A DNA stretch of 64,000 nt from Cyanophora paradoxa CCMP329 (Eukaryota; Plantae; Glaucophyta), in assembly GCA_004431415.1 (NCBI GenBank), contig QPMI01000579.1:157077-221076 (forward strand). The letters run 5' to 3'. A program made the position numbers and the translations under genes. Shown piece by piece: positions 1 to 64,000 of this stretch; positions within the stretch are counted from its first letter, which is position 1; the number at the start of each line of letters is the position of its first letter. The notes under the pieces are model-generated. The model was not told the DNA's origin. It saw nothing but the letters and a program-made list of their open reading frames with translations, and ran no database searches.

Positions 1-3000
1 CCGTGAACGCTTGGCGGAAGAGCAGGGTCGGTCCAGGATAGTAGACGTGAATAGACTTGTCGGCCGGGGTCACAACAAAACGAACGGTGAGCACGGCCCC
101 AGGGTGGTACAGGAGCCCGTAGTTCGCTCGCCGGACGAGCTCGGAAACATTCGCCCGCAGCGGAATGTTGCCCATTGAGAAACTCAACCCCTCGCCAGCA
201 GTGGCGCTGGAAGCACCTGAAATGAGCATGTCGAAGCTGATTGTCTGGAAGCGCGGGATCTTGGCCGGTGAAAAAACGAGCATTCCCGCCTGGTTCACGA
301 GAAGCGTGGTCAGCGACAGGTAGCCGCCGTCGTTCTCCGAGCGGGCGGCGTGTCCGGAGAGGGCGGCCCGGAAATCCTTGATGAAGGGCAGGGAAAAGTC
401 GGACTGGAAGACAACCGGCGACGGGAAGAAATCGAAGTCAAAGTCGGCAGCAACATCTCCCCAGTCCGATACGCTCCCGACAAGATTGCCGGTTAGCACA
501 ACCCGGGAAGAAGTCGCATCCATGATTACGCTTTGGCCCGCCCGTCTAGGAAGTAGTTGCGCCGTCGTGGGCTTGAGAGCCGATGGAGAAACGACGCTCG
601 GCGATACAGTGAGAACCGAAGACGAGTCCGGCAGGGAACGCGTGGTATTCAGCTCTCGATACGTGCAGCTTGCGCCAGCAGCCGATGCAAACGCAAGTTT
701 CATCGTGTTCGTGGCGTTTGTGGGTATAGGATCAAGGTCGATGATCTTGAAATCGTCGATCCAGTGCTCGCCCACATAGTACGTGTCGTAGAGCCCGAGG
801 CCTGTGTCGCCAATGACAGCAAAGTTCCAGTCGCTCGTTGGATTGAAGCCGGGTAGCTGGACACCGTTCATGATGATCTTGCCGTCCCGCCACATTTTCA
901 GCGACGCATAACGCTCGGTCCTGCCGTACCACGTTCTCCGAACGATGTCGCTCTGGACACGGATGCGGATGTTCATCCACTTGCCGGCAGCCGGCCGGAC
1001 TCCTCCCCAGGCAAAGCCGCGGTAGCGCTCGGCCGGGTAGTAAGCGTAAATGTAGTCCCAAATCGTCATCCAAGAGATGCTCAGGCCGTTACCAGCCGCG
1101 TTGAGATTCGCGAGCCACCACCTACGCGTGCTCAAATAGCGGTTGATGTTCGCACAGGGGGTGAGGGTCGAACCAGTTCCACGAGAATTTCATCTGAGCA
1201 TCGATGCTGGGTTCGAGCGAGATTCCGGGTCCGTCTGCAATTTCGATTTCAGCTTCAGCCTGTTCCAAGGAAGCGGGAAGAGGCTGTCTACCACTTACAT
1301 GCAAATACAACACCCTTGCCACGCCCGACAACGCGCATCTTGAACGAAACTAGCGGGAAACAAAGTTCGATTGCGAAAGCTGCGAAAATGGCGCGGCGAG
1401 TTGCAGACCTTCGAAAGAGCGTGGCTTCACCGGCGGGCTGACGACGAACCATCCCTGCTGCTTCTCCTTAAACTCCGTAAGGCGGAGCGATCCGTTGACG
1501 ACCTTTGCTGAGCCGAACATCGACGAGCGGTAGTAGCGGGAAAGCCACTCCACGCTCGGACTGCTCGTGTTGAAGTCGGCTTCGTACAAGACGCGAGTTG
1601 AGGAGATGCCGAGGGTGAAGTTGAAACTGGGAGGCGCATCGCTCGAGCGGTTCAGCGGGAGGATCTCGGAGACGAGGCCCCTGTAGAAGCCGCCTACGGT
1701 GATCTCCAGGGCGCGGCCCTCCCCGTTGGTGGGCACGTTGTCCAGCCGCGGCTCGAAGGAGCACATCATCGCCGACCGCGGCACGTCCATCGACGCCGCG
1801 GCCTGCAGCGAGATCCGGGAGGCGGACCAGCCGCGGAGCCCGCAAGTGAGGACGCTCGTCTCGTCCGCTTCGCAGGGAGTGAGCGGCAGAAGTACACAAT
1901 CGCAAAGAGGGAGACGCACCTCCCTGGCCGACAGACGTCGCCACAAAGGCTGTGTTGTTGTAGAGAACGGAGAAGGGCCCTTCGCGGCACGACGCTGCAG
2001 CCTTAATGTCCGTATTCAGGTAGCGGTCGCCGCTTTTGACGCTCATGTTCGAAAGCGCGACTCCACCGTACCACCACCAGGGCGCGAAAGCGGACCAAGA
2101 GAATGTCCAGTCGGAGCGCGGGCTCCAGTCCTTCAGTTCAGCCCAGAGGGCGTCGATGCCGGACACAGAGACGTAGAGCCGCGCTCCCGTCCGATCCGTC
2201 TCGTGCGGCATGACCGACACCGTCACTTTGGCGTCCCTCCAGCCGCGGTACGAGTACGCCCAGAAGCTCCAGTGGACATAGCCCCACCTCCACTGGTACC
2301 ACCGATCCCGCGGTCCCCGGTACGCCATCGCCACCCAGTAGCTGCAAACCGGCGGCATCGTTGATCGAACTCGAGCTTTTGAGCGTCGATCAAAATTACC
2401 TTCGGAACTGTATGAGAAGCTCGTAGGATCCGTCAATGGACCCTGCCCCCCACGACCACCAATCGGTCACCGGATCCATAGAGGAGCCGCGCGGGAGCCC
2501 ACTTCCATATCTGCGCCCGACCAGTGAATGCCAGCAGGGCCATAACCAAACAAATTGCAGCAAAGCGCAAGCGAACCTGAACGTAAAGCCATCGTACCAA
2601 CTTGAGCTTGTCACGGTCTGGGTCACAGTGAAATACGTGACCGCCCGTGGGGCCTCTACGATGAGCATGCCCGCTTGGCCAGAGAGCGCCTCCTCTGAGG
2701 TCTTCGGCAGGGTCGCAAGGTAGAGGTACCCATTTTCAATGCGGGCGGAGCCGGCCATGGATGCGCCAAACGGCACTGGATAGGAGCTGTTGAAGGCCGA
2801 CGCAAACACTTGGTTGCTGAGAGCGACCAGGAACTCGTACGTGCTCCCGAAGCCTCCGAAGGCTCTCACGTGGCCCACTAGCGAGCTGTTCATGCGGAAT
2901 GCGAGCGCGTCGGAGTCAATCACGACGGGAGCATTCGACGCGTCCCTGATCCTCAGAGTGCAAAGCGCGGTCTGCTCGGTGAACGCGCCGGGGTCGACAG

Positions 3001-6000
3001 GACTGCACGAGACTGAGGACTGACTTCTGTCTGGCGTGCCGGTAGGGACCGTGTAGTTGGCCAGCGTCGTTGCTGTGCGAGATTGCCCACTCCTGACCTC
3101 GATGCTGCCTTGCCCGATGTCTGCTGCATCGTATGAGTAGAAGGTGATATCGTCAATTGCGTGCTCCGTGGCGGGTACGCTCCGCGCGTAGTAGTAGAAA
3201 TAATACCACCTGCGCGGAGAAGGTCAGTCTGGTAGAACGCTATCGCTTCTTGATATATTCGGCAAAGGTGCAGACCACCACCTGCCGAATGATTAAGAAG
3301 GCTACTAATGACATCGATGGAAGCACATACCAGTAATAATGGTTTGCGCGGAAGCCTGTCGATGCGCCCCACAGTAGAATCGAGTCGGCAGGTGGCTGCA
3401 GGCAACAGCAATCGGATGAGCATGCCGAGGGCAAATAGAATTGGAAGGAAGCGCAAAGGGCGCACATTCCACCAGTAGAGGGGGTAGTTCTGCAAAATGG
3501 TGCGGTCGTCCAGCACGACGGTGATTGCGGCCGTCTCGCGGTAGAACGAGCCGTAGCGCCAGTACGGTCTGTACCAGATGTACGGCGTGACGGATATCGT
3601 GATCGTGTGCCACTTGGCGGGGGCGTTGGGCGGCTCGTAGGTCGAGTACCACGACCAGGCCCACTGCGGCCAACGGGGCCACTTTGCGTGCATGCGGTTG
3701 AAGACTCGCACGTAAGTCCAGCCATTAGCGCGGATCAGCACGCTCAAGCCGTCACCTGATTACGCAGGCTCGTTCTGAAAGCACTCTAATGAAAATGTTT
3801 GCAGAAAACCGGACGCACCGGCCGCGCTGAGAGGATGGTCCCACCACTGGTCCCAGATAAGCGGGTCGTTGGGCGTGGTGCCAACGGTCATGTTTGAGCC
3901 CTGCAAGGAGAACCCTCTCAGCTCGTTTTTGCGCGCAGCTAGCGAAAATGGTGCAAGCAGCGAGACGCACGTAGCTGAACGAGATGCCGTCGCCCTTGTC
4001 GGCCTTCAAGCGGTACCTGAAAGAAATAGTGAAGTACCTTGGGGAGCCCCCTGGGCGGACTGTGTACGTCCCAAGCGTGTTCGCGACCTCCGGCGTGAGC
4101 GCAAGGTACTTGCCAGTCCCGTTTATGCGTGCGGCTCCGCCTAGGGCGGAACGGTACTTCAAGCCGCGCAGAGTGGTTGCCGGATCCGCGCTGAAGTCTT
4201 CTTCAAACAGGACACGACTCGGCTTGGGTCGGATCGAGAACTTGAACGACCCATCACCGAGGGCCTGCAGATCGGACGTAACGCGACCCTGAAGGCTGCC
4301 GTTGATTCGCAGGAATAGCGTGCCGGGGTCGACGACGAGCGGGACCCCCATGTAGCGCGGCGTAAACGTGCAGTCCACTGACGAGTCGGCGGGAACCGCG
4401 CCCGTGCTGACGGACCACGGCGCCGTATGCGCGCACTGGAGCCCGCTGGTCGACGCATCGCCGTTCGTCACCACGACCGTCTTCGACGCCAGAAGCTGAG
4501 TGAAGGATCCGAATCCTGAGTACACTCCGATGGTGCCGCTGCCGACGGGCGCGTCCCAGTTGTCGTTGCTGCGGATGAGCAGGTCGTCCACGCCCCACTC
4601 GGTGCCGTACCAGAGGCTGTCCGCCTCCAGACTGAACCGCCAGGTCGGCTTCGGCTCCCACGTCCTGAATTCGGCCCAGATGCGCGTTGTGCCGTCCTGC
4701 TCGGCAGTAAGCAGCAACTTCGAATTCGGCACTGTGGAGAGAAATTTCCAGAGCGATCAAGGAATCAAGTGCACCTGCTTCACGTGCAGAGTTGTCTTGC
4801 CAGCGGGACCGTACGGGTGCGGTACGATGTGGATCTCGATGTTGGACCATCGGTCTGGCATGTACGAGAGCCAGCTTGAGCTGACATACATGTGGTACTT
4901 GTAGACTGGGTCTGCATAAAAGATACTTCAGCACACTGAATTGAGCTCGGAGATGGAAGTAGAAATTGCACACCGTACAGCCAAGCTATTACGTAACCGC
5001 TACAAGCGCAACAGACTAGTGTTAGAGCAACAAGACGAGACGCACGAGAAAACGGCGTCGGCACATGTGCACCATCCGAATCGAACGAGCAGCGACTCTG
5101 GCCCTTGAATGTAGTTCCCGCCGCCGTACCACCACTCGATGTTCTCGATGCCCTTGTTGGGGCTGGTGCCGGCGCCGTAACGGAAGCTCATCCCGTAGGA
5201 GCACCACCATGCCCACGAGGAGTCGGTCCGCATCTTCCAGGACGCCGAAAAGTGCCGCGGCGCCTTGGGAACCTATTTTACGAACGCGATCGGCGAGCGA
5301 ATTTTCGTGAGATGTGGGAAGCGGTGAACAGTCTTTGATAAATACCTGAAGATGGAAAATTCCTGCTGCATCGGTGGAAGAAGAGCGCGGGGTGAGGGCG
5401 AGGTATCCGTCGCGGATCAACGCCATCCCCACGAGCATTCCCATGCTCGACTTGGCGTAGTTCGAGTCGAAGTCTTCGAAGTATATTGTTCGCGTAGGAA
5501 TGAACGAGAAGACAAAGCTGGAGCCGAAGCCTGAAAGCAAAGTTTACGTCTATTTTTGACAACTTCATTGCCACGCTGCCAAGAGGCGCACCTCCAAAAG
5601 AGGTTGTGATGGCGTTAAGGGTTCCGTTTATGAAGACGTTGATCGAGTCGGCGTCAATTGGAATAGGATCAGCACCGCGTCGTGGCACGAACGTGCACGA
5701 GACCTCTGTGTCCGTCCCGGCCGCCAGGACGTATTGCGCGCAGTCAAGCGTACCGTTGTTGGGAGCTGCAACCGCGGACATGTCAGCTTCAGTTGCGAGC
5801 TCAAAAAAATCTTTCGAACTCTAAAATCGTGCGCCAGCAATCGAAACGCACCGAGGGGCGAGAACTGATAGCGAGCGAGAACGTTGACGGACGGATTCCC
5901 GCGGCTTATCGCGATCTGGCCGCCGCCGATCTCGTAGTCGTCGTACCTGCAAGCTCATGTCAAATGCAATTGCGAGCAGGTGCACACAGGTCTCGCTGCT

Positions 6001-9000
6001 GTGTACGCACGAAATGATCTCAACGTTGTCGAGTTCGTGGTAAGAGGGCTCGCTCCGCCACCACCAAGTGGGAACGCCAGCAGCAGCTGCAGCGGTCCAG
6101 ACGAACACGGACGAAGATGCGGGCTCCCAGTCGTAGATAGGCATGTACCAGCTTAGTAAATCATGAGAATTAGGTAAACGTTTAATCTCATGATCATTAT
6201 CCATACAATCAATTTGGAGGCTTACACTGCGGGGTAGCCGTCGACCGTGACTGTGAGGAGCGCGTCACGACGGGTCCGCCAGTACCAGCGTATGTTCGGC
6301 TGCACTTGAATGGAAACATTGTGCCAGACTGTTGCAGCGTCGCTGCGCCAATAGAAAGGCACCCAGCCCCAGCCGTACTGCGGCCGTGGAGTTGTAGGGC
6401 TGTATGGAGACTCCGAGTGCAGCGAGACGCGAATGTAGGAGTATCCCCTGGCTCGGAAGAGGATCGAGAGGCCAGCACCGGCCGACGTAAACCGGTGCTC
6501 CCAGAAGTTGTCCCACATGGCCCAGTGGTCGGGGCCCATGCCGACCGACATGTTCGACCCGTAATGGAACGCGAACCCGTCGCCCTTGCGGTAGTCCATC
6601 CGGAAGCGGAAGTTGGCAGCAAAGTAGCGAGGCGCGTGCGCAGTCTTCACCTGCGGTGCGCGTATTAGCTAAGTAGTTTGTTCGAAAATCGAAACATTTC
6701 GAACCGCATAGACGCCGTCCGCATCCGACACAGGCGGTGTGAGGACAAGGTACTGTCCAGTCGAATTTACGTATGCGGCGCCGGTCAGAGATGCACGAGA
6801 TTGGAGCCCCAGAGATTCAGTCGGCCTGGAGCCTTGAGCAGGAGTGCCGTCGAAGCTCTCATAAAACAGAGTGCGGCTTGGTTTGGTCTGCGCGGCGCAT
6901 TTTCTCTCGGTAAATCGTAGCGGACGCGGACGCTGAAAAGAAGCGGCTTACAAGAATCGTGAAAGCGAATTTCCCATCCTCAACAGGGGCGATGTCTGCG
7001 ATTACCGATCCACGTAAGCTTCCGCTCGCGTCGACGAAAAGCTCTGCCGTCTTCGTTGCAATCGGCTCTCCCCGCAGAAGCGGCGTAAACGTGCATCTCC
7101 ACTGGTTTGCAGAGGGTCCGGAGCCCTCAAAGGTAGACCAGGCCTGCAGTGGGAGATGCTTACTAAGCTGAAAAAGAAGCGATGTGCATCGCACAGAAAG
7201 ACGTGACAAGACGTGTGCGCACCCCCGGAACAGAGCAGTTCACGTAGGAGGTGTTGTCCGGAGCCATGATCTCGATGGCGGAGGACGCGAGGGTGACGTT
7301 GCCGTTGAGGAGGGCTGTGATGGCGCCCGCGCCCGAGTTCAGGAGGAGGCTGGAGGCCACGTCGCTGTAGCTTTCGATCGAGACGTCGTCGATCTGCACA
7401 TTCGAGTCGTAGTAGAGCGACTCGCCCCAGAAGCTGAACCGGTGGTTCGCGGTCACCATGAAGTTTGGGATGGTCTGCGAGAAGTACGTCACTCCGTCGA
7501 CCTGCAGGCGTGCGTGCGGCCGCTAAACGTTAGCCAGGCGAGACCAAGGAGCTCGAGGCATGAAAGGACGGCGCGCCTTCACAATCAGCCGCGTCCTCGT
7601 CGGCAGATACATGTCCGGCACGCAGTGGATTTGCACGCCTCGCCACGTGCCCTTTGGGAACGAGCTGTAGATGTACCCCGCGCCGATCCAGGACTTGCTG
7701 GGCGCGTAGACGAATATGTAGCCTCCCGAAGGCCAAAGGGCTATCTTGACCGAGAAGGAGGCGCCGGGGATGTTCATGACGCCCCAACCGGACTCCAACT
7801 GCATGACGCTCTCCACGTTGGAGCTGAGCGACACGGACGGGCCAAAGCTGACGCCGGCGCCCGCCCAGAAGTAGTGCGGGTAGATCGATCGGGCGACGCG
7901 CAGCTTGAAGTCAACCCTGAACGAGCGCGAAAGGCGCGGCGGGTCGACGACGAACAGACCGATTTTCCACGAGCCAGCACCGATTCGCGTGAGGGACAGC
8001 GAGCCATCCTCGACCTTCGCGAAATCGGAGAAGGCCGTGCGGTGGCTCGTGACGCCCTCGGGGCCGGAGAAGTCCTCCTCGAAAAGCTTGTGAGAGGGCC
8101 GGTACAGGAACTCGAAGCGGCGCCCGATGCCGCCGAACTCTGTGACGGTTCCGACGAGCGAGCCGGACAGGCCGATACTGCACGTTTGCCGCTCGTCAGT
8201 GCAGACATCAACAGGGCGTAAAAACAAACCGGAACGCACAAAATGGCATCTCCGCTGATGGCTTCGCCGCTTTCAAGCAGGAGCGAACAACGGACGTCCC
8301 GGAGTGCGTAGCTCATGAGCTGCGTCGCGTCGCACTCCATTTTCATGGCGGCTGAGAATTCCGAACAACGAATCACGCATTCGATTGAAAAACTGCGTAT
8401 CGAAACGATGAAGACGCACCGCCATCCGGTGCAATTGCGGCCGAGCCGCGCGGGAAGGGCGAATTTCGCGATCCGGTGAACGCATCGAGGCTAGTTGCGA
8501 CAGCGCTGGATGTGCTCGACCCAAGCGACTCGACCAGAATTGACCGCACGGCGAACAAGCCGAAATCCGGCGCGTCGCCGTTTGAGGCCCAAAGCAGGAA
8601 CTGGTACTTCGAGCTGGCACTCCACGTGCCGATGAACGTGTTGTCGTACAGGGGCTTGCCCCCGAAGGTAGCCGACAGGGTCGCGTAGCGCTCTTTCCTG
8701 TAGCTCGCGTACCACAGATAGGAGTCGACGGTAATCACGAGTTCGCGCCACGCCGGTGCAGGGCCGCGTCCCTGCGGATCGTACGCGTAGCCGAAGACGC
8801 GGTGATAGCCTCCTGCGCCGAGCGAGAGTTACTTCCATATCCTCTACTGCTCGCAGACGACGCGCTCGGGCGCTAACCGTAGTACATAGAGTTCGAGGCA
8901 AACGCGTAAACTGTTCGAAACTCGTTAGACGTTCTCAAAGACAATCCGTAAAAAGAAGTGAAAGTAAAGTACGGTAGGGGCCCTGGCGGTAGAGGAAAAT

Positions 9001-12000
9001 AGACAGTCCGTACAGTGCTCGCATGGGGACGCGATAATACCAGTAGGAGTCGACGTGGAAGTAAGGCTGCTCGGCGGGGCGATCGGACGGGACGTTGGAG
9101 CCGTACGAGATGCCCAGGCCCTGCCCGTCGCCAATGGACACTTTGAGCGACATGCGGAAGAACCCGGGGGTCGTCGATCCCGAAAACGTGAAGTGCCCAG
9201 CTTCCTGCGGCAGCGAGCAGAGGCAAAGCGAGCCGTTCTGCAGGGACGCCGACCCGCCGAGGACGCTTCGGTGCGAGTCGATGCGCCCGGAGGCGAAGTC
9301 CTGCTCGTACACGACGCGGCGGCCGGCGGGGCGGACGGTGGCGTGCCAGTCGTACGTGTTGGGGACGCGCTGGAAGGCGGACATGGAGCCGACGAGGGTG
9401 CCCGAGGCGACGAAGAAGAGCTTGGTGGCGTCGGCGTCCTCCGAGGGAATGTACGCGATCGAGGGCGAGAGAACGCAGGCCGAGTCGAAGGGCGCCTCGC
9501 CGAGCACCGCGGACCACGAGCGGCCGGAGCAGGCCATCGTCGTCGTCTCGTCCATGTCGCCGTACGCGAGCGGCCGCGAGATGATCGGGTCGTCGTTCAA
9601 CATAACCTGCACGTACCCCGAGGCGCTGTCGGGGGGCAGCGTGTCCAGCGAAGAGATAACCAAGTCGTCGACCGCAAACTCGCAGTCGGCCGAAAAGGTC
9701 TGCATGCGCATGATCATACTCTATTCTTTATCAAAATAACAGGAGAGATGCAAAGCGCACCTCGGCGAAAAGAGAGTAGACGTTAGGCGGGTTCATGGGC
9801 CAGTTCTTTATTGTGTGCACGAGAATGACCACGTTATTTATCAAGATTCGCAGCTCGGCATCCGTCGACGCGAACGTTGGCATCACCTGTATGTTCACGG
9901 TTCGCCACTTACCCAGCGTCCGCAGGTCCGCCCCCCGCGCCGTGATGTACGTGGGCCCCGCTCCGTACACGTAGACGGCCCAGTACGCGCTGCATGGCTC
10001 TCTCGGTCAGCTGGGGATAAGCACATTCACCTCGTTTGTTCTGCTTACAGCGAGAACCGAATGGTGAGCAAGGAAGCCGTAGAGTAGCCACTGTAGCCCC
10101 AGATCCAGCTGCGCCAAGCTTGCTCAGGCAACTGTTTTAAAGTACGGCCCGAAAATCTGCACAATCTCGTCCAGGCACCTGTATTGCAGAACGTCCGTTC
10201 CAGCTCCGAGCGGTATACCGCCCACCGCGAATGACAACCCATACCCTTCCCACGAGTCGGGGCTCGGAGTGGAGCGGTACCGGAACTGCGCTGAGAAGAA
10301 GCGCGCTCTGCTTGGCGTCTGCGCGGTAAAGATGCCGGCCTTGTTCGTCCCGAGTCCCCGAGGGGTGAGGATCAGCATGCCGTTCTCTATGCGCGCGTGA
10401 GTGCCGTAGGCCGCCCGATGGTTTTCGAACTGGTCGCTGTCGAAAGAAGCGGCAAAGATGGTTGTCCCAAACTTCAGGGAGAACGTCCACTCATTGCCCC
10501 AGCCTCCTATCTCGCCCATCCTACAGTATAGTTAGCATCGTAAAAGAGCTGTAATGGGATTTCGGGACATCGCGCCTTCCAACGAGCGTGTTGGTGAAGC
10601 GAAGGCGAAGAGCCGTTGAAGCGTCGGCGGAGATCGGGATCAGAGACTCGCGAGGGCAGCTCGCGGCTACGGGGGCTTTGGAACGCGCCGTCAGCGAGAC
10701 AAAACGTGCAGCGTGCAGCTTGGAGCTTCAACGGCGCACCTCGAATGCCCAGTACCTCAGCGTACAGAGCGAGGATAGATGTGGTCGATGCTGCCGCGTA
10801 GACTCGAACGGTAAGGAGATTGCGGGACATGCCCAGAGATGCCACTTCCAACGCGGAGAAAGCGAACGAAGAGAACACGCCAGCTCCAATTGACTGTGTG
10901 CAACAGTAAGAGTGCGTTCGCAAATGTTGAACCATGATAGAGTCGAACACGTGCACACCGTAGGCTTAGAGAGACGGCCAGAAGCGAAAATTGAAAGGCC
11001 GTTGACGAGGATGTCGTCGACTCGCTGCTGGGCGAGGACCGAAATGTTCACGTAGGCGGACGACTGCAGCAGGCCAGACAAGTCGATCGCAGTCGTGAAG
11101 TCTACGTTCCCTGCCTGTGAAGCCTGCTCGGAGATCGCAGTCAAAGGCAATGCATGATGACATGAAGGCAAAAGAAGGCAAAATGCTTCTGACGCACAAC
11201 ACCAGACGAAGATTGAGAGATGTAGTAAAGCCGGGGGTTGTACGATGTCAGTCTAGACGCCCTGGCGTGCACAGATTGGTTCACAAGCGCGTAAAGAAAT
11301 CTTTACACGAAACATGAAGACGAATGCAAACCCAGCCGAGTAGAGTGAGTCGATACCAACGAAAGCTGGCGCAGGTGATGCGCTGGCCCCCGTCCAGAGG
11401 CCCGTCCAGTTGAAAGCCGCATCCTTGTACTGACCGGAGCTTGTCGGTGTGCCGCCGTTGTTTGGATCAAGCGCCCAACCTACGTGCTGACGTCACGCGA
11501 ATCCAAGTTTGACAGCAAATGAGACTTCAAAATGCATCAATACCAGTTCCGTAGCGATTGACAACCTCTGCACGCGCCCCCAGCGCTCCGCTTAAAGGAT
11601 CGCACGCTGGGGAGCGCGAGAATGATTTGATGAGATGCACAGCACGCGGCAAGAAGTGCACGTTAGAAGATTTACCGGATAGCGTCAGATGACAGTCTAT
11701 CGTGAGATTCGAGATAGTCTTTGAGCGCGGAGTGCAGCTTATTGTCGATGAAGCATCCGGAACTGACCCGCGTCCGCGATCAGAGAGAGACAGAAACAAA
11801 GAAACAAGACGGTATTCTGCAGAAGCGCGTCGCACCGACGGGGATGCGCGGTAAGATTTTGCCGCCAACCTCGACGTACACAGCAAGCATGGAGGGATTC
11901 CAGCCACCGAAGTTCGAATTCCAAGTTCGGATTGTCAGCGTATTAGTTCCCATGGCGAGGTTGTCTACATCTTCCGCGGTGAACTCCAGCTTTGCCAGCG

Positions 12001-15000
12001 CTTTGCCGCCCATGCTCGCCCCCTCCGGACGAGGAAGGGCGCCCGAATTGAAGATTGAGACGCCGTTCACAGAAATGTCGTCCACGAGGTCATCCGCGAG
12101 GAACTGCAGCTGGACATACGCCGTCTCGCGCGGCAGGCCTGCAACAAGAATCAATCTAGCTTAGCTTGCGTATATACTTCGTTCAATTTCATATCAACTT
12201 GCCGGTGAGGTCGATTGTCGTTGAGTACTCAACAAGACCATGTGGAGGAGACTGAGCAGTGATGAAATTAAGTGATCGAATGAACGGAATGCTAATTACG
12301 AGGCACGCACAATTCCGTTCGCGTACGGTGCGATCCATGACAAAGGCGTTTCGAAGCGCCCGTACGCGTTGTAATGTAGACTGCGAGCTGTGTGAGTCGC
12401 GGAACTCGAGACTTGGGCGGGTCACCCACAGCAGCCCGGACGCAGGAAGAACGTAGGCTTGAGTGCTGTAGGTCCCGGTCCACGACGTCCTGAAAGTCCA
12501 GGTGTTGTCGCGGACTGGATTTGTTGCGGTCTTGCTCCATCCGCTTCCCCATCTCCTTGCAACCGTGCTGTTCAAAGATCCTGAAACAGATTGATGCGTG
12601 AGATCTTCGGCCTAAACGCCGGCGACATCAGCGCACCCGTGAAGCGGCTGAATGGAGAAAAGGTTGCAAGAACCGGAGCGGCCGCCTCAGGCCCATTAAC
12701 TGCTGTGATCGACCCTCTTGACAATGTCCTGGCGGTGTAGCTGTGAACTGCCGCGTCCGCAATTGCGAACTCTGAGAAGTGCTGTGCGCTGGTCGATGCT
12801 GCCAGAGCATAGGACCATGAGCGATCAGGCACGAAGTTGTTGAGAGTTACGTCTTGGACACGCTTTACGCCATCCACAATCACTGTCAACGAAGCAGTCG
12901 TCCGGTGCGCGCCACTCTGCGCGAGGCGCAAGTTGTCGCATTCAATGATTAATAAATAGAACGATATGGTGGGAAAATTTGGACACTACGCCCGCGCTTA
13001 CCCAGTACGATGGGCCGAGCTCAATCACACAATTCTGCCATCTGCCAGTGAAGAGTCCGTAGACGTAGACGCGCGATTGGAGGCGCTGGCGCGGCCAGCG
13101 AATGTCAATGTAGCCGCCGTTTGCGTCCGACCCGAGGCATCTTCCGACAAATTGAATAGATAGACCAGTTCCAACAACGAAAAGCGAGTCCGTGAAGTCA
13201 GCGAACGCGAAGTCTTTGCGCGAGACGGTTGTCGGGATCTCTCCGCCAAAGCTGAAAACAAGTTGGTCGCCCTGGCACTTGGACCTCGTGCTGTTAGCCA
13301 CCGCGCGGAACTGGAACCGGAACTGCGAGAAGCTTGGCAGCGCTGGCGGCTTAATCACATAGAAGCCAAGCTCGTTTGGCTCGGGCGCAGTAAGACGGAG
13401 GTAGCTCCTTTCAGCAGAGGTCACAAGTGCCGCCGAGCCGGCCAAATATCCGCTGGAGCTTCCCAGCTGTGCGACAGATTGCGGCACAGTGAAGTTGCGT
13501 GCAAACAGCGTTCGCTGCCTTGCCAGCAACCTGAAGGTGCCGCGCAAACCGCTCGAGTCGAAGTTCATTGCCGAGGCCGGTCCGGCCAACGACCCGCCAA
13601 GCTGCAGCGCAAGGTTGGAGCCGTCCACTTTGAAAGAGTCTCCATCAACGCGCGGATGCAGTTCGCAGTCGAACTCGAACGCAGGAGCCGGCTTTGCCGT
13701 CTGAATGTCGGTGGAGACAGCGTACGGCCCGACGGTGGCATCGCATTCCATGCGCGACGTGTCGTCACCTGTCATTGCGGAAGATTGAGTAGATTCATGG
13801 GATGTTGAAATTTATTTCATAGAGGAAATCAAACCATCTAAAAAGTAGAATTGAGTGGCGGCGACGGGGCCAAGACCGGTGACGTTCATGTAGATCAGAC
13901 CGGACCCAGCGAGCGGCGTATCCCACGCGTCGATCTGGAGCTCCTGGATCGCGATGTCGCCGGTGACGCCTGCCAGCGAGTCGCCCCAGAACAGCATCTT
14001 CCACGAGTTGTCCGGGTTGAAGTTCGCGATCGGAGCCTCGTCGATCGATGTGACGTTGTTGATCTTGACCGTGACGAGTGCGTTGGCAGACGAGTCGGGG
14101 TCCTCCCGCACGTGGATGGCCAGCGTCTGCCATGTCCGCCCCGTCGTCGACGTCTTGGCGTAGCCGTGACGGATGTACGAGGTGCGATCAATCACCGAGG
14201 CACTTTGGCCCGCGTAGGATTGCAGGCGGACGTTCAGCCGGTTCTGCGACAAGCTCGAGAGACCCCACCAGGGGGCGTAAAAATTGCTGCGCGTCACGAG
14301 AGCAGTGGACGCCGGTCCGTAAGAGAAGCCGAGACCTGTCCCGAGGACCTTCTCTGTGACGCAAAAACCATGATGCATTCAGCCGCGCGCCATGCATATG
14401 GTTACGACTGGAACGCAAATCGATGTCCGCGCACCGGGCGTGTTGCAGCAGATTCGGAACTTTGCATAAACGCTGCAATGCGCAAATAAGTAATTTAATC
14501 GCCCATGAAAACGGATGGGTTCTGAAAGCACCTGAAGAACCTCGGGCTTCTGGGCAAATCTACAATGAAGGCCCCCAGACTGTTTTCAACCCCGTTCGGA
14601 TGAAGCTGCAGGTACCCCGGTGCGGTTGAAGCAAGTCCAGCAAGGAAAGTGCGATAGGGGTGGGGGCTGGTTCCATCGAAATTTGAGTACCAAAGCGTCC
14701 GTCCAGGCTGGAAGGAATGCGTAAGTGCGAGTGCAGAATCGACGGCGAATACATGCAAAACTCAAACCTTGAAAGTAACAACGAAACCGACGTTCCACGA
14801 ATCATCCAAGCCAGTCAGTTGTCCTGAGATTGTCGGAGCGAGCCAGATAGAAACGTTCGACCCATAAACCTGCAGACGATACATGTTTAATATCCGAGCT
14901 TAAGCGATCGTTGGAACAGGCCAGGTGTCGTTAGATGAAAATATGAAAGAAATCACGAACCGGGAACGCTACGCCATTCCGGACAACGGACACGTTGCAG

Positions 15001-16184
15001 ATGGTCGATGCAGTGGGCGACGGCGCGACGATCGCAGGCGCGCAGGCGATCGTCGAGCTGTTCGATCGGACCACCGAGACGTAACGGAAGCCTAGTGGAA
15101 GGATGGCGGTTCCGAAACGCCCGCTCTGCAAAGCCACGTCAAAGAGGCCCGGAACGTTTTCGCGTCCATTCAGCTGAGCCGAGATTGCAGTTGAATTGAT
15201 GAATGTAATCTGAACAGAAAACGTGAATATTGTTGCTAGAAGCGATATCTAATTTGCAGACCTTGGAAATGAGCGTCCCGCCGATGTAAAGAGAAAGAGA
15301 AGTGTCATTCAAAAAGTTTGTGCTGTGCACGTGCTGTCAAAATCGGCTGGACGAGAGCAGTGGAACGTATTCGCATACCCGGTGATCGTGACAGTGATTG
15401 CATTGCCCCAATTCGTCCGCCTTGGACTCACGTTGTCAATTGTGGCCTCTGTGCGCTGCGATCAAAGGAGGCGCAGACCATTGATTGTGAGAACGTACTT
15501 GGGTTGACAATGTAGAGTGTGGGGCAGACTTCGTTGATCTCGCTTCCGAATATGAGACGTACAGCGTACTTTCCTGGCGTCAGGCTTCGCGGCGGAAACA
15601 CGCGGACGGCGCGGGAGCCCAGCCCGATGAACGTGATGTCGCTGCTCTCCGCCGCGGTCGAGTTGAAGAAGACCGAGCCGGCGTAGAGGTCCACGCCCTG
15701 TACTTGGATGAACCTGCCCCCGACGGGGCCGTCGAAAGGGGCGAGGCCAGTGAGGCGCGGCTCGCCGACTGTGATCTCGGTCGAAGCAATGGACGTGCCG
15801 CGGTAAGCAACCTTCAGCGCTCCAGCGCCAAGAGGGATGTGCCCTTTCAAAAAAGTTAGAATAAAAGAATTGACGCTATGTGGTTTGTGGATAAGCCGCA
15901 CAGTATTCTGTCGATTCTAATCTGAAGTCCGAAATGCCAACTTCGTCCGCATATCCATAAACAGCATTTGAACCAAAGAGGGCGAAGTTCCTGATCATGA
16001 TCGAAGGAAAATAAGGACACAGGCAGTGACAGTCAGAATGCATAACCACTCAAGCAAAATTCACCAGTCGGCAGCAGGTTGCCAGGAAGGCAGGGGTATT
16101 GAAGGGACCAGTACTCGGCTGCGCCACGTGACACGAAGGAGAGCGCCTGCATCCTTTCCTGAATCGGGCAAGATCTCAACCTGG

Positions 16185-16217
<33 letters not shown>

Positions 16218-19200
16218 CGCGATCAGGAGCTGCATGGCCTTTCCCCGCTCATGATCATACATCCACACCTCCATAGGGTACGTTGGGCTATTCGTCAGCG
16301 CATTGTCGGTGCCGCTCGTGTACATTGTCGTCGACTTATAGATCGGTGTGGCGGTATTTGAATCGAACACTACGACAAATTGTCCGCCTGCGTACGCCCA
16401 GCTTGTCCAGAGGCGAATCTGTGAGCATGCGATGATCTGAACATCCTTCACAGCAGCTGGCACTTGAAAAAGTACACGCACGGTAATCGCGGAGCCAGGA
16501 AGGCGTCGGTGTCCATATGACGCCACGATCGGCCCGGACACATTAGCTCCAAAAGCGTGTCGCCCTATTGAGAACGAAAACCCATCGCCCCCTGCTCCAA
16601 TGTTGAAGGAAGGCCCATTGCCTGACGAGCCGCAGCACAGCTTGTACCGCCACGAGGCCTTGAAGAACCGCGGCACGCGTGCCGGCACGAACACCCAAGC
16701 TCCGCCCGCCCGCGGCAACGCCGGCACAAGCTGAAGGTACGGGCCGGTGGCTGCCGAGACCACGCGCGCAGTGCCCGTGAGCGAGGATCCTGACCGGGTG
16801 AATCTCCACGCGCTCGTGAAGTTCTCGGCGAAGACCAGCGAAGTCGGCGCAAACGCGAAGCTGAAGCGCGACGCGAAGCCGCCGAAAGTGGAGACGGACC
16901 CGACGAGCGTCCCGTCAGCGATGACGCGCAGGTCGCCCGCGTCGACGGCCACCGGAGCACCGCTCCGGCGCAGCTCGAGGGTGCAATTCGCAGCATTAGT
17001 GCTTGCAAAACGCTTTGGTGAGCAAAGAAGCGATGATGTGAAGTCTGGCTCTGCATCCAAATTTTTTGAAAACGAAAATCTCAAATTCTAATTTGACAAC
17101 GATAATCACCTTCCTTAAGAAGCCACGAAGCGATGGTAGAGCCGTTGCCGGCGGATCCGTCGGTCAACGCCACGACGGCGGCTCCGGCAGCCGCGGGCGC
17201 TGCAGGGTGCCGGTCCTGGCTCTCGACTCGGACTAGAGACGCGGGAAGAAAAGACAGCATCAGATGCGTGCAAACTCCACCGCACAATCACGAGAATTTA
17301 ACACAACAGAAGAGCGCGAACCAGACTGGACTACCACCTCGTTCGTGGCTGCCGTAGACGTGCCCGGATCAGACAGCAGAAGGAAGCCCCTGCGAGATGT
17401 CGAGCAGGCCGACGCCAGTCCACGTCAGATGGAGGACGAGCGATTGGCAGACTCATTTCAAGGATCGCACCAGTTCGGCGACGGCGACCAGCCAGTGAAG
17501 CGTTGATGGATTGCCCCGTCGGGGGAAGAAGCATAGGAATCTGGAGTGATGCTAACCCCATCTGCTCGCGCAAGAAATCGATTTCTCGACAGAAATCAGA
17601 ACAATCGAGCAGCGATGGCGAACCCATCTCAATCGAATACACAGCATCCGCATCAGCATTTCTATGCAAAAAAGATCGTCAGCTTTCGAATATTCGTCTA
17701 CTTGAAGCACAAAAAGCAAGCCGCCGCACGAGTCGCGATGGATCGAGAACTTCACCACGCGCCATCCGCTCGCCGGAACTGGCACCTGGGCGCGGAGTCG
17801 AGGACACGATTACGCTCGAAGCCAATTCGCGAGGAAGGAGGCGGCGCAGCGCACCGCTCCGTAGTGGTGGTTGTTGATGAGCGTCTGCTGCTTCCAAACG
17901 TAAACGTACTTATTCGGCTCGTTGATGAAGAAATTGATCCCCACGTCGGAGGCGAAGAAGAGCGTGTGCGCCGAGCTCAGCGATCTCGATTGGAATATCT
18001 GATCGTTGACGTCCGCGAAATCCACAGGCACGTTCCCGTAAACGAACGCCATCGGCACGGTGGAAATCTTGAATGTGACGGTCGCTGCGTGAACGCTTCA
18101 GTTTCCAGGCGCCAGTCCAAGCCATGCATGTGCGAGATGCACCTATGAACGTGTCCGGCGAGCCTGCCTGCGGCCGGAACGTGTAGAAGCCGCGGCATGC
18201 CGACCCGGACGCGCCCCTCGGGCACAGCGTCAGGTTCTGGTCCGCCGCCACCGCCGAGCCCGCCATCGACTCCCCGCGGGCGTACTGCCAAGGCCCGCCC
18301 CGCGAGAAGTTGCGCTCGAAGACCAACCGAGGTTCCCCCAGCGACACGTTGAACGAGACGGTCCCCGCTCCGCCCCACCGAGGGAGAAGGGGCGACGGCA
18401 CGCCCGCGAGCATACCGGCCGCCTGCACCGACATGAATGCAGGCGACCCAAGCGATGGGGCCCCCTCCAGGCGCAGCGTCGCGTTGCAAGAGAAGCTCGT
18501 TCCAGCCGCGGGGCCGGCTGGCCCCCAGGATGCGATGTCGAGGCCCGCGCCGCAGCTCAGCGAGGACGTCGCATCGGCGCCTGTTGGAGCGCGGAGCTGT
18601 GCATAAGCAACGATCGGCAAGCGCGCGGCGGACGCGCACCGCCGACGACGATGCGGTTGGATGAGACGGCCGCCGGGAGCCGCACAGTCAGGGTCCCGTT
18701 GCGCAGCACGGAGTCTCTCAGGCTCGCGTCGTACTCCTCGACCATCAGGTCGGTAATCAACGTCTCTTCCGGGTACGAAGCCACCGTGTCGGCGTAGAGC
18801 TGTCCCCAAGACACTCAGCGAGTCCAGTCGCACATGAGCCACTTCGAAGGTAGCGCGAACGCTCACCCGGAACGTCCAGCCAGGCGCGGGGTCCCAGGTG
18901 GTGCGGTCCGTGATCAGGACGTCCTCGAGCGTCGTCTCGCCATCAACCACGACGGACACGACGACGCTGCCCGCAGCCGCGCCGGGCCGGACGTGCACTG
19001 CCGCCGAGCGCCACACGCCTGCAGCCACAATGAGCATGCCAGCGTGGAAAAAACTCGAGCCACGATCAAGGCGGGTGTCCGCGGGCGCCCGCTATCGTAC
19101 ACGCATGCGCACCACCGGCAGCACCGGACGCGATGCTGCTCGTCGCAGTTCCGCCTTGTGCGTGCCGCGTCGTCGGATGCCATATCGACAAATAGCCGTA

Positions 19201-22200
19201 TTTATAGCCTGCAAGCGCGCGATGATCATCATGGCATGAGTTGAAAACTAATCGAATCTCAACACAGGGCGGGTCGGCGAGATCGCCGTGAGTGCTTTCT
19301 GGCGTGTTCCCGCGCTTCTAAATACGTAGCATTTCAAGTACAGGGCGCACCCACGTAAGTTGCGAAATGAACTGCGCAATTATGCACGTTGGTCGCAGCC
19401 ATGGAACACATGATTATTGCAGCGGATCGAGACGGGTTCGCGGCCAGCTACAGCCTGTGCGCACCGGACAATCGATCGCCCTGCATGGCGAGACAGCCAA
19501 GAGCTCCGGTGCAGTACGGAGCGGACGACGCTGTCGGCCCGTTGAACGTGTCGTTGATACGCCGCGCTGTGCCGTACGCGAACGTGAACCCGGTCCCCCC
19601 GTCTGGTTGGCGGCCCGCGTCAGATTCAGCAGCGGCGCACGGCGCGAGTGCACACTCGTGAGGGAGTTGATGGACATGAAGCGAAAGCTCGCAGTGAAGA
19701 AGCGCGGCGGCGGCCCTGCCGGCTCGAAGACGAACATGCCCTCGCTCGGCGCGCCGCGCACGAGCCGAAGCGCGCCGTCTTCGGGCGACAGGGCGGCGGA
19801 ACCCGTGATCGACCACCTGCGAGTTGAAGGAAGAGCTCAATAAGCTCAATGTGCAGGCTCTCGTATCTGCGACGAGCCCATCAGCACACACCGGTACGAG
19901 GTGGGAGGGCCCGCGGTGGTGTTGAAGCTCTCCTTGAAGACCACGAATCCGTAGGGGCCGCGCTCGAAGGCAACAGAGAAGTCGAAGCTCGGCGAGGCTG
20001 CTACACGAGCGAGGTCCTGCACAACGCGTCCGCGGAGCCCTCCCGAGAGCTCCGCCGTGAACGGCAGCAGGACGGGATCGAAATGGATGCTGTTGCTCGC
20101 CAGCCGCGTCTCCAGCCGGCAGGTCGCCACAGCTGCCTCTCTGATGGCGGGGAGTGGAAGAACTGCAGGAGTGCACTGCAGCGTGCTCGAGGCGTCCGGA
20201 GGGCGCACAACCCAGAGCGGGTACGGCGTGCTCTGCACTTGCGTTCCGGACGCGGCGTGGCTGTAGAACAGGGTCACGCTCCCGCTGGTGATGGATGCGG
20301 CCGCGGTGAAGTTGAACCGATACTCGCTGATGATCTGGGACCCCAAGCCTGACGCGAACGGGACGAAGGCCCCAATGGAGCCCAGGCCCGCGGAAGAGAG
20401 GCTCGCATTGACGGTGCCGAGCGGAGCAAAGATCGGCGTCCCCTGCCGGGCCGGCCGGGCCGAGCACAAGACGCTTGCGTTCACCTGCACGGCAATCTTT
20501 GCGCAGTGCACGACGACCTCCGTAGGCAGGTCTGCCGGCCGATTAATATTCCAGTGCGAGAAGGATGCACGCAACGGGCCCGACAAACAGGGGTATGCAC
20601 CAGAAACGATGAAGCTCGTGGAGAGGGCCACAGCTGCGCCGCGCATCATTGTGACGGTCACGCGCCCTGTCTGCGCGATCGACGGCACGACTGGCGCAAA
20701 GGTCGCATTTGAGTACGCCATCCCGAATTCGTCCCCGCTCGTGAAAACGACGTTCGCAACCAAGGAACCAACTTGCAGGCCCTCCGCCGGGATCGTCACC
20801 CTTGCCTCCGCATAGACATTTGCGGGAGTAACGTCGACAAATATCGGCCCGCCCGCCTTCTTTGCGGCATATGTGCACACCACGGCTTCCGCAATCCTCG
20901 CCTGCTGCGGGCACAGCAGCTGCGACGTAACTGTCGCGGGTCGCGGGGTAGCCGCGTCATCCGGCGTGTCTGCACTCGCGGTTAGGCAGATCCTTTCAGA
21001 TATGCAACGGTCCGATGGTCACGCGCGCTGTTCACTCACCAGGGTAAAGGAAGACGCCGATGGCAGCTCCGGCGGGCCAGCCCGCCACCCCGAACCGCAG
21101 GCTCGGGTAGTTCTCCGGCAAAGTGTAGTGCATGCCTGCGCATTGACCATCGACTTCCGGATCTCCAGGGATCACGATCGTCTGCACGACCGCGTCAGCT
21201 CCCCGGCCCGTGAGAAACGCAGCAAGCATTGCGCTCACCTGGTTCGCATTCGTCCTATTTATCAGGTAGACCGGAGGTGTTCCAGCAATCGTATGATGCT
21301 TCCAGGATGTGTGGATTGCGAACGGCGTGCCCCGCAGATCAAGGTTCAGGATGCCGTCGGTATCGCAAGGTCCACCCCACGCTGGATAGTAGGCGTTGGA
21401 CCCGGTAACAGCGCTGACGAAATCCATGGCGTTGACAGCAAAAGTGGGTCCGAGAGCTGTTGCGGGGTAGTCAAATCGCAGTCCCCAGAAATAATACCGG
21501 TAGGTGCCGCTGTAGATGTTGGCATAGTTTGATACCCCATACGCTCCGCCCATTGGGAGAGCAAGGAAGTCGTTCGTCGAAAAATAAAAGAAGCGGTGTT
21601 GAACGTACTCGCCCGTCTCCTGCGCGACGGCACGATGGCGTGAGATAATCCAATGCAAAATCCATTGCCAGAAGCTCGAGGCAACGAGAGTACCGAGTTC
21701 CTGAAAGCGTACATGCGCGCAGTGCCTGCTCGGAGAAATCGTGAGCGAACGGACGCGGGCACGAATTCCGATGATATCCCCTTGACGTCTCACCCGTGAC
21801 ATTCACGAGAACAGAAGCTATTACGCCCACGGAAGCAAATGAAGCGGTAAGCGGGGCTGTTCTCAGAGCATCCGCGATTGACGCCGGCGATCCGACGAAC
21901 GTGTACGTGACCTCGAAAACGAAGCTCGACCCCGAGGCCGCCATCAAAGAGCGATCAACGACCGCCGTCAGTTTCGTCGCCAACATGCCAGGGTGGCTGA
22001 GCGTGACGTTCGACGCGAGCACCGAGACGGGCTCCTCGCGCCACCGCGTGGTCAGGTTACACCTGATTGCACGGCCATCATCGTGAGCGACAAAAGCACG
22101 AATAACGACTCTGCAGACTGCAGACGTCAGCGCACCTCAGGGTTTCGCCGGTGGTCACTAAGAAGAAGTTCCGGCCGGTCTGTGGTGCGCACTGCGCAGG

Positions 22201-25200
22201 CGCACATGGTCATAGCCGAGCACGCGGAATCGATCATCAGCCGCACGCGTGCGAGCGCAAAGTTCATTATATTAACACGGACCTGCATTATGCTTGTCGA
22301 ATCCGGCTCGCCAAGAACGACGAGGGCGCGGGGCTGAACCAGAGTCCGCTCGACAGAGACGGTGCTCCCGCTCGAACTCGTAAGCACGAATGTGCCTCGC
22401 AGCACCAGGTCCCATTTGCTCTGCTCGCAAGACGCTCGTCTTAAAAACAGCACTTGGAATGCACATGCTGCTACCAGAGAGCGACTGCAGCTGCAGCTAA
22501 AATACGCACCGGCAAAAGCTCGCGTCCCGTCGCATTGAGAGGGAAAGAAAAGGAGTTGCTTGCTGTGGTGATAGGACCCGCCTGGAGCCGGACGATGCCA
22601 GTCGTGTTCGCCACAGATACATTGAAGATGCCACTCGCGCTCCCTTCCAACGTGGCCCCTGAGCCGACATGATTAGACAATTATCCTCAAGTGCAGGAGC
22701 TGGATGTTCCGTCATCACTGCACAGCATTCGCACCTCGGACTGTCGCGATGAGAGCTGCTGGGAGGGAGACGTACGACAGGCGCGGGATTGAGAGCTCTG
22801 CCGACACCGTCCAGATTGAAATGGCCGCGCTTGTCACGACGGCAGCCGGGATGGCGTCCGGGTCGCTGAAAGCGGCTGCCACATCGCAGCTGGTCGGCGA
22901 GCCCGTGGCGTTGAGCGTGAATCGCAGCTCCGGGAGACCGCTCGTGCCATTCACAACGACGATGTGTCCGGCAGCAATCGATCCCGCCACGCAGGACGTA
23001 ATTTGCACTGAGAGCAGGGCCGGAGGCACGAAAGTGCGGATTCCGCTCTTCGAAGGCACGATGGTGCAATCGACAGTGGAGTTGACCGCAATCAGGTCAC
23101 TCCCGCAGGAAGCATTGACAGCGTCCGGCACATCTGCACGAAAGGTCGGCGAGCGGCATATAAAAATACCAACAGCGAAGTATCGCGATCCAGACCCGAG
23201 ACAGCGATGACCGACGTGTTCGCGATGGGTGAGCCTCGATAAAGGGCTACAAGCCGGCCGCTCCCCAACGGCGCGAAGACTGGTGCGGACCCGCGTGCGC
23301 GCGGTAAATGAGCAAGAAATCCAGATATACAAAGGCTGCAGCGCCAGCTTAAGCGCACCCGGCTCTGTTGCCGAAATCTGCACGTCGGAAATCCCCGCCT
23401 CGGTTGCGTACCCGTACCCGGCGTTGGATCCAAAAAAGGCGAACGCCCTGTGCGGCGCGGTGAGTAGGCATTGAAATTGAGTGAATGGCGGCAACGGAGT
23501 TCAACGGAGGTTTCACCAGTCAGGCCGAGGGCTCCACCGCGGGATCGAAATGCTCGGGACCACAATGCGTCCCCGCCACGTCACCCTCAGCGATGCTCCC
23601 GCGGGATTCGCTCTATCAGGAGAGACCTCAACCTGGCAGGGGGGCATAATCAAACACTGTGAGGACTGTTTCCCCGCCCAGGAGCGCCACACCTCCATGG
23701 AATACATCGGGTCATTCGTCAGAGCGTTGTCCGTTGCAGACGTGTAGAGACCGGCGGACTGGTAATGGACGATGTTGCCGAGGTCATCGTATACATGGAC
23801 GTAATGCTGTCCCGCTCGCGCCCACAGCGTGTAGAGGCGGACCTAGACGCCGACATCAATGTCGTACCTCACAACGCCCGCACCGCACACAGCCGATAAT
23901 GGTTCGAACGAAGCCCATCATAACGCACCGTGAGCCCTGCATTTCGCGAGCGAATGTGCCCTTTTCCGTCGTTGGCGAGAACCGAATCCGGCGCCGTCAC
24001 GTTCCACCCTAGAGGAAACGCGCCGATGGAGAACGCGAATCCATCAGACGAGTATCCGACGGAGAAGCTCGGCCCGGTGCCGGTCTTGCCGCAGCACAGC
24101 TTGTACCGCCACGAGGCCCTGAAGAACCGCGGCACGCGTGCTGGCGCAAACACCCACGCCCCGCCTGCCCGCGGTAACGCCGGCACAAGCTGAAGGTACG
24201 GGCCGGTGGCTGCCGAGACCACGCGCGCAGTGCCCGTGAGCGAGGATCCTGACCGGGCGAAGCTCCACGCGCTCGTGAAGTTCTCGGCAAAGACCAGCGA
24301 GGTCGGCGCAAACGCGAAGCTGAAGCGCGACGCGAAGCCGCCGAAAGCGGAGACGGACCCGACGAGCGTCCCATCGGCGATGACGCGCAGGTCGCCCGCG
24401 TCGACGGCCACTGGAGCACCGCTCCGGCGCAGCTCGAGGGTGCAGTTGTTCGCAGAGATGTCACTGCTGGAGGCCAGCAGCCGTCTGAGGGGACAGTGCA
24501 GTCGCGATGACAAGTCCGGCGCTGCGCAGTCGGAGCACACGCGCGCGCTTTCGTCAGCCGCAAGGTGCGCTTTCGAAACCCAAGCGCGCATCAGGCACCT
24601 CCATCGAGCCTTACGGCGGCAATGGTAGAGCCGTTGCCGGCGGATCCGTCGGTCAGCGCCACGACGGCGGCTCCGGCAGCCGCGGGCGCTGCAGGGTGCC
24701 GGTCCTGGCTCTCGACTCGGACTGGCAACGGAAGAATAAAAAGAATCAGATGCACGCAAACTCCACCACACAATCGCGAGAATTTAACACAACAGAAGAG
24801 CGCGAACCAGACTGGACTACCACCTCGTTCGTGGCTGCCGTAGACGTGCCCGGATCAGACAGCAGAAGGAAGCCCCTGCGAGATGTCGAGCAGGCCGACG
24901 CCAGTCCACGTCAGATGGAGGACGAGCGATTGGCAGACTCATTTCAAGGATCGCACCAGTTCGGCGACGGCGACCAGCCAGTGAAGCGTTGATGGATCGC
25001 CCCGTCGGCTCCAGCATAGGAATCTGGAGTGATGCTAACCCCATCTGCTCGCGCAAGAAATCGATTTCTCGACAGAAATCAGAACGATCGAGCAGCGATG
25101 GCGAACCCATCTCAATCGAATACACAGCATCCGCATCAGCATTTCTATGCAAAAAAGATCGTCAGCTTTCGAATATTCGTCTACTTGAAGCACAAAAAGC

Positions 25201-28200
25201 AAGCCGCCGCACGAGTCGCGATGGATCGAGAACTTCACCACGCGCCATCCGCTCGCCGGAACTGGCACCTGGGCGCGGAGTCGAGGACACGATTACGCTC
25301 GAAGCCAATTCGCGAGGAAGGAGGCGGCGCACCGCTCCGTAGTGGTGGTTGTTGATGAGCGTCTGCTGCTTCCAAACGTACACGTACTTATTCGGCTCGT
25401 TGATGAAGAAATTGATCCCCACGTCGGAAGCGAAGAAGAGCGTGTGCGCCGAGCTCAGCGATCTCGATTGGAATATCTGATCGTTGACGTCCGCGAAATC
25501 CACAGGCACGTTCCCGTAAACGAACGCCATCGGCACGGTGGAAATCTTGAATGTGACGGTCGCTGCGTGAACGCTTCAGTTTCCAGGCGCCAGTCCAAGC
25601 CATGCATGTGCGAGATGCACCTATGAACGTGTCCGGCGAGCCTGCCTGCGGCCGGAACGTGTAGAAGCCGCGGCATGCCGACCCGGACGCGCCCCTCGGG
25701 CACAGCGTCAGGTTCTGGCCCGCCGCCACCGCCGAGCCCGCCATCGACTCCCCACGGGAGTACTGCCAAGGCCCGCCCCGCGAGAAGTTGCGCTCGAAGA
25801 CCAACCGAGGCTCCCCCAGCGACACGTTGAACGAGACGGTCCCCGCTCCGCCCGACCGAGGGAGAAGGGGCGACGGCACGCCCGCGAGCATACCGGCCGC
25901 CTGCACCGACATGAATGCAGGCGACCCAAGCGATGGGGCCCCCTCCAGGCGCAGCGTCGCGTTGCAAGAGAAGCTCGTTCCAGCCGCGGGGCCGGCCGGC
26001 CCCCAGGATGCGATGTCGAGGCCCGCGCCGCAGCTCAGCGACGACGTCGCATCGGCGCCTGTTAGAACGCGGAGCTGTGCATAAGCAACGATCGGCAAGC
26101 GCGCGGCGGACGCGCACCGCCGATGACGATGCGGTTGGATGAGACGGCCGCCGGGAGCCGCACAGTCAGGGTCCCGTTGCGCAGCACGGAGTCTCTCAGG
26201 CTCGCGTCGTACTCCTCGACCATCAGGTCGGTAATCAACGTCTCTTCCGGGTACGAAGCCACCGTGTCGGCGTAGAGCTGTCCCCAAGACACTCAGCGAG
26301 TCCAGTCGCACATGAGCCACTTCGAAGGTAGCGCGAACGCTCACCCGGAACGTCCAGCCAGGCGCGGGGTCCCAGGTGGTGCGGTCCGTGATCAGGACGT
26401 CCTCGAGCGTCGTCTCGCCATCAACCACGACGGACACGACGACGCTGCCCGCAGCCGCGCCGGGCCGGACGTGCACTGCCGCCGAGCGCCACACGCCTGC
26501 AGCCACAATGAGCATGCCAGCGTGGAAAAAACTCGAGCCACGATCAAGGCGGGTGTCCGCGGGCGCCCGCTATCGTACACGCATGCGCACCACCGGCAGC
26601 ACCGGACGCGATGCTGCTCGTCGCAGTTCCGCCTTGCGCGTGCCGCGTCGTCGGATGCCATATCGACAAATAGCCGTATTTATAGCCTGCAAGCGCGCGA
26701 TGATCATCATGGCATGAGTTGAAAACTAATCGAATCTCAACACAGGGCGGGTCGGCGAGATCGCCGTGAGTGCTTTCTGGCGTGTTCCCGCGCTTCTAAA
26801 TACGTAGCATTTCAAGTACAGGGCGCACCCACGTAAGTTGCGAAATGAACTGCGCAATTATGCACGTTGGTCGCAGCCATGGAACACATGATTATTGCAG
26901 CGGATCGAGACGGGTTCGCGGCCAGCTACAGCCTGTGCGCACCGGACAATCGATCGCCCTGCATGGCGAGACAGCCAAGAGCTCCGGTGCAGTACGGAGC
27001 GGACGACGCTGTCGGCCCGTTGAACGTGTCGTTGATACGCCGCGCTGTGCCGTACGCGAACGTGAACCCGGTCCCCCCGTCTGGTTGGCGGCCCGCGTCA
27101 GATTCAGCAGCGGCGCACGGCGCGAGTGCACACTCGTGAGGGAGTTGATGGACATGAAGCGAAAGCTCGCAGTGAAGAAGCGCGGCGGCGGCCCTGCCGG
27201 CTCGAAGACGAACATGCCCTCGCTCGGCGCGCCGCGCACGAGCCGAAGCGCGCCGTCTTCGGGCGACAGGGCGGCGGAACCCGTGATCGACCACCTGCGA
27301 GTTGAAGGAAGAGCTCAATAAGCTCAATGTGCAGGCTCTCGTATCTGCGACGAGCCCATCAGCACACACCGGTACGAGGTGGGAGGGCCCGCGGTGGTGT
27401 TGAAGCTCTCCTTGAAGACCACGAATCCGTAGGGGCCGCGCTCGAAGGCAACAGAGAAGTCGAAGCTCGGCGAGGCTGCTACACGAGCGAGGTCCTGCAC
27501 AACGCGTCCGCGGAGCCCTCCCGAGAGCTCCGCCGTGAACGGCAGCAGGACGGGATCGAAATGGATGCTGTTGCTCGCCAGCCGCGTCTCCAGCCGGCAG
27601 GTCGCCACAGCTGCCTCTCTGATGGCGGGGAGTGGAAGAACTGCAGGAGTGCACTGCAGCGTGCTCGAGGCGTCCGGAGGGCGCACAACCCAGAGCGGGT
27701 ACGGCGTGCTCTGCACTTGCGTTCCGGACGCGGCGTGGCTGTAGAACAGGGTCACGCTCCCGCTGGTGATGGATGCGGCCGCGGTGAAGTTGAACCGATA
27801 CTCGCTGATGATCTGGGACCCCAAGCCTGACGCGAACGGGACGAAGGCCCCAATGGAGCCCAGGCCCGCGGAAGAGAGGCTCGCATTGACGGTGCCGAGC
27901 GGAGCAAAGATCGGCGTCCCCTGCCGGGCCGGCCGGGCCGAGCACAAGACGCTTGCGTTCACCTGCACGGCAATCTTTGCGCAGTGCACGACGACCTCCG
28001 TAGGCAGGTCTGTCGGCGATTGCAGTGTGAGGTGGCTGTGCCCAACGAGCCCGACAAACAGGGGTATGCACCAGAAACGATGAAGCTCGTGGAGAGGGCC
28101 ACAGCTGCGCCGCGCATCATTGTGACCGTCACGCGCCCTGTCTGCGCGATCGACGGCACGACTGGCGCAAAGGTCGCATTTGAGTACGCCATCCCGAATT

Positions 28201-31200
28201 CGTCCCCGCTCGTGAAAACGACGTTCGCAACCAAGGAGCCCGCCTGCAGCCCCTCCGCCGGGATCGTCACCCTCGCCACCGCGTAGACATTTGCGGGAGT
28301 TACGTCGACAAATATCGGCCCGCCCGCCTTCTTCGCGGCGTATGTGCACACCACGGCTTCCGCAATCCTGGCCTGCTGCGGGCACAGCAGCTGCGACGTA
28401 ACTGTCGCGGGCAGCGGGGTTGCAGCATCATCCGGCGTGTCTGCACTCGCGGTTAGGCAGATCCTTTCAGATATGCAACGGTCCGATGGTCACGCGCGCT
28501 GTTCACTCACCAGGGTAAAGGAAGACGCCGATGGCAGCTCCGGCGGGCCAGCCCGCCACCCCGAACCGCAGGCTCGGGTAGTTCTCCGGCAAAGTGTAGT
28601 GCATGCCTGCGCATTGACCATCGACTTCCGGATCTCCAGGGATCGCGATCGTCTGCACGACCGCGTCAGCTCCCCGGCCCGTGAGAAACGCAGCAAGCAT
28701 TGCGCTCACCTGGTTCGCATTTGTCCTATTTATCAGGTAGACCGGAGGTGTTCCAGCAATCGTATGATGCTTCCAGGATGTGTGGATTGCGAACGGCGTG
28801 CCCCGCAGATCAAGGTTCAGGATGCCGTCGGTATCGCAAGGTCCACCCCACGCTGGATAGTAGGCGTTGGACCCGGTAACAGCGCTGACGAAATCCATGG
28901 CGTTGACAGCAAAAGTGGGTCCGAGAGCTGTTGCGGGGTAGTCAAATCGCAGTCCCCAGAAATAATACCGGTAGGTGCCGCTGTAGATGTTGGCATAGTT
29001 TGATACCCCATACGCTCCGCCCATTGGGAGAGCAAGGAAGTCGTTCGTCGAAAAATAAAAGAAGCGGTGTTGAACGTACTCGCCCGTCTCCTGCGCGACG
29101 GCACGATGGCGTGAGATAATCCAATGCAAAATCCATTGCCAGAAGCTCGAGGCAACGAGAGTACCGAGTTCCTGAAAGCGTACATGCGCGCAGTGCCTGC
29201 TCGGAGAAATCGTGAGCGAACGGACGCGGGCACGAATTCCGATGATATCCCCTTGACGTCTCACCCGTGACATTCACGAGAACAGAAGCTATTACGCCCA
29301 CGGAAGCAAATGAAGCGGTAAGCGGGGCTGTTCTCAGAGCATCCGCGATTGACGCCGGCGATCCGACGAACGTGTACGTGACCTCGAAAACGAAGCTCGA
29401 CCCCGAGGCCGCCATCAAAGAGCGATCAACGACCGCCGTCAGTTTCGTCGCCAACATGCCAGGGTGGCTGAGCGTGACGTTCGACGCGAGCACCGAGACG
29501 GGCTCCTCGCGCCACCGCGTGGTCAGGTTACACCTGATTGCACGGCCATCATCGTGAGCGACAAAAGCACGAATAACGACTCTGCAGACTGCAGACGTCA
29601 GCGCACCTCAGGGTTTCGCCGGTGGTCACTAAGAAGAAGTTCCGGCCGGTCCGTGGTGCGCACTGCGCAGGCGCACATGGTCATAGCCGAGCACGCGGAA
29701 TCGATCATCAGCCGCACGCGTGCGAGCGCAAAGTTCATAATATTAACACGGACCTGCATTATGCTTGTCGAATCCGGCTCGCCAAGAACGACGAGGGCGC
29801 GGGGCTGAACCAGAGTCCGCTCGACAGAGACGGTGCTCCCGCTCGAACTCGTAAGCACGAATGTGCCTCGCAGCACCAGGTCCCATTTGCTCTGCTCGCA
29901 AGACGCTCGTCTTAAAAACAGCAATTGGAATGCACTTGCTGCTGCCAGAGAGCGACTGCAGTTGCAGCTAAAATACGCACCGGCAAAAGCTCGCGTCCCG
30001 TCGCATTGAGAGGGAAAGAAAAGGAGTTGCTCGCTGTGGTGATAGGACCCGCCTGGAGCCGGACGATGCCAGTCGTGTTCGCCACAGATACATTGAAGAT
30101 GCCACTCGCGCTCCCTTCCAACATGGCCCCTGAGCCGACATGATTAGACAATTATCCTCAAGTGCAGGAGCTGGATGTTCCGTCATCATTGCACAACATT
30201 CGCACCTCGGACTGTCGCGATGAGAGCTGCTGGGAGGGAGACGTACGACAGGCGCGGGATTGAGAGCTCTGCCGACACCGTCCAGATTGAAATGGCCGCG
30301 CTTGTCACGACGGCAGCCGGGATGGCGTCCGGGTCGCTGAAAGCGGCTGCCACATCGCAGCTGGTCGGCGAGCCCGTGGCGTTGAGCGTGAATCGCAGCT
30401 CCGGGAGACCGCTCGTGCCATTCACAACGACGATGTGTCCAGCAGCAATCGATCCCGCCACGCAGGACGTAATGTGCACTGAGAGCAGGGCCGGAGGCAC
30501 GAAAGTACGGATTCCGCTCTTCGAAGGCACGATGGTGCAATCGACAGTGGAGTTGACCGCAATCAGGTCACTCCCGCAGGAAGCATTGACAGCGTCCGGC
30601 ACATCTGCACGAAAGGTCGGCGAGCGGCATATAAAAATACCAACAGCGAAGTATCGCGATCCAGACCCGAGACAGCGATGACCGACGTGTTCGCGATGGG
30701 TGAGCCTCGATAAAGGGCTACAAGCCGGCCGCTCCCCAACGGCGCGAAGACTGGTGCGGACCCGCGTGCGCGCGGTAAATGAGCAAGAAATCCAGATATA
30801 CAAAGGCTGCAGCGCCAGCTTAAGCGCACCCGGCTCTGTTGCCGAAATCTGCACGTCGGAAATCCCCGCCTCGGTTGCGTACCCGTACCCGGCGTTGGAT
30901 CCAAAAAAGGCGAACGCCCTGTGCGGCGCGGTGAGTAGGCATTGAAATTGAGTGAATGGCGGCAACGGAGTTCAACGGAGGTTTCACCAGTCAGGCCGAG
31001 GGCTCCACCGCGGGATCGAAATGCTCGGGACCACAACGCGTCCCCGCCACGTCACCCTCAGTGATGCTCCCGCGGGATTTGCTCTATCGGGAGCGACCTC
31101 GACCTGACGTCGAATTGATAAGGACCTGCACGACCCATCTCCGCGCAGGAGACCCACACCTCCATGGGGTACATCGGCTCATTCGTCAGCGCGTTGTCCG

Positions 31201-34200
31201 TTGCAGAGGTGTAGAGACCGGCGGACTGGTAGTGGACGATGTTGCCGAGGTCATCGTATACATGGACGTAATGCTGTCCCGCTCGCGCCCACAGCGTGTA
31301 GAGGCGGACCTAGACGCCGACATCAATGTCGTATCTCACAACGCCCGCACCGCACACAGCCGATAATGGTTCGAACGAAGCCCATCATAACGCACCGTGA
31401 GCCCTGCATTTCGCGAGCGAATGTGCCCTTTTCCGTCGTTGGCGAGAACCGAATCCGGCGCCGTCACGTTCCATCCTAGAGGAAACGCGCCGATGGAGAA
31501 CGCGAATCCATCAGACGAGTATCCGACGGAGAAGCTCGGCCCGGTGCCGGTCTTGCCGCAGCACAGCTTGTACCGCCACGAGGCCCTGAAGAACCGCGGC
31601 ACGCGTGCTGGCGCAAACACCCACGCCCCGCCTGCCCGCGGTAACGCCGGCACAAGCTGAAGGTACGGGCCGGTGGCTGCCGAGACCACGCGCGCAGTGC
31701 CCGTGAGCGAGGATCCTGACCGGGCGAAGCTCCACGCGCTCGTGAAGTTCTCGGCAAAGACCAGCGAGGTCGGCGCAAACGCGAAGCTGAAGCGCGACGC
31801 GAAGCCGCCGAAAGCGGAGACGGACCCGACGAGCGTCCCATCGGCGATGACGCGCAGGTCGCCCGCGTCGACGGCCACTGGAGCACCGCTCCGGCGCAGC
31901 TCGAGGGTGCAGTTGTTCGCAGAGATGTCACTGCTGGAGGCCAGCAGCCGTCTGAGGGGACAGTGCAGTCGCGATGACAAGTCCGGCGCTGCGCAGTCGG
32001 AGCACACGCGCGCGCTTTCGTCAGCCGCAAGGTGCGCTTTCGAAACCCAAGCGCGCATCAGGCACCTCCATCGAGCCTTACGGCGGCAATGGTAGAGCCG
32101 TTGCCGGCGGATCCGTCGGTCAGCGCCACGACGGCGGCTCCGGCAGCCGCGGGCGCTGCAGGGTGCCGGTCCTGGCTCTCGACTCGGACTGGCAACGGAA
32201 GAATAAAAAGAATCAGATGCACGCAAACTCCACCACACAATCGCGAGAATTTAACACAACAGAAGAGCGCGAACCAGACTGGACTACCACCTCGTTCGTG
32301 GCTGCCGTAGACGTTCCCGGATCAGACAGCAGAAGGAAGCCCCTGCGAGATGTCGAGCAGGCCGACGCGTACGCCAGTCCACGTCAGATGGAGGACGAGC
32401 GATTGGCAAACTCCTTTGAAGGACCGCACCAGTTTGGCGACGGCGCCCAGCCAGTGAAACGTTGATTGATTGCCCCGTCGGCTCCAGCGTAGTCGTCTGG
32501 AGTGATGCTAACCCCATCTGCTCGCGCAAGAAATCGATTTCTCGACAGAAATCAGAACGATCGAGCAGCGATGGCGAACCCATCTCAATCGAATACACAG
32601 CATCCGCATCAGCATTTCTATGCAAAAAAGATCGTCAGCTTTCGAATATTCGTCTACTTGAAGCACAAAAAGCAAGCCGCCGCACGAGTCGCGATGGATC
32701 GAGAACTTCACCACGCGCCATCCGCTCGCCGGAACTGGCACCTGGGCGCGGAGTCGAGGACACGATTACGCTCGAAGCCAATTCGCGAGGAAGGAGGCGG
32801 CGCAGCGCACCGCTCCGTAGTGGTGGTTGTTGATGAGCGTCTGCTGCTTCCAAACGTACACGTACTTATTCGGCTCGTTGATGAAGAAATTGATCCCCAC
32901 GTCGGAGGCGAAGAAGAGCGTGTGCGCCGAGCTCAGCGATCTCGATTGGAATATCTGATCGTTGACGTCCGCGAAATCCACAGGCACGTTCCCGTAAACG
33001 AACGCCATCGGCACGGTGGAAATCTTGAATGTGACGGTCGCTGCGTGAACGCTTCAGTTTCCAGGCGCTAGTCCAAGCCATGCATGTGCGAGATGCACCT
33101 ATGAACGTGTCCGGCGAGCCTGCCTGCGGCCGGAACGTGTAGAAGCCGCGGCACGCCGACCCGGACGCGCCCCTCGGGCACAGCGTCAGGTTCTGGCCCG
33201 CCGCCACCGCCGAGCCCGTCATCGACTCCCCACGGGAGTACTGCCAAGGCCCGCCCCGCGAGAAGTTGCGCTCGAAGACCAGCCGCGGCTCCCCCAGCGA
33301 CACGTTGAACGAGACCGTCCCCGCGCCGCCTGACTGAGGGCGAAGGGGCGACGGCACGCCCGCGAGCATGCCGGCCGCCTGCACCGACATGAACGCCGGC
33401 GACCCGAGCGATGGGGCCCCCTCCAGGCGCATCGTCGCGTTGCAAGAGAAGCTCGTTCCAGCCGCGGGGCCGGCCGGCCCCCAGGATGCGATGTCGAGGC
33501 CCGCGCCGCAGCTCAGCGACGACGTCGCATCGGCGCCTGTTGGAGCGCGGAGCTGTGCATAAGCAACGATCGGCAAGCGCGCGGCGGGCGCGCACCGCCG
33601 ACGACGATGCGGTTGGATGAGACGGCCGCCGGGAGCCGCACAGTCAGGGTCCCGTTGCGCAGCACGGAGTCTCTCAGGCTCGCGTCGTACTCCTCGACGA
33701 TCATGTCGGTAATCAACGTCTCTTCGGGGTACGATGCCACCGTGTCGGCGTAAAGCTGTCCCCGCGGCACTCAGCAAATTCGACCAAACGAGAGCCACTG
33801 TACATGCCAGGCCTAGGGAGCGGAAACGCAAGCGCTCACCCGGAACGTCCAGCCTGGCGCGGGGTCCCAGGTGGTGCGGTCCGTGATCAGGACGTCCTCG
33901 AGCGTCGTCTCGCCATCGACCGCGACGGACACGACGACGCTGCCCGCAGCCGCGCCGGGCCGGACGTGCACTGCCGCGGAGCGCCACACGCCTGCAGCTA
34001 CAGTGAGCATGCCGGCATCGTAGACCTCGAGCCACGACCAAGGCGAGTGACCGCCCGCTATCGCACACGCATGCGCACCACCCGCAGCACCGGACGCGAT
34101 GCTGCTCGTCGCAGTTCCGCCTTGCGCGTACCGCGTCGTCGGATGCCATATCGACAAATAGCCGTATTTATAGCCTGCAAGCGCGCGATGATCAGTTGGA

Positions 34201-35256
34201 GAATATTCAAAATTCACACAGAACGCGTCGGCGTGTCGGCTTATAATAGACAATTGCAATTAGGCATACCGAAGTAGGTCGCGAAATGAACTGCGCAATC
34301 AGGGACGTCGACGTTGGTCGCAGCCATGGAACGCAGCGTTATTGCAGCAGATCAAGACGGATTTGCGGCCAGCTACAGCGCGTGCGCACCGGACAATCGA
34401 TCGCCCTGCATGGCGAGACAGCCAAGAGCTCCGGTGCAGTACGGAGCGGACGACGCTGTCGGCCCGTTGAACGTGTCGTTGATACGCCGCGCTGTGCCGT
34501 ACGCGAACGTGAACCCGGTCCCCCCGTCTGGTTGGCGGCCCGCGTCAGATTCAGCAGCGGCGCACGGCGCGAGTGCACACTCGTGAGGGAGTTGATGGAC
34601 TTGAAGCGGAAGCTCGCAGTGAAGAAGCGCGGCGGCGGCCCTGCCGGCTCGAAGACGAACATGCCCTCGCTCGGCGCGCCGCGCACGAGCCGAAGCGCGC
34701 CGTCTTCGGGCGACAGGGCGGCAGAACCCGTGATCGACCACCTGCGGATTGAAGGAAAAGCTCAGCAATCAGGCCCTCATCGCGTCTGTACCGCGCCCGC
34801 GCTCGTTTCACATACCGGTGCGAGGTGGGAGGGCCCGCGGTGGTGTTGAAGCTCTCTTTGAAGACCACGAATCCGTAGGGGCCGCGCTCAAATATCACAG
34901 AAAAGTTCGTCGATGTAGTCGCCTGCAAAGAGGGCGTGGGGAGATTCGCGATCCTGCCACGAAGGTCCCCGGAAAAAGCGAAAGTGATATTTGAGAAGCT
35001 GGCTGCTTGGTTTCCGGCACGTAGCTGGCAGTGGGTTTGTGACCCCACGAGCTGTCTAAGCAGTGGAAGTGTGGCAGGAAAGCAACTTAATTCAGCTTGT
35101 CCCGACACTCGGTGCGCTGAAAAAACTGCGCAATAATGTTTTGGTGCACTCGAACACTAACGATCGCGAGCGCAAGCCGCAAAAGTTTCCGCGCGCACCC
35201 AGGACCAGGATTATTGAAAGTTGAAGAATGCTGATCTGTCCATGGCCAGCTGGCAT
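1..35256 (-). CDS. Giant multi-exon secreted/surface protein: ~20 tandem Ig-like + L-type (legume/ConA-like) lectin modules, with IPT/TIG, jelly-roll and GON-like domains; 3' end lies beyond position 1
   Basis: In the segments I spliced by hand, minus-strand ORF fragments join in frame across short GT...AG introns (e.g. 3210-3275, 3282-3330, 16181-16268, 19019-19112, 20532-20600, 35126-35198). Not every junction was checked. Putative start ATG at 35256 gives MPAGHGQISILQLSIILVL|VFSAHRVSG-QAELSC (signal-peptide-like). Recurrent module: PDxSSxLxC...CT(F/L)xPR..GxP...G(T/S)LxGxV..F...FxFxF, then (V/L)FxE(D/N)F...GxA....GYLxLT....G....PR(F/Y)F..SF...GxGxSFSYG...W..VxIxV...VxVDG...WxP...WxF...IDD. 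Lectin modules start near 34.9, 33.3, 31.8, 27.4, 25.8, 24.3, 19.95, 18.3, 16.85, 14.7, 13.5, 10.5, 9.3, 8.1, 6.9, 5.5, 4.2, 2.8, 1.6 and 0.4 kb. Confidence 0.85.
10800..12575 (-). other. Two galactose-binding-like jelly-roll domains separated by an Ig-like domain
   Basis: Two related segments: YSTTIDLTG...VQLQFLADDLVDDISVNGVSIF...GTNTLTIRTWN...NPSMLAV (11860-12575) and FTTAIDLSG...VNISVLAQQRVDDILVNGLSIF (10800-11480). Confidence 0.5.
15500..15775 (-). other. IPT/TIG (Ig-like plexin/transcription factor) domain within the giant gene
   Basis: PRLTGLAPFDGPVGGRFIQVQGVDL...VRVFPP...PGKYAVRLIFG matches the P-x-I-x-x-I-x-P-x-x-G-P-x-x-G-x-x-I-x-I-x-G pattern of IPT/TIG. Confidence 0.7.
16186..16217 (+). 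repeat. G32 homopolymer inside an intron
   Basis: 32 consecutive G within the minus-strand intron 16181-16268. Confidence 0.9.
16629..24087. repeat. Intragenic tandem segmental duplication, copy A (~7.46 kb)
   Basis: Near-identical to 24088-31554; offsets of 7459-7486 from matching ORFs (e.g. 19367/26845, 20873/28344). Confidence 0.95.
21050..21600 (-). other. GON-like domain (copy 1) within the giant gene
   Basis: DFLALP...NYANIYSG...YFWGLRFD...AMDFVSA...AWGGPCD..GILNLDLRGTPFAI..W resembles, from memory, the ADAMTS9/GON-1 GON pattern EYxTL...NFS..Y...FxK(I/V)R(I/L)D...DxxFA...AGDC...GxFxI(N/D)LxGT...W. Confidence 0.55.
24088..31554. repeat. Intragenic tandem segmental duplication, copy B (7.47 kb)
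   Basis: Matches copy A, and copy C at offset ~7467 (ORFs 23869/31336, 24989/32462). Confidence 0.95.
28520..29070 (-). other. GON-like domain (copy 2) within the giant gene
   Basis: Near-identical duplicate of 21050-21600 (ORF 28503-29273). Confidence 0.55.
31555..34889. repeat. Intragenic tandem duplication, partial copy C (3.3 kb)
   Basis: Matches 24088-27443 up to gaatccgtaggggccgcgctc, then unique N-terminal sequence follows. Confidence 0.9.
35099..35256 (-). other. Predicted first exon(s) and signal peptide of the giant lectin gene
   Basis: ATG at 35256; intron 35126-35198 (GTGCGC...TGCGCAG, phase 1) joins a hydrophobic core LQLSIILVLVFSA to HRVSG/QAELSC, in frame with ORF 34551-35108. 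Confidence 0.65.
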
Positions 35257-35419
35257 ACGCAAAGGCGGCGGACGTATTGTCCCAAGTCGCCTTTGTTTCA
35301 TGCACATGCATATGGGCGTTGCAATCGGGCACTGGTCATGAAAAGCCGTCACATGGCCCTGGAGTTCGCTTCCGCCCGCGATTTCTGACATGGATGCATC
35401 CTGCGATTTTTTAATATGA

Positions 35420-37470
35420 GCTCGCGATCGAGCGAACGTATACATACGTTCCAGCCTTGCAGCACGTCTTCAAGTGCACGCACTGAAAGACCAGAGAGCT
35501 TCCGATGTGGCATGCGCAGCTTAGCATGCATATGATTACTTCGGGCAATGTGCCAGCGTGCTGTCATCGTTCTATCTCAGGAACCTGGGCACAGTACTCA
35601 TGCGTCAGGGATGTAGAATGCCGCGCGCGCCGCGGCGCGCTTTCGCAAGCATTCGCTGGGCACGCGCGCACCGGTGCACGTGCACGTTGTCGAACCTCAC
35701 GCGAATCCAGATGCCTGCTGCAGATAGCTATAGCTTGAGGCTGCTGCTGCTGCGTAAGTATCCGTACTGCGGTAGATGCTGCAGCGGACCGTCGAAGAGT
35801 GTACTAAGCGGTTGGCAGGCGGCGGGAGCCAAACATGTACAGCAGATGCATGCGAAACCGACATAAGCTCAAGGGCGAGATCTTCGGGAGTTCGGAGCGC
35901 GCTGCGGTGTCGCACGTGCGATGCATATGCATACAGCGTGCACGCGGTCCCCCACGGCCGCCAGGCTGATGTGCACCCAAGGTGAAGCTTTGAGAGCCTA
36001 GCTATAGCTATGAGGCGAAGTTTTGAGAACCGAGCTACTAGGCTATATATGATAGCATATGCTCCGCAGCTGAGGGCCTATATAGCTATACCAGGAAGTC
36101 GCCAAGCACTGCACACGTGCACGGCACTGCGCATCATAGCATGCGGCAGGTGCGCGATGCTCGGCCGTGCTGCCAGCTGCAGCTGCAGGCGCCAGCCGGG
36201 CTGTACGTAATACCGCGTATCTCCCGGGTCCGACGGTCACACCAGGTCACAGTTCTCAGATCGTGGGCCTCGGAGTCTAGTGCCACGGTGTGCACGGATC
36301 AGCCGGCGCCGCTGAGCTGCAGCCTGGCAGACCGGTCGCCGTATCGTCGGTATCGAACGTATACGACTCCGTGACGAGTACGTCCAGCCGCTGAGCTGCT
36401 CCGGGATCCCGGCCGGAGTTCGAGGAGATCTAGAGGCGAGGCGACCGTCCAACAGATCTAGACTCGGACAGAGTCGGACTGCTCCCAGAGCCTGGGCCAG
36501 AGGCCCAGAGCCTACTAGGCTAGTACTAGCTATAGGCTAGAGCCTAGAGGGTTAGGGGGGGTACTATCCGGTTGTAAACTTTTAATCGATGGTTAACTCT
36601 AGTACAGCACTAGTAGTATACGTAGTGCTGAGTCCTACTGACTCCCAGTGAGTCGACAGACTCGACACTGACTCGACAGTGACTCAGTGACTCCGGACAC
36701 CGGGACTCCGGAGTCCGGACTCCGGAGTATACCGGGGCCCAGCGAGTCAGTTTGGCAGCGACTCTCAGTACTGTACTACTAGTAGCCTAGTAGTAGTACT
36801 TAGTAGTCTAGTACTGCCTCTGTACTCAGTAGTACTGTACTGCCACAGTACTGGTACTACGTATACTGGTACTACGGTACATGTCCAGTCACACAGTCGA
36901 CTCACACTAGTGACACTGTGGCCATGGGCCACGCCGTGTGACGGCCGCCCGGCGCCCACGTACTACGGTACCCGGGCCGACCCGGCCCGGGCCCACGGGG
37001 CCCGGGCCACGCGGCGGCGCGGGCCGCGCGGCCCACGCCGCGGCCCACGCGTACGCGGCCCCCACCGTGCCACGGGCCCGGCCCCACCCGGGACCGCCCG
37101 GACCGGTACTGTAGGACGGCTTTTTTAGCCGTCGCTTTATTTTGCCGTAAATTGCCGAGAGGCCGCATTCGGCAATTTTAAGCGTCGGCAATGTTGTTGG
37201 GGGTAGAGGTTTTCTTAGGCCGCCATAGAGCGAATGTTTGGATTCGGCAATTTATTACCACGGCAATTCCGTTTTGGACGAATTCGGCAATTTTTCACGA
37301 CGGCAATTTAAGCCGTCCTACAGTACCGGCGGACCGCGGCGGTACGGCGGTACCGCGGGGCCCAGTGACTCTCAGTGAGCTCGAGGGACACTGAGTGCCA
37401 CTGAGTCACTGACTCAGAGTGACTCTGCCAGACTGCCACTGAGTCCACTAAGTACACTGTCCTAGTACTG
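35420..37470. repeat. Palindrome-saturated low-complexity intergenic/upstream region (accumulated micro-insertion footprints)
   Basis: Dense triplet-inversion motifs: GTG CAC GTG CAC (35674), TAG CTA TAG (35725), ATG CAT ATG CAT (35921), CAG CTG CAG CTG CAG (36174-36188), AGA TCT AGA (~36426, ~36454), ACT C AGT G ACT (36682). Confidence 0.75.
37109..37323. mobile_element. MITE (215 bp), TA target-site duplication, Tc1/mariner-type non-autonomous element
   Basis: TA|CTGTAGGACGGCTT ... AAGCCGTCCTACAG|TA: perfect 14-bp TIRs, about 8 internal CGGCAA(T)/(A)TTGCCG motifs; the empty site would be the palindrome ccggTAccgg. Confidence 0.85.
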
Positions 37471-37808
37471 TTTCTGGTTCGTGATTGGTGAGATAAAAAA
37501 ACACGCGTATGCGTACGCGATATCGCATTATTAATATTATGATTCGCATACTTAATTGGGACGATTTTCGTAATTTATTTGATTCTAGAGTCTATATATA
37601 TACATATAAAGTATTTTTTAAAGACTGATCATGATGAAAAGTCGTTAAAATTACGTACCTATGTTTTAAATTGACCCTATCTTCTGCCTTTCTGAATTCA
37701 CTTTTTGTTTGCAAGTTGTTTTTCTGAGTGACAAATCAGAGCGTTGCACGATGTGGGGAACGAAGCGGACATTAAGGGGGGAATGCTTCAATGGGGACGC
37801 TAAAAAAA

Positions 37809-37874
37809 CGAGACCGGCCCTATCGTCGGGCTATCGTGATTCGAGACCGGCCCTATCGTCGGGCTATCGTGATT
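37809..37874. repeat. 33-bp direct tandem duplication
   Basis: cgagaccggccctatcgtcgggctatcgtgatt x2 exactly. Confidence 0.9.
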
Positions 37875-37887
37875 CGAAATTAAAATA

Positions 37888-37969
37888 CTGGACGCAGAAA
37901 ATTAGTGGAGCCCGAAATTAGCTATAGTGGACCGAAAACTTGACTCAGTCTACTAATTTCGGGCTCCAG
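37888..37969. mobile_element. Putative mini-MITE (82 bp) with TA TSD
   Basis: TA|CTGGACGCAGAAAATTAGT ... ACTAATTTCGGGCTCCAG|TA imperfect TIRs, plus a perfect 16-bp inverted pair at 37906-37921/37953-37968. Confidence 0.55.
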
Positions 37970-38134
37970 TATGCTGCTAACCTGCCCTATACAGTACCCC
38001 CGTTGTTTTATTAATGTCTAACTTAGAAGCAATTTTTTTAAACATAGAATGTCTAAGTGTATCGGCTTGATCAATATAATCTTTTAATTCTTCAGGCTCT
38101 ATAAAGTTCTTTCGAGTAAGTTATCTACTTTTTC

Positions 38135-38262
38135 AGGCGAAGCCTCTTTCAGGCGAAGCCTCTTTCAGGCGAAGCCTCTTTCAGGCGAAGCCTCTTTCAG
38201 GCGAAGCCTCTTTCAGGCGAAGCCTCTTTCAGGCGAAGCCTCTTTCAGGCGAAGCCTCTTTC
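38135..38262 (+). repeat. 8 x 16-bp minisatellite (aggcgaagcctctttc), the amplified 5' subterminal hairpin of the Helentron-type element
   Basis: Exactly 128 bp = 8 perfect units. Each holds AGGC-GAA-GCCT, whose reverse complement (aggcttcgcc) lies near every 3' end of the array units. Confidence 0.9.
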
Positions 38263-40609
38263 TCAAACCCAAAAACCGCCGAGCGAAATTCCTTTTTTAA
38301 CCTTTTTTTCCACTCGAGATCTCCCCTGCCAGATAATTTCCGTGTCGCAGCTCCTCGACACAGAATTATTAATTCTGCCTCGACACGGACGCGATTGATG
38401 GACATTACACAGCTGCCCGAACCCCACAGACCTCTCTAGATCCATTTTAGCGTCCTGGCTCCCCTAAGACGACCGCTCCCCGTGGGCGTCGCGCGGAATC
38501 GAATTTCCTCTGGATCAATTCCGGTACTTGAGATCCGACAACTGCAGTCCGAGTCAGAAGGTGGGACCCGGTCCCGCCCGGTCCCGCGACGAAATCGCGC
38601 CAGGGACGCCCCAGAACGCTAAAGAGTGACGCGCGAGGGCGAGCACATCGCCGCAAGCTCGATTTCGAGCGCCCTCGACGCTGCAGTGCCAAGAGTCGGC
38701 CGAAAATTTGATCCGGCCGGTCCCGCCCGGTCCCGCGACGCGCGCAATCGATGCGTACTGGCGCGCATAGACATAGCACGACCTGCGCACTCCAGATATC
38801 CGCTTTCCGGAGCCGGAACAGCGCAAGAAGGTGCCCGATAGCGAAAATTCGATCCTGGACAGCCCCGGACATCTTTCCGCGCGCCCAGGCCGCGGCGCAT
38901 GCGCGGAACAATAGCATATGCATTTCAGATGTAGAAGAAGCCTTCCACACGGTTTGCACATGCGCCCGGCCGCGAGGACCCAGCCGACCCCGAAAATTCG
39001 ATCCTCTTCAGACCTGAACAACTTTCCGCGCGCCCTCGCGTCCTCACGCAGGCCGCATCGCTGGTATATTCATTTGAGATTTTATCAAAGCCTTCCACAA
39101 ACTTCGAAGACGCGAAAGACCACGAGAACCCAACCGACGGCAAAAATTCGATCCTGCACGGACCCGGAGATCTTTCCGCGCGCCCACGCTGCGGCGCATG
39201 CGCGGAACAATAGCATAAGCATCTGAGATGTAGATGAAGCGTTCCGCACGCTTTACAGATGTGCCAGGCCGCGAGGACCCAGCCGACCCCGAACATTCGA
39301 TCCTCGCTACTATATTCATTTGGGATTTTATCTAAGCCTTCCACAAGCTTCGAAGACGCGAAAGAACACGAGAACCGTGAACCCAGCCGGCGGCAAAAAT
39401 TCGATCCTGCGCGGCCCCATCCCTACAATAGTAATTTGAAATCTTCGTTAAGCTTTTCGAGACCTCCGACGACGCGACAGGGCGCGACAATCCAGCTGGC
39501 CCCGAAAATTCGATCCTTCACGGACACGCACGTCTTTCCGCGCGCCCTCGAGATCTGCACTGCCAGATAATTATTAATTAGATCTGCCCCAGATCGATCT
39601 TCGAGTATATAATTATAGTTATATCCCGTCTCAGCAGCCCGGCGCCCTTCCTCAGATTTGCCAAGATCCTGAATACAAAAAGATTTCGCGAACACATTGG
39701 CAAGATCTGTCAAGATCTTGAATTAAAAAAAGATCTCACCGATCTCGCGCCATTGACGATTCGATGACGGATTTAGTTGTGACTGACGAACTTCTGAGTC
39801 CAACTTATGACAGTCTTCACGGCTAGCAGCAGCCCGGCGCCCTTCCTCAGATCTCGATCGAGACCTCCGAGGACGCGACAGGGCGCAAGAATCCAGGTGA
39901 CCCCGAAAATTCGATCCTTCACGGACCTGCACATCTTTCCGCGCGCCCTCGCATCCTCGCGCATGCGCATCGCTACAGTATTCAGTTGAGATCTTTTTAA
40001 AGCTTTTCGCAAGCTTTGAAGACATGAAAGAGCACGAGAACCCAGCCGACGGCAAAAATTCGATCCTGCACAGGCCCGGACATCTTTCCGCGCGCCCACG
40101 CCGGGGCGCATGCGCGGAACAATAGCATAAGCATTTGAGATGTAGGTAAAGTCTTCCGCACGCTTTGCGTATGCGCCGGGCCGCGAGGACCCAGCCGACG
40201 CAAAAATTCGATCCTGAACGGGCCTGCACAGCTTTCCGCGCGCCCTCGCCTCCGGATCCGCAGCCCTGCACATTGATACTATATGCATTCGAGATTCTGT
40301 TTAAGTGATGCGCAAGCTCTGTGCATGCGCCTGGCCGCGAGAACCTCGCCCCTCCCGGCCGCGGGCCTCCTTCCCAACAATATTATATAATTAATCTCCT
40401 CTCAATCTGCTCCACCCTTTATTTCCTCAGCACATTAATATTCCTCTAGCCGGCCAGGGCTAGCTGGACTGGCCGTCAGCTAGCCAGCTTCCAGCCAGAA
40501 AGCTGTTCGCTGGCCAGTCGATGAGTGCCCTATAGGCCTACTGTGACAGCCGCGAGGGCGTCCGCGAGGCTTCGCCGTACTTAGTGCTCCGCAGGAGCAC
40601 GGATCTTGT
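38262..40609 (+). repeat. Array unit type A (near-identical copies at 42490-44833 and 48338-50690)
   Basis: Same ORF-track patterns at offsets of ~4230 and ~10076; all three carry the AGATCT-rich insert. Confidence 0.9.
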
Positions 40610-42489
40610 CAGGCGAAGCCTCTTTCAGGCGAAGCCTCTTTCTCAAACCCAAAAACCGACGATCTAAATTCCTTTTTTAACCTTTTTTTCCACTCGAGAT
40701 CCCCCCTGCTAAATAATTTCCGTGTCGCACTCCCTCGAGCCAGAATTATTAATTCTGCCTCGACACGGACGCGATTGCCGCTAGTCACACACCCACCCGA
40801 ACCCCCACAGACCTCTCTAGATCCATTTTTAGCGTCCTGGCTCCCCTAAGACGACCGCTCCCCCGTGGGCGTCCCGCGAAAATCGAATTTCCCTCTGGAT
40901 CAATTCCGGTACTTAACCTCCGACAAATGCAGTCCGAGTCAGAAGGTGGGACCCGGTCCGCCCGGTCCCGCGACGAAATCGCGCCAGGGACGCCCCAGAG
41001 CGATACAGAATGACGCGCGAGGGCGAGCGCATCGCCGCAAGCTCGATTTCGGGCGCCCTCGACGCTCCAGTGCGAACAGTCGCCCGAAAATTGATCCGGC
41101 CGGTTCCGGCCGGTCCCGCGAAGCGCACAAACGATGCGTACGAGCGCGCATAGAAATAGCAGGGCCTGCGCACCCCCGAAATCCGCTTTTCAGAGGCCGA
41201 ACAGCGCAGGAAGGTACCCGACAGCAAAAATTCGATCCTGCACAGGCCCGGACATCTTTCCGCGCGCCCGCGCCGCGGCGCACGCGCGGAACGATAGCAT
41301 AAGCATTTAAGATGTACAAGAAGACTTCCGCACGCTTTATAAATGCACCAGGCCGCGAGGACCTAGCCGACCCCGAAAATTCGATCCTCTACAGACCTGC
41401 AGACCTTTCCGCGTCCCGCGACGAAACCGCGCCAGGGACGCCCCAGACCGATACAGAATGACGCGCGAGGGCGAGCGCATCGCCGCAAGCTCGATTTCGG
41501 GCGCCGTCGACGCTCCAGTGCGAAGAGTCGGCCGAAAATTTGATCCGGCCGGTCCCACCCGGTCCCGCGACGCGCGCAATCGATGCGCACTGGCGCGCAT
41601 AGACATAGCAGGGCCTGCGCACCCACGAAATCCGCTTTTCGGATGCCGAACAGCGCACGAAGGTACCCGACGGCAAAATTTGATCCTGCACCGGCCTGGA
41701 CATCTTTCCGCGCACTCATGCCGCGGCGCATGCGCGGAACAATAGCATAAGCATTTGAGATGTAGAAGAAGCCTTCCGCACGCTTTATAGCTGCGCCGGG
41801 CCGCGAGGACCCAGCCCACCCGAAAATTCGATCCTCTACAGACCTGCAGACCTTTCCGCGCGCCCTCGCATCCTCGCGCGTGCGCATCGCTACAATAGTA
41901 ATTTGACATCTTCGTTAAGCTTTTGCGACCCCGACAACGCGACAGGGCGCGAGAATCCAGCCGACCCTGAAAATTCGATCCTGCATGGACCTGCACGTCT
42001 TTCCTCGCGCCCTCGCCTCCGCAACCCTGCACATTGGTACTATATGCATGCGAGATTCTTTTTAAGCGATTGGCAAGCTCTGCGCATGCGCCTGGCTGCA
42101 AGAACCTCGCCCCTCCGGATCCTCGGGCTCCCACCCCCCACGTGCACAAGCCAATACATAAAATCTCCTCTCAATATGCTCCACCAGTTAAAAGCAAGCC
42201 AGTACGTCCAACTCCTCCCCTAATTATAAATTCCCTCTAGCTCCTCGATCATTACATTCCTCTCTGGCCAGCCAGGTTCGTCCCCCAGCCCTCTGGCTAT
42301 ATATATAGCTAGCGAGCCAGCATGCATATATATGGCCCGGCCGCCAGCTTCGAATTCCAGCCAGCCATTTGGCCGGGCAGCGCGCTGGCCAGTGCGCTAG
42401 GCCTAGGCTGCCAAGGCCTACTGTGACAGCCGCGAGAGCGTCCGCGAGGCTTCGCCGTACTTAGTGCTCCGCAGGAGCACGGATCTTGT
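40610..42489 (+). repeat. Array unit type B (related copy at 50691-52545)
   Basis: 41250-42489 is near-identical to ~51290-52545, including the distinctive 3' region ggctatatatatagctagcg. Confidence 0.85.
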
Positions 42490-45400
42490 CTCAAACCCAA
42501 AAACCGCCGAGCGAAATTCCTTTTTTAACCTTTTTTTCCACTCGAGATCTCCCCTGCCAGATAATTTCCGTGTCGCAGCTCCTCGACACAGAATTATTAA
42601 TTCTGCCTCGACACGGACGCGATTGATGGACATTACACAGCTGCCCGAACCCCCACAGACCTCTCTAGATCCATTTTTAGCGTCCTGGCTCCCCTAAGAC
42701 GACCGCTCCCCCGTGGGCGTCGCGCGGAATCGAATTTCCCTCTGGATCAATTCCGGTACTTGAGATCCGACAACTGCAGTCCGAGTCAGAAGGTGGGACC
42801 CGGTCCCGCCCGGTCCCGCGACGAAATCGCGCCAGGGACGCCCAGAACGCTAAAGAGTGACGCGCGAGGGCGAGCACATCGCCGCAAGCTCGATTTCGAG
42901 CGCCCTCGACGCTGCAGTGCCAAGAGTCGGCCGAAAATTTGATCCGGCCGGTCCCGCCCGGTCCCGCGACGCGCGCAATCGATGCGTACTGGCGCGCATA
43001 GACATAGCACGACCTGCGCACTCCAGATATCCGCTTTCCGGAGCCGGAACAGCGCAAGAAGGTGCCCGATAGCGAAAATTCGATCCTGGACAGCCCCGGA
43101 CATCTTTCCGCGCGCCCAGGCCGCGGCGCATGCGCGGAACAATAGCATATGCATTTCAGATGTAGAAGAAGCCTTCCACACGGTTTGCACATGCGCCCGG
43201 CCGCGAGGACCCAGCCGACCCCGAAAATTCGATCCTCTTCAGACCTGAACAACTTTCCGCGCGCCCTCGCGTCCTCACGCAGGCCGCATCGCTGGTATAT
43301 TCATTTGAGATTTTATCAAAGCCTTCCACAAACTTCGAAGACGCGAAAGACCACGAGAACCCAACCGACGGCAAAAATTCGATCCTGCACGGACCCGGAG
43401 ATCTTTCCGCGCGCCCACGCTGCGGCGCATGCGCGGAACAATAGCATAAGCATCTGAGATGTAGATGAAGCGTTCCGCACGCTTTACAGATGTGCCAGGC
43501 CGCGAGGACCCAGCCGACCCGAACATTCGATCCTCGCTACTATATTCATTTGGGATTTTATCTAAGCCTTCCACAAGCTTCGAAGACGCGAAAGAACACG
43601 AGAACCGTGAACCCAGCCGGCGGCAAAAATTCGATCCTGCGCGGCCCCATCCCTACAATAGTAATTTGAAATCTTCGTTAAGCTTTTCGAGACCTCCGAC
43701 GACGCGACAGGGCGCGACAATCCAGCTGGCCCCGAAAATTCGATCCTTCACGGACACGCACGTCTTTCCGCGCGCCCTCGAGATCTGCACTGCCAGATAA
43801 TTATTAATTAGATCTGCCCCAGATCGATCTTCGAGTATATAATTATAGTTATATCCCGTCTCAGCAGCCCGGCGCCCTTCCTCAGATTTGCCAAGATCCT
43901 GAATACAAAAAGATTTCGCGAACACATTGGCAAGATCTGTCAAGATCTTGAATTAAAAAAAGATCTCACCGATCTCGCGCCATTGACGATTCGATGACGG
44001 ATTTAGTTGTGACTGACGAACTTCTGAGTCCAACTTATGACAGTCTTCACGGCTAGCAGCAGCCCGGCGCCCTTCCTCAGATCTCGATCGAGACCTCCGA
44101 GGACGCGACAGGGCGCAAGAATCCAGGTGACCCCGAAAATTCGATCCTTCACGGACCTGCACATCTTTCCGCGCGCCCTCGCATCCTCGCGCATGCGCAT
44201 CGCTACAATATTCAGTTGAGATCTTTTTAAAGCTTTTCGCAAGCTTTGAAGACATGAAAGAGCACGAGAACCCAGCCGACGGCAAAAATTCGATCCTGCA
44301 CAGGCCCGGACATCTTTCCGCGCGCCCACGCCGGGGCGCATGCGCGGAACAATAGCATAAGCATTTGAGATGTAGGTAAAGTCTTCCGCACGCTTTGCGT
44401 ATGCGCCGGGCCGCGAGGACCCAGCCGACGCAAAAATTCGATCCTGAACGGGCCTGCACAGCTTTCCGCGCGCCCTCGCCTCCGGATCCGCAGCCCTGCA
44501 CATTGATACTATATGCATTCGAGATTCTGTTTAAGTGATGCGCAAGCTCTGTGCATGCGCCTGGCCGCGAGAACCTCGCCCCTCCCGGCCGCGGGCCTCC
44601 TTCCCAACAATATTATATAATTAATCTCCTCTCAATCTGCTCCACCCTTTATTTCCTCAGCACATTAATATTCCTCTAGCCGGCCAGGGCTAGCTGGACT
44701 GGCCGTCAGCTAGCCAGCTTCCAGCCAGAAAGCTGTTCGCTGGCCAGTCGATGAGTGCCCTATAGGCCTACTGTGACAGCCGCGAGGGCGTCCGCGAGGC
44801 TTCGCCGTACTTAGTGCTCCGCAGGAGCACGGACCCTCTGCTAAATAATTTCCGCGTCGCACTCCCTCGAGGACGAATTATTAATTCTGCCTCGACACGG
44901 ACGCGATTGCCGCTAATGACTCAGCTACCCTAACCCCCACAGACCTCTCTAGATCCATTTTTAGCGTCGTGGCTCCCCTAAGACGACCGCTCGCCCGTGG
45001 GCGTCGCGCGAAAATCGAATTTCCCTCTGGATCAATTCCGGTACTTAACCTCCGACAAATGCAGTCCGAGTCAGAAGGTGGGACCCGGTCCCGCCCGGTC
45101 CCGCGACGAAATCGCGCCAGGGACGCCCCAGAACGATACAGAATGCCGCGCGAGGGCGAGCGCATCGCCGCAAGCTCGATTTCAAGCGCCGTCGACGCTC
45201 CAGTGCGAAGAGTCGGCCGAAAATTTGATCCAGCGCTAGCCGGTCCCGCCCGGTCCCGCGACGCGCGCAATCGATGCGTACTGGCGCGCATGGACATAGC
45301 AGGGCCTGCGCACCCCCGAAATCCGCTTTTCGGAGCCGGAACAGCGCAGGAAGGTACCCGACGGCCAAAATTCGATCCTGCACGCGCCCTGACATCTTTC

Positions 45401-48400
45401 CGCGCGCCCACGCCGCGGCGCATGCGCGGAACGATAGCATAAGCATTTAAGATGTAGGCAAAGTCTTCCGCACGCTTTGCGTATGCGACGGGCCGCGAGG
45501 ACCCAGCCGACCCCGAAAATTCGATCCTGCATGGACCTGCACATCTTTCCGCGCGCCCTCGCCTCGAGCTCCGCAGCCCCGCACATCGATGCTATAGCTA
45601 TATGCATTCAAGCCGGAACAGCGCAGGAAGGTACCCGACGGCCAAAATTCGATCCTGCACGCGCCCTGACATCTTTCCGCGCGCCCACGCCGCGGCGCAT
45701 GCGCGGAACGATAGCATAAGCATTTAAGATGTAGGCAAAGTCTTCCGCACGCTTTGCGTATGCGACGGGCCGCGAGGACCCAGCCGACCCCGAAAATTCG
45801 ATCCTGCATGGACCTGCACATCTTTCCGCGCGCCCTCGCCTCGAGCTCCGCAGCCCCGCACATCGATGCTATAGCTATATGCATTCAAGATTCTGTTTCA
45901 GCGATTCGCAAGCTCTGTGCATGCGCCTGGCCGCGAGAACCTTGCCCTCCCGGGCCTCCCTCTCAACAATATTATATATAATTCATCTCCTCTAATCTCA
46001 ACCTGCTCCGGCCTCCCTTTATTTCCTCAGTACATTAATATTCCTCTAGTTATATTCCTCTAGCCGGCCAGCGGTAGCTGGACTGGCCGTCAGCCGGCCA
46101 GCTTCCAACCAGAAAGCTGTTCGCGATCGGCCAGGCCGCTGGCCAGTGCCCTATAGGCCTACTGTGACAGCCGCGAGGGCGTCCGCGAGGCTTCGCCGTA
46201 CTTAGTGCTCCGCAGGAGCACGGATCTTGTCTCAAACCCAAAAACCGCCGACCGAAATTCCTTTTTTAACCTTTTTTTCCACTCAAGATCCCCCGTGCCA
46301 AATAATTTCCGTGTCACATTCCCTCGAGACAGAATTATTAATTCTGCCTCGACACAGACGCGATTGATGGACATTACACAGCTGCCCGAACCCCCACAGA
46401 CCCCTCTAGATCCATTTTTAGCGTCCTGGCTCCCCTAAGACGACCGCTCTCCCGTGCACGTCGCGCGAATTTCGAATTTCCCTCTGGATCAATTCCGTTA
46501 CTTAACCTCCGACAAATGCAGTCCGAGCCAGAAGGTGGGACCCGGTCCCGCCCGGTCCCGCGACGAAATCGCGCCAGGGACGCCCCAGAACGATACAGAA
46601 TAACGCGCGAGGGCGAGCGCATCGCCGCAAGCTCGATTTCGGGCGCCCTCGACGCTGCAGTCCGAACAGTACGCCGAAATTTGATCCTCCCGGTTCCGGC
46701 CGGTCCCGCGACGCGCGCAATCGATGCGTACTGGCGCGTATAGACATAGCACGGCCTGCGCACCCCCGAAATCCGCTTTTCGGAGCCGGAACAGCGCAGG
46801 AAGGTACCCGACGGCAAAAATTCGATCCCACACGGCCCCGGACATCTTTCCGCGCGCCCACGCCGCGGCGCACGCGCGGAACGATAGCATAAGCATTTAA
46901 GATGTAGAAGAAGACTTCCGCACAGTTTACGGATGTGCCGGGCCGCGAGGACCCAGCCGACCCCGAAAATTCGATCCTGGACGGACCTGCACGTCTTTCC
47001 GCGCGCCCTCGCAGAAGCGCGGCCCCGCAGGCATGTACCAGCACTTGAGAATCTCCGGCACGTCTTGACCGCCCTCCGCATCGCGCCTGTATCGCATAGC
47101 TCTTGGTCGCACTCCCTCGAGCCAGAATTATTAATTCTGCCTCGACACGGACGCGATTGCTGCTGGTAACACACCCACCCGAACCCCCACAAACCTCTCT
47201 ACATCCATTTTTAGCGTCGTGGCACCCCTAAGACGACCGCTCTCCCGTAGGCGTCCCGCGAAAATCGAATTTCCCTCTGAATCAATTCCGGTACTTAACC
47301 TCCGACAAATGCAGTCCAAGTCAGAACGTGGAACCCGGTCCCGCCCGGTCCCGCGACGAAATCGCGCCAGGGACGCCCAGAACGATACAGAATGCCGCGC
47401 GAGGGCGAGCGCATCGCCGCAAGCTCGATTTCGGGCGCCCTCGACACTCCAGTGCGAAGACTCCGCCGAAATTTTGATCCAGCCGGTCCGGCCCGGTCCG
47501 CGACGCGCGCAATCGATGCGCACTGGCGCGCATAGACATAGCAGGGCCTGCGCACCCCGAAATCCGCTTTTCGGATGCCGAACAGCGCAGGAAGGTACCC
47601 GACGGCAAAAATTCGATCCTGCACAGCCCGGACATCTTTCCGCGCGCCCACGCGCGGCGCATGCGCGGAACAATAGCATACGCATTTGAGATGTAGACAA
47701 AGCATTCCGCACGCTTTGCCGATGCGCCGGGCCGCGGGGACCCAGCCGACCCCGAAAATTCGATCCTTCACGGACCTGCACAGCTTTCCGCGCGCCCTCG
47801 CATCCTCATGCATGGGCATCGCTACAATATTCATTTGAGAGCTTTTCAAAGCGTAGCGCAAGCTCCAAGGGCGCGACAGGGCGCGAGAACCCAGCCGACC
47901 CGAAAATTCGATCCTGCATGGACCTGCAGGTTTTCCTCGCGCCCTCGCCTCCGCAACCCTGCACATTGATACTATATGCATTCGAGTTTCTTTTTAAGCG
48001 ATTCGCAAGCTCTGTGCATGCGCCTGGCTGCGATCGCGAGAACCTCGCCCCTCCCGGGCCTCAAATATTATATATTTATTCTCCTCTCAATATGCTTTAC
48101 CTGTTAAAAGCAAGCCAGTCCAACTCTTCCCCTAATTATTAATTCCTTCTCCTAATTAATTACATTCCTCTCTAGCTGGCCAGCCAGGCCTCTGGCCGCC
48201 AGCTTCCAGCCAACCAGCTGTTCGGCCGGGCCGCTGGCCAGCTGCAGTGCGCTACGCCTACTGTGACAGCCGTGCGCGCGCGAGGGCGGCCGCGAGGCTT
48301 CGCCGTACTTAGTGCTCCGCAGGAGCACGGATCTTGTCTCAAACCCAAAAACCGCCGAGCGAAATTCCTTTTTTAACCTTTTTTTCCACTCGAGATCTCC

Positions 48401-51400
48401 CCTGCCAGATAATTTCCGTGTCGCAGCTCCTCGACACAGAATTATTAATTCTGCCTCGACACGGACGCGATTGATGGACATTACACAGCTGCCCGAACCC
48501 CCACAGACCTCTCTAGATCCATTTTTAGCGTCCTGGCTCCCCTAAGACGACCGCTCCCCCGTGGGCGTCGCGCGGAATCGAATTTCCCTCTGGATCAATT
48601 CCGGTACTTGAGATCCGACAACTGCAGTCCGAGTCAGAAGGTGGGACCCGGTCCCGCCCGGTCCCGCGACGAAATCGCGCCAGGGACGCCCCAGAACGCT
48701 AAAGAGTGACGCGCGAGGGCGAGCACATCGCCGCAAGCTCGATTTCGAGCGCCCTCGACGCTGCAGTGCCAAGAGTCGGCCGAAAATTTGATCCGGCCGG
48801 TCCCGCCCGGTCCCGCGACGCGCGCAATCGATGCGTACTGGCGCGCATAGACATAGCACGACCTGCGCACTCCAGATATCCGCTTTCCGGAGCCGGAACA
48901 GCGCAAGAAGGTGCCCGATAGCGAAAATTCGATCCTGGACAGCCCCGGACATCTTTCCGCGCGCCCAGGCCGCGGCGCATGCGCGGAACAATAGCATATG
49001 CATTTCAGATGTAGAAGAAGCCTTCCACACGGTTTGCACATGCGCCCGGCCGCGAGGACCCAGCCGACCCCGAAAATTCGATCCTCTTCAGACCTGAACA
49101 ACTTTCCGCGCGCCCTCGCGTCCTCACGCAGGCCGCATCGCTGGTATATTCATTTGAGATTTTATCAAAGCCTTCCACAAACTTCGAAGACGCGAAAGAC
49201 CACGAGAACCCAACCGACGGCAAAAATTCGATCCTGCACGGACCCGGAGATCTTTCCGCGCGCCCACGCTGCGGCGCATGCGCGGAACAATAGCATAAGC
49301 ATCTGAGATGTAGATGAAGCGTTCCGCACGCTTTACAGATGTGCCAGGCCGCGAGGACCCAGCCGACCCCGAACATTCGATCCTCGCTACTATATTCATT
49401 TGGGATTTTATCTAAGCCTTCCACAAGCTTCGAAGACGCGAAAGAACACGAGAACCGTGAACCCAGCCGGCGGCAAAAATTCGATCCTGCGCGGCCCCAT
49501 CCCTACAATAGTAATTTGAAATCTTCGTTAAGCTTTTCGAGACCTCCGACGACGCGACAGGGCGCGACAATCCAGCTGGCCCCGAAAATTCGATCCTTCA
49601 CGGACACGCACGTCTTTCCGCGCGCCCTCGAGATCTGCACTGCCAGATAATTATTAATTAGATCTGCCCCAGATCGATCTTCGAGTATATAATTATAGTT
49701 ATATCCCGTCTCAGCAGCCCGGCGCCCTTCCTCAGATTTGCCAAGATCCTGAATACAAAAAAGATTTCGCGAACACATTGGCAAGATCTGTCAAGATCTT
49801 GAATTAAAAAAAGATCTCACCGATCTCGCGCCATTGACGATTCGATGACGGATTTAGTTGTGACTGACGAACTTCTGAGTCCAACTTATGACAGTCTTCA
49901 CGGCTAGCAGCAGCCCGGCGCCCTTCCTCAGATCTCGATCGAGACCTCCGAGGACGCGACAGGGCGCAAGAATCCAGGTGACCCCGAAAATTCGATCCTT
50001 CACGGACCTGCACATCTTTCCGCGCGCCCTCGCATCCTCGCGCATGCGCATCGCTACAATATTCAGTTGAGATCTTTTTAAAGCTTTTCGCAAGCTTTGA
50101 AGACATGAAAGAGCACGAGAACCCAGCCGACGGCAAAAATTCGATCCTGCACAGGCCCGGACATCTTTCCGCGCGCCCACGCCGGGGCGCATGCGCGGAA
50201 CAATAGCATAAGCATTTGAGATGTAGGTAAAGTCTTCCGCACGCTTTGCGTATGCGCCGGGCCGCGAGGACCCAGCCGACGCAAAAATTCGATCCTGAAC
50301 GGGCCTGCACAGCTTTCCGCGCGCCCTCGCCTCCGGATCCGCAGCCCTGCACATTGATACTATATGCATTCGAGATTCTGTTTAAGTGATGCGCAAGCTC
50401 TGTGCATGCGCCTGGCCGCGAGAACCTCGCCCCTCCCGGCCGCGGGCCTCCTTCCCAACAATATTATATAATTAATCTCCTCTCAATCTGCTCCACCCTT
50501 TATTTCCTCAGCACATTAATATTCCTCTAGCCGGCCAGGGCTAGCTGGACTGGCCGTCAGCTAGCCAGCTTCCAGCCAGAAAGCTGTTCGCTGGCCAGTC
50601 GATGAGTGCCCTATAGGCCTACTGTGACAGCCGCGAGGGCGTCCGCGAGGCTTCGCCGTACTTAGTGCTCCGCAGGAGCACGGATCTTGTCTCAAACCCA
50701 AAAACCGCCGACCGAAATTCCTTTTTTAACCTTTTTTTCCACTCGAGATCCCCCCTGCTAAATAATTTCCGTGTCACACTCCCTCGAAGCAGAATTATTA
50801 ATTCTGCCTCGACACGGACGCGATTGATGGACATTACACAGCTGCCCGAACCGCCACAGACCCCTCTAGATCCATTTTTAGCGTCCTAGCTCCCCTAAGA
50901 CGACCGCTCGCCCGTGGGCGTCGCACGACATCGAATTTCCCTCTGGATCAATTCCGGTACTTAACCGCCGACAAATGCAGTCCGAGTCAGAAGGTGGGAC
51001 CCGGTCCCGCCCGGTCCCGCGACGAAATCGCGCCAGGGACGCCCCAGAACGATACAGAATGACGCGCGAGGGCGAGCGCATCGCCGCAAACTCGGTTTCG
51101 GGCGCCCTCGACGCTCCAGTGCAAACAGTCGGCCGAAATTTTGATCCGGCCGGTTCCGGCCGGTCCCGCGACGCGCGCAATCGATGCGTACTAGCGCGCA
51201 TAGGCATAGCAGGGCCTGCGCACCCCCGAAATCCGGTTTTCGGAGGCCGAACAGTGCAGGAAGGTACCGGACATCAAAAATTCGATCCTGCACAGGCCCG
51301 GACATCTTTCCGCGCGCCCGCGCCGCGGCGCACGCGCGGAACGATAGCATAAGCATTTAAGATGTACAAGAAGACTTCCGCACGCTTTATAAATGCACCA

Positions 51401-54400
51401 GGCCGCGAGGACCTAGCCGACCCCGAAAATTCGATCCTCTACAGACCTGCAGACCTTTCCGCGGTCCCGCGACGAAACCGCGCCAGGGACGCCCCAGACC
51501 GATACAGAATGACGCGCGAGGGCGAGCGCATCGCCGCAAGCTCGATTTCGGGCGCCGTCGACGCTCCAGTGCGAAGAGTCGGCCGAAAATTTGATCCGGC
51601 CGGTCCCACCCGGTCCCGCGACGCGCGCAATCGATGCGCACTGGCGCGCATAGACATAGCAGGGCCTGCGCACCCACGAAATCCGCTTTTCGGATGCCGA
51701 ACAGCGCACGAAGGTACCCGACGGCAAAAATTTGATCCTGCACCGGCCTGGACATCTTTCCGCGCACTCATGCCGCGGCGCATGCGCGGAACAATACCAT
51801 AAGCATTTGAGATGTAGAAGAAGCCTTCCGCACGCTTTATAGCTGCGCCGGGCCGCGAGGACCCAGCCCACCCCGAAAATTCGATCCTCTACAGACCTGC
51901 AGACCTTTCCGCGCGCCCTCGCATCCTCGCGCGTGCGCATCGCTACAATAGTAATTTGACATCTTCGTTAAGCTTTTTGCGACCCCGACAACGCGACAGG
52001 GCGCGAGAATCCAGCCGACCCTGAAAATTCGATCCTGCATGGACCTGCACGTCTTTCCTCGCGCCCTCGCCTCCGCAACCCTGCACATTGGTACTATATG
52101 CATGCGAGATTCTTTTTAAGCGATTGGCAAGCTCTGCGCATGCGCCTGGCTGCAAGAACCTCGCCCCTCCGGATCCTCGGGCTCCCACCCCCCCCACGTG
52201 CACAAGCCAATACATAAAATCTCCTCTCAATATGCTCCACCAGTTAAAAGCAAGCCAGTACGTCCAACTCCTCCCCTAATTATAAATTCCCTCTAGCTCC
52301 TCGATCATTACATTCCTCTCTGGCCAGCCAGGTTCGTCCCCCAGCCCTCTGGCTATATATATAGCTAGCGAGCCAGCATGCATATATATGGCCCGGCCGC
52401 CAGCTTCGAATTCCAGCCAGCCATTTGGCCGGGCAGCGCGCTGGCCAGTGCGCTAGGCCTAGGCTGCCAAGGCCTACTGTGACAGCCGCGAGAGCGTCCG
52501 CGAGGCTTCGCCGTACTTAGTGCTCCGCAGGAGCACGGATCTTGTCTCAAACCCAAAAACCGACGATCTAAATTCCTTTTTTAACCTTTTTTTCCACTCA
52601 AGATCCCCCCTGCTAAATAATTCCCGTGTCGCACTCCCTCGAGGCAGAATTAATAATTCTGCCTCGACACGGACGCGATTGCTGCTAGTCACACACCCAC
52701 ACGAACCCCCACAGACCTCTCTAGATCCATTTTTAGCGTCGTGGCTGCCCAAAGACGACCGCTCCCCGTAGGCATCCCGCGAAAATCGAATTTCCCTCTG
52801 GATCAATTCCGGTACTTAACCTCCGACAAATGCAGTCCGAGTCCGAAGGTGGGACCCGGTCCCGCCCGGTCCCGCGACGAAATCGCGCCAGGGACGCCCC
52901 AGAACGATACAGAATGACGCGCGAGGGCGAGCGCATCGCCGCAAGCTCGATTTTGGGCGCCGTCGACGCTCCAGTGCGAAGAGTCGGCCGAAAATTTGAT
53001 CCGGCCGGTTCCGGCCGGTCCCGCGACGCGCGCAATCGATGCGTACTGGCGCGCATAGACATACCAGGGCCCGCGCACCCCCGAAATCCGCTTTTCGAAC
53101 CCGGAGCAGCGCAGGAAGGTACCGGACAGCAAAAATCCGATCCTGGACAGACCCGGACATCTTTCCGCGCGCCCACGCCGCGGCGCATGCGCGGAACGAT
53201 AGCATAACCATTTAAGATGTAGAGAAAGACTTCCGCACGGTGTCTAAATGCACCAGGTCACGAGCACCCAGCCGACCCCGAAAATTCGATCCTTGACAGA
53301 CCTGAACATCTTTCCGCGCGCCCTCGCATTCTCGCGCATGCGCATCGTCGCAATATTCATTTGAGATTTTATCAAAGTTTTCCACAAGCTTTGAAGACGC
53401 GAAAGAGCACGAGAACCCAGCCGACGGCAAAAATTCGATCCTGCACACGCCTGGACATCTTTCCGCGCGCCCACGCCACGGCGCATGCGCGGAACAATAG
53501 CATAAGCATTTGAGATGTAGATCAAGCGTTCCGCGCGCTTTGCAGATGCGCCGGGCCGCGGGGACCCAGCCGACCCCGAAAATTCGATCCTTGAGGGAAC
53601 TGAACCGCGTTCCGCGCGCCCTCGCGTCCTCATGCATGGGCATCGCTATAATATTCATTTGAGAGCTTTTCAAAGCGTAATGCAAGCCCCAAGGGCGCGA
53701 CAGGGCGCGAGAATTCAGCCGACCCCGAAAATTCGATCCTGCATGGACCTGCACGTCTTTCCGCGCGCCCTCGCCTCCGCAGCCCCGCACATCGATGCTA
53801 TATGCATTCGAGATTGTGTTTAAGCGATTCGCAAGCTCTGTGCATGCGCCTGGCCGCGAGAACCTCGCCCCTCCCGGGCCTCCCCCCCAACAATACATTA
53901 ATATTAAATAAATCTCCTATCAATCTGCTCCACCAGTTAAAAGCAAGAGTTACCGGTTCAACTCCTCCCCTAGTTCATTATATATTCGCTCTCCTCATTA
54001 CATTGCTCCCTGGCCAGCGAGCTCTCCCTCGAGCTGGCTATAGCGGGCCAGCCCATTGCCCCAGTGCCAAGCCGGCGAAACTTTTGAAGCCCGGCCATGC
54101 AACTGGGCGGGGCTGCAGCTGCCCGCCTACTGTGACAGCCGCGAGGGCGTCCGCGAGGCTTCGCCGTACTTAGTGCTCCGCAGGAGCACGGATCTTGTCT
54201 CAAACCCAAAAACCGCCGATATAAATTCCTTTTTTAACCTTTTTTTCCACTCGAGATCCCCCCTGCTAAATAATTTCCGTGTCGCACTCCCTCGAGGCAG
54301 AATTATTAATTCTGCCTCGACACGGACGCGATTGCCGCTAATGACTCAGCTACCCTAACCCCCACAGACCTCTCTAGATCCATTTTTAGCGTCCTGGCTT

Positions 54401-57400
54401 CCCTAAGACGACCGCTCCCCCGTGGGCGTCCCGCGAATATCGAATTTCCCTCTGGATCAATTCCGGTACTTAACCTCCGACAAACGCAGTCCGAGTCAGA
54501 AGGTGGGACCCGGTCCCGCCCGGTCCCGCGACGAAATCGCGCCAGGGACGCCCCAGAACGATACAGAATGACGCGCGAGGGCGAGCGCATCGCCGCAAGC
54601 TCGATTTCGCGCGCCGTCGACGCTCCAGTGCGAAGAGTCGGCCGAAAATTTGATCCGGCCGGTTCCGGCCGGTCCCGCGACGCGCGCAATCGATGCGTAC
54701 TAGCGCGCATAGACATAGCAGCGCCTGCGCACCCCCGAAATCCGCTTTTCGGAGCCGGAAGAGCGCAGGAAGGTACCCGACGCCAAAAATTCGATCCTGC
54801 ACGGCCCCGGACATCTTTCCGCGCGCCCACGCCGCGGCGCATGCGCGGAAGAATAGCATAAGCATTTAAGATCTAGAAGAAGCATTCCGCACGCTTTACA
54901 GATGCGCCGGGCCGCGAGGACCCAGCCGACCCCGAAAATTCGATCCTGGACGGACCTGCACGTCTTTCCGCGCGCCGTCGCATCCTCACGCATGAGAATC
55001 GCTACTATATTCATTTGGGATTTTATCAAAGCCTTCCACAAGCTTCGAAGACGCGAAAGAGCACGAGAACCCAGTCGACGGCAAAAATTCGATCCTGCAC
55101 GGACCCGGACATCTTTCCGCGCGCCCACGCCGCGGCGCATGCGCGGAACAATAGCATAAGCATCTGAGATGTAGATGAAGCGTTCCGCACGCTTTACAGA
55201 TGTGCCGGGCCGCGAGGACCCAGCCGACCCTCAAAATTCGATCCTTGACGGACCTGCACATCTTTCCGCGCGCCCTCGCATCCTCACGCACGAGAATCGC
55301 TAGTATATTCATTTGAGATGTTTTAAATGCTTTCCGCGAGCTCTGTGGGCGCGACAGGGCGCGAGAACCCAGCCGACGCAAAAATTCGATCCTCGCCACG
55401 CCTGCACGTCTTTGCGGGCGGCCTATATGCATTCGAGGGTCTGTTTAAGCGATTCCCAAGCTCTGTGCATGCGCCTGGCCGCGAGAACCTTGCCCCTCCG
55501 GGGATCCCGGCCTCCCTCCGAACAATATTATATAATTATATAATTAATCTCCTCTCAATCTGCTCCACCAGTTAAAAGCCAGTCCAACCACTCCCCTAAT
55601 AATATATTCGCTTTATTTCCTCAGTACATTAATATTTCTCTCTGGCCGGCCATGCAGCGCTAGCTGGACTGGCCCATGCACTGGGCCGGGCCCGGCCAGT
55701 ACTAGTTGGGCTGCAGCTGGCCAGCCAGACAGCTGTTCGCGATCGGCCGTGCCGCTGCCACCCGCTGGCCAGTGGCACCCAGTGCCCTATATATAGCTAG
55801 GCCTACTGTGACAGCCGCGAGGGCGTCCGCGAGGCTTCGCCGTACTTAGTGCTCCGCAGGAGCACAGATCTTGTCTCAAACCCAAAAACCGCCGATATAA
55901 ATTCCTTTTTTAACCTTTTTTTCCACTCGAGATCTCCCCTGCTAAATAATTTCCGCGTCGCGCTCCCTCGAGCCAGAATTATTAATTCTGCCTCGACACG
56001 GACGCGATTGCCGCTAATGACTCAGCTACCCTAACCCCCACAGATCTCTCTAGATCCATTTTTAGCGTCCTGGCTCCCCTAAGACGACCGCTCTCCCGTG
56101 GCCGTCGCGCGAAAATCGAATTTCCCTCTGGATCAATTCCGATACTTAACCTCCGACAAATGCAGTCCGGGTCAGAAGGTGGGACCCGGTCCCGCCCGGT
56201 CCCGCGACGAAATGGCGCCAGGCACGCCCCAGAACGATACAGAATGACGCGCGAGGGCGAGCGCATCGCCACAGGCTCGATTTCGGGCGCCGTCGACGCT
56301 CCAGTGCGAAGAGTCGGCCGAAAATTTGATCAAGCCGGTTCCGCCCGGTCCCGCGAAGCGCGCAATCGATGTGTACGGGCGCGCATAGACATAGCAGCGC
56401 CTGCGCACCCCCGAAATCCGCTTTTCGGAGCCGGAAGAGCGCAGGAAGGTACCCGACGGCAAAAATTCGATCCTAGACAGGCCCGGAGATCTTTCCGCGC
56501 GCCCACGCCGCGGCGCATGCGCGGAACGATAGCATAAGCATTTGAGATGTAGAAGAAGACTTCCGCACGGTCTCTAAATGCACCAGGCCGCGAGGACCCA
56601 GCCGACCCCGAAAATTCGATCCTGGACGGACCTGAACATCTTTCCGCGCACCCTCGCATTCTTGCGCATGCATCGCTACAATATTCATTTGAGATTTTAT
56701 CAAAGCCTTCCACAAGCTTCGAAGACGCGAAAGAGCACGAGAACCCAGCGGACGGCAAAAAGTCGATCCTGCACGGACCCGGACATCTTTCCGCGCGCCC
56801 ACGCCGCGGCGCATGCGCGGAACAATAGCATAAGCATTTGAGATGTAGACAAAGCATTCCGCACGGTTTACGGATGCGCCGGGCCGCGAGGACCCAGCCG
56901 ACCCCGAAAATTCGATCCTTCACGGACCTGCACGTCTTTCCGCGCGCCCTCGCATCCTCACGCAAGCACATCGCTACTATATTCATTTGGGATTTTATCA
57001 AAGCCTTCCACAAGCTTCGAAGACGCGAAAGAGCACGAGAACCCAGCCGGCGGCAAAAATTCGATCCTGCACGGGCCCGGACATCTTTCCGCGCGCCCAC
57101 GCCGCGGTGCATGCGCGGAACAATAGCATAAGCATTTGAGATGTAGAAGAAGCCTTCCGCACGCTTTACGGATGCGCCGGGCCGCGGGGACCCAGCCGAC
57201 CCCGAAAATTCGATCCTGGACAGACCTGCACATCTTTCCGCGCGCCCTCGCATCCTCACGCACGGGCATCGCTACAATATTCATCAGAGATGTTTTAAAA
57301 GCCTTTCGCAAGCTCTGCGGACGCAACAGGGCGCGGCAATAACCTCCGACAAATGCAGTCCGGGTCAGAAGGTGGGACCCGGTCCCGCCCGGTCCCGCGA

Positions 57401-60400
57401 CGAAATCGCGCCAGGGACGCCCCAGAACGATACAGAATGACGGGCGAGGGCGAGCGCATCGCCGCAAGCTCGATTTCGGGCGCCCTCGACGCTGCAGTCC
57501 GAACAGTAGGCCGAAATTTGATCCTCCCGGTTCCGGCCGGTCCCGCGACGCGCGCAATCGATGCGTACTGGCGCGTATAGACATAGCAGGGCCTGCGCAC
57601 CCCCGAAATCCGCTTTTCGGAGCCGGAACAGCGCAGGAAGGTACCCGACGGCAAAAATTCGATCCCACACGGGCCCGGACATCTTTCCGCGCGCCCACGC
57701 CGCGGCGCACGCGCGGAACGATAGCATAAGCATTTGAGATGTAGAAGAAGACTTCCGCACGGTCTCTAAATGCACCAGGCCGCGAGGACCCAGCCGACCC
57801 CGAAAATTCGATCCTGGACGGACCTGAACATCTTTCCGCGCACCCTCGCATTCTTGCGCATGCATCGCTACAATATTCATTTGAGATTTTATCAAAGCCT
57901 TCCACAAGCTTCGAAGACGCGAAAGAGCACGAGAACCCAGCGGACGGCAAAAAGTCGATCCTGCACGGACCCGGACATCTTTCCGCGCGCCCACGCCGCG
58001 GCGCATGCGCGGAACAATAGCATAAGCATTTGAGATGTAGACAAAGCATTCCGCACGGTTTACGGATGCGCCGGGCCGCGGGGACCCAGCCGACCCCGAA
58101 AATTCGATCCTGGACAGACCTGCACATCTTTCCGCGCGCCCTCGCATCCTCACGCACGGGCATCGCTACAATATTCATCAGAGATGTTTTAAAAGCCTTT
58201 CGCAAGCTCTGCGGACGCAACAGGGCGCGGCAATCCAGCCGACGCAAAAATTCGATCCTGGCCACGCCTGCACATCTTTCCGCGCGCCCTCGCCTCCGCA
58301 GCCCTACACATCGATGCTATATGCATTCGAATTCGAGATTCTGTTTAAGCGATTCGCGAGATCTGTGCATGCGCCTGGCCGCGAGAACCTCGCCCCTCCC
58401 GGGCCTCCTTCCCAACAATATTATATAATTAATCTCCTCTCAATCTGCTCCACCCTTTATTTCCTCAGTACATTAATATTCCTCTAGCCGGCCAGCGCTA
58501 GCTGGACTGGCCGTCAGGCGAAGCCTCTTTCTCAAACCCAAAAACCGACGATCTAAATTCCTTTTTTAACCTTTTTTTCCACTCGAGATCCCCCCTGCTA
58601 AATAATTCCCGTGTCGCACTCCCTCGAGCCAGAATTATTAATTCTGCCTCGACACGGACGCGATTGCTGCTAGTCACACACCCACACGAACCCCCACAGA
58701 CCTCTCTAGATCCATTTTTAGCGTCGTGGCTGCCCAAAGACGACCGCTCCCCCGTAGGCATCCCGCGAAAATCGAATTTCCCTCTGGATCAATTCCGGTA
58801 CTTAACCTCCGACAAATGCAGTCCGAGTCCGAAGGTGGGACCCGGTCCCGCCCGGTCCCGCGACGAAATCGCGCCAGGGACGCCCCAGAACGATACAGAA
58901 TGACGCGCGAGGGCGAGCGCATCGCCGCAAGCTCGATTTTGGGCGCCGTCGACGCTCCAGTGCGAAGAGTCGGCCGAAAATTTGATCCGGCCGGTTCCGG
59001 CCGGTCCCGCGACGCGCGCAATCGATGCGTACTGGCGCGCATAGACATACCAGGGCCCGCGCACCCCCGAAATCCGCTTTTCGAACCCGGAGCAGCGCAG
59101 GAAGGTACCGGACAGCAAAAATCCGATCCTAGACAGGCCCGGAGATCTTTCCGCGCGCCCGCGCCGCGGCGCATGCGCGGAACGATAGCATAAGCATTTG
59201 AGATGTAGAAGAAGCCTTCCGCACGGTCTCTAAATGCGCCGGGCCGCGAGGACCCAGCCGACCCCGGAAATTCGATCCTGGACGGACCTGCACAACTTTC
59301 CGCGCGCCCTCGCATCCTCACGCGAGCGCATCGCTACAATTTTCAGTTGACTCCTTTTTAAAGCTTTTCGCAAGCTCTGCAGGCGCGACAGGGCACGAGA
59401 ACCCAGCCGACGCAAAAATTCGATCCTGGACATACCCGACGGCAAGAATTCGATCCTAGACAGGCCCGGAGATCTTTCCGCGCGCGCACGCCGCGGCGCA
59501 TGCGCGGAACGATAGCATATGCATTTTAGATGTAGAAGAAGACTTCCGCACGGTCTCTAAATGCACCAGGCCGCGAGGACCCAGCCGACCCCGAAAATTC
59601 GATCCTGTACGGACCTGAACATCTTTCCGCACGCCCTCGCATTCTCGCGCATGCGCATCGCTACAATATTCATTTGAGATTTTATCAAAGCCTTCCACAA
59701 GCTTCGAAGACGCGAAAGAGCACGAGAACCCAGCCGACGGCAAAAAGTCGATCCTGCACGGACCCGGACATCTTTCCGCGCGCCCACGCCGCGGCGCATG
59801 CGCGGAACAATAGCATAAGCATTTGAGATGTAGGCAAAGACTTCCGCACGCTTTGCGTATGCGCCGAGCCGCGAGGACCCAGCCGACCCCGAAAATTCGA
59901 TCCTGTACGTATACGGACCTGCACAGCTTTCCGCGCGCCCTCGCATCCTCGCGCGTGCGCATCGCTACAATAGTAATTTGAGATCTTTGTTAAGCTTTTC
60001 GCGAGCTCCGAGGACGCGACAGGGCGCGAGAATCCAGCCGACCCCGAAAATTCGATCCTGCATGGACCTGCACGTCTTTCCGCGCGCCCTCGCCTCCGCA
60101 GCCCCGCACATCGATGCTATATACATTCGATCGCGAGATTCTGTTTAAGCGATTCGCAAGCTCTGTGCATGCGCCTGGCCGCGAGAACCTCGCCCCTCCC
60201 GGGCCTCCTTCCCAACAATATTATAATTAATCTCTTCTCAATCTGCTCCACCCTTTAGTTCCTCAGTAAATTAATATTCCTCTAGCCGGCCAGCGCTAGC
60301 TGGACTGGCCGTCAGCCAGCCAGCTTCCAGCCAGCTGCAGAAAGCTGTTCGCGATCGGCCAGGCCGCTGGCCAGTCGCTGAGTGCCCTATATATATAGGC

Positions 60401-60931
60401 CTACTGTAACAGCGGCGAGGGCGTCCGCGAGGCTTCGCCGTACTTAGTGCTCCGCAGGAGCACGGATCTTGTCAGCCAGCCAGCTTCCAGCCAGAAAGCT
60501 GTTCGCGATCGGCCAGGCCGCTGGCCAGCCTGGCAGTCGGTGAGTGCCCTGTAGGCCTACTGTGACAGCCGCGAGGGCGTCCGCGAGGCTTCGCCGTACT
60601 TAGTGCTCCGCAGGAGCACGGATCTTGTTATGAAATTGTTTTAAAGCTAGTTAAAATAATTGATAAAGTCGATATGACCGTCGGACGCGATCGCGACGTC
60701 CGGCGCGCGGCCGACGGTCGCGGGGCCGTCGATCGCCGCGGATCCGGACCACGGTCGACTTCGCAGGGCTTTTGTATATATGGCGGAGATGGGACTACCC
60801 CTACGAATTAGATCGCCCAAAAACATTTAGACACTATAAATCTTTTTTTTTTGGTGAATTACCGGCCACAGCCTCTAGTCTACTCCAGCTTAATATGCAG
60901 CCCACTGAATATTTCTATCATATATAGTATA

Positions 60932-62600
60932 TTTTTTTTTTTGAGAGACTACGGTGGGGCGAACCCCCCGTAGGTAGTGATATTAAAGACAACAAAGCAA
61001 TCACAAATCAAAGATACAGTAAACTAGCACAAAATATATACAGAATCAAGAGGGATCACGAGAAGGGACACGATCAGAAGAACGCAAAAGATAAGGAGAA
61101 CGAGCACGAAGAGAAGGAGTAGAAGAGCTCAAGGGCGTCGATGCAGAAGTACTAGTCACACTAGAACGACGAGGAGCACGGGGACGCAGCAAATAAGGAG
61201 AACGAGCACGAGGAACTACAGTCGAAGACGAAGATCTAGACGAAGACGACAAGACAGAGCTAACAGCAGAACTAGAAGACGTAGTCGCAGGAGGCAAAGG
61301 CGGTAGAACAGTAGGAGAGGCGAAACGTAGGACACCACTAGAGGGGAAAGTCGAAGCTGGCGGAGTGTCTAAACGGAATCGAGATTGTAGAGTTGGTAAA
61401 ACAATGGACGGCTGAAGACTAATCTGAGGAACTGGGGACGACACGAGGAAAGGGGCAGAGCTCGGGTGCAGACTCGGAATCGGCAGTATAAGAGGAGGGG
61501 CGAAACGCAAGCCAGTAGTGACAGGGAAGGCAGACGATGGGGCTGAACCAGGCGGGAGAGGCAAATATAGCGAAGTAGAAGAGAGAGAAGGGTACACACG
61601 AGGAACGTCACCATACACAAAATACTCGCTGCCAAAAACTATACGGTCTGACGGTCGCTGAAGATAAAGAGGCGGAACTGCCTGAGGGCTAACAGTGAGA
61701 GATGGAGGAGGAAGAGGCAGAGCTAACGACAAAGGGAACGGAATCAAAGGTACAGGGAAGGCATGGAATACACGAGGAACTGGAAGGTGGAGGGGGCCAG
61801 TGCTCCTAACTAACATCGATGAAGCATCTGATGGAGGTGACGGCAAAACAACTGAGGGTAAACTAAGTTGAGGTGAAGCGAAGATTGATACAAGACTATC
61901 ATGAATCAAAGGGGCCATGCAGGAACCGGCGGGCGAGGTGGATCTGGCGGGACAGCCAGAGGGGAAGCCGAAGGTACAGGAGAGGAAAGCCGCAGGCGCC
62001 GAGACACATGGACAGGGGACGGATCGGCATCGGGAGGCAAGGTTGAATTCGACGGAGACCGGGGCGGCGGATTCGTGAAACGGAAGGTATCAGAGAAGGA
62101 CTAGGGGGGGCAGGGAAGTACGGAGCCGCTGAGCAGGTGGCGACGGTGAGGGTGCAGGGGAGCGAATCCGTCGCAAAGTCGGAACAGGCTGACGGGGCTC
62201 GGCATATGTAGCCGCAGCTGCAGGAGCTGGAGCAAGCACTGGGGTGCCGGATCCGGAGACTGGAGGCGGGGGCGCTGGGCAGGAGGCACAGGATCTGGAG
62301 GATTCTCTGAACTAGAGGGGGTTCGAGGTCGGCGAACGCCACGGGCGTTAGCAGGATGTTTATCAGCCCGAACATGACGGTCACGATCAGCAGAAGACTG
62401 AAAGTTCTTCCCACAAATAGGGCATATTAATGTGGAGGCAGAAGCGGCGCTAGCGCTAGCATCGGCAGACGAGCTCAAACGAGAACTCGAGGGAGCCGGG
62501 ACCGAAGCTGTATCAGCGCTAGCAGATGGCCTCGCAATGTGCTGAACTTGAGGATTCACGCCGACGCCATTAACTGTAGCAGCATAGCTAGTTCTACAGT
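60932..62600 (-). mobile_element. Degenerate poly(A)-tailed element remnant (non-LTR/Penelope-like?) encoding a C2H2-finger, Pro/Ser-rich protein
   Basis: Minus strand ends in stem-loop ctacggggggttcgccccaccgtag + tctctc + A11 (plus-strand T11 at 60932-60942). Broken reading frames 62101-62559 (CPICGKNFQSSADRDRHVRADKH) and 61046-61918. No RT or endonuclease visible. Confidence 0.5.
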
Positions 62601-62617
62601 ATACATGTTGCCAACAT

Positions 62618-62921
62618 GTTCTAGTGTGACTAGTACTAGTACTTCTAGATCTGCGTCGACGTCGACCGTCGGACGTCCTTGATCATGATCATGAGCTCTT
62701 CTACTCGGAGACTACTCCTTCGAAAAATTCTCCTCGTGCTCGTTCTCCTTATCTTTTGCGTTCTTCTAGATCTGATCGTGTCCCTTCTCGTGATCCCTCT
62801 TGATTCTGTATTTTGTGCTACTCAGTGACTTTACTGTATCTTTGATTTGTGATTGCTTTGTTGTCCTTAATATCACTACCTACGGGGGGTTCGCCCCACC
62901 GTAGTCTCTCAAAAAAAAAAA
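62618..62921 (+). repeat. Inverted, footprint-riddled copy of the element's 3' end
   Basis: Reverse complement of 60932-61167, ending in the same stem-loop (62880-62904) and A11 (62911-62921), with about 8 short insertions. Confidence 0.9.
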
Positions 62922-63180
62922 TACTAGTACTCAGTGACTACTACGAGTAGGCTAGTACGTTACTGCATGTACTAGTATACAAAGCCTCGCAGGGACTCGC
63001 TTGTACAAAGCCTTTCGAATTCGGACATCGGACCGGGCGGAGCTCGGTCCACTCCGCTCTCTGAAATGCATGATTCTAGACTCTTAGAGTGTGCGAGTCT
63101 GCAGCTGTGGCCATGGCCAGCGCGGCTGCGCATGCCGCAACGCGATCGCGAGGGGCCCGCCGGGCCCGCCGGGCCAGGGG

Positions 63181-64000
63181 CTACACGAAGAGGAGGGCCG
63201 AGAGGCGCTTGCGGCCGGCGACGGAGACCGGGTGGCTCGCTCCCAGCGCCTCAAACACCTGCTGCCCGCGTCGGGCGCGGGGGGGAGGCGGCCTGCAGTT
63301 GCGCATGCATGTGCGGGGCGGGCGCGCGCCTTCAGGAGGAGTTTCTTGGCCGCCTGGTCGTTCCAGCCCTTCCCTTTCTTCACGAGCTCCAGCGCCGTCT
63401 CTGTGCAAGGGGCATCCGATCGTGCCCAGGGAGCGCGGGTAACGAGGGGTACGGGCGCGGACCGACGGCCTTCTCGGCGCTGCCCGTGAGAAAAAGGGCG
63501 ACCGCCAAGCGGTACCGCGCCTCGTGGTTCCCCGCGTTCCCCGCCACCGTCCCCTGGGGGTACGGGTGTCGGGAGGGGCGGCAGGGGTACAGGGCCCGGG
63601 GCGGCGCGCCTGGAGCTCGGAAAGCTGCCCGCGGAGCTTCACGACGTCCATCCCTGGGGGGAATTGAGCTTGCAGGGTGGTGCGGGAGACTTGCGGGGGG
63701 TACCGGCGGCGGCGGCGAGATCGGCGACGTCGACGGCGGCGATCGCGCGCGCGACCTGCCACGCTGCTCGGGGTACGGGATTAAACGGGGTACGGGGCGT
63801 CGCGCCTCGGGGGGCGTCTCGTTGTTCTGGGGCAGTTTGCGGAGGTTTGATGCGAGGCTGCGTCCGCTTTAGCAGAGGGGGGAGGGGCAGGGCGTAGGCG
63901 CCCCGGGGTACGCGCACGTGCGGGCGGCCTCGAGGTTCCCTTCGGCGATCGCGCACATCGCTGCGGGGCGGGCTCGGCGTCCCCGCGGCGGCCCGGGCGG
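63181..64000 (-). CDS. CnoX/YbbN-like thioredoxin-TPR chaperone, C-terminal TPR region (5' part beyond the window)
   Basis: Exons 63918-63960, 63806-63857, 63704-63755, 63610-63653, 63463-63553, 63330-63400 and 63181-63258 splice with consistent phases to ...MCAIAEGNLEAARTLASNLRKLPQNNETPPEVARAIAAVDVADLAAAAGMDVVKLRGQLSELQGTVAGNAGNHEARYRLAVALFLTGSAEKAVETALELVKKGKGWNDQAAKKLLLKVFEALGASHPVSVAGRKRLSALLFV*. The W-x-D-x-x-A-(R/K)-K-x-LL-x-x-F-x-ALG...RxRLSxLLF end is typical of YbbN/CnoX. The thioredoxin part is not in the window. Confidence 0.85.

Follow-up and report, generated by a model that had tools for sequence, protein, structure and literature searches.

The L-type lectin domain is, to our knowledge, represented in eukaryotes by single domains, as in the ER-Golgi cargo receptors, the plant lectins, and the lectin receptor kinases. 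One end of the 64,000-nt stretch of the genome of the freshwater glaucophyte Cyanophora paradoxa analysed here (hereafter, the window) had nevertheless been read, from its letters alone, as a single gene for a giant secreted protein strung with about 20 such domains. This locus raises a question in several parts: whether the repeated modules truly adopt the lectin fold, whether they retain what is needed to bind sugars, whether they belong to one gene, and what a protein of this kind might do.

A string of modules and spacers

Profile searches iterated on the local protein model count 20 lectin-fold modules of ~220 aa in one frame—19 whole, and a last one, M20, cut by the window edge (Table 1)—in agreement with the number first proposed. 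Outside a recent duplication, pairwise identity among modules has a median of 23% (range 15–40%), with a conserved framework and variable loops, much as the sequence-only reading had described. A two-cysteine spacer of ~100 aa stands N-terminal to every module, and a spacer profile finds ~22 significant copies in the model, bearing out the alternation that had been noted. The description of these spacers as Ig-like fared less well: they are beta-rich, modelled with low confidence in both AlphaFold models (pLDDT <50 in that of the public protein P0002), and the best match of their profile in the PDB was not significant (E 0.6). Part of the spacer profile matches He_PIG/Big_9 repeats of P0009.

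Other domains are interspersed. The tail of public protein P0001, past the window edge, contains an IPT/TIG domain (PF01833, Pfam E 7.6e-14), and a profile built from it finds four copies in that tail and one clear copy within the window (15096–15440, E 2e-23); Pfam gave no TIG match in the window when exons were scanned singly.

Table 1. Features assigned within the window, with strand and basis of assignment
Feature	Position	Strand	Basis or remark
Predicted giant gene, ~120 exons	1..35256	-	Stop-free parse; ATG at 35256; fragments P0001-P0004 map onto gene; 3' part beyond low edge
Exon 1: Met + ~15 hydrophobic residues, signal-peptide-like	35199..35256	-	Read by eye; followed by 196-nt intron
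M01	33681..34868	-	Iterated profile on local model; near-copies M04, M07
M02	32291..33282	-	Iterated profile; near-copies M05, M08
M03	30837..31764	-	Iterated profile; near-copy M06
M04 (near-copy of M01)	26203-27422	-	Iterated profile
M05 (near-copy of M02)	24681-25804	-	Iterated profile
M06 (near-copy of M03)	23359-24297	-	Iterated profile
M07 (near-copy of M01)	18725-19944	-	Iterated profile
M08 (near-copy of M02)	17192-18326	-	Iterated profile
M09 (older copy of M03, 64% identical)	~15879-16838	-	Iterated profile
M10	13947-14698	-	Iterated profile
M11	12507-13511	-	Iterated profile
M12	9640-10462	-	Iterated profile; modelled with high confidence
M13	8541-9315	-	Iterated profile; modelled with high confidence
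M14	7361-8089	-	Iterated profile
M15	5937-6872	-	Iterated profile
M16	4559-5489	-	Iterated profile
M17	3125-4213	-	Iterated profile
M18	2020-2812	-	Iterated profile
M19	728-1592	-	Iterated profile
M20, cut by window edge	1-415	-	Iterated profile
M12-M14 stretch = public protein P0002	7361..10462	-	
Spacer, example	4217..4546	-	Alignment of spacers
7.48-kb unit, tandem, 2.4 copies	17130..34889	-	blastn, 97.5% identity
Copies of the unit	17130-24618, 24619-32085, partial 32086-34889	-	blastn
Stalk stretch of unit: spacers + ~190-aa domain	27423..30836, copy 19945-23440	-	Spacer profile
~190-aa domain of repeat unit	28427-29328, copy 20956-21857	-	
One clear + one weak IPT/TIG-like domain	15096..15763	-	Profile seeded with P0001-tail TIG
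Two ~150-aa repeats, no Pfam match	10496..12461	-	Weakest part of gene model

The modules and the L-type lectin superfamily

Direct searches gave little. Pfam returned no match for the ten largest exons at E up to 10, nothing for the long raw open frames and exons, and no lectin for the spliced public fragments P0001–P0004 at E up to 1; a word-based protein search with the 368-aa exon was likewise empty, in keeping with the length filter of that search; P0002, searched singly, had no match in the PDB, and a profile of the N-terminal half of the module alone matched PDB entries weakly (Emp47p, E 0.12; a legume lectin, E 0.53). Searched against 1.84 billion proteins, a profile of the spacer plus this N-terminal half returned the fragments of the locus itself first, followed by proteins that Pfam labels as L-type lectins in the matched region, with PF18483 (31), PF03388 (21), and PF00139 (11) as the labels found among 55 such matches. 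Alignment with hhalign of eight whole modules against 14 outside domains reached a probability of 99.7% (E 5e-27, 190 columns), and a combined profile, made from window modules and outside sequences and dominated by the latter, matched 75 PDB sequences, with an L-type lectin in 60 of the 60 listed, and found ERGIC-53 at 1.8e-12.

Structure prediction gave the same picture for the two modules that it covers with confidence out of the 20, M12 and M13 (residues 40–230 and 337–550 of P0002), which AlphaFold2 models at pLDDT 85–95; the third P0002 module and all spacers fall below 50. The best 50 matches of this model in VIA-align are all L-type lectins (Z 15.2–16.9, 160–195 residues aligned), at rmsd 2.4–3.8 Å except for one full-length ERGIC-53 row at 15.7 Å, and Foldseek gave E values of about 1e-7 to 1e-6. 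Because the module profile retrieves L-type domains and the predicted structure matches lectin structures, an L-type (legume-lectin/ConA-like) beta-sandwich fold is supported for the modules; the original ConA-like call thus came through the structural comparison, with ERGIC-53, Emp46/47p, VIP36, and legume lectins matched at Z 15–17.

Three groups of known proteins are informative for comparison. ERGIC-53/LMAN1, VIP36, and Emp46p/Emp47p (PF03388) are the best structural matches (Z 15.5–16.9, 160–186 residues) and share with the modules the strand order and a set of motifs: G-x-A...L-x-L-T at the start, a D-G-x-S-F loop, and T-G...H-x-I-D at the end. In these ER-Golgi proteins a single lectin domain sits atop a coiled-coil stalk and holds mannose via a calcium site, whereas the window protein has 20 domains, has no calcium-site Asp, and is made of modules to which Pfam is blind. 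The legume lectins and their non-lectin relatives, the arcelins and alpha-amylase inhibitors (PF00139), share the fold of the modules, with Z of 16.0 for arcelin-1, 15.9 for pea lectin, and 15.7 for soybean agglutinin. Legume lectins, however, are single-domain seed proteins of ~230–250 aa that form oligomers and not covalent arrays. Finally, in sequence the closest relatives beyond the gene itself (E 5e-14 and weaker) are bacterial PF18483 proteins, among them a Candidatus Hydrogenedens protein with a PA14 domain (P0010) and giant surface proteins from metagenomes. Homology extends over the full domain, and the lectin in these bacterial proteins is joined to Ig-like stalk domains; however, among the matches each of them has one to three copies, and their genes are intronless. 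The staphylococcal adhesins Aap and SasG also have an L-type lectin head.

In a tree, the window modules stand apart from all outside domains (support 0.978), in line with expansion within the gene. No single protein among the matches contained more than three copies of the L-type domain, and the 20-module array was not met in any other of them—indeed, no match from 1.84 billion representatives comes near 20 covalently joined L-type domains in ~9,000 aa. The suggestion of an undescribed family was right only in part: the modules form a very divergent branch within a superfamily already known, and their spacer recurs in other giant Cyanophora proteins.

Binding-site residues

The calcium site is needed for sugar binding in L-type lectins, and members of the family that lack it, such as arcelins and alpha-amylase inhibitors, are not sugar binders. 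In the mapping via the ERGIC-53 alignment, not one of the 20 modules has Asp at the calcium-site position of the F-D-T/S strand (A, F, Y, W, Q, V, S, R, M, or a gap stands there instead), and no conserved Asn comes after it. The Asp of the A-D-G sugar loop is kept in seven modules (M03, M06, M09, M11, M15, M17, and M18) and replaced or missing in the other 13. Retention of the fold with loss of the metal site is also what is seen in arcelins, and some bacterial PF18483 proteins likewise lack the F-D-T Asp.

These residues count against the multivalent, glycan-reading role first envisaged for the locus, which, taken further, would have each module bind a different glycan and the filament read the sugar coats of prey, partners, or bacteria. 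That the L-type fold is established, that seven modules keep the A-D-G Asp, and that the modules are diversified to a degree that would suit different specificities all speak for true lectins, but with the calcium-holding Asp of ERGIC-53 and legume lectins gone from every module, no conserved Asn after it, and the site-less arcelins and alpha-amylase inhibitors as precedent, we consider this reading unlikely. Because the calcium site is lost, the modules are most likely non-classical rather than true lectins; sugar binding at another, non-canonical site may be compatible with the residue losses. The array also offers a natural series of lectin folds without the classical site.

One gene or several

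Distant protein-level self-similarity (25–40% identity) joins open frames of the minus strand only, identifying it as the coding strand; coding on the plus strand, which shows recent-duplicate matches only, was ruled out. A splice-aware dynamic-programming parse of the minus strand begins at about 35000 and reaches position 17 without meeting a stop, through 124 exons (~120 in the gene as described) with 25.3 kb of coding sequence. Predicted introns are mostly 50–120 nt long, with GTGCGC/GTGCGT donors and a CAG acceptor in 108 of 123. This gene model is approximate—splice signals are weak in about 25 of the 123 predicted introns, the interval 10.5–12.6 kb is poorly modelled, modules 6 and 9 are wrongly modelled in their C-terminal halves, and a 36-nt “intron” at 27619–27654 (also 20141–20176) is really coding—and the joined protein served for local domain counts and alignments only, searches and folding having been run on exons or on P0001–P0004.

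The single spliced frame of at least 35 kb that had been proposed is recovered by this parse, with the start, located by eye, at an ATG that coincides exactly with its noted end (35256) and the reading frame still open at the low window edge. About 8,360–8,400 aa are encoded within the window, and P0001, which corresponds to modelled residues 6807–8435 at 98.8%, continues for 630 aa past the edge, bringing the whole protein to at least ~9,000 aa, as estimated in the sequence-only reading.

Public annotation instead splits the locus among four or more truncated models (P0001–P0004 map there), and the profile search recovered no public model for 12507..14698 (M10, M11). Were the locus a tandem cluster of shorter paralogous genes, as so annotated, the four separate models would be expected; moreover, the parser can always step around stops, and a continuous path is therefore not proof of one gene. 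Against a cluster, P0001 and P0003 start within lectin modules, the start of P0002 falls on a spacer's last strand, and because these starts lie inside domains the public models look like truncation artefacts. None of P0001–P0003 has a signal-like start, the only one seen in the locus being that at 35256; inter-exon gaps 3' of this start are all 270 nt or less in the spliced model; and the module-spacer rhythm continues unbroken over the model boundaries. A cluster thus appears quite unlikely, and we infer one intron-rich gene with one transcript. For glaucophytes the locus corrects the record, the modules being too divergent for the usual domain identifiers and the public gene set having fragmented it.

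The product is probably secreted and extracellular: its N-terminus is hydrophobic, the spacers have paired cysteines, and N-x-S/T sequons number 104 against 53 expected from composition, an enrichment that also suggests heavy glycosylation.

Recent duplication and selection

Each 7.48-kb unit of the tandem repeat comprises three modules, four to five extra spacers, and a ~190-aa domain for which we found no match in Pfam and nothing usable in the ESM Atlas. Copies of the unit differ by 1.09% in exons versus 2.56% in introns, with a pN/pS of 0.185, pointing to purifying selection on the duplicated copies. The triplication is unlikely to reflect a pseudogene or an artefact of assembly, and both were ruled out, as the copies are ~1.5% apart and differ mostly in introns and at synonymous positions.

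A purely structural coat or matrix protein, whose modules would be rigid beads giving length and bulk with no specific ligand, would agree with the lost binding residues, the conserved framework with variable loops, and the enriched sequons, but a pN/pS of 0.19 fits structural and binding roles alike and does not tell them apart; we judge this reading very unlikely.

A putative surface filament and its relatives in Cyanophora

On balance we lean, if modestly, towards the following account. One very long intron-rich gene would encode a secretory-pathway protein, at least ~9,000 aa long, that extends outside the cell as a “beads on a string” filament, with each of its 20 L-type beta-sandwich modules sitting on a disulfide-bonded ~100-aa spacer and with IPT/TIG domains both midway and at its C-terminal end. 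The array would have grown by repeated internal duplication and been kept by purifying selection, and its modules would serve a surface coat or an adhesion filament as non-canonical, calcium-independent binding or packing units, in the manner of arcelins among legume lectins. The adhesive or coat role is our inference; if the protein does lie on the cell surface, it becomes a candidate component of the machinery, still little known, for adhesion or coat formation in a wall-less alga.

The nearest relatives of the spacer are all Cyanophora paradoxa gene models. Six giant proteins (P0122, P0011, P0005, P0007, P0006, and P0017) have the same spacer (E ~1e-16 to 1e-4) in up to seven copies, as well as IPT/TIG or PKD-like domains, but differ in giving no match to the L-type module profile, with a Pfam L-type lectin in none of the three scanned. 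These relatives share only the spacer with the module array. A bolder reading would place the protein within a wider group of giant stalk proteins, confined to Cyanophora, whose heads can be exchanged; it would be a lineage-specific recognition filament in which each of 14–15 distinct modules has been adapted, at a site other than the canonical one, to its own surface ligand (such as bacteria, mating partners, or substrate); this we regard as speculative and rather improbable. If recognition were indeed its role, a single-celled alga would have made a combinatorial binding surface from a fold that is single elsewhere in eukaryotes.

Elsewhere in the window, a second repeat gene at 38–60 kb was ruled out: there were no family matches, and the region is a composite 149-nt satellite.

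A probable single giant gene on the minus strand

The window has a GC content of 0.53–0.65 and many long spurious open frames; we therefore compared all open frames of at least 35 aa against one another to find the true coding frames. Distant matches (25–40% identity), which are the trace of old protein-level duplication, joined minus-strand frames only, and the plus-strand matches all came from recent DNA duplication. An iterated profile seeded with one minus-strand frame matched about 25 minus-strand frames from 34.7 kb to position 2, and short GT...AG introns were visible in the sequence. The gene model was obtained by a splice-aware dynamic-programming parse, trained on these matched frames with iterated splice-site matrices. 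The best parse was one chain without stops that begins in the 5' region and reaches position 17, comprising 124 exons and 25,305 coding bases, with introns mostly of 50–120 nt, donors mainly GTGCGC or GTGCGT, and a CAG acceptor in 108 of 123 cases.

This model is approximate, as about 25 introns have weak signals. At its 5' end, the five most upstream parsed "exons" are weakly supported and probably spurious. Read by eye, the ATG at 35256 starts a short exon coding for a hydrophobic, signal-like stretch, followed by a 196-nt intron and then by the first well-supported exon at 35002; this ATG coincides exactly with the end coordinate that the sequence-only reading had given for the giant secreted L-type lectin array that it proposed. 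From there, ~8,360 aa are coded in the window.

Domain counts were made on the joined approximate model. An iterated profile recovered 20 lectin-fold modules of 215–255 aa, in line with the roughly 20 proposed earlier; the window edge truncates the twentieth. A second profile gave 22 significant copies of a ~100-aa spacer in which two cysteines are conserved. Every module has a spacer before it, and a further four or five are found within an 830-aa stretch of a 7.48-kb repeat unit, along with a ~190-aa domain that matched nothing in Pfam or the ESM Atlas. A 36-nt "intron" called in two repeat copies is coding, because it is in frame, lacks a stop, and includes a conserved spacer cysteine. In modules 6 and 9 the model mis-parses the C-terminal half, the exons of which are intact in the DNA. 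Elsewhere in the window, the open frames of a satellite block had no family match and look non-coding.

Features of the giant gene and of the surrounding window
Feature	Position	Strand	Remarks
~190-aa aromatic-rich domain	28427–29328 and 20956–21857	minus	in the 830-aa repeat-unit stretch
IPT/TIG-like domains	near 15.1–15.8 kb		one clear, one weak
Modules 10–11	12500–14700		no public gene model among the HMMER matches
Two ~150-aa repeats	10496–12461		type not recognised; between modules 11 and 12; weak splice signals, gene model least reliable here
Five most upstream parsed "exons"	36429–35438		
Low-complexity "tagctatagc"-type repeats and palindromic runs	35300–36600		upstream of the giant gene; no convincing exon
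Perfect 16-nt tandem array	38131–38262		8.2 copies, on one margin of the satellite block
Composite satellite	38200–60200		~22 kb of ~149-nt units; higher-order periods 296–450 nt, larger blocks 4.2–5.9 kb; plus-strand GC skew strongly negative

Divergence and constraint among the modules

The 7.48-kb unit is present in 2.4 copies at 97.5% identity; with these near-identical copies, the array therefore holds 14–15 distinct module types. Pairwise identity among distinct types has a median of 23% (range 15–40%), agreeing with the divergence that the earlier reading had described. The two full repeat copies diverge by 1.09% in predicted exons versus 2.56% in predicted introns and are therefore genuinely different DNA, which rules out an assembly artefact as their source. 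The predicted exons are thus broadly correct, and, with a pN/pS of 0.185 within exons, purifying selection has acted on both full copies. N-glycosylation sequons number 104 where composition predicts 53, a twofold excess that, with the paired cysteines and hydrophobic N-terminus, fits a secretory-pathway protein.

Public annotation of the locus

We searched 1.84 billion proteins using HMMER and an exon-derived query combining the spacer and the N-half of the module. The best four matches (P0001–P0004, E = 2e-215 to 6e-17) are gene-model fragments of the giant gene, 92–99% identical to our model. P0001 (2,265 aa) spans modelled residues 6807–8435 and then 630 aa past the window edge, so that the predicted giant protein has at least ~9,000 aa; this tail finishes module 20 and continues with four domains of the IPT/TIG type (Pfam TIG, E = 7.6e-14), and no hydrophobic anchor was found in it. 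The start of P0001 and that of P0003 fall within a lectin module, and P0002 begins at the final strand of a spacer. With fragments that begin mid-domain and none for modules 10–11, the locus is therefore fragmented in public annotation, and it appears under-annotated in the public protein set.

The modules as L-type lectin folds

Pfam gave no match on the exons at E values up to 10, and a word-based protein search with a 368-aa exon likewise returned nothing, as its length filter would lead one to expect. The HMMER matches that followed the gene's own fragments formed two classes: a spacer-only class, in which every match looked up was a Cyanophora paradoxa gene model from EukProt, and a module class, in which the matched region is an L-type lectin by Pfam (PF18483 in 31, PF03388 in 21, and PF00139 in 11 of 55 matches). 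With a profile built from eight entire modules of P0001 and P0002, the match spanned the whole domain in many targets, and hhalign against 14 full-length outside domains gave a probability of 99.7% (E = 5e-27, 190 columns). A mixed alignment, mostly of outside sequences, matched 75 PDB sequences at E ≤ 1e-3, best among them ERGIC-53 (E = 1.8e-12); all 60 listed are L-type lectins.

The same alignment was used to fold P0002 (918 aa, three modules). Mean pLDDT was low overall (55), with two modules predicted confidently (85–95). Foldseek against the PDB returned ERGIC-53, VIP36, Emp46/47p, an Entamoeba legume-lectin-like domain, and legume lectins, and all 50 listed VIA-align entries are L-type lectins (Z 15.2–16.9 over 160–195 residues; rmsd 2.4–3.8 Å, except 15.7 Å in one full-length ERGIC-53 row). 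Structure prediction thus yields the ConA-like beta-sandwich that the sequence-only reading had anticipated, and assignment of the modules to the L-type lectin fold is supported.

Sugar-site residues

Site residues were read from an alignment of the modules with outside domains and ERGIC-53. The sugar-binding Asp of the A-D-G loop is retained in 7 of 20 modules. In the next strand, F-D-S/T-x-x-N, where the calcium-binding residues sit, none of the 20 modules keeps the acidic residue, and there is no conserved Asn after it; this acidic residue is missing from some of the closest bacterial relatives as well. Arcelins and alpha-amylase inhibitors offer a comparison for loss of classical calcium-dependent sugar binding, and by this analogy such binding by the modules is unlikely, although they may bind at another site. 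The site residues thus lend no support to the glycan-reading function proposed earlier.

Origin and relatives of the array

Among outside domains, the closest to the modules belong to a Candidatus Hydrogenedens genome, to metagenomes, and to the distantly related protist Rigifila ramosa; one transcript of this protist (P0030, 2,537 aa) codes for a large protein that matches the divergent lectin-fold module over its full length. A tree built from 15 distinct modules, with five near-identical repeat copies left out, and from 14 outside domains split the window modules from all outside domains (support 0.978); the array therefore expanded through duplication in this lineage. Among the matches listed, outside proteins carry at most three copies of the domain each. 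Our literature search found no description of such a lectin-fold array. A plant lectin family survey reported only LysM and ricin-B domains for Cyanophora paradoxa (PMC6362431), which is consistent with the modules evading standard identifiers.

The spacer also occurs in other giant Cyanophora proteins, alongside PKD-like or TIG domains, but none of them matched the module profile. Three neighbouring models on one other contig, g5275, g5279, and g5278 (P0122, P0011, and P0005, respectively), have five to seven copies each of the two-cysteine spacer and may represent another fragmented giant gene; in the two that were scanned, P0122 and P0011, there are PKD-like or TIG domains as well.
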